Origin: Alphaproteobacteria bacterium
Lineage (GTDB): Bacteria; Pseudomonadota; Alphaproteobacteria; GM7ARS4; G965262615
Assembly (NCBI GenBank): GCA_965262615.1
Contig: OZ253545.1
Span: forward strand, 64,001-128,000
Direction: 5' to 3'
DNA length: 64,000 nt
Position 1 is the stretch's first letter; each line of letters opens with the position of its first letter. The translations under genes and the position numbers were made by a program. The notes beneath the pieces are model-generated. The model ran no database searches and was not told the DNA's origin. It worked only from the letters and a program-made list of their open reading frames with translations. This document shows, in pieces, positions 1 through 64,000 of this stretch.

Positions 1-597
1 AACATCGGGACGCTGAGTCTCATCTTGTCTATTGAAAAAATCAATGGCGTGAGCAATCTCGCTTTTGGCTTCCTCACCCTGCACCTTCACAGGATACACC
101 ACAATATGTGTGGGACAGCGCGCCCGCACCCGCACCACAATATCTCGCAACACCGCACCCTGCGGCGAGGTCACCACGCCGATGCGGCGCGGCATAAACG
201 GCAGAGGTTTTTTGCGCGCTGCGGCAAACAGTCCTTCTTTGGCGAGCCGCTCTCGCAGCTGAGCAAGTTCTCGGTGAAAATCCCCCGTGCCCGCCAGCCG
301 CATCTGCTCAATCACCAACTGATACACCGATCGCCCGCCATAAATAGACAACCGCCCGCGACACTCCACCTCCATGCCGTCTTGAGGCGGCGGCGACAAC
401 CTGGCAAAAACCGATCTCCAGCACACCGCCTCCAACACCGATTGGTCATCCTTCAGACGACAATAATAATGTCCCGATGCCGCCCGCATGCCATTGCTCA
501 CCTCACCGCGCACCATCACCGTGCCGTATTTGCGCTCCACATCACGGCGCAGTGCCTGAGCGATTTGCGTCACGCTATAGATGGTTTCTTGAGTCAT
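1..597 (-). CDS. xseA: Exodeoxyribonuclease VII large subunit (5' part; runs off window)
   Basis: Own translation of the minus strand from ATG 597: MTQETIYSVTQIAQ...VRGEVSN...SGHYY..LKD...KEGLF...KKPLPFMPRRIGVVTSPQGAVLRDI...YPVKVQG; not in ORF track because truncated. Confidence 0.93.
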   Translation of the reverse strand, partial: MTQETIYSVTQIAQALRRDVERKYGTVMVRGEVSNGMRAASGHYYCRLKDDQSVLEAVCWRSVFARLSPPPQDGMEVECRGRLSIYGGRSVYQLVIEQMRLAGTGDFHRELAQLRERLAKEGLFAAARKKPLPFMPRRIGVVTSPQGAVLRDIVVRVRARCPTHIVVYPVKVQGEEAKSEIAHAIDFFNRQDETQRPDV

Positions 598-680
598 GTC
601 TTTATTTAGTGCGTTTAGAACGATGCCGCCGCCACAAAAGCCCTCATAAAGGCAACCTCACCACGAGGCAAGGACAAGGT

Positions 681-1238
681 TCATTTGAGAATAATGGTCA
701 CTATCGTTCCCAAAAGAGCCGCCATCATGCTGACAAGAACAGCAATCACCCTCATAGCCGTGCGATTGAAAGCCTGCAACAATTCATTTTTCGCCGTTTC
801 AATCTTGTTATCCATTGCCGCCATATCTGCCTTGTTTTCAGCCTGCAATTCGGCGAATTTTTTCTGATTTTCAGCTCGCAATTCGGCGAATTTTTTCTGG
901 TTTTCAGTCTGTAGTTCGGCGAATTTTTTCTGGTTTTCATCTCGCAGTTCGGCGAATGCTTTTTGGTTTTCATCTCGCAGTTCGGCGAGTGCTTTTTGGT
1001 TTTCAGCCCGCAGTTCGGCGAATGCTTTTTGGTTTTCAGCCCGCAGTTCGGCGAATGCTTTTTGGTTTTCAGCTTGCCCTTCGGCGATGTCAGTTCGCAC
1101 CTCGGCGACATCTTCCTTCGTGGCAAAATGCTTACCTTGCTCTTTGAGAGTGGCGACATCCACTTTGAGAGTCACCACATCATCATGCAAGCCATTCGCC
1201 GCGCGATGTTCTGTTTTTTGATCTTCCTGAATACCCAC
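681..1238 (-). CDS. Membrane-anchored coiled-coil protein (CCDC90/DUF1640-like neck-stalk-anchor) with 8 x 11-aa repeats
   Basis: FATKEDV neck-like motif, (AELRAENQKAF)n stalk, C-terminal hydrophobic helix; start moved to GTG 1238 because the track start overlaps purD and a promoter lies just upstream. Confidence 0.7.
   Translation of the reverse strand: MGIQEDQKTEHRAANGLHDDVVTLKVDVATLKEQGKHFATKEDVAEVRTDIAEGQAENQKAFAELRAENQKAFAELRAENQKALAELRDENQKAFAELRDENQKKFAELQTENQKKFAELRAENQKKFAELQAENKADMAAMDNKIETAKNELLQAFNRTAMRVIAVLVSMMAALLGTIVTIILK
822..1085 (-). repeat. Tandem repeat, 8 x 33 bp, in frame
   Basis: Unit GCCGAACTGCGGGCTGAAAACCAAAAAGCATTC and variants; 264 bp = 8 x 33. Confidence 0.95.
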
Positions 1239-1245
1239 ACTGAAA

Positions 1246-1274
1246 AGAATATGTGCGTTGAAAGTTTTTGTCAA
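1246..1274 (-). promoter_or_regulatory. Sigma70-type promoter, probably leaderless
   Basis: TTGACA-17 bp-TATTCT, 7 nt before GTG 1238. Confidence 0.6.
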
Positions 1275-1353
1275 TGCCAAGATATTTTCATAAATAGAGA
1301 GCAGCTGTGTCAGATGTCTTTTCTCATTCCCTTCTTTGCGATAAGACCATAGC

Positions 1354-2586
1354 ATGAGACTGCTCATTGTCGGAAGTGGTGGCAGAGAACACGCCCTTGC
1401 TTGGAAGTGTGCTCAATCGGCGGATACCGTCTTTGTGACATCCGCCAATGATGCCATGAATTCCGACACCATCACCGCCATCAATCTGCCCACCGATGAG
1501 GCAACCGTCCAGTGGGCAAAGGACAATGCCATTGATCTCATCATCATCGGCGGGGAAGAGCCTCTAGCGCGGGGACTGGCAGACGCATGTCAGCAAAACG
1601 ATTTATTGTGTCTGGGCCCCACTCAAGATGGTGCGCGGCTGGAATCTTCCAAAATTTGGATGAAGAAACTCTGCACCCGCTATCATATTCCCACCGCACC
1701 ATGGCGCGTCTGTGATGATGAAGCCGCCGCGCACCAGTGCATCACCCAAGATTCCGCCATGCGGGTGCTCAAAAAAGACGGCTTGGCGGCGGGCAAAGGA
1801 GTCGTGGTGGCGCACGATGAAGAATCCGCATTGCACCATGCCTCACACCACTTTGCCCATCATGATGAGCCTTTGTTGATTGAACAGCGTCTGGATGGCA
1901 GGGAGCTGAGCGTCTTTGCTCTGTTGGATGGGCGCAATTCGTTGTGGCTGGGGGCAGCTCAAGACTACAAGCGCGCCCATGATGGCAATCAGGGTGACAA
2001 CACTGGCGGCATGGGAGCGGTCTCTCATGATGAATTGGTCAGCGACACCTTGCGGGCACACATTCAAAAGCATTTTATTGACCGCCTGCTGCACGCCATG
2101 CAAAAAGAAAACATTGACTACAAAGGCGTGCTTTTTGCCGGCTTGATGGTGCGTGATGACGAGGCTCATTTGCTGGAATACAATGTGCGCTTTGGTGACC
2201 CCGAATGTCAGACACTCATGATGCGCTTGCAAGCGGATCTGTGTCAGCTGCTTCATGCGGCGGCAAGCGGCTCTCTTTCGTCTGTGTCCTCTCCTCAATG
2301 GCGCGGCGCGTCCGTCAATGTCGTCTGGGCGGCACAAGGCTATCCTCATGCACCGCACAAAGGCGGCACGCTCACGGGACTAGATGATGCCGCCGCCACC
2401 GACAATGTCATGCTCTTTCACGCCGCCACAAAAATCCAAAACGACAAAACCATTGCCACAGGCGGACGCGTGCTTCATGTCAGTGCGTGTGGCGACAATC
2501 TGCACGATGCCCGTTCCCAATGCTACGATGCCGTACAAAAAATAAACTTCCCAAAAGGATTTCACCGTTCAGACATCGGAAATTGA
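1354..2586 (+). CDS. purD: Phosphoribosylamine-glycine ligase
   Basis: GSGGREHALAWK, ARLESSK, DGLAAGKGV, NTGGMGA, EYNVRFGDPE. Confidence 0.97.
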   Translation: MRLLIVGSGGREHALAWKCAQSADTVFVTSANDAMNSDTITAINLPTDEATVQWAKDNAIDLIIIGGEEPLARGLADACQQNDLLCLGPTQDGARLESSKIWMKKLCTRYHIPTAPWRVCDDEAAAHQCITQDSAMRVLKKDGLAAGKGVVVAHDEESALHHASHHFAHHDEPLLIEQRLDGRELSVFALLDGRNSLWLGAAQDYKRAHDGNQGDNTGGMGAVSHDELVSDTLRAHIQKHFIDRLLHAMQKENIDYKGVLFAGLMVRDDEAHLLEYNVRFGDPECQTLMMRLQADLCQLLHAAASGSLSSVSSPQWRGASVNVVWAAQGYPHAPHKGGTLTGLDDAAATDNVMLFHAATKIQNDKTIATGGRVLHVSACGDNLHDARSQCYDAVQKINFPKGFHRSDIGN

Positions 2587-2632
2587 TGGGGGGATTTGAT
2601 GGGCGATTTGATGGGCGATTTGATGAACGATT
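2584..2632 (+). repeat. Short ~12-bp tandem repeat (TGGGCGATTTGA, ~4 degenerate copies) starting at the purD stop
   Basis: tga tggggggatttga tgggcgatttga tgggcgatttga tgaacgatt. Confidence 0.85.
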
Positions 2633-2814
2633 CACATATCATCTCGCTCTTCTAAATAGGCAATGGCATTACGAAGATAATTTTCGGGAACTATGCACAA
2701 TGTTACACACAACGAATAATCACCTTTACCCATCGCCAAATAACGCAATGAAAAAGGGCAATGTGCATTAGTTTCTAAAAACGGCTCAACTATGCTTCGT
2801 GTGCTTTTTGTCAT
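2632..2814 (-). CDS. Possible 60-aa small protein or gene remnant downstream of lexA
   Basis: ATG 2814 overlaps the lexA 3' end; MTKSTRSIVEPF...VPENYLRNAIAYLEERDDM; AT-richer than flanks. Confidence 0.3.
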   Translation of the reverse strand: MTKSTRSIVEPFLETNAHCPFSLRYLAMGKGDYSLCVTLCIVPENYLRNAIAYLEERDDM

Positions 2815-3433
2815 TGTAATTGCGAATGATGCCGGAGAGTCTGCCCTGAATGGTGACCTGATCCACCCCAAAGACACGCGCCTCATAGGCATCATTGGCG
2901 GGCTCAAGGGTGATGGATGTTTTGGCTTTGCGCACATACTTCAGTGTGGCTTCCTCACCCCCCACCAGTGCCACCACGATTGAGCCATCTGGTGCGTCAT
3001 CGCATTTCTCCACGATGGCAATGTCGCCATCCAAAATTCCCGCCCCCACCATAGAATCCCCCCGCACCCGCAGCGCATAGCTGCCACGCCGTGACACCAA
3101 ATGGATGGGCACGGGATATGTCTCACTGGGATCCATCCATGCTTCCAACGGGTCGCCCGCCACAATCTTGCCCACAAAGGGAATATCCATGATGCCGTTG
3201 GTGTCGTGCACATTCTCACTATCGGGCAGACGCACAATCTCCACCGCCCGCGCCCGATGAGGCAACCGTCTGATAAAACCCCGCTCCTCCAAAGAAGACA
3301 TCAACCGATGCACCGGCGCCTTAGAGCGCAAGGACAAGGCATCCTTCATTTCCTCAAAAGATGGCGCAACGCCCTCATCTCGCAGACGCTTCTGAATGAA
3401 CAACAACAAATCTTTCTGGCGATTGGTCAGCAT
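2786..3433 (-). CDS. lexA: SOS repressor LexA
   Basis: MLTNRQ..PSFEEM wHTH, AG cleavage site (IVAGDP), VRGDSM catalytic Ser, EATLK catalytic Lys. Confidence 0.97.
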   Translation of the reverse strand: MLTNRQKDLLLFIQKRLRDEGVAPSFEEMKDALSLRSKAPVHRLMSSLEERGFIRRLPHRARAVEIVRLPDSENVHDTNGIMDIPFVGKIVAGDPLEAWMDPSETYPVPIHLVSRRGSYALRVRGDSMVGAGILDGDIAIVEKCDDAPDGSIVVALVGGEEATLKYVRKAKTSITLEPANDAYEARVFGVDQVTIQGRLSGIIRNYNDKKHTKHS

Positions 3434-3439
3434 GAAAAC

Positions 3440-3476
3440 AAACAGAAAGCGAACATATCATAAATAAAACAAGAAC
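3440..3476 (-). promoter_or_regulatory. Putative alphaproteobacterial LexA (SOS) box array
   Basis: AAAC-N7-GAAC-N7-AAAT-N7-GAAC on +; degenerate match to GAAC-N7-GAAC directly upstream of lexA. Confidence 0.55.
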
Positions 3477-3483
3477 GCAATCA

Positions 3484-3945
3484 TCAAATGACATAATCAT
3501 CGGCACGCTGTGCCTCGCTCTCAATGCCGATGGCGCGCGTCTCTTCGCACAAATCCTCAATGGTGATGGTGTCCATATAGCCATGCAGATGCTCCTCACA
3601 TCGCTGCCACAACGGCTTGAGCACACCCGCGCCAATTGCCGAGGCGGAGATCAAACGCATCCCTTTGGCATCCTCCTTATCATCATCATGCGACAGAGCT
3701 TTGTGAATATCACCCAAGGTGATGCGTCTGCGCTCACGCGCCAACACATACCCGCCTTTAGGACCGCGAATCCCTTTCAACACACCCCCGCGCACCAACT
3801 TTTGCAGCAGCTGCTCCAAATAGCGTTCGGGAATGTTTTGCCGTCGCGTGATATCACTGCTTCGCACGGGAATGCCGCCCGCGTGATAAGCAACATCAAT
3901 CACCGCCTCAACAGCAAAGAGAAATTTACCAGGAAATGATAGCAC
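3484..3945 (-). CDS. Rrf2 family transcriptional regulator
   Basis: YLEQLLQKL..G.L.GIRGPKGGY.LAR; no IscR three-Cys cluster; start set at GTG 3945, 6 nt after TATAAT. Confidence 0.9.
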   Translation of the reverse strand: MLSFPGKFLFAVEAVIDVAYHAGGIPVRSSDITRRQNIPERYLEQLLQKLVRGGVLKGIRGPKGGYVLARERRRITLGDIHKALSHDDDKEDAKGMRLISASAIGAGVLKPLWQRCEEHLHGYMDTITIEDLCEETRAIGIESEAQRADDYVI

Positions 3946-3999
3946 ATTGTCATTATACACAAAAAATCTTGTGTGATAACAACAAAAGACAAATTTCTA

Positions 4000-5208
4000 T
4001 TACATTTTTTTTGCGGTGTTTGCGAAAAATGCGCCAATGCGCTCAACCAATTGGGTAGCCACCTGCTGTTTGGGCATGGATTGCCATCTCTCCTCGCCGC
4101 GCTCACTGATGAGACACACCTCGTTGTCATCGCCTCCCATGACATCGCCACTGATGTCATTGACAACAAGCCAGTCGCAATTTTTTCGTTTTTTCTTCCG
4201 CCGTGCCGCCGCCACATCCCAGCCATAGTGGGCGGCAAACCCAATGAGCAGTGACGGACGCAACTCATGGCGCGCCACATCGGCTAAGATGTCCCGATTT
4301 TTCACCCAGCCAATGGGCGGTGGCGACGATTGCGATTCCATCTTTCCTTTGACAATTGTTTGCGGTCGCCAGTCCGCCACCGCCGCCGCCATGACGACAA
4401 TATCCGCGGGAAGACTCTCCATCACCGCCTGATGCATGTCGGCGGCACTGCGCACCGTCACCAATTGAGCGGCGGGATGATGCCCCACAGTCGCCGCCTG
4501 CACGCCACTGATGATGGTGGTCTGAGCTCCCCATTGTGCCAGTGCCGCCGCCACCGCATGACCCTGTTTGCCCGATGAATGATTAGACACATAACGCACC
4601 GCATCCCAAGCCTCTTGCGTTGCGCCACTGGTCACCACCGCCCGCAAACCGCGCAGACGATTGCGATGAGTAAAATGTGATGTCAATGATGCCATCATGT
4701 CGGCGACTTCCATCATGCGTCCCTCGTCATAATCGCCACACGCCAGCCGCCCCGCATGAGGCTCAAAAAAATGAATCCCGCGCCGCCGCAAAGTGAGACA
4801 ATTGGCGCGACAGGCTTCATGACGCCACATCCAGCCGTTCATGCCCGGTGCCACAAACACCGGCGCACCGCGATTGGCAAGCAGCAGTGTGCTCGCCAAA
4901 CAATCCGCCATGCCGTGTGCCATCTTTGCCAAAAAATGAGCCGAAGCAGGTGCCACCACAATGGCATCACAATCACGAACCAAATCAATATGAGACATGG
5001 TGTAATCCTCACCAAACAAACGATGATGCCACGCACCACCACTGGCATCGTGCAATTGGTCACGATTCAGCAACTGCAAAGCCCCCCGTGTCACCACAGT
5101 GGTGACATCAGCTTGCTCTGAGCGCAATGCTCCAACCAATTGCAACGCCTTGCGCGCCGCAATGCCGCCCGACACAATCACCACAAGTTTTTTATTGGCT
5201 AATACCAT
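4000..5208 (-). CDS. coaBC: Bifunctional phosphopantothenoylcysteine decarboxylase/ligase
   Basis: SGGIAA, HIDL, APASA..LAK.AHG.AD, APGMN..MW, LACGDY..GRM, D.VRY.SNHSSGKQG, AAAVADW. Confidence 0.95.
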   Translation of the reverse strand: MVLANKKLVVIVSGGIAARKALQLVGALRSEQADVTTVVTRGALQLLNRDQLHDASGGAWHHRLFGEDYTMSHIDLVRDCDAIVVAPASAHFLAKMAHGMADCLASTLLLANRGAPVFVAPGMNGWMWRHEACRANCLTLRRRGIHFFEPHAGRLACGDYDEGRMMEVADMMASLTSHFTHRNRLRGLRAVVTSGATQEAWDAVRYVSNHSSGKQGHAVAAALAQWGAQTTIISGVQAATVGHHPAAQLVTVRSAADMHQAVMESLPADIVVMAAAVADWRPQTIVKGKMESQSSPPPIGWVKNRDILADVARHELRPSLLIGFAAHYGWDVAAARRKKKRKNCDWLVVNDISGDVMGGDDNEVCLISERGEERWQSMPKQQVATQLVERIGAFFANTAKKM

Positions 5209-5262
5209 CCCTTCATTATAGAATAGACATCACCCTCAACACAATGTTAGATATGAGCCATC

Positions 5263-5673
5263 ATGCCCGACCAGCCCGCACTTGAAGCCATTGCATCGCC
5301 TCATCGCGACTGCCGTTGGGTGACGCGTTTTACCTGTCCCGAATTCACCACCTTGTGTCCGCGCACCGCCCAACCAGATTTTGCTCATCTCATCATTGAC
5401 TACATCGCCGACCAATTCATTGTGGAGAGCAAGTCACTCAAATTGTATCTGCACTCTTTTCGCAATGAGCAACATTTTCACGAGGATTGCACCGTCACCA
5501 TTGCTCATGCCGTGAGCGATGCCATCACGCCTCATTGGCTACGCATTGGCGGCTATTGGAATCCGCGCGGCGGCATTCCCATTGACATTTTTTATCAAAT
5601 CAAGACACCGCCGAGCGATGTGTGGATTCCCGACCAACCAGTGGCAGGATACCATCCTCGCCATTCCCAATGA
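5263..5673 (+). CDS. queF: preQ1 synthase (NADPH-dependent 7-cyano-7-deazaguanine reductase)
   Basis: [39 protein letters not shown]. Confidence 0.96.
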
Positions 5674-5674
5674 T

Positions 5675-5752
5675 TGGGGCGAACGATGGGATTTGAACCC
5701 ACGACCCCCGGTGCCACAAACCGGTGCTCTAACCAACTGAGCTACGTTCGCC
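5675..5752 (-). tRNA. tRNA-His(GUG) with encoded G-1 and CCA
   Basis: Cloverleaf G-GCGAACG...CCGGT TTGTGGC ACCGG...GGTTCAAATCC...CGTTCGC-C-CCA. Confidence 0.97.
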
Positions 5753-5772
5753 ATCATGCTTCCATGTAACCC

Positions 5773-6657
5773 ATGAATCGCCATAAAATCAAGCAATCAT
5801 CCGTCTTCAGTGAGATTATGGTGCTGATGCGCTGGGATCGTCCCATTGGGGTGGTGCTGCTGATGCTTCCCGCTTTTTGCGGACTCGCCCTTGCGGGCGG
5901 CGCAATGTCCGAAGCTCATCTTTATGGCGTGTTGGCATTGGGAGCATTTCTCACCCGCAGTGCCGGATGCGTCATTAACGACCTGTGGGATGCGCCCTTT
6001 GACCGTCATGTGACACGCACAAAAAACCGACCCCTGGCGCAACAAAGCGTCTCCGTTGCTTGTGCCATCATCGTTGCCGTCATTTTGTTGCTGCTGGCAT
6101 TTGTCCTGACGCTCACCCTGCCCGTGCGCAGCATAATTATTGCGATCTGTTTGCTGCCGCTCATCGTCATCTATCCGTTGGCAAAACGAGTGACATCATG
6201 CCCACAAATCGTGCTGGGATTTGTCTTCAACGGCGGCGTTCTTGTGGGATGGTCATTGGTGCGCGGTGACCTGCCCGCGGCTCTGTGGTGTCTTTATGGC
6301 GGCTGCGTCCTGCTCACCATCAATTACGACACCCTCTATGCCATGATGGATCGCCATGACGACAAACGCCTGCAACTGGGATCGCTGGCTGTTAGCGTCA
6401 CACGGCGGCGCACAATGCTCACCGTGTCTCTTGCCTGTGCCTGCCTGTTGTGGAGTGCCGCCCTCATGATGCAAGGCGGCGAATTTTTTGTCATCATGGT
6501 CATGACGATGGCGATCATATTTGCTCATGGCACACGCCTTGCCGCCCTGACTGAGCAAACGCGTCCCGCAACAGACTACGGACGCGCATTTCGCGCCCAT
6601 AGTCTGTTGCTGTTTTTATTGTGGAGTCTTATTGTTTTGACGATGGGTGTGCGATAA
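5773..6657 (+). CDS. ubiA: 4-hydroxybenzoate polyprenyltransferase
   Basis: LMRWDRPIG, RSAGCVINDLWD..FD..V.RT..RPL, YDTLYA..D..DD; multiple TM helices. Confidence 0.95.
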   Translation: MNRHKIKQSSVFSEIMVLMRWDRPIGVVLLMLPAFCGLALAGGAMSEAHLYGVLALGAFLTRSAGCVINDLWDAPFDRHVTRTKNRPLAQQSVSVACAIIVAVILLLLAFVLTLTLPVRSIIIAICLLPLIVIYPLAKRVTSCPQIVLGFVFNGGVLVGWSLVRGDLPAALWCLYGGCVLLTINYDTLYAMMDRHDDKRLQLGSLAVSVTRRRTMLTVSLACACLLWSAALMMQGGEFFVIMVMTMAIIFAHGTRLAALTEQTRPATDYGRAFRAHSLLLFLLWSLIVLTMGVR

Positions 6658-6667
6658 TATGTGTGCC

Positions 6668-9643
6668 ATGAACGACTCCTCGCAATCGTGGCAGCACAGC
6701 CTCACCCAATGTCGCCAGATTTATCGTGATTTTCGTCAGAAAGCTCACATTGCCAATCATGTTCTGTTGCTGGCGCGGGTGATTGCCGAAGAATTGGAAC
6801 AAGACCGCCATCGCCTGGGTGACCTCAGCACATTGATTGATGGCATGACGGAGCAACAATTCAAACACCGTATTGAACAAATGCGCGCTCGCATCGGCGT
6901 TGTTGACTTTAATCAGAACGAAGAGCATTGGCGCGCTTTTTTGAGTTCTGCCATTGAGCATCATATGGCGGCTGGCGATTCTGCCTCGCAAGCCATTGAG
7001 CGTGTGTGTTCTCCTTTGTGGCTTCGTTTTGTTTTCACGGCTCATCCCACCTTTGCCCTCACACGAGACGGCATGGAATCAATCGTTCACAATCTGACTC
7101 AAAGCGACACTGATGCCTCTCTTGCCAGCTCATCTCAAGCCATTCGCGCCCATGCCCCCAGTTTGGATGATGAATATGAACTCGCGGCTCATGCCATCGC
7201 CACAGGACGGCGCGCCCTCAAGCGTTTCTTTGCCATCGCCTTTGAGGTGGTGGAGAAATATGAATCATTGAATGACCCCCCCAATTTCTCCATGGTGTCC
7301 CTTGCCAGCTGGGTGGGATACGACAGCGATGGCCGCTCCGACATCTCCTGGGCGGACAATTTTCACAAGCGATTGCTCTCCCGCATCGCCTATCTGGATG
7401 AACTCAGCCAAGACCTGCAATCCATCGCCACGGCATTGCCGGCAAGTCACGCATCTCTGGCACAACAGATGGAACACCTCAGCGACAATCTCACAAAAGA
7501 CAGCAAGGCAAGCAGCGATCTTTTGCCGGCATTCAAAAAATGGAGCGGACACAAAAACAACCCAAACCACACAGATGACATTGAATGGCTGAAAAAAGCA
7601 GGACAAGATTTGCATCGCGGCAAGCATCATGCCGCCAGCAAAGGCATGAGCATCACGCCGCGCGCCCTTGAAAAAACCTTGTGTGATTTTTATCGCACCT
7701 GCCACCAACAACTGCCCCATGATACCTTGCGCAGTCATTTGTGTGGTCGCTTGAGTGCCATCATCACACTGCTGCGCCATCACGGTGTGAGCACGGCGCG
7801 CGCTCATATGCGCATCAATGCCAGTCAAATTAACAATGCGCTGCGTCCCCTCATCAGTGACGATGCGCCCAGTGCGCCCGAAGTGCGTCATAAACAATTG
7901 CTCACCATTCTCAACAAACAACTGGACAAAGAGGAAGAAGTCGCCATCAATTTTGGCTCTCTGATTGCCGAACCCCTGTCGGCGAGACGCATGGTCATGA
8001 GCATGAAGAACATGATTGATTACACCGACAAACACACCCCCATTCGCTTTTTGATTGCGGAATGTGAATCTTCTCTCACTTTGCTGGGAGGTCTTTATTT
8101 TCTGCGTCTGTTTGGCATTGCCGACATGGTGGAGCTGTGTCCGTTGTTTGAGACTCCGCAATCCATGCGCACGGGACACCGCATCATTGAGGAGTTCTTA
8201 GATCATCCCCACGGACGAGCCTACATTGAACAACACGGTCGCCTCCATGTGCAAATCGGCTTTTCCGATTCCGCCCGCCAGATCGGACAAATCGCCTCGG
8301 TGCTTGCCATTGAAAATCTCCACATGCAAATCGCCCGCTTGCTCAAACGCAAAAAAATGTCTCATATCACCGTGCTGTTTTTTGACACCCACGGCGAAGC
8401 CGTCGGACGCGGCGGCTTTGCGGGAGGAATCGGCGAGAGACCTTTTTATCTTTGCTCCCCTTACGCGCGCGCCCTGTTTCATGATTTGCAACTGCGCCAC
8501 GAACAAGAAATGAGCTTTCAAGGAGGCGATGGCTATATGTGGTTCTTTGATGAAGCCCTTGCCTTTGCCAGTCTGGTGCGGGTGAGTGAGCATTATCTGC
8601 ATCATCACATGCAACTGCATCGCCCGCACGAAACAACGGCACGAGCCAGTGTGGGCGATCCTCTTTATGACGAGCCTGATTTTGCCATCAACCTCGCCGA
8701 TACCGTTCGTAACTTTAATCAAAATCTGATGCATGATGCCGGCTATGGGGATATTTTGTTGCTGTTTGGAGGCTCATTGTTGTTTGCGTCCGGCTCTCGT
8801 CCCTTGGCGCGCGCCGATGAACAGCGTCATTACACCAGCCGCCTCAAGCCACAAGACTGGCGAGCCATTCCGCAAAATGCCATCCTGCAGCAACTGGGTA
8901 TGGTGCCACACCTGCTGGGAGGAATCGGAGATTATCTTGATGCACACAGTGATGAAGCCGTGCAGATGTTGCAAAAAAGCGCGCGCTTTCGCCATATCAT
9001 GACCAATGTCTGGAATTGTGACCAATGGTGCGAATCATTGGTGCTGGAGAGCTACGCCGCTATGCGATCGCCGGCATTGTGGTCGGCTATGGCGCGCCAT
9101 AGCCATGATTCACTCCACAGCGACCACTTGCGAAAAACCGCTTCACTGCTGGAGAATCATCCAATCAGCGATGATGTCCTTAAAATCATCCGCCTCATCA
9201 CACGCAACTACGATGCCTTTCATTCGTGGTGTGAGAAAAATCAAAAGGCGATCGCGTCTCACACACAGAAGACGCGCCACGAAGAAAGTGAAGATGTCAT
9301 GATTCTGCACGCTCTGCGTATCGCCTTGTTGCAATACAGCTATGGTCAATTGCTCAATCTGCCTGACTTTAGCTATCAACAAGGATTTGGTCGCGCCGAT
9401 ATTGAGGATATGATCCTTCACATGAATGTGCCGCAAGCCTTAGAGATTTTGCGCAATGTCTTTCCGCGTGAGCCTTTTACCATTGAACAAGAAGATTTCG
9501 GCGCGCCCTCCAGTTATGCCAGCGATGCTCTCAAAGGCTATCGCCATGAGCATCAAGAAATTTTTGAGCCACTGGAGCAATCCTATGGGTTGATTCGCCG
9601 CATATCCATGGCACTGATGCATCATATCGGCGCAGTGGGATGA
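6668..9643 (+). CDS. ppc: Phosphoenolpyruvate carboxylase (divergent type)
   Basis: VFTAHPT, SWVGYDSDGR, PLFET, GFSDS, THGE..GRGG, FQGGDG, RAIP. Confidence 0.85.
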   Translation: MNDSSQSWQHSLTQCRQIYRDFRQKAHIANHVLLLARVIAEELEQDRHRLGDLSTLIDGMTEQQFKHRIEQMRARIGVVDFNQNEEHWRAFLSSAIEHHMAAGDSASQAIERVCSPLWLRFVFTAHPTFALTRDGMESIVHNLTQSDTDASLASSSQAIRAHAPSLDDEYELAAHAIATGRRALKRFFAIAFEVVEKYESLNDPPNFSMVSLASWVGYDSDGRSDISWADNFHKRLLSRIAYLDELSQDLQSIATALPASHASLAQQMEHLSDNLTKDSKASSDLLPAFKKWSGHKNNPNHTDDIEWLKKAGQDLHRGKHHAASKGMSITPRALEKTLCDFYRTCHQQLPHDTLRSHLCGRLSAIITLLRHHGVSTARAHMRINASQINNALRPLISDDAPSAPEVRHKQLLTILNKQLDKEEEVAINFGSLIAEPLSARRMVMSMKNMIDYTDKHTPIRFLIAECESSLTLLGGLYFLRLFGIADMVELCPLFETPQSMRTGHRIIEEFLDHPHGRAYIEQHGRLHVQIGFSDSARQIGQIASVLAIENLHMQIARLLKRKKMSHITVLFFDTHGEAVGRGGFAGGIGERPFYLCSPYARALFHDLQLRHEQEMSFQGGDGYMWFFDEALAFASLVRVSEHYLHHHMQLHRPHETTARASVGDPLYDEPDFAINLADTVRNFNQNLMHDAGYGDILLLFGGSLLFASGSRPLARADEQRHYTSRLKPQDWRAIPQNAILQQLGMVPHLLGGIGDYLDAHSDEAVQMLQKSARFRHIMTNVWNCDQWCESLVLESYAAMRSPALWSAMARHSHDSLHSDHLRKTASLLENHPISDDVLKIIRLITRNYDAFHSWCEKNQKAIASHTQKTRHEESEDVMILHALRIALLQYSYGQLLNLPDFSYQQGFGRADIEDMILHMNVPQALEILRNVFPREPFTIEQEDFGAPSSYASDALKGYRHEHQEIFEPLEQSYGLIRRISMALMHHIGAVG

Positions 9644-9647
9644 AAAG

Positions 9648-10472
9648 ATGAGGCAAGTCTTTTTTTTGTTGCTTTTGCTATCGGTATCTCAGAACGGTAC
9701 GGCAAAAAGTTTCAGCCAAGCTCATACCGCTTTTCAGCGCGGTGATTATGCCATTGCCCTGGATATGTTTCGTCATTTGGCTGGGCAAGGCGATGGACGC
9801 GCACCTTTGTATCTGGCGCGCCTCTACGAGATGAATAGCGTCACCATTCCTCGCAATTGGAAGAAAGTTTTTGAGTGGTATCATGAAGCGGCAACGGTGT
9901 ATGAATCGGCGGAGAGCATGTATCATTTGGCGCGCTTGTTTGAAGAAGGCAACGGCACGACCAGAGATATGCAAAAAGCCTTCTTTTGGTACGACCAAGC
10001 CGCTCACAAAAATGATGCCCTCGCTCAAGATAAGGTGGCACACATGTATCTGTACGGCATTGGTGTGCCGCAAGATGAGACCAAAGCCTTTTTTTGGCAA
10101 ACCCAAGCGGCACAACAGGGCTTGCCGCGCGCTTTTTTTCATCTGGCGCATTTTTACAAACACGGCGTTGCGACTCCTCAAGACATCAAAGAAAGCCATC
10201 GCCTCCGTGAAAAAGCCGCCCGCTTGGGACATAGCGAGGCTCAGTTTCAAATCGCCATGCTCTTTGTGGACGGAAGAGACCGTCCTCATGATTTGCGTCA
10301 AGCGTATCAGTGGATGTATCTGTCGGCACAAGGTGGCTATGATGCCGCCAGAGATGCCGAACAATGGCTGCGCCGCCGTCTTGCCGTCACGGACATCCCC
10401 ACTTTGCAAGCCAATGCCAATCGCCTTGCCGATTTGACACCCCCCTCATTTCATCTCATCACCGCCTATTAG
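9648..10472 (+). CDS. Secreted Sel1-like repeat protein
   Basis: Signal peptide; repeated LA..Y..G.G...D...A..W...AA..G motifs. Confidence 0.9.
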   Translation: MRQVFFLLLLLSVSQNGTAKSFSQAHTAFQRGDYAIALDMFRHLAGQGDGRAPLYLARLYEMNSVTIPRNWKKVFEWYHEAATVYESAESMYHLARLFEEGNGTTRDMQKAFFWYDQAAHKNDALAQDKVAHMYLYGIGVPQDETKAFFWQTQAAQQGLPRAFFHLAHFYKHGVATPQDIKESHRLREKAARLGHSEAQFQIAMLFVDGRDRPHDLRQAYQWMYLSAQGGYDAARDAEQWLRRRLAVTDIPTLQANANRLADLTPPSFHLITAY

Positions 10473-11852
10473 GACGCTCGGATTCATTCTATTGTCGGGA
10501 TCAAGAGCATCTTTGAGCTGACGCAATAACGCCAGTGTCACCGCATCCTTTTGGCGCGCCAGTAAGCTGCGCTTTCGGCGTCCAATGCCATGCTCGCCAC
10601 TGATGCTGCCGCCCATCGCCATCGCTTGTTCATAAATCACATCACTGATGGTATCACGCGCCGCACGGCTGATGTCAGACGGACACTGCACATTGTAATG
10701 CAGACTGCCATCGGCAAAATGACCAAAGGTGATGCAGCGCACCCGCTCATCCACCGCCAACACCTTTGGTTCTGTTTGGGCGAGAAAGTCACACAAGCGA
10801 TGGAGCGGCAGGGCGATATCATGTTTGAGACTGATGCCTCTCGCGCGTGTTTGTGCCTCACTCATACAATCGCGCACATGGTGAAAATGGCGACGCATGG
10901 CATCATCGCTGGCATGAACAAAATCCTCAACAATCCCCTCGTTTTGCATCTGCCCGAGCCATTGCGCCAGCAAAGATGTGGTCGTTTTGCCAAGTGTGGG
11001 GGTGGTCAATGCCAGCAGAGCGTAACACTCATAATCTTGTTTGAAAGGCGACATCTCCTTGACCAATTGCATGGCGTTGTGACTGATGTATTCAAACAGC
11101 GACACCATGGATGCGCCATCTCGGCGCGCCGCCTGCCACAACTTCATGAGATGAGACGCATCGGCAACGGCGACAAAAGCAACATCGTCATCCAACCGAT
11201 GAGCAACCAAGCGAAAAGTCACCGATGCAATGACCCCCAGCGTGCCCTCCGAGCCAATGAACAATTGCTTGAGGTCATAGCCCGTGTTGTCTTTGAATAA
11301 TTGGGATTGCCCATTCCAGTCGCGTCCATTGGGCAAAATGACGGACAGTCCCACGATGTTCTGGCGCGCCATGCCATAGCGCACCACATGCTGTCCGCCG
11401 GCATTGGTGGCAGCCATGCCGCCCGCCGTGGCATGAGGGGCGGCGATGGCAATGGGAAATGAGTATCCATGAGCGGCGGCAACTTCGTGCATGTGAGCCA
11501 AAGTCACCCCCGCATCCACCGTGATGGTGCAGGTGTCATGATTAACCTCACACACGCGATTCAGCCGACACAACGACAATAAAATAGCGGGGTCATCGCC
11601 ATGAGGCACAGAGCCGCCCACCAAGCCACTGTTGCCTCCTTGCGGCACGATTGACCATCCATGCTGCGCGCTGTGGGTCATCAATTGCTGCAATTGGTTG
11701 TGAGTGGCGGGCATCACAATCGCGAGCGTTGTTCCGTGTAGCGATGCGCGTGCATCGGTGAGCATTAAGCGCGCGTTTTCACTGTCTGGTTCAATAATTC
11801 CGTCATCGCCCACAATGGCGCGCAGCTGGTCATGAAAAGAACGCGTCATCAT
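10446..11852 (-). CDS. FAD-linked oxidoreductase (D-2-hydroxyacid dehydrogenase/GlcD-like)
   Basis: PQGGNSGLVGGSVP, ATNAGG, KDNTGYDLKQLFIGSEGTLG, GH..DG.LHYN, SGEHGIG. Confidence 0.92.
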   Translation of the reverse strand: MMTRSFHDQLRAIVGDDGIIEPDSENARLMLTDARASLHGTTLAIVMPATHNQLQQLMTHSAQHGWSIVPQGGNSGLVGGSVPHGDDPAILLSLCRLNRVCEVNHDTCTITVDAGVTLAHMHEVAAAHGYSFPIAIAAPHATAGGMAATNAGGQHVVRYGMARQNIVGLSVILPNGRDWNGQSQLFKDNTGYDLKQLFIGSEGTLGVIASVTFRLVAHRLDDDVAFVAVADASHLMKLWQAARRDGASMVSLFEYISHNAMQLVKEMSPFKQDYECYALLALTTPTLGKTTTSLLAQWLGQMQNEGIVEDFVHASDDAMRRHFHHVRDCMSEAQTRARGISLKHDIALPLHRLCDFLAQTEPKVLAVDERVRCITFGHFADGSLHYNVQCPSDISRAARDTISDVIYEQAMAMGGSISGEHGIGRRKRSLLARQKDAVTLALLRQLKDALDPDNRMNPSVLIGGDEMK

Positions 11853-12805
11853 TGTTGCACGGCGCGCCGCAGGCGGTCATTAATCACACGCCCCCATCCC
11901 TCATTGGGAATGGGCGCAACGGCAATGTGACCGTGCTCATCCAAAATTCTCAGCATTTCATACAGATTGCGCGCCGCCTCCATCAAGTCGGCTTTTGTGC
12001 TCAAGTTCATCTCACACCGACCGCCACGCATGATGGATGAACCGATTGAGAGCCCCGCCTCATGAGGCAAACACGATGGAGCATTCAAACGCAGCGATGA
12101 AGACGGTGCATAGTGGCGTCCCAATAGCCCCGCACTGGCATGAGACGACATCCGCTGGTCTTCATAACAACGAATCGTGCCAAAATACGAACGCAATTGG
12201 TCATCGCTCACCGCACCCATGCGCAAACGCAGCGGCACATCATCACACAGGCTGCAGATGGTGGATTCAATGCCCCACTTTGTGAGATGTGCGTCATCGT
12301 CAATGATGGCATCAATGCGTCCATCCAGTTGTTGCAACACGGCGGAGGCGGATGTGGCGGACAATCTGCCACTCATATTGGCACTGGGTGCGGCAAGAGG
12401 CACGCCCGCCTTTTCAATAAGCATGCGCGCCCCCCCATGGTGAGGCACACGCAAGGCAATGGTCTGTTGTCCCGCCACCGCCACCGAACACACGCCCTGC
12501 CGCAAAGGCACAACAAATGTGACCGATGACGCTTTTGCCCAAAAATGCTGCAGTGCAAGTTTTCGCTGTTCATTGATGACTCCATAGCGAACGGCATCAT
12601 GCCATGAGGCAATGTGAATGATGAGGGGATTGCGCGAGTCTCTGCCCTTCACCCGATAAATGGCACGAACTGCTTCCTCGTTATTGGCATCCGCCGCCAA
12701 GCCATAGACCGTCTCGGTGGGAAACGCCACCAATCCGCCTTTTTGAATGATGGCAGCCGCGCGCTGCAAATCCGCTTCACTGCCACTGAGCCGCTGGGTT
12801 TTCAT
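11849..12805 (-). CDS. sua5: L-threonylcarbamoyladenylate synthase (Sua5 type)
   Basis: VAFPTETVYGL, KGR...NPLI.H, AAPSAN.SG, GIEST, HYAP plus SUA5 C-domain. Confidence 0.94.
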   Translation of the reverse strand: MKTQRLSGSEADLQRAAAIIQKGGLVAFPTETVYGLAADANNEEAVRAIYRVKGRDSRNPLIIHIASWHDAVRYGVINEQRKLALQHFWAKASSVTFVVPLRQGVCSVAVAGQQTIALRVPHHGGARMLIEKAGVPLAAPSANMSGRLSATSASAVLQQLDGRIDAIIDDDAHLTKWGIESTICSLCDDVPLRLRMGAVSDDQLRSYFGTIRCYEDQRMSSHASAGLLGRHYAPSSSLRLNAPSCLPHEAGLSIGSSIMRGGRCEMNLSTKADLMEAARNLYEMLRILDEHGHIAVAPIPNEGWGRVINDRLRRAVQQ

Positions 12806-13602
12806 GATGTGAGTGCGCCGCGCGCCACAAAAGCCTCATTGCGATAGCCATCTTTGCCATAGACAAGAGGCGCGCCGTTCATGTCGGACACCATGCCGCT
12901 CGCGGCGCGCACGATGGCATCGCCTGCGGCGGTGTCCCATTCCATCGTTGGCGTGAGGCGAGGATAGAGATCCACCACCCCTTCGGCGACCCAGCCAAAC
13001 TTCAAAGAACTGCCGATGGAACGCCGATGACAAACACTGTATTGAGTCAAATAATTCTGCAGTGATGCGTCATCCTTTTGCCAATGACTCACGGCGACGG
13101 TCAAGCCTTCAGACGGCGGCTCGCGAGTGGTGATGGCGGAAAACTTCTGCCAACCCCGACTGACAAAAGCTCCCACACCCATCTTGCCAGCATAACACAG
13201 TCCTCCCTCAAAAAGAGGCGCGATCACCACGCCCATAACGGGAGAATCCTTTTCAATGAGTGCAATGTTCACCGTGAAGCAATTGTCCCCTTTGATAAAA
13301 TCGCGCGTGCCATCAATGGGATCAACCAACCAAAAAGTATGAGGAGTCTTGCGGTGCGCCGTATGCTCTTCACCAATAACGGGATATGAAGACACGCCGC
13401 GCAGCTGGTCATCAATCAGTTGTTGCGCGGCGGTATCGGCATCGGTGACGGGAGAGCCATCCTCTTTGTGCTGCACCTGCACCCCTTTGTCTCGCATGGC
13501 AACCACCAACCGAGCCGCTTCACAAGCAATGGAGGTGATGGCGCGCAAGTCGTCATCAGGCAAAGAAGATGAAACATCCAATACCATGTGTATCGCCATC
13601 AC
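12802..13602 (-). CDS. cysQ: 3'(2'),5'-bisphosphate nucleotidase
   Basis: K.DGSPVT.AD, WLVDPIDGTRDF, GSSLKF..VAEG..D.YPR..PTMEWDTAAG. Confidence 0.95.
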   Translation of the reverse strand: MMAIHMVLDVSSSLPDDDLRAITSIACEAARLVVAMRDKGVQVQHKEDGSPVTDADTAAQQLIDDQLRGVSSYPVIGEEHTAHRKTPHTFWLVDPIDGTRDFIKGDNCFTVNIALIEKDSPVMGVVIAPLFEGGLCYAGKMGVGAFVSRGWQKFSAITTREPPSEGLTVAVSHWQKDDASLQNYLTQYSVCHRRSIGSSLKFGWVAEGVVDLYPRLTPTMEWDTAAGDAIVRAASGMVSDMNGAPLVYGKDGYRNEAFVARGALTS

Positions 13603-13663
13603 CGTCAGTCATCATTCCACACACCGTGTCATAAAACAAAAGCGGTGTCAGGGCAAGGATGGC

Positions 13664-13691
13664 TTTTAGTTTCTGGCTTTTAGTTTCTGGC
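13664..13691. repeat. Exact 14-bp tandem duplication covering the stop codon of the wHTH gene
   Basis: TTTTAGTTTCTGGC x2. Confidence 0.85.
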
Positions 13692-14018
13692 AAAAATATC
13701 AGACATGTGCTTGATATAATCACTCACGATGAGCATTCCTTTGGTGGTGAGGGTGACGATTTTGCGTCTGTGGTCACCATCATCGTGACTTCTTTGAACC
13801 CATCCGTGCTTTTCTAAAAAATCAATATAACGCAGTGCCGTGGTGGTGGTGACACACGAACCGTAACACAATGATGTCACCGCCATGCCATCATTTTTAT
13901 GCTCCATGAGATCCATCAGCATCAGCAACATGGCATCTTTATTGGTCGCCGTCTTGGGAAACAACGATGAATTCAAGAGCAACATCTCGTGAATTTGTTT
14001 GACACTCACACGATTCAT
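13680..14018 (-). CDS. MarR-like winged-helix regulator
   Basis: VTSLC..S.V..TTALRYI..LE..G.V.R..D..D.RR..V.LT.KG; TTGAAG-17-TATAAC promoter 6 nt before ATG 14018. Confidence 0.85.
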   Translation of the reverse strand: MNRVSVKQIHEMLLLNSSLFPKTATNKDAMLLMLMDLMEHKNDGMAVTSLCYGSCVTTTTALRYIDFLEKHGWVQRSHDDGDHRRKIVTLTTKGMLIVSDYIKHMSDIFARN

Positions 14019-14197
14019 AGTATGGTTATAGCAAAAAAACAATACAACTTCAAGTTGTATTTCCAGCGACAGGCACGGCTCATCAGCAGATGGTGTTCAT
14101 CCGCCAATGAGCCAATGCAAGACAGAACAACAATCATTAATGTCCTGTTGGCTATGGTAGTGTCACATTGCTCATAAATGTTGCATAATGGGGGGCA

Positions 14198-14821
14198 ATG
14201 TCGGTGTGGGTGAAAATTTGCGGTGTGAATGAGTACCATTCCAGCCTTGATGGCACGGATGCGGTTGGCTTTATGTTTTATCCTCGCTCGCCTCGTTTTG
14301 TCACAGCCGATGCTGCCGCCGCCATTGCATCCAGATTGCCGCGCACTGTGCACCGCATCGGCGTGTTTGTGGATTCCGCCGATGATGTGCTGGAGCACAT
14401 CCTCTCCCATCTGTCGTTGGATGGCATTCAACTGCATGGCTATGAGGATGAGGAGCGTATTTGTCATGTCAAGAAGCGGTTTGGTCTTCCCGTCACCAAA
14501 GCGGTGCGGGTGAGCAGCAGTGAGGTCATTGGTCAGGCACAGCGCGCTTATCCATCGGCGGACATGCTATTGTTGGATTCGCGCGGCGCATCGCGGCAAA
14601 GCCAAGAAGACGGCGTAAAATTTAACTGGCGTTGGCTCAAGGAACATGAAATAAACCACCCTTGGTGTTTGGCGGGCGGCATCACGCCTGCCAATCTTGA
14701 ACAAGCGGTGCGAGAATCGGGAGCAACGCGCATTGATGTCGCCTCTGGAGTGGAATCATCGGCAGGAGTCAAGGATGCAAACCTTGTGAATTCACTGTTG
14801 CACATTGCCCATCGCTTGTGA
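14198..14821 (+). CDS. trpF: Phosphoribosylanthranilate isomerase
   Basis: VKICG, SPRFV, GVFVD, QLHG.E, LAGGI, DVASGVES. Confidence 0.96.
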   Translation: MSVWVKICGVNEYHSSLDGTDAVGFMFYPRSPRFVTADAAAAIASRLPRTVHRIGVFVDSADDVLEHILSHLSLDGIQLHGYEDEERICHVKKRFGLPVTKAVRVSSSEVIGQAQRAYPSADMLLLDSRGASRQSQEDGVKFNWRWLKEHEINHPWCLAGGITPANLEQAVRESGATRIDVASGVESSAGVKDANLVNSLLHIAHRL

Positions 14822-14851
14822 AAAGCCCATGTCTATGTCATAATTAACGCC

Positions 14852-16099
14852 ATGCTGCATCACACCACCACACCTCACCCATTGAAAAAAAATGATGTCT
14901 GTCCCGATGAGCGCGGTCATTTTGGCATCTATGGCGGACGCTATGTCGCCGAGACCCTCATGCCTCTGTTGCTGGAGTTGGAACGACAATGGCACAAAGC
15001 CAGCAGTGATGATGACTTTGCTCAGCAGTTCAACCATCATGCCGCCACCTTTATCGGACGCCCCACGCCCCTCTATGAAGCCACTCGTCTGGCGGCTCAT
15101 ATCAAGGAACAGGCGGGCATTGATTTGACCATTGTCTTCAAGCGGGAGGATCTCAATCATACGGGGGCGCATAAAATCAATAATTGCTTGGGGCAAATTC
15201 TGCTGGCACAACGCATGGGCAAAAAACGCATCATTGCCGAGACGGGGGCCGGACAACACGGAGTCGCCACCGCCACCGTCTGTGCCCGCTTTGGACTGCC
15301 GTGCTGCATCTACATGGGGGAGACCGATATCAAACGCCAAGAGCCCAATGTCTTTCGCATGAAACTGATGGGAGCCGAGGTGCGAGCGGTGACATCAGGC
15401 ACGCGCACCCTCAAGGATGCTCTCAATGAGGCACTGCGCGACTGGGTCGCCAATGTGGAGGACACATTTTATATCATCGGCACGGTGGCGGGACCTCATC
15501 CCTATCCCCTCATGGTGCGCCAGCTGCAATCGGTCATTGGCACAGAGGCGCGGGCGCAGTGTTTGGAACGATACGGACGCATCCCTCATGGCATTGTTGC
15601 CTGTGTGGGTGGCGGCTCTAATGCCATCGGTATCTTTCACGCCTTTCGCGATGATGACTGCCAATTGATTGGTGTGGAGGCAGGGGGGCGCGCCCTCACC
15701 CAAGGCGACCACGCCGCCAGCATCAATGGCGGCGCGCCAGGAATTTTGCACGGCAATCGCACCTATCTGCTGCAAAACCAAAGCGGACAAGTGAGCGATG
15801 CCCATTCCGTTGCCGCAGGATTGGATTACCCCGGCGTTGGACCCGAACACGCCCTGCTCTACGATACGGGGCGCGCGTCCTATGTCACCGTCAATGATGA
15901 GCGCGCATTGCATGCCTTTCATCTTGTGAGCCGTCTGGAAGGCATCATTCCTGCTCTGGAGACCAGTCACGCACTGGCGCATCTGATTGACAATCCTCAT
16001 GAGTTCAATGACGGCGATCTCATCATGCTCAATCTCAGTGGCAGAGGCGACAAAGATGCCGCCACCGTCTCAAATCTGATGCAAGATGCCGCCTCATGA
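14852..16099 (+). CDS. trpB: Tryptophan synthase beta subunit
   Basis: [52 protein letters not shown]. Confidence 0.99.
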
Positions 16100-16902
16100 A
16101 CACCCGCCTTGCCAATTGCTTTGCCGCGCTCAAGCAACAAAACAAAAGCGCGTTTATTCCGTTTCTGACGGCGGGCTATCCTGATGACCAAACCTCTCTT
16201 GCTCTGCTGGAGGGCTTAGTCCAAGCCGATGCCGACATCGTGGAGTGGGGCATTCCCTTCAGCGACCCCGCCGCCGATGGCCCCGCCATCCAAGTCGCCA
16301 ATGAACACGCCATCGGCAACGGCACTTCCATCACCTCCATTCTCGCCAATGTCAAACAATTTCGTGGCAAAAATCAAACCACACCTCTCATTCTCATGGG
16401 ATATGCCAATCCTCTGCACCATTATGGCATGGCGCGATTTGCTCAAGACGCTCATGATGTCGGCGTGGATGGCATCATTGTGGTGGATATTCCCATGGAA
16501 GAAGATGAAGACACCGAGCCCTTGCGTCAGCAGCTGGATGTGATTCGCCTCATCGCCCCCACCAGTGGCGAGGCGCGCATCAAAGAAATGATGGCAAAAG
16601 CATCTGGATTTGTCTATTATATCAGTGTGGCTGCCACCACCGGCACAAAAGACATTGCCCTTTCATCTCTGCCTCACCATATTGCCATGATGAGACAACA
16701 CACCTCCCTGCCCATCGCCGTTGGTTTTGGCATCACGCAAACTGACCAAGCCCGTGCTGTGGCGCGCCATGCCGATGGCGTGGTGGTGGGCTCACTCTTT
16801 TTGAACACCATCCATCAGGCTTGCCAAAACGGCGATGACCCTCTGCCGTCCCTCATCACCACCGCCACCGATATGGCACACGCCATTCATCATGCGTCAT
16901 GA
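16096..16902 (+). CDS. trpA: Tryptophan synthase alpha subunit
   Basis: [40 protein letters not shown]. Confidence 0.98.
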
Positions 16903-17759
16903 ACTGGCTGCGTTCACTGTCACTGCCCAAAATCGGCACATCTCGCCCCAATAAGCGGGATGTGCCTGACCATATGTGGGTCAATTGTCCCGAATGTGGT
17001 CATGTGTTGTTTCGCCGCGATTTGGAAGACAACCATCATATTTGCAGCCAGTGTGACCATCACATGCGGATGCCCATCGCCGATCGCTTTGCTTTATTGC
17101 TGGACAGCAAGGGCAAAAACATTGCCATGCCGCAAGTCAAAGAAGACCCCCTCGCCTTCAAAGATTCCAAACGCTACAAAGATCGCCTCAGAGATGCCCG
17201 CCATAAAACCAACGAAGACGATGCCATTCTCAGCCGCTCTGGCACGGTCAATGGCAATGGCGTGGTGATGAGTGTCATGAATTTTGCCTTCATGGGAGGC
17301 TCTATGGGACAAGCGGTGGGGGAGGGCATCGTCACCGCCTGTGAGGAAGCACTCAAGAGGCAGTGTCCGTTTGTCATGGTGGCATCATCGGGAGGGGCGC
17401 GTATGCAAGAGGGCATGCTGTCATTGATGCAAATGCCCCGCAGCATCATTGCCATCAAAAATCTGAAACAGGCGCGCCTGCCGGTCATCATGATTCTTGC
17501 CGACCCCACCACAGGCGGCGTTTCTGCCAGTTTTGCCATGCTGGGCGATATCGCCATTGCCGAGAAAGGCGCGATCATTGGCTTTGCCGGCGCACGCGTC
17601 ATTCAAGAGACCATTCGCACACCCATCCCTGAAGGATTTCAAAAAGCCGAATCCCTGAAAGACCATGGCATGGTGGATATGGTGGTGAGTCGCCATGACC
17701 TCAAAGAGCAACTGGGGCGCGTGCTCTCGCTGCTCACGCAAAAACACATCGCCTCATGA
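16899..17759 (+). CDS. accD: Acetyl-CoA carboxylase carboxyltransferase beta
   Basis: CxxC..CxxC zinc finger, FMGGSMG, SGGARMQEG, PTTGGVSASFA, GFAGARVI. Confidence 0.98.
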   Translation: MNWLRSLSLPKIGTSRPNKRDVPDHMWVNCPECGHVLFRRDLEDNHHICSQCDHHMRMPIADRFALLLDSKGKNIAMPQVKEDPLAFKDSKRYKDRLRDARHKTNEDDAILSRSGTVNGNGVVMSVMNFAFMGGSMGQAVGEGIVTACEEALKRQCPFVMVASSGGARMQEGMLSLMQMPRSIIAIKNLKQARLPVIMILADPTTGGVSASFAMLGDIAIAEKGAIIGFAGARVIQETIRTPIPEGFQKAESLKDHGMVDMVVSRHDLKEQLGRVLSLLTQKHIAS

Positions 17760-19162
17760 GTCTTCACCTCAATGACTATATGCGGCGCATCGCCATGCGT
17801 CATCCACGAGTCATTGATTTATCACTGCAACGAATGCACGACCTGCTGGCGGCATTGGGCAATCCTCATCATCGTCTGCCGCCCACCATTCATGTGGCGG
17901 GAACGAACGGCAAAGGCTCTGCCATCGCCTTTATGCGCGCCATGCTGGAGGCGGCGGGATATGGCGTTCATGTCTATAGCTCCCCTCATATTGTGCGCGC
18001 CAATGAACGCATTGTGGTGAATGGGCATCCCGTATCCGATGACACATTCATTCAAGCTCTGCACCTGTGCGAACAAACCCACTGTGTCGCCACGCTGTTT
18101 GAGGTCATCACCGCGGCGGCATTGACGATTTTTGCCGCCTCGCGCGGCGATGTGCTGCTGCTGGAGACTGGACTGGGCGGACGCTACGATGCCACCAATG
18201 TTGTCACCAAGCCGCTGGTCTCTGCCATCACCGCCATTGACATGGATCATATGTCCTATCTTGGCAACACGCTTCGTCATATTGCTCGGGAAAAAGCAGG
18301 CATCTGCAAAGCTGATGTTCCCCTTGCCACTTCTCATCAGCATCCTCATGTGCGGCGAGTGCTGCACGGTGTGGCACAACGGGTGGGCGTGCCGTTCATT
18401 CACGACCAATGGCGCATGATTCGTCATGATGATGGCTCTTTTCGTTATGACGGCATTGATGTCTCCCATGATTTTCCTGCTCCCAGCCTGCATGGACACC
18501 ATCAATACGCCAATGCCGCCACCGCCATTGCCACATTAGAATGTGCGCCATCGCTGGATGTGTCACCGTCTCACATGGCGCGCGGCATTGCCCGTGCCTC
18601 ATGGCGCGGACGGCTGGAGCGTTTGTCTGCCGATGCTGCTGGGTCTCTTGGCTTTGCGGGGGATGTCTGGCTGGACGGCGGACACAATCCCGCCGCCGCC
18701 GCCGCCCTTGCCAATGCCCTGCAAGCCATGCCCGCCAAAAAACTGCACATCCTCTGCGGCATTTTGCGCAGCAAAGACATTGAAGGATTTCTCGCTCCCC
18801 TCATTCCCCTCGCCCACCGATTTCACATGGTGACCATTGATGGCGAGCCCAACGCCGCCACAGGCAAAGAACTGTCTGACTGGCTGCATCAGCGCGCCAT
18901 ACCCGCCACGGCTCATGACAGCGTCACAAACGCCCTTGCCACACTGGCAAAGACCATTCCTGCATCGGCGCGTGTGTTGATTGGCGGCTCCCTCTATCTG
19001 GTGGGACGCATCCACACCCTGCTGGAACAAGCTCCTTACGAATCGCTCAGTTGCTCTTCCACCCAAGAAAACAATTGTCCCCTTGGCAGTGCTCCCACAC
19101 GGGTGGCTTTCAATTCGCCATTGGCAAAAAACATCAAAGTGGGAATGCTGCGCACCCCGTAG
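17756..19162 (+). CDS. folC: Folylpolyglutamate/dihydrofolate synthase
   Basis: HVAGTNGKGS, YSSPH, E.GLGGR.DATN, AREKAGI, W.GRLE, LDGGHNP; tail overlaps trxA. Confidence 0.96.
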   Translation: MSLHLNDYMRRIAMRHPRVIDLSLQRMHDLLAALGNPHHRLPPTIHVAGTNGKGSAIAFMRAMLEAAGYGVHVYSSPHIVRANERIVVNGHPVSDDTFIQALHLCEQTHCVATLFEVITAAALTIFAASRGDVLLLETGLGGRYDATNVVTKPLVSAITAIDMDHMSYLGNTLRHIAREKAGICKADVPLATSHQHPHVRRVLHGVAQRVGVPFIHDQWRMIRHDDGSFRYDGIDVSHDFPAPSLHGHHQYANAATAIATLECAPSLDVSPSHMARGIARASWRGRLERLSADAAGSLGFAGDVWLDGGHNPAAAAALANALQAMPAKKLHILCGILRSKDIEGFLAPLIPLAHRFHMVTIDGEPNAATGKELSDWLHQRAIPATAHDSVTNALATLAKTIPASARVLIGGSLYLVGRIHTLLEQAPYESLSCSSTQENNCPLGSAPTRVAFNSPLAKNIKVGMLRTP

Positions 19163-19377
19163 CGAATGGCGGTGTCGGGATTGGCATCAATGTCCAATTT
19201 CACCACCTGCAAGGCATCGCCTTTTTCTTGTGCCAACGCCTCCAAAAAAGGCGCAATCTGTTTGCACGGACCGCACCACTCAGCCCAAAAATCCACCACC
19301 GACGGCGTGGATGACCGCAACACCGCCTCCGCAAAAGAGGCATCGGTCACATGAAGCGGCTGGTGAGATGATGGCAT
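19036..19377 (-). CDS. trxA: Thioredoxin
   Basis: DFWAEWCGPCK, YGVRSIPTL; AGGAG upstream of ATG 19377. Confidence 0.97.
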   Translation of the reverse strand: MPSSHQPLHVTDASFAEAVLRSSTPSVVDFWAEWCGPCKQIAPFLEALAQEKGDALQVVKLDIDANPDTAIRYGVRSIPTLMFFANGELKATRVGALPRGQLFSWVEEQLSDS

Positions 19378-19410
19378 GGCGAACTCCTGTCTCCTTTGTA
19401 AATTCAATCC

Positions 19411-22400
19411 CTATGAGAGGTCAAGCCATTTTTGGCGCGCCTGTTGCAATTGCTGCTGCGATAAGTGATGAACGCGACAATTGCGCGTCTCCACAATCAT
19501 CATGGTGCGCGCTGTTTTTTGATTCATAGTGGCAAGCAACACATCATAGAGTGCCATTTGTTGTAGCCACGAGGCTGGCAGTTCTTTTTTCACTGCACCT
19601 GTTTTGAAGTCGGCACAGAGCCATCCGTTATCATGATGGGCGAGCCGATCCACCCGTCCATTGATGCGCCGTCCTCGCCACAATCCCGTGATGGCAACCT
19701 CACCTCGTGACTGGTCGCCAAACAACAGTGCCAATTGTGGATGCGCCATCACCGCCAGCGTCTCCGCCACCAACGATTCCCGCCGCTCCCCCGACCATGT
19801 GGGCAACCAGCGATGCACCATCACTTCCGCCCGTTTTTCTCTTTCATCCTCATCAATTGTGGGCAGATACTCCAGCAATTGATGAATGATGATGCCGCGC
19901 TGCCTGGCATCATCACCGCCAGTGCCTGATTCCACCACTTCCTCATCGTGTTTGTATGCCGATGGCACAAGAACCATGGGAGGTGTCTCTTGCTTCATGG
20001 CATCGGCAGGCTGACGGCTCAACAGCGCGCTGATGTCATGACTGGCTTTGCGCGATGTGTCTGATGGTGTTGGTGGCGACAGTATCGTGGCGGATGTCCC
20101 TGGCACATTCTTCTCAATAATGGCGTGCCAATTGTCACCGCCACTTCTTTCAACTCCCGCCACCACCAATCGTCTTTTGGCTCGTGTCATCGCCACATAG
20201 AGCAAGCGGTTGCGACTTTGCTGTTCTTTTTTTCTTTCTATGCTTTGACGCATCATGAACATCGGCGCGCCTTTGGCGATGGACGACGCCCCCGTCCAGA
20301 GTGGCAATTCACCACCCGCACCTTTCAGCAATCCGCCCGCATCTTTGCCTCCCATCGCATCGCTGGCATCGGCAAGAATGACCGTGTCCGCCTCCAAGCC
20401 CTTCGCTCCGTGAATGGTGGATATTTTCACATGATCGCGCGAGGTGGAAATCTCCCGCTTCACATCGCCTCGCTGCCACTGCTCTTTTTCATGCACAAAC
20501 AGCTGCAACGATGAGCCGTGTCTTTGTTCATAACGCAATGCCTCATCCAAAAAATAAGTCACCGCATCACGGTCGTGCTGAGCATAGGTCAGACGGTGCG
20601 CCAGCGAGGCAAAAAACTCATAGAGAGGCTGATAGTCACTGCGCGCCAGCACATCACTGAGCAGCTCATGAGCGCGCCGATGAGATTCGTGCGATGACCG
20701 CTTCAATCCCTGCCACAGCGATTGGTCTGCACGCAAAACGGTGAGCTGTTCCAAATCGTCATCATGCAAGTGGCACAGGGGTGACTTCAGCACTTCGGCA
20801 AGACTCAAATCGTCATTGATGTCCAGTGCAAAGCGCGCCACCGCCATGAGATCCTGCACCGCCATGTGGTCAAAGGGATTGAAACGATCCGGCTCTTCGG
20901 CAATCACCTGATGTTTTTTCAGAGCGGGCATCAATGCCCTGAAAATATCTTTGCGCGTTCTCACCAAAATCATGATGTCACTGGGCGCGCTGCCCTCATC
21001 AATCAATTGTCTCACATAGCTGGCAATGCGTGTCGCCAGCACATGTTCTGTCTGCACGCTTGCCGTTTGGGGAGGATAGGCAAAGGGATTATCATTCTTT
21101 GGCGGCTGTGCCTTTTTTTCTTGCAAGCTCCACACTTCAATGCTTCCCTCAAGGTTTTCTGTCTTGTCACTGGCTTGATGGTGCAACGCCTCATCGTCTG
21201 CCACCACACCATCACGAACGGCATCATCGGCAAAAACGCCATCCACCGCTCGCAAAATCACGGGCGAGGAGCGAAAAGAATGATGCAATCCGCGCTTTGC
21301 CACATCCGTTTGCACCTGACCATAACACGCTTCGAAACGCTGATAGGCTTCTTCAAAAACGGCAGGGGATGCTCCCTTGAAGCCATAGATTGATTGCTTG
21401 GGGTCGCCCACACTGAAAAAAGAGCGTTTGATGTCATGCGTCCGTTCTTCATTCGCGCCACTGCCTGCGGTGAAATCTTGCGTCAAGCCGAAGATCATCT
21501 CCCATTGTTGTTCATCAGTGTCTTGTGCCTCATCAATCAACACATGGCGAATGGCTTGGTCTAGTTTATACATCACCCACGAAACGCCATGACTGTCTCG
21601 CACCAAGCGCGTGGTTTGTTCAATGAGGTCATCATAAAAGAGCACGGCGCGCCGTCTTTTGACCTCATTGAGCTCATCCATATAGGCGCGTCCCACCCGC
21701 AACAACAAACGGCTATTGGAAGCCAAATCTTCAATGGCTTCGCGCGCCACCAATTGACGAATGGGGTCGGCGTGTTCATGGGTTTCAAGATTTTTTCTCA
21801 CCTCTCCTTTTTGCGTCAAGAATTGTGCGTAGTAGTCATCCAGTTCTTCTGGCTTGATGTTCCATTGTGCGGCGTGTGTCTGTCTCATCACATGGGCGGA
21901 GTCGCCGTCATTGAGCCCCAGCAATTGATTGATGTCATAACTGTGCTGCACATCGTCTTGACTCAATTGCCGCAAGGCATCGTGCCAACCACTGGAGCTG
22001 CCTTTGGCAAAGGGATTGGTCTCACTGCTGATGGTGACAATGCGAGCCAAAGCCTCCGCCGTCTGACTGGTGGGCTCGGCTGCGGCGCGCTGCACCAACG
22101 ATTGCAATGCCTCGTGCCGCAGAGATTCTTCCATCCCCTCGTCACACAGTTCAAAGACTGGTTCTATGCCCGCCTCCAAAGGAAATCGCCGCAGCACCAT
22201 CTGACAAAAGGCATGAATGGTGGTGAGCTGCAAATCATGGTAGTGATTCAAACAGTGAGCAAACAAAGCTCGGGCGCGCTCTTTTTTCTCAGGTGTGACA
22301 TCCTCTCCCATCTGTTGCAATTCGTGATGCAGCTGGTCATCCGCCATGTGCCACCATCGCCCCAGTCGCTGAAGCAACCGCTCCTTCATTTCAAACGCCG

Positions 22401-22560
22401 CATTGCGGGTGTAGGTGAGACACAAAATGCTGCGGGCATCCTCACCCGCCAGCAACAGACGCAAAAAACGCTCCACCAAAATATGCGTCTTGCCGGTGCC
22501 CGCATGGGCTTGGGTCCATGCCGAATGATGCGGGTCGGTCAATGAAAGCGGCTCAGTCAT
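19411..22560 (-). CDS. addA: Double-strand-break repair helicase/nuclease AddA
   Basis: AGTGKT, LTYT..AA.EM, TIHAF, DEAQDT, VGDPKQSIY.F, TIHGAKGLEA, LYVAMTRA, C-terminal G.VDRL..DFKT. Confidence 0.95.
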   Translation of the reverse strand: MTEPLSLTDPHHSAWTQAHAGTGKTHILVERFLRLLLAGEDARSILCLTYTRNAAFEMKERLLQRLGRWWHMADDQLHHELQQMGEDVTPEKKERARALFAHCLNHYHDLQLTTIHAFCQMVLRRFPLEAGIEPVFELCDEGMEESLRHEALQSLVQRAAAEPTSQTAEALARIVTISSETNPFAKGSSSGWHDALRQLSQDDVQHSYDINQLLGLNDGDSAHVMRQTHAAQWNIKPEELDDYYAQFLTQKGEVRKNLETHEHADPIRQLVAREAIEDLASNSRLLLRVGRAYMDELNEVKRRRAVLFYDDLIEQTTRLVRDSHGVSWVMYKLDQAIRHVLIDEAQDTDEQQWEMIFGLTQDFTAGSGANEERTHDIKRSFFSVGDPKQSIYGFKGASPAVFEEAYQRFEACYGQVQTDVAKRGLHHSFRSSPVILRAVDGVFADDAVRDGVVADDEALHHQASDKTENLEGSIEVWSLQEKKAQPPKNDNPFAYPPQTASVQTEHVLATRIASYVRQLIDEGSAPSDIMILVRTRKDIFRALMPALKKHQVIAEEPDRFNPFDHMAVQDLMAVARFALDINDDLSLAEVLKSPLCHLHDDDLEQLTVLRADQSLWQGLKRSSHESHRRAHELLSDVLARSDYQPLYEFFASLAHRLTYAQHDRDAVTYFLDEALRYEQRHGSSLQLFVHEKEQWQRGDVKREISTSRDHVKISTIHGAKGLEADTVILADASDAMGGKDAGGLLKGAGGELPLWTGASSIAKGAPMFMMRQSIERKKEQQSRNRLLYVAMTRAKRRLVVAGVERSGGDNWHAIIEKNVPGTSATILSPPTPSDTSRKASHDISALLSRQPADAMKQETPPMVLVPSAYKHDEEVVESGTGGDDARQRGIIIHQLLEYLPTIDEDEREKRAEVMVHRWLPTWSGERRESLVAETLAVMAHPQLALLFGDQSRGEVAITGLWRGRRINGRVDRLAHHDNGWLCADFKTGAVKKELPASWLQQMALYDVLLATMNQKTARTMMIVETRNCRVHHLSQQQLQQARQKWLDLS

Positions 22561-25363
22561 CGTGCCACTCCGTGCGCCGCATCAAATGATGATAGTCTCT
22601 GGATGCCATGTCACCCAGTGCCACAAAAGAAGCGTTTTCGTCACGCAAATAATGACGCAAAAACCCTAATAATTGAATCTCGCACGCATCAATGGAAAGT
22701 TTGTTCTTGTATTCTTGCGGCACGGTGATGTCATTTGTGGTGAGATGACCATCATGGCTGCGTTTTTTGAGATGAAGACAACATAAATCCACCGCCTGCT
22801 GAGAAGTGATGGCGACGCCGGCAAAGCCGTTGTTGCGGGCGATCAATTCCTGCACCAGCCATTGCGGCTCATGAGCCGTGCCGATGCTTTTTTTAGACGG
22901 CACACCGCCCGTTTTGTAATCAATGATGCGCCAACGCCCATCCTTCACATCCAGTCGGTCACAACGGGCGGTGAGGCGGATGTCATCCACCATCCATGCA
23001 CCCTTATGCTCACATGCCACCGTTCGCCATCCTGTCGCTAAACCGTTTTGCTGCCACTTCCAAAATGCTCGCAGCACCTCTTCCAGTTGCGGCGCAAAAA
23101 TCAGTCGCCACGCTTTATCAGTCATGCCTTGAGTGGCAAGAGTCTTCCGCATCACTTCTTGCAAGGTCTCCCACGAATCATCGGGCGAGGCATTGGCGAC
23201 ATATTGACGAAGAATGTCATGAATCAAACTTCCCCAACGCATGGGGGTCATGGAATCATCCAGGGGCTGTTTTTTGTGCAGACGCAAAATGGCAGAGGCG
23301 TAGTAGCCGTAGGGGTCTTGCATCAATTGGCGCAGCTGTGAGACCGAAATGTGCTTGGGGCGCAGAGACACCGATGGACACGGCACAGGTGCATCTTTAT
23401 GGCGCGTCTCCTCTTGCGAGTCTTGCGGCAGCTCATCGGCGCGCAATTCCACAATGTGCCCCGCTCCACTATGACGCAAGCGAGTGATAAAGCGCGACGG
23501 CTCACAGCGTCCCCCCTCGTTCAGCAAGCTGTAGGTGAGATAGACGGTGTCATGAGAAAAACTGTGAATGAAATCATGCGCCGAGCGTCCCACGCGCCAA
23601 TCGGGCGGCGGCAGTCCGATTTGTTGCTGCATGGCGGCATTGAGCCACGGCGAACGATGCGCCGCCGGCGGATACGACCCCTCATTCATCCCCCCCACAA
23701 TCAACACATCGCTCTGCTGCAAACGCGCCTCCAGCGCGCCCCACAAAAACAGACGAGGATGTGCCTGCCCGTAATCATGATAGCGTCCTCGTCCCATGTA
23801 GTGGATGAAAAATTCGGTGTATTCGGCAAGGGTGAGCCGCACATCGCCGCAATCACCGCCGTAGCGCATGATGTCCTCAAAGCGACTGGCGACCATGCGC
23901 CCTGCCTGTCCGTGCCGTAGCACATCATCGCCACTGGTCTCATGGTTTTTTGCCAATTGCACCGCCACCCGCCAATGCCGCTGAGCCCATTCGGTCACGG
24001 TGTGTTGGGCGCGCGCCGCCAGAGGCTTGAGCATGGCGTTCCAGTCCTCAAGCCAAGCGGGTGACTCCTTGCTTTGATACGCCCCCTCCTGCTCCCACTG
24101 CCGAGCCATCGCCAGAGTGTGTTCACGAAGCTGCCCCATGGCACACAACGGATGCTTCATCACAGCCAGATGCGTCAGAGCATTGCTGGCAATGACATGC
24201 TCCACAATAAGACGCAAAAACACCATCGGCGGCGATTGACGCAATAATCTGCCGAACGAATTGTGCGCCACCCAGCCACGCTGACGCAAACCATGATCCA
24301 CCAACCGATTGAGTGTGGCATTGTGCGTCACCAGTGCCACCGTGCATTGCTTGTGTGCCAAGTGCGCCAGCAACAATCGCACAATCACCGATGCCTCCTG
24401 ATGATGATGATTGGCTTCAATCACCGTGCACACAGGAGACGACATCGCCATCTTGCTGGGCACAGTGCGAAATGCCTCTTGCACCAACTGACAACGCCGC
24501 GCCCGTGTCTTGCTTTTTTCTTGAGCCCATGTCTGCACATCGGCGCGCGTTTTATTGAGGCGATGCAACAAACGCACAAAATTATATTGAGGATGGGTGG
24601 GTTCGTTTTCACCGATGGCAAGCCATTCCTCATCCGACAAAGCGTCATCCAACCCGGGCAGCACCACTGCGCCGTTGGGCAATTGCAGCACCGCCGCCAT
24701 GAGGTCGGCGGTCAAAGGGCGGCTGCCCGTTGAGCCCACAATCATCACCGGATGCGTTGGCGGCTGCGTTCGCCACACTGCCATGCGCCGTCTGACGGCT
24801 TGTTCGCGCGCCACAAATGGGTCGCTGCGGTGTTCACGCGTCAGCATGGCATCCCAATCCTTGCCAATCACCTGCAGAAACGAGAAAATGATTTGCCAAT
24901 AATCCGACCACTCATGGTCTCGTGATAGATTCTCCAAAGATGCCCGTTCCACCCGCAATTGCTGCAGAAAATCATGCAGCTGCTGTGCCAGAGCCATGCC
25001 GCGCGTCCGTGACCATCCTTTTTGCCCGCCATACCCCATGATGCGCTGATAGAGCCAAAACACACTACGCGGCATCTCTAAAGGCGGCAGGGAGTCATCA
25101 TCCAGCGCGGCAATGGTGTCATCGTGTCCAAAAACAAGGTCATCTTCCTCTTCGCCGATGGGCATCATGGTGGGCAAAATCGATGCCCCATCGCTGTGTG
25201 CCATAAAGGCATTTTCCAGCGATTGAATACTGCGGCGATTGGGAGTCAGCAACAGTGTGGAAGACAGTGCCAGTGGCGATGAATCCGTGTAAGCCGTCAT
25301 CAACCTTCGCGCCAATTGAGAGGCAAAAGGCTCGGACGCGGGAATGGAGTAGAGTCCTCCCAT
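22553..25363 (-). CDS. addB: Double-strand-break repair protein AddB
   Basis: PNRRS, GSTGS, HPQY, G.LEARLQ, DPY..YA..IL.L, DRLD..IIDYKTG; TGATG coupling to upstream gene. Confidence 0.93.
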   Translation of the reverse strand: MGGLYSIPASEPFASQLARRLMTAYTDSSPLALSSTLLLTPNRRSIQSLENAFMAHSDGASILPTMMPIGEEEDDLVFGHDDTIAALDDDSLPPLEMPRSVFWLYQRIMGYGGQKGWSRTRGMALAQQLHDFLQQLRVERASLENLSRDHEWSDYWQIIFSFLQVIGKDWDAMLTREHRSDPFVAREQAVRRRMAVWRTQPPTHPVMIVGSTGSRPLTADLMAAVLQLPNGAVVLPGLDDALSDEEWLAIGENEPTHPQYNFVRLLHRLNKTRADVQTWAQEKSKTRARRCQLVQEAFRTVPSKMAMSSPVCTVIEANHHHQEASVIVRLLLAHLAHKQCTVALVTHNATLNRLVDHGLRQRGWVAHNSFGRLLRQSPPMVFLRLIVEHVIASNALTHLAVMKHPLCAMGQLREHTLAMARQWEQEGAYQSKESPAWLEDWNAMLKPLAARAQHTVTEWAQRHWRVAVQLAKNHETSGDDVLRHGQAGRMVASRFEDIMRYGGDCGDVRLTLAEYTEFFIHYMGRGRYHDYGQAHPRLFLWGALEARLQQSDVLIVGGMNEGSYPPAAHRSPWLNAAMQQQIGLPPPDWRVGRSAHDFIHSFSHDTVYLTYSLLNEGGRCEPSRFITRLRHSGAGHIVELRADELPQDSQEETRHKDAPVPCPSVSLRPKHISVSQLRQLMQDPYGYYASAILRLHKKQPLDDSMTPMRWGSLIHDILRQYVANASPDDSWETLQEVMRKTLATQGMTDKAWRLIFAPQLEEVLRAFWKWQQNGLATGWRTVACEHKGAWMVDDIRLTARCDRLDVKDGRWRIIDYKTGGVPSKKSIGTAHEPQWLVQELIARNNGFAGVAITSQQAVDLCCLHLKKRSHDGHLTTNDITVPQEYKNKLSIDACEIQLLGFLRHYLRDENASFVALGDMASRDYHHLMRRTEWHDD

Positions 25364-27072
25364 CAAAAATGCCTCCTTAGAAATTGTCTCATGCGCCATA
25401 AATCCCGCAAGCCAGAGAGATGACACCAGTCACCGTCAAACACCAAACCATGAAGACAATTTCGCGCCATCGCCTCATCATACACATCATTGAGGCGACA
25501 CGATTCTCCTTTCGTCACAGGGGCAAACAGACGGGGATGCACAATTTGCATGCCGCAAAACACATAATCCGCCGTCTGTCCTTTGGCGGGACGCATCACG
25601 CGTCCATTGGGCGTGAGATTGAAATCTCCTTTTTCCATGTTTGTTTGGTCGCGTGGCATCAGCACCAGCAAGCCATCCATTGATGGCTCATAGCGCGCCG
25701 CCAGCAATGACAGCAAAGGAAACATCTCATTCTCATGCCACAGACTGTCGCCATTGAGAAGATAAAACGGCTCATCAGCAAAAAAATCCAATGCCGCCGC
25801 CACGCCGCCGCCACTGTGCAAATCATGCGTGTGTCGGCTTTCATCAGACAGCGTCACGCGCCAATTTTGCGTATGACGGTGCATGACATCAGAAAGATAG
25901 CGAGTATTCACCATAATGCGCGTCACCCCCAATCTTTTGCATTGAGCCACCAGACACGCCAGCACAGAGCGCGGCTCGCGTATTCGCAACGAAATGAGAG
26001 GCTTGGGAATCCAGCGGGTCACAGGACGCAGCCGCATTCCTTTGCCCGCCGCCAAAATGATTCCTTGAGGCAACGCGAGGATAGACGAGAGAGGAGGTGC
26101 ATGGGTAGCGTACTCAGGAACATAATTCGCAAACCATTCGCGCAGTGGCTTGTGATGGTCTTTGGTCAAATAGCGATTGATGTCACGCCATGTTTGGTTG
26201 AGGTATTGTCTGTATTGTGTTTTGCCATCACGGCGTTCTAGCCTCACAAAAATGCCCGCGATTTTCAAAAGACGCTGCAAGGACAGCGTCTCGCCATGAC
26301 GCACGCAATTGTCATCCCAATTCATCTCAGTGGCATAATGCTCCATGCACTCTTTTTTGACGGCATCGGAGACGGGACGGCGCACATCATCCAGCAATGA
26401 CACCAAATCAAAAGCCGGATGACCCATCGCCGCATCCTGAAAATCCAACCAGCCAATCGCCGCCAACCCCTCGCGATGCGGCAGCCACATCAGATTATCA
26501 ATATGCACATCTCGCAACACCGGCACCCGCGCCTTGAATTGAACGATGGGCTTGAGCAACGCGCGCATGATGGCAAAAAACTCACGCCGCATGGTCTTGC
26601 TGCGTCCCATGCCCCAGCTTTGTAAATGCCAATCCAATAGCAATTGATGTTCTTGTTCATAATCGGTCATATCGTATGAGGGCACACGCCACACATTTTT
26701 CTGCCAGTGGCGGTGCAAATGAATGATTCCATCCACCACGCGCCGATAGAGCATTGCCTCATTTTCCTTTTGCAGTGCCACCCGCAGTGTGATGTCGCCC
26801 AAGTCTTCCAACAAAGCAAAGCCGTTTTTTTCATCCAGAGCCTCAATGCGCGGCGCAGATAATTCCGTTTCTTGCAGAGCTCGTGCCACTTTGACAAAAG
26901 CACACAAGTTTTTTGGCTGTGAATCCTCCATCACAATGATGGATTTGTTTTTTTTGGTCACGCGCTCATAGCGGCGAGACGATGCATCCGCCGCCAGTGG
27001 CGTGCGCGTGGCTTCGTGCCATCCGTTTTGCCGCAGAAAATCATTCAGCCGTGTGGCGCGTGCCTGCTCCAT
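25363..27072 (-). CDS. Fused anomeric MurNAc/GlcNAc kinase (AmgK-like) and MurNAc-1-P uridylyltransferase (MurU-like)
   Basis: N-half DASSRRY.R, LLEDLGD, LRD.H..NLM, LDFQDA; C-half ILAAGKG.RLRPVT..IPKPL, SGGG, NGDSLW. Confidence 0.85.
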   Translation of the reverse strand: MEQARATRLNDFLRQNGWHEATRTPLAADASSRRYERVTKKNKSIIVMEDSQPKNLCAFVKVARALQETELSAPRIEALDEKNGFALLEDLGDITLRVALQKENEAMLYRRVVDGIIHLHRHWQKNVWRVPSYDMTDYEQEHQLLLDWHLQSWGMGRSKTMRREFFAIMRALLKPIVQFKARVPVLRDVHIDNLMWLPHREGLAAIGWLDFQDAAMGHPAFDLVSLLDDVRRPVSDAVKKECMEHYATEMNWDDNCVRHGETLSLQRLLKIAGIFVRLERRDGKTQYRQYLNQTWRDINRYLTKDHHKPLREWFANYVPEYATHAPPLSSILALPQGIILAAGKGMRLRPVTRWIPKPLISLRIREPRSVLACLVAQCKRLGVTRIMVNTRYLSDVMHRHTQNWRVTLSDESRHTHDLHSGGGVAAALDFFADEPFYLLNGDSLWHENEMFPLLSLLAARYEPSMDGLLVLMPRDQTNMEKGDFNLTPNGRVMRPAKGQTADYVFCGMQIVHPRLFAPVTKGESCRLNDVYDEAMARNCLHGLVFDGDWCHLSGLRDLWRMRQFLRRHF

Positions 27073-27548
27073 TGTGTCTCCAACCACTGCCGCCACTCAT
27101 CATGAGACGATGATATTCGCACATGGCGAGCATCCACCGCATCGGCAAATTGCAGCTCAATCTGCAAATGACGCGGCGGCAACCACTCTTGCAATTGTGT
27201 CGCCCATTCAATCAGGCTGATGCCTTGCTCCAGAGATTCCTCCCATCCCGTCTCCAGTGCCTCATCGGGATTGGCAAGGCGATAAAAATCATGATGGCGA
27301 ATGGTGATGTCCCCACACTCATACACTTGCGTCACGGTAAAGGTGGGGCTGGGAATAACACAAGGAGCAGCATCACCATAACACGCCGTGATGAATGCGC
27401 GCGCGAAAGTGGTCTTGCCCGCACCCAAAGGCGCATTGAGCGATAACAGTAAGGGTTGGCGAGGCGCGTGAAGCATGGTAAGACAATGTGCCAAGTTCAT
27501 CGCAACTTCGCAGACCGATTCTTGCGATAAATTTTTCAGTGAAATCAT
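27045..27548 (-). CDS. tsaE: tRNA threonylcarbamoyladenosine biosynthesis ATPase
   Basis: LGAGKTTFAR, PSPTFT, H.D.YRL, LIEW; the upstream part of the track ORF is antisense to lepB. Confidence 0.93.
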   Translation of the reverse strand: MISLKNLSQESVCEVAMNLAHCLTMLHAPRQPLLLSLNAPLGAGKTTFARAFITACYGDAAPCVIPSPTFTVTQVYECGDITIRHHDFYRLANPDEALETGWEESLEQGISLIEWATQLQEWLPPRHLQIELQFADAVDARHVRISSSHDEWRQWLETQWSRHAPHG

Positions 27549-27590
27549 CACCCACACCATGACACGATTGCCCGCAAAAAGCGATAGACC

Positions 27591-28307
27591 ATGATGCAAA
27601 CCCTCAAAAGCTTCTTGTGGGCACTCCTGCTGGTGGGGGTGATTCGCAGCTTTCTTTTTGAGCCTTTTCACATCCCATCCAGCTCCATGCTGCCTAATCT
27701 GCTGGTGGGCGATTATCTCTTTGTCAATAAATACGACTATGGCTATGGTCGCTACTCCTTTCCCTTTGATATTCCCGTGATTGATGAGGGACGGTGGTGG
27801 TCTGCTGCTGCAAAACGCGGCGATATGATTGTCTTTCGTCCCGTTCATGATGCCAAACGCTCCTACATCAAGCGGGTGGTGGGCGTGGGCGGAGACACCA
27901 TTCAGATGCAAAACGGCACGGTCTTTCTCAATGGCGAGCCTCTGCCGCGCCAAAAACGAGCCCCTTCCGTTGAGATAGACGGCAAAAGGCACTATGTCTC
28001 TCTCTATGAGGAGACCAACCACCAACGAAACTATGACATCATGGAATTTGCCAACGATGACTTCTTTGACAATACGCCTCCTTACACCGTGCCTGACAAT
28101 CATTATTTTGTCATGGGTGACAATCGGGATGCCTCACGAGACAGCCGCGATTTCTCACTGGTGGGCTTTGTGCCTCATGACAATGTGATTGGCAAGGCGG
28201 AGGTGATTTTTTTCTCCTTGCATCCCGCTCGTGACATGATTGAATACTTTTTATTGCCGTGGCGCATTCGCTATCATCGTTTGTTTAGAGACCTCACCAA
28301 TGACTGA
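27591..28307 (+). CDS. lepB: Signal peptidase I
   Basis: EPF.IPS.SM.P.L..GD, YIKRVVG..GD, YFVMGDNRD.S.DSR. Confidence 0.98.
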   Translation: MMQTLKSFLWALLLVGVIRSFLFEPFHIPSSSMLPNLLVGDYLFVNKYDYGYGRYSFPFDIPVIDEGRWWSAAAKRGDMIVFRPVHDAKRSYIKRVVGVGGDTIQMQNGTVFLNGEPLPRQKRAPSVEIDGKRHYVSLYEETNHQRNYDIMEFANDDFFDNTPPYTVPDNHYFVMGDNRDASRDSRDFSLVGFVPHDNVIGKAEVIFFSLHPARDMIEYFLLPWRIRYHRLFRDLTND

Positions 28308-28983
28308 CGATTATTTATCAACTTTTTTCGCCTATCGCTTTAAGGATGCCTCATTGCTTGAGGATGGCTTGCGTGGTTTATGGGTGCGTGACAGACGCTT
28401 TGAGCGTCTTGAGTTTTTGGGGGATCGGGTTTTGGCATTGTCGGTGGCGCAGTTGTTGTTTGAGAATTTTCCCGATGAATCGGAAGGAGACTTAGCCAAA
28501 CGCCACAGCGAGCTGGTGTCGGGTCGTCAATTACGCTTGTTGGTGAATGATGAGCTGCGTCAATTTTTTGCGCATCACGCGCGCCTGCACAATAGCAAAA
28601 AACCCATCACCGCCTCTTTGCTGGAGGACATGATGGAAGCCATTGTTGCCGCCATTTATCTGGATGGTGGCTTTGATGCCGTGGTGACATCTTTAGCACA
28701 TGTTTATCATGATGACATTGAGCGGCAGCGTCACAAAGAGCCTCCTGTGAATGCCAAAAGTGCGTTGCAAGAGTGGGCACTGCAGCGCGCCATGCCATTG
28801 CCGCGCTATCAGGTCACATCCCGCATGGGCAAGAGTCATAATCCCACCTTTGTCATTGAGGCATCGGTGGATGGTCAAACGCCCGCCTATGGCATGGGAA
28901 GCAGCAAAAGCAAGGCGGAACAAAAAGCCGCTCGTTTATTGCTCGAAAAATTGCAAAAGAAAGAACTTTCATGCAAGGCGTAA
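28300..28983 (+). CDS. rnc: Ribonuclease III
   Basis: ERLEFLGDRVL, EA.VAAIYLDGG, dsRBD KSALQEW...K.AEQ.AA. Confidence 0.96.
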   Translation: MTDDYLSTFFAYRFKDASLLEDGLRGLWVRDRRFERLEFLGDRVLALSVAQLLFENFPDESEGDLAKRHSELVSGRQLRLLVNDELRQFFAHHARLHNSKKPITASLLEDMMEAIVAAIYLDGGFDAVVTSLAHVYHDDIERQRHKEPPVNAKSALQEWALQRAMPLPRYQVTSRMGKSHNPTFVIEASVDGQTPAYGMGSSKSKAEQKAARLLLEKLQKKELSCKA

Positions 28984-29831
28984 CCATCGCTGTGGCGGGC
29001 GCGAGCAATGCCGGCAAGTCCACATTGCTCAACCGCCTGTTGGGCAGAAATATGAGCATCACCAGCAGCCGTCCTCATACCACGCAAAAAACGCTCACTT
29101 TTCTTCACGACAATGGCTCCCTCTGGCTGGATGGACGCGGCACATCATCTCATATGCGCATCGCCAATGCTCCTGCCACATCGGTGATGCCTCATGCCGA
29201 TGTCACACTCTTGGTGATTGACAGCCGCCAAAACTGGAATGAAAAGATGTGCTCTGATGCCCAAAATCATTATGGCAAGCGGGACGGAAAACTCTATGTG
29301 GTGCTGAATAAAATTGACAAAGTGCAAAAAAGCAAGCTGCTGCCTCTTGCCGATGACCTGTGTTCGCTGCTCAAGGCGGACGGCTGTTTCATGGTGTCGG
29401 CAAAGACGGGCAGTGGATGCGATGGCTTGTGGTATCAATTGCAGCAGCACAAAAAAAAAATGGATACCGCGCGCCGAGATGCCCTGCCGCCTCCCATGAA
29501 TGATGAACAACTGGCGCGCGAGTTCACGCGCGAAGCCTTGTTTTATCTATTGCGAGACGAATTGCCCTATGAGATTTATGTGTCCAGTCAATCTTTTGAA
29601 CAAGAAGGAACGCGTCTGATTGTGACGCAGGAATTGCTCACCGACAAAAAAAGCCGCAAAGCCATGATGATTGGCAAAAAAGGGGCGATGATCAAACAAA
29701 TCGGCAGCATGACGCGCCTGCGGATGCGGGCTTTTTTTCAAAAAAAAGTGGATGTTTTTTTAACCGTGCGTCTGATAAAACACGGTCAGTTCATATCATT
29801 GCAGCAGGAAGAATTGCGAGGCTCACTATGA
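28971..29831 (+). CDS. era: GTPase Era (divergent)
   Basis: G1 GASNAGKST, G2 PHTT, G3 DGRG, G4 NKID, SAKTG, KH domain ELPY..IGKKG.MIK.IG. Confidence 0.9.
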   Translation: MQGVTIAVAGASNAGKSTLLNRLLGRNMSITSSRPHTTQKTLTFLHDNGSLWLDGRGTSSHMRIANAPATSVMPHADVTLLVIDSRQNWNEKMCSDAQNHYGKRDGKLYVVLNKIDKVQKSKLLPLADDLCSLLKADGCFMVSAKTGSGCDGLWYQLQQHKKKMDTARRDALPPPMNDEQLAREFTREALFYLLRDELPYEIYVSSQSFEQEGTRLIVTQELLTDKKSRKAMMIGKKGAMIKQIGSMTRLRMRAFFQKKVDVFLTVRLIKHGQFISLQQEELRGSL

Positions 29832-30746
29832 TTTTAGGCTATGTTTTCACGGGACAAGGCTCACAAAAAGTGGGAATGGGGCGCGATTTCTATGACCATC
29901 CCGCAGGACGGGCGGTCTATGAGGAGGTTAATGATGCTCTGCGGTACGATTTGGCACAGCTGGCTTTTGCCGGCGATGAGGCGACTCTGCGTCTGACTCA
30001 TCACGCCCAACCCGCCATCATGATGGTGAGCATGGCAGGCTACCGTGTGCTAGAAGCGATGTTGGGGAAATCTTTGACTCCGCATTTTTTTGCGGGACAC
30101 TCATTGGGAGAATACAGCGCATTGATTGCCAGTGGCGCGCTATCATTGAGTGATGGGGCGCGCCTTTTGAAAATCAGAGGCGAGGCGATGCAGGCGGCGG
30201 TTGCTGAGGGCGAGGGCGGCATGGCTGCCATCATTTGCGGGCTTTTTTTCAAAAAAAAGTGGATGTTTTTTTAACCGTGCGTCTGATAAAACACGGTCAG
30301 TTCATATCATTACAGCAGGAAGAATTGCGAGGCTCACTATGATTTTAGGCTATGTTTTCACGGGACAAGGCTCGCAAAAGGTGGGAATGGGACGCGATTT
30401 TTATGACCATCCCGCAGGACGGGCGGTCTATGAGGAGGTTAATGATGCTCTGCGGTACGATTTGGCACAGCTGGCTTTTGCGGGCGATGAGGCGACTCTG
30501 CGTCTGACTCATCACGCCCAACCCGCCATCATGATGGTGAGCATGGCGGGCTATCGCGTGATGGAGGCGATGCTGGGGAAATCTTTGACTCCGCATTTTT
30601 TTGCCGGACACTCATTGGGAGAATACAGTGCATTGATTGCCAGTGGCGCGCTGTCATTGAGTGATGGGGCGCGCCTTTTGAAAATCAGAGGCGAGGCGAT
30701 GCAGGCAGCCGTTGCTGAGGGCGAGGGCGGCATGGCTGCCATCATT
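29725..30746 (+). repeat. 511-bp tandem duplication of era 3' end + fabD 5' part (29725-30235 / 30236-30746)
   Basis: Direct alignment at offset 511; about 18 substitutions, nearly all synonymous. Confidence 0.95.
29828..30274 (+). pseudogene. fabD: Truncated fabD copy
   Basis: First 136 codons of FabD, then switches into duplicated era sequence and stops. Confidence 0.9.
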
Positions 30747-31277
30747 GGCTTGACACACGATGATGTGATGCCGTTGTGTCATGAGCAGGATGATGCTCAC
30801 GGCATCATCACCATCGCCAATGACAACAGCGCGCAGCAGGTGGTGGTGTCCGGTCATAAAGCGGCGGTGGAGACATTGTGTATGACGGCAAAAGAACGAG
30901 GTGCAAAACGCGCCATCATGCTGGAGGTGAGCGCGCCCTTTCACTGCCCCTTGATGAAAGACGCACAAAGCGTCATGGCGGACGCTCTTGACCAAGTGAC
31001 ATGGCAAACGCCCAGCGCGCCCATCATGACCAATGTCACGGCACATTACGAGACAGACCCCGTCCAATTGAAGCAATTGCTGGTGCAACAGGTCACCGCC
31101 ATGGTGCGCTGGCGAGAAATGATGGCGCGCATGGCGAAGGATTCTGTCTCATTGATGCTGGAGCTGGGACCCGCCAATGTGCTGGGTAATTTGGCGCGCC
31201 GCTCAGGGCATGATTTTGCCACTCACAGCATTACCGATATGGCATCACTGGAAGAAGCTCTGCCGTTGCTGGCGTGA
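30339..31277 (+). CDS. fabD: Malonyl-CoA:ACP transacylase
   Basis: F.GQGSQ.VGMG, AQPAI, GHSLGEYSA, RG.AMQ, VSAPFHC.LM, VRW, ELGP. Confidence 0.97.
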   Translation: MILGYVFTGQGSQKVGMGRDFYDHPAGRAVYEEVNDALRYDLAQLAFAGDEATLRLTHHAQPAIMMVSMAGYRVMEAMLGKSLTPHFFAGHSLGEYSALIASGALSLSDGARLLKIRGEAMQAAVAEGEGGMAAIIGLTHDDVMPLCHEQDDAHGIITIANDNSAQQVVVSGHKAAVETLCMTAKERGAKRAIMLEVSAPFHCPLMKDAQSVMADALDQVTWQTPSAPIMTNVTAHYETDPVQLKQLLVQQVTAMVRWREMMARMAKDSVSLMLELGPANVLGNLARRSGHDFATHSITDMASLEEALPLLA

Positions 31278-31280
31278 CAC

Positions 31281-32108
31281 ATGGAATGGCGTGATGAGGC
31301 ACTGGTGGTGGCGTGTCATTGGCATGGCGAACACGCCGCCATCTTGTCGGTATTGACCAAAGGGCGCGGCGTGTGGCGCGGACTGGTGCATGGCGCGCAC
31401 GGCAAAAAAACACGCGCCCTCATTCAACTGGGATTTCCTCTCACGGTGACTCACAGAGCGCGCACCGCCGACCAATTGGGGGTGTTTCGGCTGGATGCCT
31501 CACCCCATTGCGGCTTTTCCTATCGGCTGCACAGAGGACATCGCTTGGCGATGCAATCATCGGCGTGTGCCTTGGTGGCGTTGTTGTGTCCCGAACATCA
31601 ACCTCATGAGGCGATTTTTAGCTCTTTGTGTGATTTATTCATGCGACTGGCAAACAATGAAGCAGAGCATCATTATGTGGCGTGGGAATATGATTTGTTG
31701 CGCCATCTCGGCTATGGCACGGATATTAGCCGTTGTGCACTCAGTAAACAGATACCCGTCTCTTTTGTGTCCAAAAAGAGCGGGCGGGGAATTCATGCAT
31801 CGCACATGCAAGAAAAATGGCGTTCTCATGTGTTGCCGGTGCCAGCGTTTTTATCGCACTATGCTCAAAGCCAGACCATGAAAGATGACGCCATTGACGC
31901 GTATGAGCTCAAACAAGGTTTATCTCTCACGGGTTATTTTCTTCACCAATGCGCGCTGCACCGTCATCGCCCTCTGCCACAGGTGCGGGCATTGATTATG
32001 CGTGTCCCTCAGCAAGGGGTAAATAATCATGCCCGCGCCAGTAGCGATACAAAAAGCGCGCCATTTCAATCACCATCACCCACATCAGAGCGGCAAAAAA
32101 CAGCGTGA
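31281..32108 (+). CDS. recO: DNA repair protein RecO
   Basis: MEWRDEA.V...HGE..AI...T...G..RGLV.G, RAR...LG, PE..PH, WE..LL..LGYG, LTGYFL. Confidence 0.9.
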   Translation: MEWRDEALVVACHWHGEHAAILSVLTKGRGVWRGLVHGAHGKKTRALIQLGFPLTVTHRARTADQLGVFRLDASPHCGFSYRLHRGHRLAMQSSACALVALLCPEHQPHEAIFSSLCDLFMRLANNEAEHHYVAWEYDLLRHLGYGTDISRCALSKQIPVSFVSKKSGRGIHASHMQEKWRSHVLPVPAFLSHYAQSQTMKDDAIDAYELKQGLSLTGYFLHQCALHRHRPLPQVRALIMRVPQQGVNNHARASSDTKSAPFQSPSPTSERQKTA

Positions 32109-34026
32109 TGGCGGCATTGAGATAGTTATTAAAAATGCGCCGTGAGACATCACCCACAGCGGCGGCGGCAATCAGACCGCTATCCAGTTGTGCTTGCAGA
32201 TGGGAGGCTTGGGCGAGAAAGCCGATGCGAATATCCTCATGGGCGATTTTATGCCATGCGGCGGTGGTGGTGACAATCAGCATCCACACAAGAGGAAGGG
32301 CGGTCGTCCAGACATAGCGTCCCTTGCCAGATTTGACGATGACGCTCGTGCCCACGCACAAGGCAATCACACCCAACATTTGATTGGATATGCCAAACAG
32401 CGGCCATAGGCTGTTGATTCCTCCCAAAGGATCAATTGTTCCCATATAGAGAAAATACCCCCACGCCGCACAAAAGACGGCACTGGCAATGATGGTGCTT
32501 TGGACGGAACTGGTTTTGCGCAAAGCAGGCACGAAGGGACCCAAGGCATCTTGGAGGAGAAATCGTCCCACGCGCGTGCCGGCATCCAATGCGGTGAGAA
32601 TGAACAAAGCTTCAAACATGATGGCAAAATGATACCACATGGCAATCCACTGCTCGGATGTGGCTTTGGAGAACAAACTTGCCATGCCCACCGCCAAGGA
32701 TGGTGCGCCGCCCGTGCGTGCCAACAAAGTCCCTTCACCCATTTGGCTTGCAAGATTCTGCATCTGTTCAGGGGTCACCACAAATCCCCATGAAGAGATG
32801 GTGGCGGTGGCTTCCTGCAAAGAAGCTCCCACGATTCCTGCGGGGCTATTGATGGCAAAAAAGACCCCCGGCTCCAGCACACACGCGGCAATCATTGCCA
32901 TGATGGCAACGCCCATTTCCACCGTCATGGCACCATAGCCGATGAAGCGCGCGTCCTTTTCATCGGCAAGCAATTTGGATGTGGTGCCCGAACACACCAA
33001 TGCGTGAAAGCCCGATATCGCTCCACACGCAATGGTGATAAAAACAAAAGGAAACACCGCACCCGCAAAGATGGGCCCCGTGCCATCAATGAAGGATGTG
33101 AGTGCGGGCATTTTCATGTCAGGGCGAATGATGACAATGGCGATGGCGAGCAGAAACACAGTGCCTAATTTCATAAAGCTGGAGAGATAGTCTCGCGGCG
33201 CAAGAAGCATCCACACGGGGATGGCGGATGCGGCAAAGCCGTAAAGAATAAGCAAGAGGGCAAGGCTCTCGCCACCGAAATCAAACCACTGCCGCCACAC
33301 AGGATGGGCATCCACCATGCCGCCCGCCGCCACCGATAGCATCAACAACGACACGCCAATGAGAGTGCCCTCCAGAATACGCCCCGGGCGAATGGAGCGC
33401 ATATAAAACCCAATGAGAATGGCGATGGGAATGGTGGCAAAGACGGTGGCAGTCGCCCATGGGCTATGCTTCATGGCATTGACCACCACCAATCCCAACA
33501 CGGCGATGAGAATCACCATGATGGCAAGCACCCCCACCATGGCGGCACTGCCGGCGGTGCGTCCCAATTCGTCGCGCGCCATCGTCCCAAGACTGCGACC
33601 ATTGCGTCTCAAAGAACATGTGAGAATGACCAAGTCCTGCACGCATCCGCCCAATACCGCGCCCACCAAAATCCATAATGTCCCCGGCAGATAGCCAAAT
33701 TGTGCCGCAAGGGTGGGACCAATGAGAGGACCTGGGCCCGCAATGGCGGCAAAGTGATGTCCAAACACAATCCAGCGATTGGTGGGAACAAAGTCACGCC
33801 CATTGTTCAAACGCACGGCGGGCGTGGTGCGAGATGAATCCAGTGCCAGAACGCGCGCCGCCAAAAATGCACTGTAAAAACGATACGCCAGCAATCCCAC
33901 ACACAAAGCGGCGGTCAAAAACCACACGCTGTTGATGGTCTCGCCGCGATGAAGGGCAATGGTCGCCACCGATGTCGCTCCCACCACCGCCACCAGTCCC
34001 CATGAAATCATGCGGGCAAGGGTCAT
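31996..34026 (-). CDS. cstA: Carbon starvation protein A family transporter (CstA/BtsT-like)
   Basis: FGHHFAAIAG.GPL.GP.LAAQ.GYLPG, WMLLAPRDYLS, TIACGAISGFH, RTGGAPSLAVG, WYHFAIMFEALFILT. Confidence 0.96.
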   Translation of the reverse strand: MTLARMISWGLVAVVGATSVATIALHRGETINSVWFLTAALCVGLLAYRFYSAFLAARVLALDSSRTTPAVRLNNGRDFVPTNRWIVFGHHFAAIAGPGPLIGPTLAAQFGYLPGTLWILVGAVLGGCVQDLVILTCSLRRNGRSLGTMARDELGRTAGSAAMVGVLAIMVILIAVLGLVVVNAMKHSPWATATVFATIPIAILIGFYMRSIRPGRILEGTLIGVSLLMLSVAAGGMVDAHPVWRQWFDFGGESLALLLILYGFAASAIPVWMLLAPRDYLSSFMKLGTVFLLAIAIVIIRPDMKMPALTSFIDGTGPIFAGAVFPFVFITIACGAISGFHALVCSGTTSKLLADEKDARFIGYGAMTVEMGVAIMAMIAACVLEPGVFFAINSPAGIVGASLQEATATISSWGFVVTPEQMQNLASQMGEGTLLARTGGAPSLAVGMASLFSKATSEQWIAMWYHFAIMFEALFILTALDAGTRVGRFLLQDALGPFVPALRKTSSVQSTIIASAVFCAAWGYFLYMGTIDPLGGINSLWPLFGISNQMLGVIALCVGTSVIVKSGKGRYVWTTALPLVWMLIVTTTAAWHKIAHEDIRIGFLAQASHLQAQLDSGLIAAAAVGDVSRRIFNNYLNAAITLFFAALMWVMVIEMARFLYRYWRGHDYLPLAEGHA

Positions 34027-34220
34027 GACTAAAAAATGTCTCCCGAGTCACGAAAACGGCGCGCAGCGCGCACACGATACAAGCGAGAACGCCGCACATT
34101 ATTGCCCGTTATATCCTCGCCAAAAACGCCCTTGACAAAGAGTCGCCAAATCTGTGCTATTGTGATGATCGCGCGAAGCATACCATCATCATGCCGCACG
34201 CTCATTGGAAAATCAATCTC

Positions 34221-34973
34221 ATGAATTCAGGCAAATTATCACTGGCGGGCAAAAAAGCTTTGATTACGGGGGCGAGTGGCGGCATCGGCTCGGCTATGAG
34301 CGATGCTTTTGTGGCGGCAGGGGCGGTGGTCACCTTGCACGGCAGACGCACCGACGCATTGCAAAAACTCAAAGACAATTATGGCGACAAGTGTCATACC
34401 ATTGCCTGTGAGCTGACCGACAGTGACAGTGCCACATCACTGGTGACGCAAAGTATCTCTCACTGGGATGGCTTGGATATTGTGGTGAGCAATGCCGGCG
34501 TGACGCGCGATCAATTGCTGCTGCGTCTGAAGGATGAGGCATGGCTTGAGGTTCTTGCGGTGAATTTGACGGTGGCGATGGCACTCACGCGCGCGGCACT
34601 GCCGGTCATGACCAAACAACGCTGGGGACGCGTCATCATGATGAGTTCTGTGGTGGCGGCAATGGGCAATGGCGGACAGAGTGCGTATGCCTCTGCCAAA
34701 GCGGGCATGGGCGGCTTGGTGCGGTCGGTGGCACAAGAGGTGGGCAAGCGCGGCGTCACCGTCAATGCCATCGCCCCCGGATTCATTGACACCCCCATGA
34801 CCCAGTCATTGCCCGATGCCGTCAAAGAGACCTACAAAAACGCCATTCCTTTAGGATGCTTTGGCGAACCTGATGATGTCGCCGCCGCTGCGCTCTATCT
34901 GGCTGGCGACAGCGGACGCTACATCACGGGACAAACGCTTCACATCAATGGCGGCTTGTGGATGGGTTCATAA
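34221..34973 (+). CDS. fabG: 3-oxoacyl-ACP reductase
   Basis: TGASGGIG, NAG.TRD, YASAK, NAIAPGFI.T.MT, YITGQTLHINGG. Confidence 0.97.
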   Translation: MNSGKLSLAGKKALITGASGGIGSAMSDAFVAAGAVVTLHGRRTDALQKLKDNYGDKCHTIACELTDSDSATSLVTQSISHWDGLDIVVSNAGVTRDQLLLRLKDEAWLEVLAVNLTVAMALTRAALPVMTKQRWGRVIMMSSVVAAMGNGGQSAYASAKAGMGGLVRSVAQEVGKRGVTVNAIAPGFIDTPMTQSLPDAVKETYKNAIPLGCFGEPDDVAAAALYLAGDSGRYITGQTLHINGGLWMGS

Positions 34974-35038
34974 AGCTCTTGAGTTAGACTCGCTTATGTA
35001 TTATGGCATAGTCATCAATCAATTCTGAATGGAGACGA

Positions 35039-35278
35039 ATGATGAGCAAAAATGCTGAACGAGTGAAAAAAATCATTGCCGACCATCTGAGCATAGAGGA
35101 GAGCAAGGTGACGGACGCTGCCAATTTCATTGATGATTTGGGCGCAGACAGTTTGGATACGGTGGAGCTGGTGATGGCTTTTGAAGAAGAATTCGGCTGC
35201 GAAATTCCTGATGATGCCGCCGAGAAGATTTTGACCGTCAAAGATGCGATTGCTTACATTGATAAGCACGGCTCTTGA
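35039..35278 (+). CDS. acpP: Acyl carrier protein
   Basis: [21 protein letters not shown]. Confidence 0.99.
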
Positions 35279-35287
35279 TGGTTTTTA

Positions 35288-36577
35288 ATGGAACGGGTTG
35301 TCGTCACGGGACTGGGAATGCTGACGCCACTGGGCTGTGGCGTGGCTTCGTCATGGCGCTGTCTTATTGAGGGCAAGTCTGGCATTGGCAAGGTCACGCT
35401 TTTTGATGCCAGCGATCATCTCTCCAAAGTGGCGGGCGAGATTCCCCGTTCTGATGGTCAGATGGTGGGGGGGGAGGACGATGTTCTTGTCATGGATGAT
35501 CATCTCACGCCGCGCGAACAAAGGCGTGTTGACGAATTCATCGCCTATGCCATGATCGCCGCCCGCCAAGCTCTGCAAGACAGTGGATGGGATGGTGTCT
35601 TGCAAAAAGATGAGGTGGCACAAAAACGCACAGGCGTGCTGATTGGCTCCGGCATCGGCGGACTGGACACCATTGCCCGCAACGCGCTCATTCTTGACAA
35701 ACAAGGAACAAGACGCATATCGCCGCTTTTTATTCCCTCGTGCTTGATTAATTTGGCATCCGGCAATGTGGCAATTGAGCATAACATTCGCGGCCCCAAT
35801 CACTCGGTGGTGACGGCGTGCTCTACCGGCGCCCATGCCATTGGCGATGCCATGCAGATGATTCGGCTCGGCAAGGCGGATGTGATGGTCGCGGGAGGCG
35901 CAGAAAATGCCATTTGTTCTCTGAGCTTTGCCGGCTTTGATGCCTTGCGAGCATTGTCATCCAAATTTAATGACACCCCCACCCAAGCATCCCGTCCGTG
36001 GGATGAACGGCGCGATGGCTTTGTCATGGGCGAAGGGGCGGGAGTCATGGTGCTTGAATCCCTTGACCACGCCCGCAAGAGAGGCGCGCCCATCCATGGA
36101 GAGGTGGTGGGATATGGAATGTCAGGGGACGCTCATCATGTCACCGCGCCTCTTGAAGATGGCGGCGGCGCACACGATGCCATGCGTGCCGCTCTTGATG
36201 ATGCCGAGCTCAATGCCGATGATATTGATTACATCAATGCCCATGGCACATCCACCCCTTTGGGGGATGAGGCGGAAATTCATGCGGTCAAACAATTGTT
36301 TGGCAACCATGCGTCTCGGCTTGCCATGTCATCCACAAAGTCTGCCATCGGACATTTGTTGGGCGCGGCGGGCAGTGTGGAGGCAATCTTTTCGTTGCTT
36401 GCCATGCGCGATCAAACAATCCCGCCCACTCTCAATTTAGACACACCCTCTGCCTGCTGTGACGGCATTGAGCTTGTGCCGCATGAATCTCAGCGGCGCA
36501 AGTGTCGCACTGTGCTGTCCAATTCCTTTGGGTTTGGCGGCACCAACGCCTCTTTGATTTTTGCCCATGCGCCATAG
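35288..36577 (+). CDS. fabF: Beta-ketoacyl-ACP synthase II
   Basis: VTACSTGAHAIG, RDGFVMGEGAG, YINAHGTST, STKS.IGHLLGAAG, SNSFGFGGTN. Confidence 0.98.
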   Translation: MERVVVTGLGMLTPLGCGVASSWRCLIEGKSGIGKVTLFDASDHLSKVAGEIPRSDGQMVGGEDDVLVMDDHLTPREQRRVDEFIAYAMIAARQALQDSGWDGVLQKDEVAQKRTGVLIGSGIGGLDTIARNALILDKQGTRRISPLFIPSCLINLASGNVAIEHNIRGPNHSVVTACSTGAHAIGDAMQMIRLGKADVMVAGGAENAICSLSFAGFDALRALSSKFNDTPTQASRPWDERRDGFVMGEGAGVMVLESLDHARKRGAPIHGEVVGYGMSGDAHHVTAPLEDGGGAHDAMRAALDDAELNADDIDYINAHGTSTPLGDEAEIHAVKQLFGNHASRLAMSSTKSAIGHLLGAAGSVEAIFSLLAMRDQTIPPTLNLDTPSACCDGIELVPHESQRRKCRTVLSNSFGFGGTNASLIFAHAP

Positions 36578-37676
36578 TGGTGCACAAGCCGCCATCAGTG
36601 TTACTCTCGTTTTATGGGTGGTTGCCACCGCCCATGTCACCCATTATGTCATGACTTTTTTGCAAGCCAGCTCGCACACGCAATCTGTGTTGGTCACCAT
36701 TGAAAAAGGCTATGGCGCAAACAAAACCGCGTGGACTCTCAAGCGAGCCGGCGTGATTGATGACGCTATTTTATTTCGCACCATGGTGGTGGCACTGAGA
36801 GCAACGGGATCATTGAAGGCGGGACGCTACACCATCCCCGCTCATGCCAGCCCACTGATGATTTTGCAACAAATCATCAAAGGCAAAGCGGAACTGCTCC
36901 GAGTCACCATTCCCGAAGGCATCACTCTTGCCGAGGCTCTTGCCATCATTCGTGCCGCCCCTGCGCTGACGGGGGAAATTACAATTCCTCTCGCGGAGGG
37001 AATGTTGCTACCCGAGACTTATTTCTACAGTGAAGGCAAAAGCCGCAATGCCCTCATCACCCACATGGGAGACGAAGCGAGCCGCATCCTGCAAGAGGCA
37101 TGGCAAAACCGAGCCCCCAACCTGCCGTTGCGTAATCCGCAAGAGGTGATGGTGCTGGCTTCCATCGTGGAAAAAGAGACATCCCTTGACTATGAAAGAC
37201 GCCTGGTCGCGGGCGTGTTTATTCATCGCTTGCGGAAAAAAATGAAGCTGCAGTCCGATCCCACCGTGATCTATGGCATCACACTGGGCAGAAGTTCATC
37301 GTTGAATCGTCCCATTCGCATGAGCGATCTCAAGAAAAAAACGGCGTGGAACACCTATGTGATTGACAGCCTGCCTCCAACGCCCATTTGTTTGCCGGGG
37401 CGCGCCTCCATTGAGGCGGTGACGCAACCCGAGGAAACCGATTTGTTGTATTTTGTCGCCGATGGACGCGGCGGTCATATTTTTGCCGCCACCCTTGAAG
37501 AGCATGAACGCAATGTCAAAAAATGGCGCAGTGTGGAACAACGGCGCAAAGAGGAAAAACGAATCGCCACCATCAAAAGCGACCTCAAAGGACTTCTCAA
37601 ACCGCGCCCGTGGCGACCGCAAAAAAAACAGCCACCACAGCCCTCATCACCCAGCCTTAATCTTTTCGCCCCATGA
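36567..37676 (+). CDS. mltG: Endolytic murein transglycosylase
   Basis: EG.L.PETY, LASIVEKET, LQSDPTVIYG, NTY...LPPTPI, LYFVADG.GGH.F. Confidence 0.96.
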   Translation: MRHSGAQAAISVTLVLWVVATAHVTHYVMTFLQASSHTQSVLVTIEKGYGANKTAWTLKRAGVIDDAILFRTMVVALRATGSLKAGRYTIPAHASPLMILQQIIKGKAELLRVTIPEGITLAEALAIIRAAPALTGEITIPLAEGMLLPETYFYSEGKSRNALITHMGDEASRILQEAWQNRAPNLPLRNPQEVMVLASIVEKETSLDYERRLVAGVFIHRLRKKMKLQSDPTVIYGITLGRSSSLNRPIRMSDLKKKTAWNTYVIDSLPPTPICLPGRASIEAVTQPEETDLLYFVADGRGGHIFAATLEEHERNVKKWRSVEQRRKEEKRIATIKSDLKGLLKPRPWRPQKKQPPQPSSPSLNLFAP

Positions 37677-38308
37677 CCATTCCTGCGATACAGAAAAAAA
37701 ATGGTTTTCTGTTGGTGGTCTCGTCTCCATCGGGTGCCGGCAAAACATCCTTGACGCGCGCCCTGACTGAACGCAATTCCGCTCTGCGCCTCTCCATTTC
37801 GGTCACCACGCGCCCGCCGCGCCCCGATGAACGCGATGGACGGGACTATCACTTTGTCTCATCAAAACAGATGCAACAGCTGCACCATGACAATGCCCTG
37901 CTGGAGCATGCGAAAGTGTTCGGTTATCACTACGGCACGCTCAAAGAACCCATCATGCAAGCCATTGAAAAAGGAGATATTATGGTATGCGACATTGATT
38001 GGCAGGGGGCGCAGTCACTACGGCGCGCTCTTGGACAGCAACAGGTGAGCGTCTTCATTATGCCGCCCTCTCTTGATGTTCTCAAACAGCGACTCCACAC
38101 TCGCGCCCAAGATGAAGAAAAAGTTCTCAAAGAACGCTTCGCCGCCGCCCAACAAGACATCGCTCACTGGCACAACTACGATTACACACTCATCAATGAT
38201 GATTTTGCTCGCGCTCTGGAACAGCTGCAGGCAATTATTCAGGCAGAATTTCTCAAGACGGCACGGATTCCGCCATTACCCGCACCAAGCGACACAAAGT
38301 CTCTATAG
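37673..38308 (+). CDS. gmk: Guanylate kinase
   Basis: SSPSGAGKT, SVTTR.PR..E.DG.DYHFV, YGT, DIDWQGA, PPS. Confidence 0.98.
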   Translation: MTIPAIQKKNGFLLVVSSPSGAGKTSLTRALTERNSALRLSISVTTRPPRPDERDGRDYHFVSSKQMQQLHHDNALLEHAKVFGYHYGTLKEPIMQAIEKGDIMVCDIDWQGAQSLRRALGQQQVSVFIMPPSLDVLKQRLHTRAQDEEKVLKERFAAAQQDIAHWHNYDYTLINDDFARALEQLQAIIQAEFLKTARIPPLPAPSDTKSL

Positions 38309-39047
38309 ACAGCTGTTCGGGGCGACAATGTCCGTCAATGTCGGCTTGTGCCAGCACATCATGGATGTTCATGTCACCATCAAAGTCCTTGAGACTATTG
38401 TGCACCATCTTGCGCCTTTGACTGAACAAATGACGCAAAACATCACCCAACAAGGCATCCTCGTCTGATGAGAGAGAAGCGGCGCGCGGTGTCATGGTGA
38501 GCAGGCGAGACTTCACCTGAGGCGGCGGATGAAACGCGGCGCGTCCGATGGAACGCAACAACACAATATGCCACGCCAGCTGTGCCATCACGGAAACTCG
38601 TCCATAGTGTTTATTGCCTTCGCGCGCCACCAAACGCTGAGCGATTTCCTCTTGCACCACAAAAGTCAAACGCGCACACCCATAATGACGAAAGCGCATC
38701 ATGAGCGGCACCGCAATGTGATAGGGCAGATTGCCCACCACCGCCACAGGACGATGGCATGTCACATCATCCAAAGGAATTGTCAGGGCATCCTCAATCA
38801 TGACCGTCAAACGCTCATCTCTCAACGCCATAAGCACACTCTTCATGCGTTTGTCATATTCAATGGCAATCAATTGTCTCAGCGGATGCGCGAGCAGAGC
38901 CTTGGTGAGAGCTCCAGACCCCGCGCCCAGTTCAATCACGGATGGTTCGTTCAAGCCCTCCAGTGCGTGGCGAGCAATCAATTGATTAAGGCGCGGCTCT
39001 AACAAAAAATGCTGCCCGTATGATTTTTTAGCAGCGGGAAATGTCAT
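38253..39047 (-). CDS. rsmA: 16S rRNA dimethyladenosine transferase
   Basis: KK.YGQHFL, E.G.G.G.LT, EYD, GNLPY.I, YGR.SV, F.PPP.V.S, F.QRRK. Confidence 0.96.
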   Translation of the reverse strand: MTFPAAKKSYGQHFLLEPRLNQLIARHALEGLNEPSVIELGAGSGALTKALLAHPLRQLIAIEYDKRMKSVLMALRDERLTVMIEDALTIPLDDVTCHRPVAVVGNLPYHIAVPLMMRFRHYGCARLTFVVQEEIAQRLVAREGNKHYGRVSVMAQLAWHIVLLRSIGRAAFHPPPQVKSRLLTMTPRAASLSSDEDALLGDVLRHLFSQRRKMVHNSLKDFDGDMNIHDVLAQADIDGHCRPEQLSIETLCRLVRVMAESVPS

Positions 39048-39191
39048 GCCAGCCCTCATGCCAGCCCTCTACTCTGTGCCAACCGATACCCCATGCCCAT
39101 AGCGGCACACAAACTGGCATCACGAAATGTCATGCCAGCCCTCTGCTCTGTGCCAGCCGATGTCCCATGCCCATGGCGGCACACAAACTGG
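39038..39191 (-). repeat. Duplicated pdxA-stop/rsmA-start junction (68-bp copy 39124-39191; copy 39038-39117 has an extra 12-bp internal duplication)
   Basis: Both copies read CCAGTTTGTGTGCCGC.ATGGGCATGGG...GGGCTGGCATGACATTTC on the minus strand; 5 substitutions. Confidence 0.9.
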
Positions 39192-40131
39192 AATCGCTCA
39201 CCATTCCCTCTCGCACCAGTGAAAACGCCGTGCCGTGAGCAGGCGAACAGCGCACGATGGGCAAGCCCAAAGTCACATTGACACCATCATCAAAAGACAA
39301 TGCCTTGAACGGAATCAAAGCCTGATCATGATACATGCAAACAATTCCATCATACTTTTGTAATGAAGACGGACGAAAAAAACTATCGGCAGAAAACACA
39401 CCCTCACAATCAATCCCCGCCTCCTGCACTCGGTGCAATGCTGGCTCAATGATGTCAATCTCTTCACTGCCCAGCAGGCCGTCTTCACCGGCATGAGGAT
39501 TAAGCCCTGTCATGGCAAGGCGCGGTGACTCTATGGCAAAATCATCCCGCAATGACCGATGAACCGTCGCGACACAATTCACAATTGATTCGGTTGTCAG
39601 TGAATCAATGGCATGACGCAATGAGCAATGGGTGGTCACCGTCACCACCCGCAACACATCAGAGGCGAGCATCATCACCTCGCCGCCCGCGCAATTGAGG
39701 GAGCGCGCAAGATAGTCGGTGTGTCCCATCGCTCCCCACTGGGTGCTGTGCAGTGCCTGTTTGTCAATGGGCAGTGTGATCAATGCCGCCGCTTGTTTGC
39801 CACGCACAAAATCCAATGCCATATCAATGCTGCACCGCACCGCCTCTTGTTGCGATGGGTGAGGTTTTCCCATCGCATCCACATGAGGCAGTGGGCGCGG
39901 CAGACAAATCACGGGCAGCCCATCAGGAATGCAAGATGCCGCCTCACGCGGCGAGGCTATGGATATGATGGGAACGGAGATATCATAATAGGCTGCGCGC
40001 TGGCGGTAGAGCTCCTCGTCCCCCACCACGCAAAAAACGGGAAGTGTCTCTCGCCGTTGCCATGCTCGCAGTGTCAGCAACGGAGACACACTGGCGGGGT
40101 CTCCCATGCTCAAAACCAGAGGCAAACTCAC
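39130..40131 (-). CDS. pdxA: 4-hydroxythreonine-4-phosphate dehydrogenase
   Basis: MGDPA, T.PI.K, GHT.YL, GLNPHAGE.G..G.EE, MYHDQ.LIP.K, VNVTLGLP..R.SP.HGTA. Confidence 0.97.
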   Translation of the reverse strand: MSLPLVLSMGDPASVSPLLTLRAWQRRETLPVFCVVGDEELYRQRAAYYDISVPIISIASPREAASCIPDGLPVICLPRPLPHVDAMGKPHPSQQEAVRCSIDMALDFVRGKQAAALITLPIDKQALHSTQWGAMGHTDYLARSLNCAGGEVMMLASDVLRVVTVTTHCSLRHAIDSLTTESIVNCVATVHRSLRDDFAIESPRLAMTGLNPHAGEDGLLGSEEIDIIEPALHRVQEAGIDCEGVFSADSFFRPSSLQKYDGIVCMYHDQALIPFKALSFDDGVNVTLGLPIVRCSPAHGTAFSLVREGMVSDSSLCAAMGMGHRLAQSRGLA

Positions 40132-41426
40132 AAGCCCAGCGACTCATCTTTGATGTCAATATAGGCACTGCTCCACAAATCCTGACTGTAACGGTCTGCC
40201 AACTGCTGCAAGCGTTGCTGAAAAAGACCGTTGCGGATGAACTCCCTGCTGGGAAATTCCACATAATTCACGCCTCGCTGACACACCTGAATGAAAAATG
40301 TCCCGTCGTCATCGCGCAGCGCAGGCGTCACCTCACCCGTCATCGTCTGCAGCAAAATCCCCTGCAAGCCTTGAACAATATCCCCCTCATTGAATGAACC
40401 AAAATCCTCCACCATCAAAGGAACAGCTTCTTCGGTAAAAAATGATGTGACCTCAGACGCCTTCTTGTCACAAAATCGGTCGGTCAGGAGCAATTTCTGC
40501 AAGACCGCCACCGCCTCAGCGTATTCATCATCATCCAACATGCGTTCCTGCTCATTCACGACAAATCGCCGTAACGCAATGGTGCGTTTGGTTTCCTCGC
40601 TAAACATCCGCTTATCACGCAAGTAATACAGATGCACCCCATCGGTGGTGACGATGGGTTCAGAGATTTCCCCAATCTTCAATTGGGCAATTTGATAGCG
40701 CGCCTCATGAGGCAATGACTCAATCAATGTCCATCCCAAATGCCCGCCCACCGAGCCAGACGGCAGGTTAGAATGACGAATCACTCCATTGACAAAATTG
40801 CCAAAAATCTGCGGCGTGGAGAGCATCTCTGCCCGTAACCTGCGCATCCGCTGATAGGCCTCATTGTGATCCCTGCCCTCATGAGGCAAAAACAATTCAT
40901 GCAAGGCGTAGTTGTGTTTATCTCGCAAATATTCAAATCGTTCCAGTTCGTCATCCACATCCTGCTCTGAAATGAACACATCCCGTGCCAGTTTATAACG
41001 GACGAGATTGTCCCAATACAAATCGGCACGGATGCGACTGAGCACGGATTCCACCGGCATTCCCTTGTCACTCATAAATTCTCTAAATCCGCCTTCGGCG
41101 ACTCCATTTTGCCTTTCAATATTGCGCAACGCCTCCTCAATGCTGGATTGGGTTGGATGCAATCGCTGCCGCGCTCCCTCTTGTTCCTTGAGGACATCCA
41201 AAATGAGTTGATTCAACACCCGCGCGCGTGCCTGACGGCGTTGCGTGTCGTCATCGGTGCCGCCTTCCGATAGCAGCGTCATGGTGATGGCACTCTCCAG
41301 CTGACGGGCGGTGATGGGCGTTCCATCGACAATCGCGACGATGCTATCGTGCTGCCGCTCTTGGGCGCGCCCAACGGATGTCTGCCACAGACACAGCATC
41401 ACCAATGCGACCAAAATTCGCCTCAT
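40128..41426 (-). CDS. surA: Periplasmic chaperone/PPIase SurA-like
   Basis: Signal peptide, IVAIVDG..IT, GG.LGW, GEISEPI...G.H; position between lptD and pdxA. Confidence 0.85.
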   Translation of the reverse strand: MRRILVALVMLCLWQTSVGRAQERQHDSIVAIVDGTPITARQLESAITMTLLSEGGTDDDTQRRQARARVLNQLILDVLKEQEGARQRLHPTQSSIEEALRNIERQNGVAEGGFREFMSDKGMPVESVLSRIRADLYWDNLVRYKLARDVFISEQDVDDELERFEYLRDKHNYALHELFLPHEGRDHNEAYQRMRRLRAEMLSTPQIFGNFVNGVIRHSNLPSGSVGGHLGWTLIESLPHEARYQIAQLKIGEISEPIVTTDGVHLYYLRDKRMFSEETKRTIALRRFVVNEQERMLDDDEYAEAVAVLQKLLLTDRFCDKKASEVTSFFTEEAVPLMVEDFGSFNEGDIVQGLQGILLQTMTGEVTPALRDDDGTFFIQVCQRGVNYVEFPSREFIRNGLFQQRLQQLADRYSQDLWSSAYIDIKDESLGL

Positions 41427-41463
41427 GCTGAGAGATAGAGCCTCGCCCATCACAAAACAACCA

Positions 41464-43566
41464 CTAGAATTCATCCCCACCCAATCCGATAAAGTTGATT
41501 TTCACGCTGACAGTATCATGAGAAGCGGCATCTCCATCCCTCACGAATTCTCTCTCAAAAGCGACCGCAACATTAATGCAGTCACGCTGATAGCGCACGA
41601 ATGCACCGTAACGCACACTCTGTCCTTTGGCAACATTATACCGCCCATGACCACCCCATTGCCAATCCTCAAACAACGCCAGAGAAAGATGACCATTCAA
41701 TTCATGAGCGCGCTGTTGTTCGGTGTACTGATATTGTGTCATGAACGAAAAGTCGTCTTCTCGCCAAAAGGTGGAGAGGCTCTGATAAGGAAATGCATGC
41801 CCCCCCCTTGCTATATCTTTGATGTTGAATTGATAGTGAATTCCCTGCTCCTTGCGCCATCGCCATGTGATGCCTCCTGCGATATCGGTTCTGCGATTGC
41901 CAAGTGGGTGCGGCAAGGAATTGTCTTTATGCACCCGCATACTCTGTCCGAGCCGAAAGAAAAGACTCTCCCCATCATCTCGTCCAAAATGAGCATCAAA
42001 CCCATAGTCAACACGCCCGCCCCCTTCCACAATATCATCCCCCGCAAGGCGATGAATCCTGAATAGCCGACTGCTATCAAAAGAAAAAAGCCCGTTGTCT
42101 CGAGGCGTGACAATATTATTGCGCACATTGTTCGGAGCAAGGGTGAACAACAAACGCGGCTCAAGAACAAACCAATCAATACCGCCATCCTCATACAGAG
42201 GATAGCGTGCTGTGAGCGAGGCGCGCGGAATAAATCGCACACTGCGATCACTGGGCGAGATCTGAGGATGATGCTCATAGTGATAAAAATCGGCTCTGGT
42301 CTCCAGTTGGGTTGTCACCCTCAATCCTTGCCAGAACATCACCGCCTCCCAGTTCATATTGCCAATGATGCGCTGCGATAGAGACTCACCACCATAGAGT
42401 AAATTTCTCACATCCAGCGCGCCCTGCCAGCGTTGGTCATCATCATTGTAAGGCGAGAGTGCCGTCACGCGAAAGTGCGGGAGCACGGAAGGATTGGTAC
42501 GAGAATGAACGGGACGCAAATCTTGAAAATAAGAGGCGTTCAGACGAGTGTGAATGTGAGAATCATCATAATTGATGAAGGCTTGAGAGTGCACATCCTG
42601 CCTGTCCCTGTCATCGGTGATCAGACTGTATCGTTTCAGATAGGTTCGCTGAGAGATCCATTGTCCGTCCCAGCCCATGTGCCATCCGTGACTGCCGCCG
42701 AATTGGGCTTTTGAGTTCACATGTCCGAGCCACTGCCCTGCCACATCGCCATCTCGGTCGTCATAGGACAGACTGCTCGCAAACTGGACGGTGCTATGGG
42801 TGAAATTATGCCGTCCCGATGCCATAAACAACGCCCCTTCTCGCGACACATAGCCGGGCGTGATGGTCACATCGCCATAAGGCGAATAGGCCACATAAAT
42901 GGGCACAGCCACCACACTGCCCAACAATGATGAATAGTCCAACAGGGGACGCAACAAGCCACTGCGTCTTTTGACGGTGGGATCGGGCGTGATGTAATAG
43001 GGCAGATAAAAAACGGGCACATCATAAATCTCCAGCACCGCATGATGATAAATCATATCCTGAGCCTGCTCATCGTGAATGATGGTGTCGGCTTTGATTT
43101 TCCATGGCAGAACGGAGCTCTCATCACAGGGGCGACAACTGCTATAGACCGCCTGACTGAGATGATTTTCATTGCCATTGATGCGAATGGCACTGCGTGC
43201 GGCAAATCGTCCATCCTTGAGAATCATGCGCAGCTGACTGATGATGCCATTTTCCAGCTGGTCATCCAACACCGCATGGCGACCGTAGATGATGGTGTCG
43301 TTGGGGGTGAGCAGGCGCACATTGCCCTCCACGCGCGCACGCTCCTCGTCTTCGGAAAACAGCACCCTATCGGCGGTGAGAACATAATCACCATACACCA
43401 TTTCCACATTGCCGATGGCGTAAAAGAGTTTCTCCTTTTCGTCATGAGTCAGGGAATCGGCAGTGATATAAAGCTGCTGGTTTTGTTCATCATTGGCATG
43501 GGCGGTGTGTATCATGATGATTGCCCATAAGATTGTCCATGGGATTGCCCGCATCATTTTAGGCAT
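41464..43566 (-). CDS. lptD: LPS assembly protein LptD
   Basis: AD......A.GNV, YSSC..C...PW.I.A, PVFYLPY, R.SG.L.P; beta-barrel C-terminus. Confidence 0.92.
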   Translation of the reverse strand: MPKMMRAIPWTILWAIIMIHTAHANDEQNQQLYITADSLTHDEKEKLFYAIGNVEMVYGDYVLTADRVLFSEDEERARVEGNVRLLTPNDTIIYGRHAVLDDQLENGIISQLRMILKDGRFAARSAIRINGNENHLSQAVYSSCRPCDESSVLPWKIKADTIIHDEQAQDMIYHHAVLEIYDVPVFYLPYYITPDPTVKRRSGLLRPLLDYSSLLGSVVAVPIYVAYSPYGDVTITPGYVSREGALFMASGRHNFTHSTVQFASSLSYDDRDGDVAGQWLGHVNSKAQFGGSHGWHMGWDGQWISQRTYLKRYSLITDDRDRQDVHSQAFINYDDSHIHTRLNASYFQDLRPVHSRTNPSVLPHFRVTALSPYNDDDQRWQGALDVRNLLYGGESLSQRIIGNMNWEAVMFWQGLRVTTQLETRADFYHYEHHPQISPSDRSVRFIPRASLTARYPLYEDGGIDWFVLEPRLLFTLAPNNVRNNIVTPRDNGLFSFDSSRLFRIHRLAGDDIVEGGGRVDYGFDAHFGRDDGESLFFRLGQSMRVHKDNSLPHPLGNRRTDIAGGITWRWRKEQGIHYQFNIKDIARGGHAFPYQSLSTFWREDDFSFMTQYQYTEQQRAHELNGHLSLALFEDWQWGGHGRYNVAKGQSVRYGAFVRYQRDCINVAVAFEREFVRDGDAASHDTVSVKINFIGLGGDEF

Positions 43567-44656
43567 CTTCTTCTCGCAAAATGAGCAAAAAGGACAACGA
43601 TATTGCCAGCAACGGCGGAATGGCGGCGGCGGCAAAGAGAGGCATGCGTCCAAGAATGGCAATGTTCTCCAGAAGTGCCGCGCCCTGAAAGAGAAAAAAG
43701 CCAGATGCCAAACCCAGCGTCACATCACGCACACGATGCTGATTGCTATGCAAAGAAAACGCAACCCCCAGCAATGCAGTCGCCAACGCCAGCAACGGCA
43801 TCAACCATAACTGGTAATAATGAAACAGATGCTCCTGTGAGGAAAAACCAGTCTGTTCCATGATGGAGATAAATTCCAAAAAATTCCAAAAAGAAACCGA
43901 CTCAGGGGGCAGAAAATTATCCTGCAACAAGGAAAAATTGATGCGGGTGGGATAGAGAAGCACATTTTGCTTGTGCGGCATGTCATCGCCTTGGTTCAGA
44001 ATATGGACATTTTCCAGTTGCCAGACTCCGTCTTTGACGATGGCATGAGTGGCATCAATGCGCTGCCCGAGCTGATAATCACTGGTAAAGAAAAAAATGG
44101 TCACATCCCGCAATTGAGATGAATTTTCATCAATGCGCCGCACATGAATGATTTGCGGTGGCAGTGGCGAGGATGTTTCCTGCCGTTCGGTGAGCCACAA
44201 TCCCACCTCGGATATGGAGATGACGCTGTTTTGTCCTTTAATCTCGCGACTTTTGATATCTTCCGCAACCCGATAAGAAGTGGCGGCTAAGGGATTAATC
44301 ACGGTAAAGCCAATGATGCCAAGCACACATGAGGCGAGGGTGACAGGAATCATAAATTGCCACGCAGAGCACCCACAGGCGCGCGCAACAATGAGCTCAC
44401 CATGGCGATTGAGAGAAAAGAAGGTGTAGAGGCTACCCAGAAGGATGGCAAAGGGAAGAATTTTCACCAACAAGAACGGCAGACGCAACACAGTGACGAT
44501 GATGAAATTGTCCAATGGAATATCATAGCCTCCGAATCGCCGATTGAGTTCAAGAAAATCAAAGCAAAAGGCAAAAAAGACAAACACCACCAGCGACGCA
44601 CCAAAGCCCAGCAGGAAACGATTCAAAATATAGCGAGAAAGTGTCAGAGGAATCAT
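43559..44656 (-). CDS. lptG: LPS export permease LptG
   Basis: TL.RYI, LP..LPF..L.G, L.R..EL...RA.G.S.WQ; ATGA coupling to lptF. Confidence 0.88.
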   Translation of the reverse strand: MIPLTLSRYILNRFLLGFGASLVVFVFFAFCFDFLELNRRFGGYDIPLDNFIIVTVLRLPFLLVKILPFAILLGSLYTFFSLNRHGELIVARACGCSAWQFMIPVTLASCVLGIIGFTVINPLAATSYRVAEDIKSREIKGQNSVISISEVGLWLTERQETSSPLPPQIIHVRRIDENSSQLRDVTIFFFTSDYQLGQRIDATHAIVKDGVWQLENVHILNQGDDMPHKQNVLLYPTRINFSLLQDNFLPPESVSFWNFLEFISIMEQTGFSSQEHLFHYYQLWLMPLLALATALLGVAFSLHSNQHRVRDVTLGLASGFFLFQGAALLENIAILGRMPLFAAAAIPPLLAISLSFLLILREEDA

Positions 44657-45807
44657 GAGGAACGGATGCGTGTGCGCCAACGCATGCGTCTGAGGCGATG
44701 GGCAAGGAAATCAAAAGGCACAGGGCGATACAAATAAGCCGCACAAGTCACTGCCAGCATGGTGAGAGTCACATAGGCAGCAATGGCGAAGAACGGAAAG
44801 GATCTGTTGAGATGGACAAAACTCACCAGCATCACATGCACCGCCAGAGCAAGGACAGAGATCATGAGGATGCTTCTGGCACTGTCGCCACGACTGACAC
44901 CTTTGGCGGAGAAAATTGCCATCGCAAGAAGCGCGTACACAATGATGGAAAACGGCAACAGAATGCGCCGATGAATCTCACTGATAAAATCCCTTCGGGT
45001 TGCTTTTGACACATCATCTTGAGGAAATTGCAATTCATGAAGATACCGCTCTTCCATGCGCCTGCTACGCGAATTTTGAGCTTGATTGGTGACATCAAGA
45101 TCAAAAGTGTAATAATCAAAGGCGAGTTCGGATAATTGTCTGTTGTCTTTGGTGAGTTCCTGTCGCGTGCCATTGACCAGTTTAAATCGCACTCCTTGTG
45201 ATATTTTTTGCAGTTGTGCTTCTTGTGCCATGAGTGTGATTTCTTTGTCTTTTTTTCTGCCATCGTAGATGAACAATCCTTTTCGGCTTTGGGCATCGCT
45301 TTGTTGGGGCAGATACAAAAGGACACTGTTTCCCAATTGGCTGAATTGTCCCGTTTTGATGGGAGACGACAACAAATTAGCTCCCACATAATGTTGAATG
45401 TCTCGGACGATTCTGTATCCGGAGGGCGTGGCATAGAAATTGATGTAGAGGGAGAACAGGCTCACAATGAGAGCCAGTGCCAAGATGGGCTTGGCGATGG
45501 CGGCGTGAGATTGTCCACTGGCGCGCATGGCAATCAATTCACTGCTGACGGTGAGATGATGCAGGGTGTAAAGGGTGGCAAAAAGGAAAGAAAGAGGCAG
45601 CAGCAATTCCAAAAAGGAAGGCATCCGATGGAGCGACAGCGTGAGAAAGGTGTGCAGCGGCACACCATGGATGAGAACAATCTCAAGCAATTGGGGCGAT
45701 TTGACAAGCCACGCCACACCCGCCACCGCCAGAGTAATGAGGAGAAAACTGGTGACAAGAATTCTAAAATTATGACGAAAAATGATGGTCATAATGTCTT
45801 TTATCAT
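44653..45807 (-). CDS. lptF: LPS export permease LptF
   Basis: LP.S, SELIAMRASG.S, L.NG.RQ, F..Y..D, E.H.R..P; divergent from pepA. Confidence 0.88.
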   Translation of the reverse strand: MIKDIMTIIFRHNFRILVTSFLLITLAVAGVAWLVKSPQLLEIVLIHGVPLHTFLTLSLHRMPSFLELLLPLSFLFATLYTLHHLTVSSELIAMRASGQSHAAIAKPILALALIVSLFSLYINFYATPSGYRIVRDIQHYVGANLLSSPIKTGQFSQLGNSVLLYLPQQSDAQSRKGLFIYDGRKKDKEITLMAQEAQLQKISQGVRFKLVNGTRQELTKDNRQLSELAFDYYTFDLDVTNQAQNSRSRRMEERYLHELQFPQDDVSKATRRDFISEIHRRILLPFSIIVYALLAMAIFSAKGVSRGDSARSILMISVLALAVHVMLVSFVHLNRSFPFFAIAAYVTLTMLAVTCAAYLYRPVPFDFLAHRLRRMRWRTRIRSS

Positions 45808-45878
45808 TATGTGGATGGATTTTGAAAGGGTGATGTGTTATGGCATAAACAATCGACCACCCGCAATGGAGCACAACC

Positions 45879-47363
45879 ATGACCACAATGACCTTTAGCA
45901 AACACTCCACAATGGGCACAGATGATTGTATTTTTTCACTGGCAAGTGACGGCTCTTTGGGAGTCGTGGCACAAAAGTTAAATGACGACTGTGGGGGCTT
46001 GGTGCAAAAAGCGGTGAGCAAGGCGCGCCTTGCGCCATCGTCGGTGGTGACGGTGACCGATTCCAATTGCCGTCATTTGGTGGGGCTGGTGGCGAGCAAG
46101 CCAGATGACAAAGACAAGGAATCGTCACTGACGGAGGCTCTGATGTTTGGCGGCAAGGCGTACGAGACAGCCCATCTGTTGGGAATGGAAAAATTCGTCT
46201 GTGTGTTTGAGCCGAAGGACAAGGTGTGCAGTGCTTCAGAAGCCTCATGGGTGGCGATGGGGGCGAGCCTGAAGGCGCATCGCTTTGACCGCTACCGCAG
46301 TCAATTGAAGGATGACGAAAAGCCGTGCGTCAAACAATTGGAAATTGTCTGTGACGATGAAAAAGATGCCACATCCCTTTGGAAGCGAGAACAAAATCTT
46401 GTGGAGGGGGTGTGTCTGGCGCGTGATTTGGTGTTTGAGCCTGCCAATGTGCTGACTCCCAAACAATTTGCTCAGCAGTGTGATGAGCTGAAAAAGCTGG
46501 GTGTGACGGTGGAGATTTTTGACAAAAAGAAATTGACTCAATTGAAGATGGGCGCGCTGCTGGGCGTGGCTCAGGGAAGTGCCAATGAGCCTTATGTGGC
46601 GATTATGCAGTGGAACGGCGGTGCGCAAGAAAAGCCTTTGGCGTTTATCGGCAAGGGGGTGACTTTTGATACCGGCGGCATTTCCATCAAGCCCTCATCC
46701 GGCATGGAAGAGATGAAGATGGACATGGCGGGCGCGGCGGCGGTCACGGGACTCATGCGCTGTCTTGCGGGACGCAAAGCCAAAGTCAATGCCATCGGCA
46801 TGGTGGGGCTGGTGGAAAACATGCCATCTTCCACCGCTCAACGCCCTGGTGATATTGTGCACTCCTATTCCCAACAAACCATTGAGGTGCTCAACACCGA
46901 TGCCGAAGGGCGACTGGTGCTGGCGGATTTGCTCAGCTATTGCAATGAGAAATTTGAGCCACAACTGATGATCAATCTTGCCACTCTCACGGGGGCGATT
47001 ATTGTCGCCTTGGGCAATGACCATGCGGGATTGTTTTCAAACGATGACCAATTGGCACAGCGTCTGCAAGATGCCGCCACACGCACCGGAGAAGACTTAT
47101 GGCGACTGCCCCTTGGCAAGAATTTTGACAAAATGCTGGATAGTGCCATCGCCGATATGCAGAACATCACCAACAAACGGGGGGCGGGAAGCATCACGGC
47201 GGCGCAGTTTTTGCATCGCTTTGTGGGCAAAACGCCGTGGGCGCATCTGGATATTGCGGGCGTTGCGTGGAGCGAAAAACCCACCCCTATTTCTGCCAAA
47301 GGCGGCAGTGGCTACGGGGTGCGTCTGCTGGATGAATTCGTGAGACAAAACTATGAAGGGTGA
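45879..47363 (+). CDS. pepA: Leucyl aminopeptidase
   Basis: GKGVTFDTGGISIKP, MK.DMAGAA, NTDAEGRL.LAD, ATLTGA, WAHLDIAG. Confidence 0.98.
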   Translation: MTTMTFSKHSTMGTDDCIFSLASDGSLGVVAQKLNDDCGGLVQKAVSKARLAPSSVVTVTDSNCRHLVGLVASKPDDKDKESSLTEALMFGGKAYETAHLLGMEKFVCVFEPKDKVCSASEASWVAMGASLKAHRFDRYRSQLKDDEKPCVKQLEIVCDDEKDATSLWKREQNLVEGVCLARDLVFEPANVLTPKQFAQQCDELKKLGVTVEIFDKKKLTQLKMGALLGVAQGSANEPYVAIMQWNGGAQEKPLAFIGKGVTFDTGGISIKPSSGMEEMKMDMAGAAAVTGLMRCLAGRKAKVNAIGMVGLVENMPSSTAQRPGDIVHSYSQQTIEVLNTDAEGRLVLADLLSYCNEKFEPQLMINLATLTGAIIVALGNDHAGLFSNDDQLAQRLQDAATRTGEDLWRLPLGKNFDKMLDSAIADMQNITNKRGAGSITAAQFLHRFVGKTPWAHLDIAGVAWSEKPTPISAKGGSGYGVRLLDEFVRQNYEG

Positions 47364-47838
47364 GGGCTCATTCTATTATGTGCCGTCCGCATTTTATGAA
47401 CGCAGCCTCTTTGTCTTGCTGGAGAAAATACTGAGTGCCAATGAGCGCGCCCTTGTGAGAGTCAAGGATGAGACGCGCGCAAGCGAGCTGGATGATGTTT
47501 TGTGGAAAATAAAACAAGAGGCTTTTTTGCCTCACGGCGCACAGGGCGATGATGAGGCAGAAGCCGCACTGTGTCCCATTTGGATCAGCTTCCAAGATGA
47601 TAATCCCAATGACAGCACCATTCTCCTGTTGCTGGATGACACGAACGATGACCAGATTCACCTCACGCGCCACATGGCATTGGTGCGTGATGATGTCCCC
47701 GATGCCTTGCATCATGCGTTCCAATTGTGGCACAAGTGGCACAGCCGTGATTGGACGGTGAACGGATTTCATCAGGCAAGCGGACAGAAATCTTGGCAGA
47801 AGCTGAGTGAGCCTTTACGGGAGGGATGGGCATCATGA
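47353..47838 (+). CDS. holC: DNA polymerase III chi subunit
   Basis: FY, LLEK, LD..LW.....FLPHG, PIWI...NPN; follows pepA. Confidence 0.85.
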
Positions 47839-48254
47839 CCATGCAACAAACATTGTGCATCATCAAACCAGATGCGGTGCAGCGTCAATTGGAGGATGCC
47901 ATCAATGACATGATTGTGGCGGCAGGACTCACCATTCGTGAGCAAAAGCGTCTGCGTCTCACCCAAGAACAGGCACAGAAGTTTTATGCCGTTCATAAAG
48001 AGCGTCCGTTCTTTGATGATTTATGTCGCTTCATGACCAGTGGTGATGTGGTGGTGCAATGGCTGGAAGGTGATGATGCCGTTCAGCGGTATCGCACTCT
48101 CATGGGGGCGACCAATCCCAGCGAGGCGGCGGCCGGCACGATTCGCGCCGCGCACGGACAATCTATTGAAGCCAATTCGGTGCATGGCTCTGACTCATTG
48201 GACAATGCCCAACAAGAAATCGCCTTCTTTTTTGAGTCACACCAGCAACAATGA
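47835..48254 (+). CDS. ndk: Nucleoside diphosphate kinase
   Basis: [35 protein letters not shown]. Confidence 0.98.
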
Positions 48255-48362
48255 CAAACCACACAGCAACACCACCCCGCCCATGCAGGAAAAAACCACC
48301 GCGCGGCGAAACAAGAGCCAGTTCTCCGTGTGACGCTTTAACTCTTTGGGGTCAACATTCAT
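48237..48362 (-). CDS. Small single-TM protein, aa3-type cytochrome c oxidase subunit IV-like
   Basis: 41 aa [41 protein letters not shown]: H...W..F then one C-terminal TM helix. Confidence 0.5.
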
Positions 48363-48717
48363 GATGCCATCCCTAACAAAAAATAACGACAAAAACAAGA
48401 GCCCGTCCGCCGCCATTTTAGACGAACTGAGCGACACCATCGCCGCGCGCCGCCATGCATCACCCGATTCATCATGGACGGCGCAATTGCTCGGCAAGGG
48501 CGTGCCTGCCGTCTCACAAAAATTGGGCGAAGAAGCCATTGAGACCATCATTGCCGCACAGCAATCACCGCAGCGACTGGTTGAAGAGAGTGCCGATCTT
48601 TTGTATCACTTGCTGGTGCTGTGGCAGGCGGCGGGTGTGAATCGCGATGATGTGTGGCGGTGTCTGGCATCACGGCAGGGCACATCAGGCATTGAAGAGA
48701 AAAAGAAGCGTCCATGA
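48361..48717 (+). CDS. hisE: Phosphoribosyl-ATP diphosphatase
   Basis: S.TA.LL.KG, KLGEEA.E, ESADLLYHL.VL, R.G.SG..EK. Confidence 0.95.
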   Translation: MMPSLTKNNDKNKSPSAAILDELSDTIAARRHASPDSSWTAQLLGKGVPAVSQKLGEEAIETIIAAQQSPQRLVEESADLLYHLLVLWQAAGVNRDDVWRCLASRQGTSGIEEKKKRP

Positions 48718-49091
48718 ACCCTACGAGTTATGACACCAACAATGTTTTTGCCAAGATTGTGCGCGGCGAGATTCCGTGCAAAAAAATCTTTGAAAATGAC
48801 CATGTGCTGGCTTTTGAGGACATTCAGCCGCAACGGGTCATTCATTTTTTGCTCATTCCCAAAAAACCCTTCGCCGATTTGAATGACTTTGCCGCCACCG
48901 CCGATGATGCCTTGTGCGTGGCGTTTTGGCGCGCCGCCGCCCACATCGCCAAAGAGCATCATCTGGATGAAAAAGGCTGGCGGCTTATTATCAATTGCGG
49001 AGAGCATGGACGCCAAGAAGTCCCCCATGTGCATGCTCATATCATTGGCGGCGAGGATGTGGGGGCAATGCTCACACCATCCTCATCATAG
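48714..49091 (+). CDS. HIT family protein (HinT-like)
   Basis: YD.NNVFAKI.RGEIP, AF.DI.P, QEVPHVHAHIIGG. Confidence 0.95.
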   Translation: MNPTSYDTNNVFAKIVRGEIPCKKIFENDHVLAFEDIQPQRVIHFLLIPKKPFADLNDFAATADDALCVAFWRAAAHIAKEHHLDEKGWRLIINCGEHGRQEVPHVHAHIIGGEDVGAMLTPSSS

Positions 49092-49099
49092 AAGTCCTC

Positions 49100-50410
49100 A
49101 TGATGCCATCTCTTTCTTTTTGGTGGGTTGTTCCCTTTGTGGGCTTGTTATTGTCCATCGCCATTATTCCCATCGTGTCGGCATCGTTTTGGCATCATCG
49201 GCATGGCTTGGTGTCGTTTGTGTGGGCATTGGTGTTTTTGCTTCCCTATTGTTTTGCCTTTGGGCTCAGTCACGCGGTGCATGACATTGCCCATGTTTTT
49301 TTTCTTGAGTATATGCCCTTTGTTATTTTGCTTGCTGCTTTGTATGTCATCTCGGGCGGCATTCATATTGGCGGACGCTTGCAGCCGTCACCTTCCCTCA
49401 ACACGGGAATTTTGGCGTTTGGCACACTGATTGCCAGTTGGACAGGCACGACAGGGGCGGCGATGCTGCTCATTCGTCCTATTTTGGATATCAATCGCGC
49501 CAGACGCTATCAGGCTCATGTGGTAATTTTTTTCATTTTTCTGGTGGCAAACATTGGCGGTGCGCTCACACCTCTGGGCGACCCTCCTTTGTTTTTAGGA
49601 TTTTTGAACGGGGTGGATTTTTTCTGGACAACCGACACATTATTTCCCCCCATGCTGCTCTTGAGCGTTGCATTGCTCGGAATTTTTTGGCTGGTGGATC
49701 GCTACTATTTCGCTCAAGAGGGCGGGGTGCAAAAAAAGCAAGCAAAAACATCGAAACGTCTGATTGACATCAGCGGTGGATTCAATGGATTGTTGCTCAT
49801 TGGCGTGGTGCTGGCGGTGCTGGCGAGTGGCAGCTTCAATTATGGCACGGTGCATTTTTTGGTGGATATTCCCGTCATGGGCTTGGTGCGTGATGGCATT
49901 TTGCTGCTGCTACTGTTTGCCTCACTGCGTTTGACTTCCGCCGCCATTCGGGAGCGCAATCAGTTTGATTGGTTTCCCATGAAGGAGGTGGCACAATTGT
50001 TTGCGGGAATTTTCGTCACCATCATTCCCGCCATTGCCATTTTGAAAGAGCTGTCGCCGATGATTCACGACATGGAGTTTTCCGTGCCGATGGCGGCGGT
50101 GGTGTTTTGGTCGACGGGTTTGCTGTCCAGCGTTTTGGATAATGCCCCCACCTACTTGGTGTTTTTCAACGCCTTTGGCGGTGATGCTCAGATTTTGATG
50201 AATGAGGATGCCCTGTTGCTGATGGCAATCTCTGCTGGAGCGGTGTTCATGGGCGCGCTCACATACATCGGCAATGCCCCCAATTTCATGGTGCGCTCCA
50301 TTGCCGTGCAGCGCAAAGTGGCAATGCCCAGCTTTTTTGGCTATATGGCGATTGCCTGTGCTGTTTTGTTTCCATTGTTCGCCATTGTCACGGTGATTTG
50401 GTTTCTGTGA
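49100..50410 (+). CDS. Putative Na+/H+ antiporter (IT superfamily)
   Basis: PF.GLLLSIA, GTTGA.MLLIRP, NIGG.LTPLGDPPLFLGFL.GV.F.WT, LDNAPTY, TYIGNAPNFMV. Confidence 0.85.
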   Translation: MMPSLSFWWVVPFVGLLLSIAIIPIVSASFWHHRHGLVSFVWALVFLLPYCFAFGLSHAVHDIAHVFFLEYMPFVILLAALYVISGGIHIGGRLQPSPSLNTGILAFGTLIASWTGTTGAAMLLIRPILDINRARRYQAHVVIFFIFLVANIGGALTPLGDPPLFLGFLNGVDFFWTTDTLFPPMLLLSVALLGIFWLVDRYYFAQEGGVQKKQAKTSKRLIDISGGFNGLLLIGVVLAVLASGSFNYGTVHFLVDIPVMGLVRDGILLLLLFASLRLTSAAIRERNQFDWFPMKEVAQLFAGIFVTIIPAIAILKELSPMIHDMEFSVPMAAVVFWSTGLLSSVLDNAPTYLVFFNAFGGDAQILMNEDALLLMAISAGAVFMGALTYIGNAPNFMVRSIAVQRKVAMPSFFGYMAIACAVLFPLFAIVTVIWFL

Positions 50411-50463
50411 GAAAAAACGCGAGCAATTGTTACTTGGTGCAACACAAAAAAAGATGGCATCTC

Positions 50464-50492
50464 TTGATTTTTTCGCGAATGATACGCATACT
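50464..50492 (+). promoter_or_regulatory. Sigma70-type promoter for accA, leaderless geometry
   Basis: TTGATT-17-CATACT, 6 nt before ATG 50499. Confidence 0.55.
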
Positions 50493-50498
50493 GGAACG

Positions 50499-51458
50499 AT
50501 GCACTATCTTGAGTTTGAAAAACCCCTGTACGACCTGGAAGCCAAACTAAGTGAACTGCAACGGCTCGGACGAAAAGAGGGCGTTGCCATCGGCAAGGAT
50601 GTCACCCGCCTGCAAGGCAAAATCGCCCACTTCCTCAAACAAACATATGCCCAACTAGACCCTTGGCAAAAGGTGCAGGTGGCGCGCCATCCCGACCGCC
50701 CTCACACCGTGGATTACATCAAGCACCTGCTGCACGATTTCACGCCACTAGCGGGAGACAAACGCTTTGGCGATGATGCCGCGCTCATTGGCGGCATGGG
50801 CAGATTCAGAGGACGCTCGGTGTGTCTGTTGGGACACGAAAAAGGCTACGATTCCGCCACCCGTGTGCATCACAATTTCGGCATGCCGCGCCCTGAGGGC
50901 TATCGCAAAGCCATTCGTCTGATGGAAATGGCGGATCGTTTTTCCCTTCCCATCGTCACCCTTGTGGATACCCCTGGGGCGTATCCCGGTGTTGATGCCG
51001 AACAGCGCGGTCAAGCCGAAGCCATTGCCGCCAGCATTGCCCATTGTCTTGAGGTGAATGTTCCCATCGTCAGCATTGTCATCGGTGAGGGCGGCTCGGG
51101 CGGAGCCATTGCCATTGCCACGGCCAATCGTGTCACCATGCTGGAGCATGCGGTGTATTCGGTCATTTCCCCCGAGGGATGCTCGTCTATTTTGTGGCGC
51201 AGCAAGGAGCGCGCTCGTGATGCCGCCCGTGCCATGAAAATGACCGCCCAAGATTTGCTCGCCATGAACCTCATTGATGACATCATTCCCGAACCCATCG
51301 GCGGCGCACACAGAGATAAGAATGAAACCATTCACAAGGTGGGCAACGCCATTGAGCAATCATTGGAGAGCCTGATTGGCTCTGACATCACATCGTTTCG
51401 GCAACATCGCCATGACAAATTCATGGCGATGGGAAACCAATTTCTGCTGACTTCATAA
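50499..51458 (+). CDS. accA: Acetyl-CoA carboxylase carboxyltransferase alpha
   Basis: YLEFEKP, ARHP.RP, NFGMP.PEGYRKA.R, DTPGAYPG, GEGGSGGA, YSVISPEGC. Confidence 0.98.
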   Translation: MHYLEFEKPLYDLEAKLSELQRLGRKEGVAIGKDVTRLQGKIAHFLKQTYAQLDPWQKVQVARHPDRPHTVDYIKHLLHDFTPLAGDKRFGDDAALIGGMGRFRGRSVCLLGHEKGYDSATRVHHNFGMPRPEGYRKAIRLMEMADRFSLPIVTLVDTPGAYPGVDAEQRGQAEAIAASIAHCLEVNVPIVSIVIGEGGSGGAIAIATANRVTMLEHAVYSVISPEGCSSILWRSKERARDAARAMKMTAQDLLAMNLIDDIIPEPIGGAHRDKNETIHKVGNAIEQSLESLIGSDITSFRQHRHDKFMAMGNQFLLTS

Positions 51459-51532
51459 AGTCGCTCATTCATCATCTTTTCAGTTTTTTTTGCTAGGGGT
51501 GCTTTCATCACAACCTTGATGGGAGTTTTTTT

Positions 51533-52192
51533 ATGACTATGAATCGTTTTTTGTGTGGCGCGATCACTGTTTTTGGTCTTTTATTGTCGCCAATTGCCCA
51601 CGCGCACAAATCTGGCAATGTGTATCTGCAGGTGACTGTGGGCGCGTCGGCTTTGAGTGACAAAAGCTTCAATCGCGTGGATGACAACACCACCCCTTAT
51701 GATGCCTCGTTTGATGCAGGGCTCGCCTCATTTGCCGCACTGGGCTACTATGTGACTCGCCACTGGGCGATTGAATTCACAGGGGGCATCATCGGCAATG
51801 ACATCAAATCCGTCACGCCTCGTGACGATGACGCGAAAGTAGAAAACTTTGCCTCTGTGCCATTGATGGTGAATGGCATTTATCATTTTGCCCCCGTGAG
51901 CAAGCAATTGTTGCTGCGTCCCTATGGCGGATTCGGTGTCGGCGTGATTCAGGAACTAGACATTGACATTGATGACACGGTGGAACTGCAACGCAAAAAC
52001 AGATTCGCCTATCAATTCATCGGCGGCGTTGCCTATTCGGTTCATAGCAACATTGATCTCACCATGGACATTCGCTACATGCGGGTGGAGAAAACCACCC
52101 TGAAACAACAGGGCGGCAACCAGCGCATCACCGAAATTGATTACGACCCAGTAACAATTAATTTCGGCATCAGCTACCACTTTGAGTTGTAA
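51533..52192 (+). CDS. Outer-membrane beta-barrel protein (OmpW/Omp-b-brl-like)
   Basis: Signal peptide ending AHA, RPYGG.G.G, FAYQ..GGV.Y, C-terminal FGISYHF beta-signal. Confidence 0.85.
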   Translation: MTMNRFLCGAITVFGLLLSPIAHAHKSGNVYLQVTVGASALSDKSFNRVDDNTTPYDASFDAGLASFAALGYYVTRHWAIEFTGGIIGNDIKSVTPRDDDAKVENFASVPLMVNGIYHFAPVSKQLLLRPYGGFGVGVIQELDIDIDDTVELQRKNRFAYQFIGGVAYSVHSNIDLTMDIRYMRVEKTTLKQQGGNQRITEIDYDPVTINFGISYHFEL

Positions 52193-52207
52193 GAGGTGCT
52201 ACTTTTT

Positions 52208-53114
52208 TTAAATCTCATGATCCCAAGCAGATGAGTTTTTAAGAATCAATTCTGACCCATCTAGCGCAATCACATTTTCCACAAAATCCAAGAAATCACG
52301 ATTTTCGAGAAGAGCAAGACGATTAATGCTCGCCAAGTCTAAATTAGACCTTTCTCTTGCTGGAATGACAACACCATTGCTATCAGAATTTGCATTTGGA
52401 TTGTATTGAATGACTCCAATGCCATGCAAGGATGACAAGGGGTTCAAATCGCTCAAAACTTCTTGTTCAAAAATCCCCACAAGGTAGCCGTAATGTGCCC
52501 AACTGGAATTAGCAACTGCCTGAAAAAACGCATCGCGCGCATCACCCCGTTCAACCTTTGTCTTAACCTCAAATGACCACAAGCGACATCTGTTGCGCGC
52601 CAAACTGCCCTCCCATTTTCTTAATTTTTTCATGCCAACCACTACTCAAGCATTCCACACCGATAATATCAGGGTGTAACCATTTGTTGACACCAGTGTC
52701 CCTCTTTTTTGATTTTTTGTCATCTATCCTTTTACAGTAGATGTCCATCTCATCTTGAAGAAATTGCATAAAGGGAACATATGTTTCCTCCTCACTTGGC
52801 TCACCTGTGGAAGAAGGGGGGACTGCATCGCCCCCTTCATCAATTTCTTCAGTGTAATAATACTTTCTTGGGCGTGATGCCTCAATTTTGATTTTGCCCT
52901 TACCTAATTTGACAATTTTCTTATGGTAGCGATAAATTCTTTTTTCGATTAACCTCTCCTTTGTTAAATCTTCATTACTTCTTTCTAAAATTTCTTCAGC
53001 TGTATCAGAAAATTTTTCAATATATTTCCGCGCCAAATCCAAAGGAGTAAATCTCACATCAGGATTTTCCTTTAAAATTTCTGCAACTCTATCCGCCAAC
53101 GATTTTCTCATCAC
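52208..53114 (-). pseudogene. HrgA/COG2958-like PD-(D/E)xK protein, frameshifted near 52590
   Basis: NKWLHPDIIG in the upstream frame; LWSFEVK...FFQAVANSSWAH.GYLV...L..LHGIGVI in the downstream frame; low GC. Confidence 0.75.
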
Positions 53115-53144
53115 CGTTTCTCCTCCATCTCTTCACAATGTACA

Positions 53145-53828
53145 TCAATCAGGCTCATTATCCCACTTCTTTGGAGTCGCCCACATCCCTACTAAAACAA
53201 GAAAATAAAACATTGCTTTAACTAACAAAACAATCTCTTTCACAAAAGGAAGCTTGGTAAGATTATCTTGAAACCTTTGCTTCACTTGCTCTTTCGTGGG
53301 AGATGTTTTCTGCTCTGCATCTCCAATCTCCCCTTCATTGACTATGTCAGTGTAAGGGATTTCTCTTGGTGGGTGAGCCAATGTAGACAAGCGAAAATTG
53401 TCTTTAAAATAAGGTTCAGAAAACAAACCTTTCATAGCTTGCCTACGAGCCAAATCTTGCTCCTGCAAAGCTTCCGTCAGCTTCACAATTTCTGGAGAAT
53501 GGAATGCCATAGCGTCACGAAGTTTTGCAAGTCTAGCCTCTTCTGCTTTGTGCTTCTCCGCAATTTCTAGGATAGAGGAGGGTGTCATAGCATTATGAAG
53601 TTTTGCAAGTCTAGCCGCTTGTGCTGCTTCCTTCCCCATAATTTCTAGGGAAAAAGGAAGTGTCACAGCGTCATGAAGTTTTGCAAGTCTAGCCGCTTGT
53701 GCTGCTTCCTTCCCCATAATTTCTAGGGAAAAAGGAAGTGTCATAGCGTCATGAAGTTTTGCAAATTCAGCCTCTTGTGCCGTGCATCCAAGCGGATTTT
53801 TCGGTTCTATTTTCGACAATTCCATCAT
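53145..53828 (-). CDS. Hypothetical protein with 26-aa tandem repeats and C-terminal hydrophobic segment
   Basis: ARLAKLHDAVTLPFSLEIMGKEAAQA repeats; TTGTAA-17-TATTCT promoter at 53866-53838. Confidence 0.65.
   Translation of the reverse strand: MMELSKIEPKNPLGCTAQEAEFAKLHDAMTLPFSLEIMGKEAAQAARLAKLHDAVTLPFSLEIMGKEAAQAARLAKLHNAMTPSSILEIAEKHKAEEARLAKLRDAMAFHSPEIVKLTEALQEQDLARRQAMKGLFSEPYFKDNFRLSTLAHPPREIPYTDIVNEGEIGDAEQKTSPTKEQVKQRFQDNLTKLPFVKEIVLLVKAMFYFLVLVGMWATPKKWDNEPD
53510..53775 (-). repeat. 78-bp in-frame tandem repeat (~3.4 units)
   Basis: AYGAAGTTTTGCAA recurs on + at 53517, 53595, 53673, 53751. Confidence 0.93.
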
Positions 53829-53872
53829 GTTCCAGCCAGAATAAAACAACCGCCAACTTATTACAAGGCTTT

Positions 53873-53915
53873 TATGATTATCGCCGTTTCTTCTTCATTT
53901 TTTGCGCGGCATGGC
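53873..53915 (-). repeat. Degenerate second copy of the secA 3' end (direct repeat of 54747-54787)
   Basis: tatgattatcgccgtttcttcttcattttttgcgcggcatggc vs tatgactatcgccgtttcttcatttttttgcgcggcatggc. Confidence 0.88.
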
Positions 53916-53919
53916 GGCG

Positions 53920-54228
53920 TTACCGGTCGATGGCTGAGCCCACAATCGCACCAATAATCGTGGTGATGACATAGCCCGGCAAGGTCAGAAGAATTAAAAG
54001 CTCTGTGGATGGCACAATGCCCCACCAAATATAGGCAACGCAAAAAGACGCAAGAACAGCCAAATAAAACCCTCCCGTCCAACGAAGGGCTCTTGTGAGC
54101 TCCCAAAAACGCAGCTCCCCCAGCCGCAAATCAGACTTTTCCTCATCTTCAATACTCTCATCAGGAGGCGGCTTTTGCAGTCGGCTCGTGGATGAAGAGG
54201 TTTGCTTATTTTTTTGGTTAGCCTTCAT
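53920..54228 (-). CDS. Small two-TM membrane protein, candidate Panacea-partner toxin
   Basis: 102 aa, polar N-terminus then two hydrophobic helices; ATG overlaps the end of the Panacea gene. Confidence 0.6.
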   Translation of the reverse strand: MKANQKNKQTSSSTSRLQKPPPDESIEDEEKSDLRLGELRFWELTRALRWTGGFYLAVLASFCVAYIWWGIVPSTELLILLTLPGYVITTIIGAIVGSAIDR

Positions 54229-54682
54229 GACAAAATTCTTTTCTAATCTCATCATGGTCAATAACAGTGCCAGCCCCTTTCTTAAAGGCTTGAAACCATG
54301 CCCCCTCATGCTCATGAGTTAATGCCACCAGCTGATAAGCATCATACTTGCTGTATGTGGCAATCGTTTTTCTGATGGAATCATCATTCCGCAAAACAGG
54401 ATACGCCCGCCCACTCTTCATTTTATGCTCAATGACACTGGAACGGCGCGAGCCCACATCCTTGTAATGATGATACACATCAGGAATAACGGGACCATGC
54501 TTCCAAGCCTCAAATTCCAGATAGGGCAAAAAAACACCGCCATCGCGCAAATAAACCACATAATTGAGATACAGCATTTTTTGCAACTCCAAATGAGTCA
54601 GCTGCCGCCCGCGCTCGCCCGCCTCAACAAGCAACGCATTCACCCGTGCCACCAAATGCCGCCTGCGATACTCATCTGCCAT
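54218..54682 (-). CDS. Panacea-domain (DUF4065/GepA/SocA-like) antitoxin
   Basis: LTHLELQKMLY, FEAWKHGPV.P.VY, L..LTH....W; own extended -10 TGATATAAT (54734-54726) and GGAGA SD. Confidence 0.9.
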   Translation of the reverse strand: MADEYRRRHLVARVNALLVEAGERGRQLTHLELQKMLYLNYVVYLRDGGVFLPYLEFEAWKHGPVIPDVYHHYKDVGSRRSSVIEHKMKSGRAYPVLRNDDSIRKTIATYSKYDAYQLVALTHEHEGAWFQAFKKGAGTVIDHDEIRKEFCHEG

Positions 54683-54751
54683 GATGTCTCTCCCTTTGCA
54701 TCATCTATTGCCTAGATATAGTGGCATTATATCACATTTCATCATGTATGA

Positions 54752-57358
54752 CTATCGCCGTTTCTTCATTTTTTTGCGCGGCATGGCAAGACGGCGTTTG
54801 GTGTCTTTCTTGCGAGGTGCGGATGTTTGTGTGCCGTGTGAAACCCGCCGCGCCGCCATTGGTGACGCTGGCATGGAAGCATCCCGCCCCTCAATCGCCA
54901 AATGACACAACGCCGCCGTCACATGATTTTTCAAACTCTCCAACATACCGCCAAACAACGAAAACGCCTCGCCGCGATACTCATTGAGAGGGTCACGCTG
55001 GGCATACGCCCGCAACGATATGCCCTGACGCACATGATCCAATGTCTGCAAATGCTCCTTCCACACGCGATCTAAAAAATACAGCAACAACCGCTTTTGC
55101 GCGAGGCGAATGGCATCCTCGCCGTAGAGCTGTTTTTTACGCAGCATCACATCATCGCCAATGGCAAGCAATCGCTCACACACAATGGCATCATCCATCG
55201 GCACTTCCTTAATCCAATCCGCAAGGGGCACCGATGCCGCGAGCAAACGCAAACAGGTGGCATGCAATGCCGTGATGTCCCACTGCTCTGGCAAGGACTC
55301 GGGCGGTGCGGTCGCCGCCACCGCATCGCGAATGGCATCCTCCCGCATACCCTCGGTGATGTCGGCGACATCATCGCTGTCCAAAATATCCCGCCTTTGT
55401 TCATAAATGACGCTGCGCTGTTCGTTCATCACATCATCAAAGCGCAAAAGATTTTTGCGTATGTCAAAATTATGAGCCTCCACCCGAGCTTGCGCCTTGG
55501 CAATCGCCTTATTGACCCACGGATGAGTGATGGCATGCTCATCGGGAACGCCAAACCGCTCCATCATGGAATCAATGCGCTCGGCGCCAAAAATACGCAT
55601 CAAATCATCCTCCAAAGACAAAAAGAACATGGAACTGCCGGCATCCCCCTGCCGCCCCGAGCGTCCCCGTAGCTGATTGTCAATGCGGCGGGATTCATGA
55701 CGCTCCGTTCCCACCACACACAAGCCGCCCGCATTTTGAGCCTTCTGCTTGAGCCGCTCCACTTCCTTTTCAATCTCGGCTTGGCGAGCGGCGCGCTTTT
55801 TCTCGTCATTGATAGCACCACACTCTTGCTGCACCCGCATATCCACATTGCCGCCCAATTGAATGTCCGTGCCGCGCCCCGCCATGTTGGTGGCAATGGT
55901 GACCGCACTGGGCATACCCGCACCGGCAATAATCTGTGCCTCCTTTTCGTGATAGCGAGCATTGAGAACATCATGAGCAATCCCCTCCTTTTTCAACAAG
56001 GACGACAACTCCTCAGACTTTTCAATGCTCACCGTTCCCACCAACACCGGCTGATGTCGCTCATGACACTCCTTAATCAATGACACAATGGCTTTCAATT
56101 TGTCGGTGCGTCGGCGGTAGATCTCATCATCATGATCCACCCGCACCATTTCTCTATGAGTGGGAATGGCAACCACCCGCACCCCATAGATGGAAGCAAA
56201 CTCCTCTTGTTCCGTCATGGCTGTGCCGGTCATGCCTCCCAGCTTGGCGTAGAGACGAAAATAATTCTGAAAGGAAATGGATGCCAGCGTCTGATTTTCC
56301 TGCTGCAAAGGCACCTGCTCTTTTGCCTCCAACGCCTGATGCAATCCGCCCGAAAAGCGTCTGCCCTCCATCATGCGCCCCGTGAATTCATCCACCAGCA
56401 TCACCTGATTTTGATGCACCATGTAATCCACATCCCTTTGAAACAAAAAATGCGCCCGCAGCGATTGATTCACATGATGCACCAAATTGACATGCGCCAT
56501 GTCATAGAGCGAGCCCTCCTGCATCAGTTTCTCACGGCGCAACGCCGCCTCCACCTTCTCCACACCCCCCTCGGTCAGAGACACCGAACGGCTTTTTTCA
56601 TCCTTCTCACAATCCTCCGCCGTCAAGGTGGAGACGAGTCCATTGATTCGCACATAGAGCTCCGATGATTCATCCGCCGCACCCGAAATCACAAGGGGCG
56701 TGCGAGATTCATCAATGAGGATGGAATCCACCTCATCCACAATGGCGTAATGCAAAGGACGCTGCACCACATCATTCTTCTCAATCACCATGTGATCGCG
56801 CAAATAGTCAAAACCGAACTCGTTGTTTGTGCCGTATGTGACATGAGCCTCATACGCCGCTCGTCTCTCTTGTGATGGCACACTGGGAATGACGCATCCC
56901 ACCGTCAGTCCCAAGGCGTTGTAAATCTGTCCCATCCACGCGGCATCTCGCTGGGCGAGATAGTCATTGACGGTCACCACATGAACGCCCTTATTGGTCA
57001 AGGCATTCAAATAAACCGCAAGGGTGGATGCCAATGTTTTGCCCTCTCCGGTTTTCATCTCGGCAATCATGCCGCGATGCAAGGCAATGCCGCCCATCAA
57101 TTGCACATCAAAATGACGCTGCCCCAAAACACGCCGTGCCATCTCGCGCACCGCCGCAAAGGCAGGCACGAGCAATTCGTCCAGCGCGCGTCCATTGTGC
57201 AGTTCTTCTTGCCATGCTCGCGTTTGCTGCACAAATTCGTCATCGCCCCGCTGACCCCACGCCCCTTCGGCATCATTGATCGCCGCCACCAATGGCTGAA
57301 AGGTCTTCACCAAACGCTCATTGGATGAGCCAAAAATCTTCTCCAACAATGATAGCAA
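54752..57358 (-). CDS. secA: Preprotein translocase ATPase SecA
   Basis: EMKTGEGKTL, VTVNDYLA.RD, DEVDSILIDE.RTPL, IATNMAGRGTDI, RRIDNQLRGRSGRQGD; probable TTG start. Confidence 0.99.
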   Translation of the reverse strand: MLSLLEKIFGSSNERLVKTFQPLVAAINDAEGAWGQRGDDEFVQQTRAWQEELHNGRALDELLVPAFAAVREMARRVLGQRHFDVQLMGGIALHRGMIAEMKTGEGKTLASTLAVYLNALTNKGVHVVTVNDYLAQRDAAWMGQIYNALGLTVGCVIPSVPSQERRAAYEAHVTYGTNNEFGFDYLRDHMVIEKNDVVQRPLHYAIVDEVDSILIDESRTPLVISGAADESSELYVRINGLVSTLTAEDCEKDEKSRSVSLTEGGVEKVEAALRREKLMQEGSLYDMAHVNLVHHVNQSLRAHFLFQRDVDYMVHQNQVMLVDEFTGRMMEGRRFSGGLHQALEAKEQVPLQQENQTLASISFQNYFRLYAKLGGMTGTAMTEQEEFASIYGVRVVAIPTHREMVRVDHDDEIYRRRTDKLKAIVSLIKECHERHQPVLVGTVSIEKSEELSSLLKKEGIAHDVLNARYHEKEAQIIAGAGMPSAVTIATNMAGRGTDIQLGGNVDMRVQQECGAINDEKKRAARQAEIEKEVERLKQKAQNAGGLCVVGTERHESRRIDNQLRGRSGRQGDAGSSMFFLSLEDDLMRIFGAERIDSMMERFGVPDEHAITHPWVNKAIAKAQARVEAHNFDIRKNLLRFDDVMNEQRSVIYEQRRDILDSDDVADITEGMREDAIRDAVAATAPPESLPEQWDITALHATCLRLLAASVPLADWIKEVPMDDAIVCERLLAIGDDVMLRKKQLYGEDAIRLAQKRLLLYFLDRVWKEHLQTLDHVRQGISLRAYAQRDPLNEYRGEAFSLFGGMLESLKNHVTAALCHLAIEGRDASMPASPMAARRVSHGTQTSAPRKKDTKRRLAMPRKKMKKRR

Positions 57359-57414
57359 GACTCATCTCCCTTCATGCTTGTCTTGTGCTATAAGACACCA
57401 TACCATCTCATAGC

Positions 57415-58957
57415 ATGAAAAACAGCGTTATCATCATTGACTTTGGCTCGCAAGTCACTCAGCTGATTGCGCGGCGTGTGCGCGAGGCGGGTGTCTATGG
57501 CATCATTGTGCCGCCGCCTTGTTCCATGGAGGACATCACCCGCCATCACCCCAAAGCCATCATTCTGTCGGGAGGCCCCGCATCAGTCGCCAACAATGAT
57601 GTATCTCTGCCATCTCAGCTGTTTGAGTCTGACATTCCCATTTTGGGCATTTGTTATGGCATGCAGCTGATGGTGACCATGCTGGGCGGCACGGTCACGC
57701 CCGCCCGCCACCGAGAATATGGCGCAGCACCATTGACCGTCACCGACAGCTGCCTGCTCACCCAAGATATCTGGCACAAACATGACACCCCCACCGTCTG
57801 GATGAGTCATGGGGATTCCGTCACCACACTGCCGCACGGGTTTCGTGATATTGCCCACAGTGGCAACCATCATCATAGTCGCCATCGCCAATGACGAGAA
57901 AAAACGCTACGGCTTGCAGTTTCATCCAGAGGTCACCCACACGGAGCATGGCACACAATTGCTGCATCGCTTTATTTTTGCCATTGCTCAATGCGAGAAA
58001 AATTGGTCAATGAATGACTATCAAGACCAAGCAATTTGTGATATTCGCGATTTTGTGGGCAATCAAAAAGTTCTGGTGGCGTTATCGGGCGGGGTGGATT
58101 CCGCCGTCATGAGTCTTCTCATTCACAAGGCAATCGGCAAACAGATGATTCCCATCGCCATTGACACCGGATTGTTGCGTCATGACGATGTGACCCACAT
58201 TGAGAACTTTGCAACGCGTCATTTGGGTGTTCCCGTCACCATTCATGATGCCAGTTCTCAATTCATCCGAGCTTTACGCGGCGCGACCGATGGCGAGCAA
58301 AAAAGAAAAATCATTGGCACATGCTTCATTGATGCCTTTGAGCGTGTCACCCGCAAGGCGATGCCGCCCTTTTTGGCTCAAGGGACGCTTTATCCCGATG
58401 TGATTGAATCTCATTCGGTGCACGGTGCGCCCTCGGCAACCATCAAATCCCATCACAATGTGGGCGGGTTGCCTGACCATATGAAGTTTCAATTGATTGA
58501 ACCGTTGCGCGCCCTCTTCAAAGACGAGGTGCGCGCCCTTGGGGCAACATTGGGCATGGAGAAGCGTTTTTTGGAGCGGCATCCGTTTCCCGGCCCTGGT
58601 CTTGCCATTCGCATTGCGGGCGAGGTCACGCCTGATCGCCTCGCCGTGGTGCGTCACGCCGACCGCATTTATCGTGACCAATTGGACAAGGCTGAGCTCA
58701 CCGACAAAATCTGGCAAGCACTGGCAATCTTGTTGCCCGTCACCAGTGTGGGTGTCATGGGCGATGGACGCACCGAAGGCATGACCATCGTTCTCAGAGC
58801 CGTCACATCCCAAGACGGCATGACCGCCGACAGCTTCCCATTTTCCCATGAATTCCTCACCCAATGTGCCACCGCAATCATCAACAATGTTGCCAATGTG
58901 ACGCGCGTTCTCTATGATGTCACCTCCAAACCCCCCGCGACAATTGAATGGGAATAG
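57415..58957 (+). pseudogene. guaA: GMP synthase, frameshifted near 57870 (true lesion or assembly error)
   Basis: Frame 1: DFGSQ.TQLIARR, GICYGMQ, VWMSHGD. Frame 2: [45 protein letters not shown]. Confidence 0.9.
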
Positions 58958-58965
58958 TGAAAATC

Positions 58966-59799
58966 ATGCAAAACAAACTCAAAAAATGGACGCGCAAAGG
59001 TTATCTGCGCCCGCTCCATCTCATCTACCGATTGGCGCGCAGATATATCATATACTATGAAGAATTCTCTTTTACCCTTGACAAAAACGGGGAACGCTTG
59101 ATTCTGAAAAAATTGAGCCCCTTTCAGATGCAGACCTTCTTTGATGTGGGAGCTCATACTGGCGAATGGTCACTCATTGTGAGAGAATATTTTCCATCCG
59201 CCACCATTCACGCCTTTGAAATTTCAAAAGCTACTTTTGGGCGATTGAAGAAGAATGCCCATCAAAAAAATATCATCCTCAACAACTACGGGCTGGCACA
59301 CAAAAATGACACGGTGCAATACAGAGATTATGAAAAATATCCCGGTAGCAATACGGTGCTGGATGCCCCTCTTAGTCATCCTCTATTTGGCAAGGCGGAT
59401 GTCAAAAAAACAAAAATTAAAACGGGTCACCAGTATTGCCGAGACCACCACATTGACCACATTGATTTTATCAAAATTGATGTGGAAGGAGCGGAATATC
59501 TCGTTCTGCAAGGGTTGATTCCTCTGCTGAAGGAACAAAAGATTACGGTCATTCAGTTTGAATACGGCTACACCAGTGGTGACTTGCATTTTTTGATGAA
59601 AGATTTTTATGATTTTTTCGCGAGCTATGGCTATAGTGTGGGTCCCCTCAAATTCACAGGCGTTCTTTTTGGTGAATTTAACGAGTACTTGAATAGTTTC
59701 AGGTCGGGACCTAATTTTGTGGCAGTGCTTTCTCACAGACAAGACATCATGGATGCCATTCGCGGCACCCCAATTAGGAGTTATCCTAGTGGCTTGTAG
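58966..59799 (+). CDS. FkbM family SAM-dependent methyltransferase
   Basis: NGE, FDVGAH.GEW, IHAFE, IDFIKIDVEGAE..VL.G, IQFEYG; lower GC than flanks. Confidence 0.9.
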   Translation: MQNKLKKWTRKGYLRPLHLIYRLARRYIIYYEEFSFTLDKNGERLILKKLSPFQMQTFFDVGAHTGEWSLIVREYFPSATIHAFEISKATFGRLKKNAHQKNIILNNYGLAHKNDTVQYRDYEKYPGSNTVLDAPLSHPLFGKADVKKTKIKTGHQYCRDHHIDHIDFIKIDVEGAEYLVLQGLIPLLKEQKITVIQFEYGYTSGDLHFLMKDFYDFFASYGYSVGPLKFTGVLFGEFNEYLNSFRSGPNFVAVLSHRQDIMDAIRGTPIRSYPSGL

Positions 59800-59812
59800 C
59801 ATAGAAAAAATG

Positions 59813-60008
59813 CCGAAGGCATGACCATCGTTCTCAGAGCCGTCACCTCCCAAGACGGCATGACCGCCGACAGCTTTCCATTCCCTCATGAATTCCTCGC
59901 CCAATGCGCCACCGCAATCATCAACAATGTTGCCAATGTGACGCGCGTTCTCTACGATGTCACCTCCAAACCCCCCGCGACAATTGAATGGGAATAGTGA
60001 AAATCATG
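59813..60008 (+). repeat. 196-bp second copy of guaA 3' end + spacer + ATG (direct repeat of 58773-58968)
   Basis: Alignment at offset 1040 with 8 substitutions; both copies end GAATGGGAATAGTGAAAATCATG. Confidence 0.96.
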
Positions 60009-60338
60009 AGAATGAAATACCTTTTATGTTTTGTGTGTCTTGTACCCTTGGCGGTTGAAGCAACGGTTTCATCGTCATGGCTGGGGACATGGCAGACGAC
60101 TGATTCCTATGGCGACCCGTTTCGCATCACCCTGCGTGAGGACGGCACAGCCTCTCACGATTACGCCGATGGCATGACAGGACGCTGGCGAGAACACGAG
60201 GGCGGCATCAGGATTGAGTGGGATAATCAAAAAAGCGACTATCTTTTTCACGGAGCGATGGGCAGTCAGCGTTTGCACAAGCCAGCCAGTCCGTTGATGA
60301 AGGGCTATAGTCGGGGAATGAAACGCATCACTCAGTAA
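60006..60338 (+). CDS. Hypothetical secreted protein
   Basis: Signal peptide MRMKYLLCFVCLVPLAVEA, then WLGTW...ITLREDGTA...G.W beta-rich domain. Confidence 0.65.
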   Translation: MRMKYLLCFVCLVPLAVEATVSSSWLGTWQTTDSYGDPFRITLREDGTASHDYADGMTGRWREHEGGIRIEWDNQKSDYLFHGAMGSQRLHKPASPLMKGYSRGMKRITQ

Positions 60339-61308
60339 CTTGCTTGCCAAAAGCCAGACACAATTCCTTCCATTCTCTTGTTGAGAGTCCGCTTTCCTCT
60401 TGGGTGATGTGCTCGCCGCGCACCCACGCTTTGACCACCGCCACCGCTTTGTGCTGCAAATGAAAGGCGTTCAATCGGTATTCCTCAAACGCCTCACTGA
60501 CATGAGGAAGCCAGCGCGGCAAAAACTCATCCTTGATTTTATCGGCATAGACTTTGATCTCGTGCTGGGCGTGAGAATCACAGCGCAGAGCGAGAAAATG
60601 CAGCAGATTGTGCAAATCAATCGTCCAATACCATTCGGTGTAGTTGCTGACCGGCAACACGAGGCGTGCCAGTTCGCGCGCCACCCCTCGTTTGAGCGCG
60701 TCATCTCCTTTTCCCAACAGACGCTGATAGGTGCGGTAGGCGCGGCTGTGCAAATCCTGCATTTTGTTGATGGCTTCGCGTATTTCGTCATGAGAGAGCA
60801 CCCCATCGCGTCCTTGTCCGTTTTCTTGGGATTGCTGGGCGGTGTCTGTGACCTGCAGGTCTTGTTGGTCAAAGAGGGTTTGCTGGTCTGATGGGATTTT
60901 TTTCATCTTGCCCTTGTTCAGCGTTTCCCCATCGGGCACATAAAATTCATCGCTCATGACAGAATAGCGCGCAGAATACTCATTGATGCTGGCAGTGCGA
61001 TGACGCACCCACTGGCGCGCCACAAAAATCGGCATCTTGACATGCAACTTGATGCTACACATCTCAAAAGGCGAGCTGTGACGGTGTTTGAGCAAATAGT
61101 GAATGAGGCGGGCATCATCTCGGAGCGTTTTTGTGCCCGCACCATAAGAGACGCGCGCCGCCTGCACGATGGCAGCATCATTGCCCATGTAATCAATGAC
61201 ACGCAAAAAACCATGATTGAGAACCCTGAACTGCCGACCCAAAATCGCATCCAGCAACGGCGCGGACGGACGAGAAAGCCGAGAGGGAGTCAAAACATCA
61301 TCCTTCAT
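60328..61308 (-). CDS. thyX: FAD-dependent thymidylate synthase
   Basis: AARVSY, H.SPFE, ARQW.RHRTASINEYSARY, RELAR..LP, LR...HAQ.EI. Confidence 0.97.
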   Translation of the reverse strand: MKDDVLTPSRLSRPSAPLLDAILGRQFRVLNHGFLRVIDYMGNDAAIVQAARVSYGAGTKTLRDDARLIHYLLKHRHSSPFEMCSIKLHVKMPIFVARQWVRHRTASINEYSARYSVMSDEFYVPDGETLNKGKMKKIPSDQQTLFDQQDLQVTDTAQQSQENGQGRDGVLSHDEIREAINKMQDLHSRAYRTYQRLLGKGDDALKRGVARELARLVLPVSNYTEWYWTIDLHNLLHFLALRCDSHAQHEIKVYADKIKDEFLPRWLPHVSEAFEEYRLNAFHLQHKAVAVVKAWVRGEHITQEESGLSTREWKELCLAFGKQVTE

Positions 61309-61492
61309 AAGAATAACTATATCCCAATTGGTCTTTGATTACCTTCACCACTGCGATAATATTTGTTTACAACCCCACGCACAAATTTGTCTATAAGGCA
61401 GATTAATTGTGTCTTGACTGTTCACTTGCTGTTGATAAAAAATCGTTTGCTCTGGCGATGACATGGGGTGAGAGAAGTGCTATATCGTGTGT

Positions 61493-61732
61493 GTCGTAAG
61501 ACTATGGCGATAAAAGTCATGTTGTCTTTGTTTTCGGACTCGGGGGCAGTACCCGACACCTCCACCAATGGGGGTGACTCAGGATTGACGGATGCAAAAA
61601 GACATGATCTTCGCTCGGCATTGTACCGCCGTCATCGGGCTACACTGAAAAGTGCCAACGATAACCAAGTTGCACTCGCTGCTTAGTGAAAAGTAAGCGC
61701 GGCTCGGGGGGTGCCGGGCAACAGAAACCCCC
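61493..61732 (+). ncRNA. ssrA: Permuted two-piece tmRNA (alphaproteobacterial type), tag ANDNQVALAA
   Basis: Acceptor piece ends CACCTCCACCA (61567); coding piece starts GGGGGTG (61570) with G3:U; tag ORF 61654-61686; GGCAACAGAA motif; ATGACA-17-TATATC promoter at 61458-61486; outer ends approximate. Confidence 0.93.
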
Positions 61733-61790
61733 TAATTGATTTCCAACAAAAAATTTGCTACAATAAGGGCAACCTCAAGGAGTGAGAATC

Positions 61791-63566
61791 ATGGCAAGTG
61801 AAAATTTTGCAGATATATTGGAAGAAGAACTTCAAGAAATTGCTAAGCAGGAAGGCTTGTCTCTCAACACATCTAATGGCAAGGGTACAGCATTTGAGCT
61901 GTGGATATTTAACCTTTTCAATGAATTGTATTCAGATGAGAACCTAGAAAAAGACGGTCATGTTAAACACTCAAATGACCATGGTATAGACATTATCTTT
62001 CCCAGCAGTAACGGCAGTATGTATCTCATTCAAGCTAAAAATTGCGACGCTACCTCCGATGCGGCAGAAAAACTTTTTAGTAAATTAAACCTGATTGATA
62101 ATCCAGAAAATGCTAGCATGGTGGCAGGAGGAGACGATGTGCGCTTTGAGCTTTTGCAAAAGACTGCACAAAATTTCCAAAATAAAGATGGCAAGATTAA
62201 TTTGTGGCTTTTTACAACAGGGAAGGTAGATAAATCTTGTACGGAAATGCTAGAAATGTACAAAAATATTTACTCCAGCAACCAAAATGTTGACTGTAGG
62301 ATTCTTGGCTTGAAAGAAATGGAGGAGCTATATTATGGGAACGAGAGTAACGAACCTCCACCCATTATTTCCATCTCTTTGGATGAGGCAGGATTTTTTC
62401 AACTCCCGACAGAAAATAACAGCACGAGCAAAAATGTCACTCTGTGTGTACGAGGTTCTGTCTTGAGGGAATTGTTAAAAACAAAAGACTATGCAAGTCG
62501 CCTTTTTATTGAGAATATAAGAAAGCCACTAGGGGAGCGCGCGGCAACTAATCATAAAATGATTAAGACACTCATCTATGAACCCGAAAATTTCTTCTAT
62601 TACAACAATGGCGTGTCTGCAATTTGCAAAAATTATGAAATTGATGAACGCAACAAGAAGATAATAATTGAAAATCTTCAAATTATCAACGGAGCTCAAA
62701 CCAGCGGTGCTTTGAGCATCAATAGATTTACCGATAAAGAAAACAAAGACGGAAAAGGAAAGCCGCGCTTCTTTGACAAGAATTATATTGAACAACAAGC
62801 TGAAAAAACAAGAATTCTCATCAAATTAACATCTATTGAGAATGAAGATGAGGATGACGAGAATTTTAAAAGACGAATCATAATCTACAATAACACCCAA
62901 AACAAAGTGGAGCTATGGGACTTCAGAGCTAATGACCCTATCCAAGTAGGGCTTAAGGAGCAATTCGAGAAGTTCGGAATTAACTATATCATAAAAAGGG
63001 GGCATAACGCCGCAAGCAAAGATAGAAAGGTCACAAACCTTAGGATGGCTACTTTCGCCAAAATATGGCTTGCTTGGGACAAGAATGAACCTTGGGAAGC
63101 AAGCAAAACGCCTGCACAATTGGTAGACAATTTTTACGAAAAAATATTTGGTGACGAAAATCAAAAATTTTGGAAGGACGATGATGTGCGACAAGCAGTA
63201 ATAGCCGTTCGTTCTTTTACGAAGATTCGTGCTTTAATCAGCTTACACAATAAAAAAGAAAGCAGCAAAAACAGGCAGCTTGATTATCTTAAATACTTTG
63301 CCTTATGCCTTTTCAAGACTTATCTTGAAAAGCAAAAGACAGTATCAAAAAAGGATGACCAGTTTTATCAAGATTGGATTGAAAACGAGTCTCTTGCTGA
63401 AAGAGATTATAAGAGCTTTGGGGATATAATGATTGTCCCCATCAAAACAATTTATGACGATAATGAAAAAAAACATAAGGATCAAAGAGGACTTGAAAGG
63501 GACAAGGAAATTTATGAAGGCATCAAAAAATTATTTGAAAAAAATTTGAAAAGCAAACTCAAGTAG
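61791..63566 (+). CDS. AIPR family (abortive infection phage resistance) protein
   Basis: N-terminal D.GID...LIQAK nuclease-like motif; LF..NIR..LG, P.NF.YYNNG, QIINGAQT, N.QN.V...DF..ND..Q; low GC; own promoter TTGATT-17-TACAAT and AAGGAG. Confidence 0.88.
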   Translation: MASENFADILEEELQEIAKQEGLSLNTSNGKGTAFELWIFNLFNELYSDENLEKDGHVKHSNDHGIDIIFPSSNGSMYLIQAKNCDATSDAAEKLFSKLNLIDNPENASMVAGGDDVRFELLQKTAQNFQNKDGKINLWLFTTGKVDKSCTEMLEMYKNIYSSNQNVDCRILGLKEMEELYYGNESNEPPPIISISLDEAGFFQLPTENNSTSKNVTLCVRGSVLRELLKTKDYASRLFIENIRKPLGERAATNHKMIKTLIYEPENFFYYNNGVSAICKNYEIDERNKKIIIENLQIINGAQTSGALSINRFTDKENKDGKGKPRFFDKNYIEQQAEKTRILIKLTSIENEDEDDENFKRRIIIYNNTQNKVELWDFRANDPIQVGLKEQFEKFGINYIIKRGHNAASKDRKVTNLRMATFAKIWLAWDKNEPWEASKTPAQLVDNFYEKIFGDENQKFWKDDDVRQAVIAVRSFTKIRALISLHNKKESSKNRQLDYLKYFALCLFKTYLEKQKTVSKKDDQFYQDWIENESLAERDYKSFGDIMIVPIKTIYDDNEKKHKDQRGLERDKEIYEGIKKLFEKNLKSKLK

Positions 63567-63585
63567 GGGACTTGCTTCACCCCAC

Positions 63586-63614
63586 TTGAGCATTGGCGCG
63601 CCGATGGCTACAAT
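63586..63614 (+). promoter_or_regulatory. Sigma70-type promoter for sspB, leaderless geometry
   Basis: TTGAGC-17-TACAAT, 6 nt before ATG 63621. Confidence 0.6.
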
Positions 63615-63620
63615 CACCTT

Positions 63621-64000
63621 ATGAGTGGTAATCAACGGCACTATCAGATTCTTGTCAAAGATGCCTTGTTGGGGGTGATGCGGGATATTCTCGCTCAGGT
63701 GAGCCGCCATGGGCTTCGGGGCGAGCAGCATTTCTACATCACTTTTCACACCCATCATAAGAATGTGCAGTTGCCGGACCAGCTGAGGGCGCGCCATCCT
63801 GAGAGCATGACCATTGTGCTGCAGCATCAGTTTGAGAACCTCGTGAGCCACCACGACTGCTTTGATGTCACGCTTATTTTTGATGGCAAGGCGGCGCGCA
63901 TCAGCGTGCCGTTTGCCGCCATCTCACAGTTCGCCGACCCAGACGCGCCCTTCGTCCTCAACATGGAGCAAAAAGAAGCCGAAAAAACGCCAGACAAAAA
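63621..64000 (+). CDS. sspB: ClpXP adaptor SspB, alphaproteobacterial type (3' truncated)
   Basis: Own translation: MSGNQRHYQILVKDALLGVMRDIL...GL.GEQHFYITF.T...V.LP..L...HPESMTIVLQHQF...F.VTL.F.G...VPF.AI..FADP. Confidence 0.92.
   Translation, partial: MSGNQRHYQILVKDALLGVMRDILAQVSRHGLRGEQHFYITFHTHHKNVQLPDQLRARHPESMTIVLQHQFENLVSHHDCFDVTLIFDGKAARISVPFAAISQFADPDAPFVLNMEQKEAEKTPDK

Follow-up and report, generated by a model that had tools for sequence, protein, structure and literature searches.

The original papers on homology-facilitated illegitimate recombination (HFIR) reportedly concern Acinetobacter, Streptococcus, and Pseudomonas. In Neisseria, minimal mobile elements are different whole-gene cassettes that occupy one site between conserved neighbors and move with no mobility genes of their own. 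Their exchange takes place by double homologous crossover, and the gene end is not duplicated, unlike the repeats reported here. HFIR has been proposed for the stacking of Vibrio cholerae T6SS immunity genes and of orphan Rhs/CDI 3' ends, in one account of such loci (PMC5361080). An E. coli assay designed to catch HFIR yielded a duplication-diagnostic PCR product in 56 of 60 clones, and the duplications sequenced (n = 14) were 109-950 bp long; in that account the duplication was scored as not HFIR, with the flanked insert as the main single-crossover product (PMC3240628). For the S. aureus lpl cluster the evolutionary unit is described as running from the 3' part of one ORF across the spacer into the 5' part of the ORF that follows (PMC2568036), and for S. 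pneumoniae tandem duplications are described as made by transformation (PMC3784515). As with e14 at icd/icdC (PMC13626634) and GIsul2 at guaA (PMC9376610), in the descriptions given of them, duplicated gene ends with mainly synonymous differences bracket foreign DNA at the locus studied here.

Four direct repeats at gene ends

The sequence analyzed, referred to as the window, is a 64 kb stretch from Alphaproteobacteria bacterium GCA_965262615.1 (contig OZ253545.1, positions 64,001-128,000, forward strand). Comparison of the window with itself by blastn returned 12 rows. Exactly four dispersed or tandem direct repeats are among them, the same four pairs that a preliminary description of this DNA had listed, and each contains the stop codon of a gene (4/4). 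They are, as aligned by blastn:

29725-30235 and 30236-30746: repeat 1 (era/fabD), an exact tandem of 511 bp with 18 mismatches, 96.5% identical
39056-39121 and 39130-39195: repeat 2 (pdxA/rsmA), 66 bp with six mismatches, spacing 74
53873-53915 and 54747-54787: repeat 3 (secA), 43 bp with two mismatches and one gap
58773-58968 and 59813-60008: repeat 4 (guaA), 196 bp with eight mismatches, 95.9% identical

Two tandem arrays internal to their regions (834-1087 and 53508-53780) and a single palindrome make up the other eight rows. With a local scan of higher sensitivity the window gave 23 rows versus one in shuffled chunks and no convincing further repeats. About seven comparable pairs were found in 80 unrelated loci (1.33 Mb), or 0.34 expected per 64 kb, versus the four in the window (Poisson P(≥4) = 4e-4), a rough control in which pairs were classed by eye. 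Gene content agrees with the earlier statement that two of the pairs enclose foreign genes (FkbM; Panacea with a TM partner) and that two are empty.

Two repeats without cargo

The copies of repeats 1 and 2 are arranged as follows:

29725..30235 (+): repeat 1 copy A, the final 107 nt of intact era and the first 408 nt of fabD
30236..30746 (+): repeat 1 copy B, 35 codons of an orphan era 3' end, leading into the intact fabD gene (30339-31277)
39130..39195 (-): repeat 2 copy 1, the true pdxA 3' end (gene 39130-40131), then 7 nt of the rsmA start
39044..39121 (-): repeat 2 copy 2, an orphan pdxA 3' end (39056-39121) and an extra 12-nt junction copy, before rsmA

The era stop and fabD start form an ATGA overlap inside repeat 1. 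In copy A fabD is truncated to an ORF of 148 aa (29828-30274), which enters copy B out of frame and is matched by Pfam Acyl_transf_1. Among the 511 positions, 16 of the 18 mismatches are synonymous and the other two fall within one Leu/Met codon. As assembled, joint 30235|30236 has 0 nt of microhomology. No protein identical or near-identical to the truncated FabD ORF was found in the protein collection (best match 61%), and joint 1 is thus without independent support. Repeat 1, an era end with a fabD start, is exactly a unit of the lpl type as described in PMC2568036. In repeat 2 the pdxA/rsmA ATGA overlaps are retained, giving a 25-codon mini-ORF from 39133. The 12-nt pdxA/rsmA stop/start unit is present in three copies (39044-39055, 39056-39067, and 39130-39141), and four of the six differences between the pdxA repeats are synonymous.

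Two repeats that enclose cargo

Repeats 3 and 4 bracket foreign genes:

54747..54787 (-): repeat 3 copy 1, the final secA codons (gene 54752-57358), the stop, and 5 nt
53916..54746 (-): cargo 1, GC 0.48, a Panacea/SocA-like antitoxin gene (54218-54682) and an ORF at 53920-54315
53873..53915 (-): repeat 3 copy 2, an orphan secA 3' end with two mismatches, an A-run one A shorter, and an additional GAA
58773..58968 (+): repeat 4 copy 1, 182 coding nt from the guaA 3' end, the TAG stop, an 8-nt spacer, and the FkbM ATG
58966..59812 (+): cargo 2, GC 0.42, a complete FkbM-family methyltransferase gene (58966-59799), then 13 nt to joint 59812|59813
59813..60008 (+): repeat 4 copy 2, an orphan guaA 3' end with its stop and spacer, plus the start codon of a small ORF that looks secreted (60006-60338)

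The antitoxin gene of cargo 1 matches Pfam PF13274 (E = 3.5e-14) and NCBIfam SocA_antitoxin (E = 2.9e-23, under that model's cut-off). Its partner ORF has a hydrophobic C-terminus by hydropathy (residues 82-129), and its stop abuts the secA remnant. The joint of repeat 3 as assembled has up to about 6 nt of microhomology. Among the relatives recovered, the nearest SecA is at most 62% identical, with no close relative.

The FkbM gene matches Pfam PF05050 and TIGR01444, and the homologues P0002 and P0003 have N- and C-termini in common with the window protein. The orphan guaA end is a 58-aa ORF that still matches GMP_synt_C (E = 1.3e-23). Between the guaA copies the first 34 and last 53 nt are identical, and promoter-like hexamers lie within both. 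As assembled, the joint of repeat 4 appears to have about 0 nt of microhomology. P0002, the FkbM of a relative (83% identical), begins with MGITKIV, which equals the out-of-frame reading of the guaA end and spacer in the window; the DNA encoding this N-terminus reads W-E-stop in the guaA frame. FkbM is therefore probably directly behind guaA in another lineage too, in keeping with the preliminary view that in a donor the core gene is followed by a different gene. The other guaA-side neighbor is also kept elsewhere, as the orf116 homologue P0241 is 90% identical. P0003 and P0241 are both listed with a longest contig of 159,461 bp. If that relative holds the same composite guaA locus, the guaA event would be old and the fresh-looking orphan end would need explaining.

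The copies diverged as working alleles

Differences between copies are mainly synonymous. Pooled, there are 27.5 synonymous and 6.5 non-synonymous changes (P = 7e-13), with dN/dS between copies of 0.03-0.15. The fabD part of repeat 1 has 15.5 versus 1.5 (dN/dS 0.03, P = 1.3e-9) and the guaA repeat six versus two (P = 0.003); the secA repeat is too short for this test. If one copy were selected while the other decayed in place, 38% of the changes should be synonymous, which is rejected both pooled (P = 1.6e-7) and for fabD (P = 2.3e-6). Transitions outnumber transversions 26 to 6, like natural divergence. The synonymous differences and the rejection of decay in place mean that the copies are alleles, each of which was a working gene while it diverged in a lineage of its own, and the computed dN/dS upholds the earlier claim that both were formerly functional. 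A diversity-generating retroelement was rejected, the mismatches being of all kinds and no reverse transcriptase being present among the ORFs scanned.

The long repeats differ by 3.5% and 4.1% and the short ones by about 9%. Values of 3.5% and 4.1% fit imports from one co-existing population, and the copies could have been made in two steps, by tandem duplication or insertion in place with identical copies and later homologous import from a diverged strain that overwrites one copy and its flank. Synonymous-only divergence would then need no special joint-forming import, and in a dense genome junction-spanning duplications are the only neutral ones. However, the short repeats are not 4% diverged, the arrival of cargo between copies goes unexplained, and two events would be required at each of four loci. 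We consider this quite unlikely.

Joints and mobility genes

No integrase or transposase is encoded in the 62 ORFs scanned in the window (0/62), as stated in the preliminary description; in 1-28.5 kb the scan covered ORFs of at least 110 aa, and elsewhere the larger ORFs with part of the shorter or overlapping ones. The recombination and repair genes seen in the window are recO, addAB-like genes, lexA, and xseA only. The accompanying claim that there is no inverted repeat holds for substantial ones, but short imperfect inverted repeats are present. With only these and no transposase among the scanned ORFs, a transposon or insertion sequence was rejected. The joints, whose microhomology ranges from 0 to about 6 nt, are illegitimate, and no motif shared among the four was found. 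No hairpin was found at the joints, with single-strand fold z of +0.72 to -2.35 for six joint/repeat segments; with no attC-like hairpin there and no integrase among the scanned ORFs, an integron cassette was also rejected. Homology ends at the ATG of the downstream gene or 5 nt past the stop, and the gene-end copy is joined directly to cargo. Both cargoes are complete and tight against the joints, with the cargo joint at most 13 nt from the cargo stop codon in two of two cases, and are lower in GC than the core (0.54).

The two cargo pairs could also be attL/attR of small or decayed integrative elements at gene 3' ends, mobilized by an integrase encoded elsewhere or since lost, with the empty duplications unrelated. 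Attachment at the 3' end of guaA is well established. The attB of GIsul2 at guaA is given as 19 bp with the core GAGTGGGA (PMC9376610), and the corresponding guaA codons of the window read GAATGGGA, yet the guaA repeat begins 185 nt upstream of the stop, far from a GIsul2-type core. The order of gene, element-borne end, cargo, and orphan native end with mostly synonymous differences is the icd/icdC layout around e14 as presented in PMC13626634, and the substitute guaA end differs in this manner (6 versus 2). At 43 nt the secA repeat is att-site sized, and a tmRNA gene followed directly by a single low-GC AIPR gene indicates island traffic in the window. Against such elements stand the absence of an integrase among the 62 ORFs, the cargo of just one or two genes, and the lack of a motif common to the four joints. 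The cargo-free 511-bp and 74-nt duplications, equally allele-like, would be left unexplained. Set beside e14 and GIsul2 as described (PMC13626634, PMC9376610), the window also differs in having four targets without a common core, zero to two cargo genes, and repeats of up to 511 bp that cross into the next gene. To this reading we attach a small probability.

An assembly artefact of a strain mixture would have contig ends of two strains joined, or identical repeats given the variants of two strains. The closest relatives recovered are all metagenome-assembled genomes, 3.5-4% is typical of within-species divergence, joint 1 is blunt, and two genes in the window are frameshifted. In the same direction, the protein collection has the FkbM protein, on a 36,962-bp contig, but lacks the truncated FabD ORF. 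The window sequence contains no N, however, and a k-mer or overlap graph cannot yield a novel joint sequence unless reads contain it. An ordinary read is longer than the 74-nt and 43-nt repeats, which phases the differences in them directly. The FkbM contig of about 37 kb belongs to another record, in which at least one guaA repeat must have been traversed. It would be highly coincidental for four artefacts each to spare the intact genes, the ATGA couplings, and the full cargo ORFs, and we regard an artefact as distinctly improbable.

Proposed additive recombination with close relatives

We consider it an evenly balanced question whether the four repeats are scars of additive recombination with close relatives, the reading we put first. 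What follows on donor, DNA entry, recombination pathway, and sequence of events is inferred. DNA from a lineage about 4-9% diverged, bearing a core-gene end, would pair by homology with the resident gene end. The imported segment would then be added and not swapped in, its far side sealed by one non-homologous joint. The likeliest routes would be single-crossover (Campbell-type) integration of a circularized fragment, or a one-ended HFIR-like event with the joint landing upstream of the anchor. Two events would have brought the donor's gene behind the core gene, FkbM at guaA and the Panacea antitoxin with its membrane partner at secA, and those at era/fabD and pdxA/rsmA no cargo.

A Campbell-type integrant, as described in PMC3240628, carries its insert between two direct copies of the homologous segment and needs no site-specific recombinase. 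Events 3 and 4 have this geometry, as does event 1 taken as a 511-bp unit, and going by that account single-crossover integration fits the flanking duplications better than classical HFIR. Unlike those of the assay in PMC3240628, the events here are natural, involve diverged alleles of 43-511 bp, and in two cases lack an insert; the 74-nt unit of repeat 2 is too short for a circle, and event 2 would thus need another route. For the others the circles implied by a single crossover are 1040, 874, and 511 bp. Homology of 43 nt, as in the secA repeat, is short for a RecA-dependent crossover. Cargo joints within 13 nt of the stop in both cases are tidy for random illegitimate joining, which counts against additive recombination.

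Of the preliminary assignment to HFIR, the homologous anchor and the illegitimate joint stand. The anchor end is duplicated here, whereas in classical HFIR recipient DNA is replaced or deleted. In common with the loci presented in PMC5361080, there is one homologous anchor, one illegitimate joint, and no integrase, with genes added behind a conserved gene and older material pushed downstream, but those are toxin loci and these are housekeeping genes. The lpl and S. pneumoniae cases suggest unequal crossover or interchromatid integration of imported DNA as a possible route; as described (PMC2568036, PMC3784515), those are clusters of paralogues or duplications of 100-900 kb bounded by IS, in contrast to the single-copy housekeeping genes and sub-kb units here.

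The location of the repeats at stop/start junctions would mainly reflect that a duplication there, and only there, spares both neighbors along with the coupling of their translation or their promoter signals. Since in a dense genome only duplications spanning a stop and start leave both genes intact, selection alone predicts the gene-end location, and the earlier notion that gene ends are special slots is not borne out. The kept pdxA/rsmA ATGA overlaps and the hexamers in the guaA copies fit such a filter. That the slots are stackable, as was also proposed, was not borne out either; it would draw on one extra 12-nt copy and on low-GC ORFs present behind the secA remnant.

Beyond a few competent pathogens, there is little documentation of how accessory genes, toxin-antitoxin pairs or modification enzymes for example, enter core neighborhoods singly and without mobile-element machinery. 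Gene-end duplications with allelic divergence would be a simple signature of additive recombination, searchable in any genome or metagenome, and would flag strain-mixture misassemblies if the joints prove to be assembly errors. For annotation they are a warning that a truncated ORF or an orphan piece of a gene end next to an intact housekeeping gene may be a recombination scar and not decay.

A broader version, which we think unlikely, is recurrent recombinase-free gene gain in which the alternative core-gene neighbors of co-existing relatives are merged serially by one-ended recombination and orphan ends are kept fresh by overwriting. Core-gene ends would then act as cassette slots, and recombination with insert-less strains would overwrite orphan ends with selected alleles. 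A composite locus could in that case look young despite being old, and the relative on the 159,461-bp contig may share such loci.

Gene-end repeats in the window

Self-alignment of the 64-kb window returned 12 rows. Besides arrays and a palindrome, it recovered exactly the four direct repeats of housekeeping-gene 3' ends reported in the preliminary description.

Direct repeats found by self-alignment of the window (copy at lower coordinates / copy at higher coordinates)
29725-30235 / 30236-30746: era-fabD (event 1), 511 bp, perfectly tandem, 18 mismatches
39056-39121 / 39130-39195, minus strand: pdxA-rsmA (event 2), 66 bp, 6 mismatches
53873-53915 / 54747-54787, minus strand: secA (event 3), 43 bp, 2 mismatches and a gap
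58773-58968 / 59813-60008: guaA (event 4), 196 bp, 8 mismatches

The remaining 8 of the 12 rows comprise a 33-nt array (four rows, 834-1087), a 78-nt array within an ORF (three rows, 53508-53780) and one palindrome. Both arrays are in frame: eight 33-nt units lie at 768-1120 (-) in ORF 681-1367, and three 78-nt units lie at 53498-53780 (-) in a 234-aa ORF behind the secA remnant. A local scan at higher sensitivity found no further convincing repeats in the window, including older, more diverged scars. A third secA-end copy near ompW and a tmRNA-end repeat beyond the AIPR gene in the window were looked for and not found. A 12-nt unit of the pdxA/rsmA junction occurs a fourth time at 36842-36853 inside mltG/yceG, probably by chance, as a 13-16 nt match without further homology.

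By a control count made by eye, the density of gene-end repeats is unusual: 1.33 Mb of control sequence (n = 80 loci) contains about 7 comparable pairs, giving 0.34 expected per 64 kb versus the 4 observed (P = 4e-4). Two control repeats examined individually (loci L058 and L011) were of another kind and not allele-like gene-end duplications.

Anatomy of the four events

The unit of event 1 runs from the last 107 nt of era across an ATGA stop/start overlap into the first 408 nt of fabD. Its upstream copy completes era and leaves a FabD ORF truncated at 148 aa; the downstream copy supplies an orphan 35-codon era end followed by the start of the intact fabD. The joint between them is blunt. In event 2 the pdxA end overlaps the first 7 nt of rsmA through an ATGA. 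An orphan pdxA end follows, in frame with the ATG of that overlap, and then another 12-nt copy of the junction leads into the real rsmA, the stop/start overlaps being preserved throughout.

Events 3 and 4 carry cargo. In event 3 an 831-bp cassette separates the secA end from its 43-nt orphan copy, behind which lie three ORFs of low GC (0.41). Within the cassette are a gene for a Panacea/SocA-like antitoxin and an ORF whose C-terminus is hydrophobic. At 52208-53114 (-), the ORFs 52569-53114 and 52208-52642 share 74 nt in different frames and resemble halves of one low-GC gene. Neither has a family match, and PD...E-x-K-like motifs, seen by eye, flank the break between them. In event 4 the guaA end, its stop and 8 nt run up to an ATG that opens a complete gene for an FkbM methyltransferase. 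Beyond that gene and a further 13 nt, an orphan guaA end with an identical arrangement of stop, spacer and ATG precedes a small secreted-looking ORF (orf116). The joint behind FkbM (59808-59822) creates a perfect 5-bp hairpin, ATGCC-GAA-GGCAT, beside an A-run, and a minus-strand terminator scan detects this hairpin.

The copies diverged as parts of working genes

The differences between copies are mostly synonymous. The fabD part has 15.5 synonymous versus 1.5 non-synonymous changes (dN/dS 0.03; P = 1.3e-9 with 24% synonymous expected), the guaA copies have 6 versus 2, and 4 of the 6 differences within the pdxA repeat are synonymous. Pooled over the repeats, with a pdxA entry that takes in one codon outside the repeat, the count is 27.5 versus 6.5 (P = 7e-13). 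Transitions outnumber transversions 26 to 6, and dS of the long repeats is about 0.16-0.18. Had one copy been under selection while the other drifted in place, 38% of changes would be synonymous, which is rejected (P = 1.6e-7). The synonymous excess thus rules out in-place duplication followed by decay of a dead copy. Together these results firmly support that, before they were juxtaposed, both copies evolved inside working genes in separate lineages, and the earlier claim that they are formerly functional alleles holds. Duplication first, with one copy overwritten afterwards by another allele, would also bring diverged alleles side by side; we regard this order of events as unlikely.

Clues from related sequences

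The source of the window is an uncultured alphaproteobacterium with an alpha-type permuted tmRNA. A comparison with contigs from one genome per species confirmed 586 of 598 matched stretches, of which the best 80 were retained, a set in which closer relatives may be missed. Among these 80 loci SecA identity is at most 62%, the top matches being metagenome-assembled genomes that carry the label Alphaproteobacteria. There was no guaA-secA synteny to compare: when 21 window proteins were compared with seven of the 80 loci, the matches were limited to secA (7 of 7) and accA (1 locus).

The FkbM protein of the window is matched identically by an entry on a contig of 36,962 bp; two homologues, P0002 (83% identity) and P0003 (76%), stand apart from the next best at 51%. 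The N-terminus of P0002, MGITKIV, aligns with MGIVKIM of the window protein, which is what the guaA end and spacer give when read out of frame. Since the first codons of P0002 encode Trp-Glu-stop in the guaA frame, we infer that FkbM probably lies directly behind guaA in that lineage also. One homologue, P0241 (90% identity), was recovered for orf116, which follows the orphan guaA end. The longest contig given for P0241 has the length given for P0003, 159,461 bp, and one relative may hold both genes; their divergence from the window is unequal (76% for FkbM and 90% for orf116).

The best identity of the truncated FabD ORF is 61% among 120 of the 1327 proteins below the E-value cut-off. As none of these listed matches is near-identical, joint 1 stands without independent support. 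That the repeats reflect misassembly of a strain mixture, with alleles of two strains joined in one contig, we consider improbable.

Mechanism of gene-end duplication

The preliminary description saw no integrase or transposase in the window, and none of 62 ORFs from these 64 kb, in a Pfam scan that left out small ORFs, encodes an integrase, transposase or reverse transcriptase. We saw no common recombination motif across the four joints. Joint and repeat segments fold no better than shuffled sequences (z from +0.72 to -2.35, the lowest being the hairpin at the guaA joint), and integron-like or hairpin sites were ruled out because the folds are not significant. A diversity-generating retroelement was likewise dismissed, as the mismatches are not adenine-specific and the scanned ORFs lack a reverse transcriptase. 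Decayed or trans-mobilised integrative elements would resemble the window in topology, as does e14 at icd/icdC (PMC13626634), and the guaA end is already known as an attachment site, for example of GIsul2 (PMC9376610). Even so, we give such elements only a small chance of being the source.

Additive recombination with a close relative, in which homology in the gene end is combined with one illegitimate joint, fits the observations best. A gene end from the relative would pair with the resident end, and the other side would be closed by the single illegitimate joint. The preliminary description read this as homology-facilitated illegitimate recombination, a reasonable view already proposed for stacked T6SS immunity genes and Rhs orphan ends (PMC5361080). 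A duplicated anchor around an insert is, however, the signature of a single crossover, in which integration of a circular molecule leaves an insert flanked by the duplicated anchor. In an assay designed to detect homology-facilitated illegitimate recombination, a PCR product diagnostic of flanking duplication was obtained from 56 of 60 clones, and the 14 duplications sequenced spanned 109-950 bp (PMC3240628). Tandem duplication may also be reached by unequal or interchromatid integration of imported DNA (PMC3784515). Event 2, at 74 nt, fits no circle model.

Core-gene ends had also been proposed as slots for cassettes. The repeats do span stop/start junctions, but their location can be explained by selection alone. 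Genes in this region abut or overlap; a duplication inside a gene would break it, while one spanning a stop/start junction would keep an intact copy of both neighbours. Because only the latter spare both genes, and because ATGA couplings are retained and promoter-like hexamers occur in duplicated ends, no special slots need be invoked. These hexamers, consensus matches only, lie within both guaA-end copies (58890-58918 and 59930-59958) and from the secA end into the first bases of the Panacea cassette (54754-54726, -); duplicated ends may carry expression signals for downstream genes. Integrase-free capture is plausible, and the pattern probably reflects single-crossover geometry and selection more than any dedicated slot mechanism. 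Literature searches on additive integration by illegitimate recombination, and on partial duplications or direct repeats without an integrase, turned up no account of the pattern; the gene-end duplications are a variant of already known recombination outcomes.

Other features of the window

guaA (57415-58957) is split into two overlapping ORFs of different frame, 57415-57894 and 57809-58957, matching GMP synthase profile positions 1-151 and 138-512. The frame shifts near 57860-57895, in a CATCATCAT stretch within the amidotransferase domain rather than in a homopolymer; either guaA is a pseudogene or the sequence contains an error. Rfam matches in the window are the tmRNA and one tRNA only. 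A single AIPR/AbiU-like defence gene (61782-63566, GC 0.37) begins 5 nt past the tmRNA end predicted by ARAGORN (61777), and an ORF running off the window end follows it; no integrase or flanking repeat was found at this locus (61454-63566). The usual gene run is rnc-era-recO. In the region 28240-36577 fabD is located between era and recO, separate from fabG (34191-34973) and fabF (35288-36577) with cstA intervening, and could itself be an earlier addition behind era.
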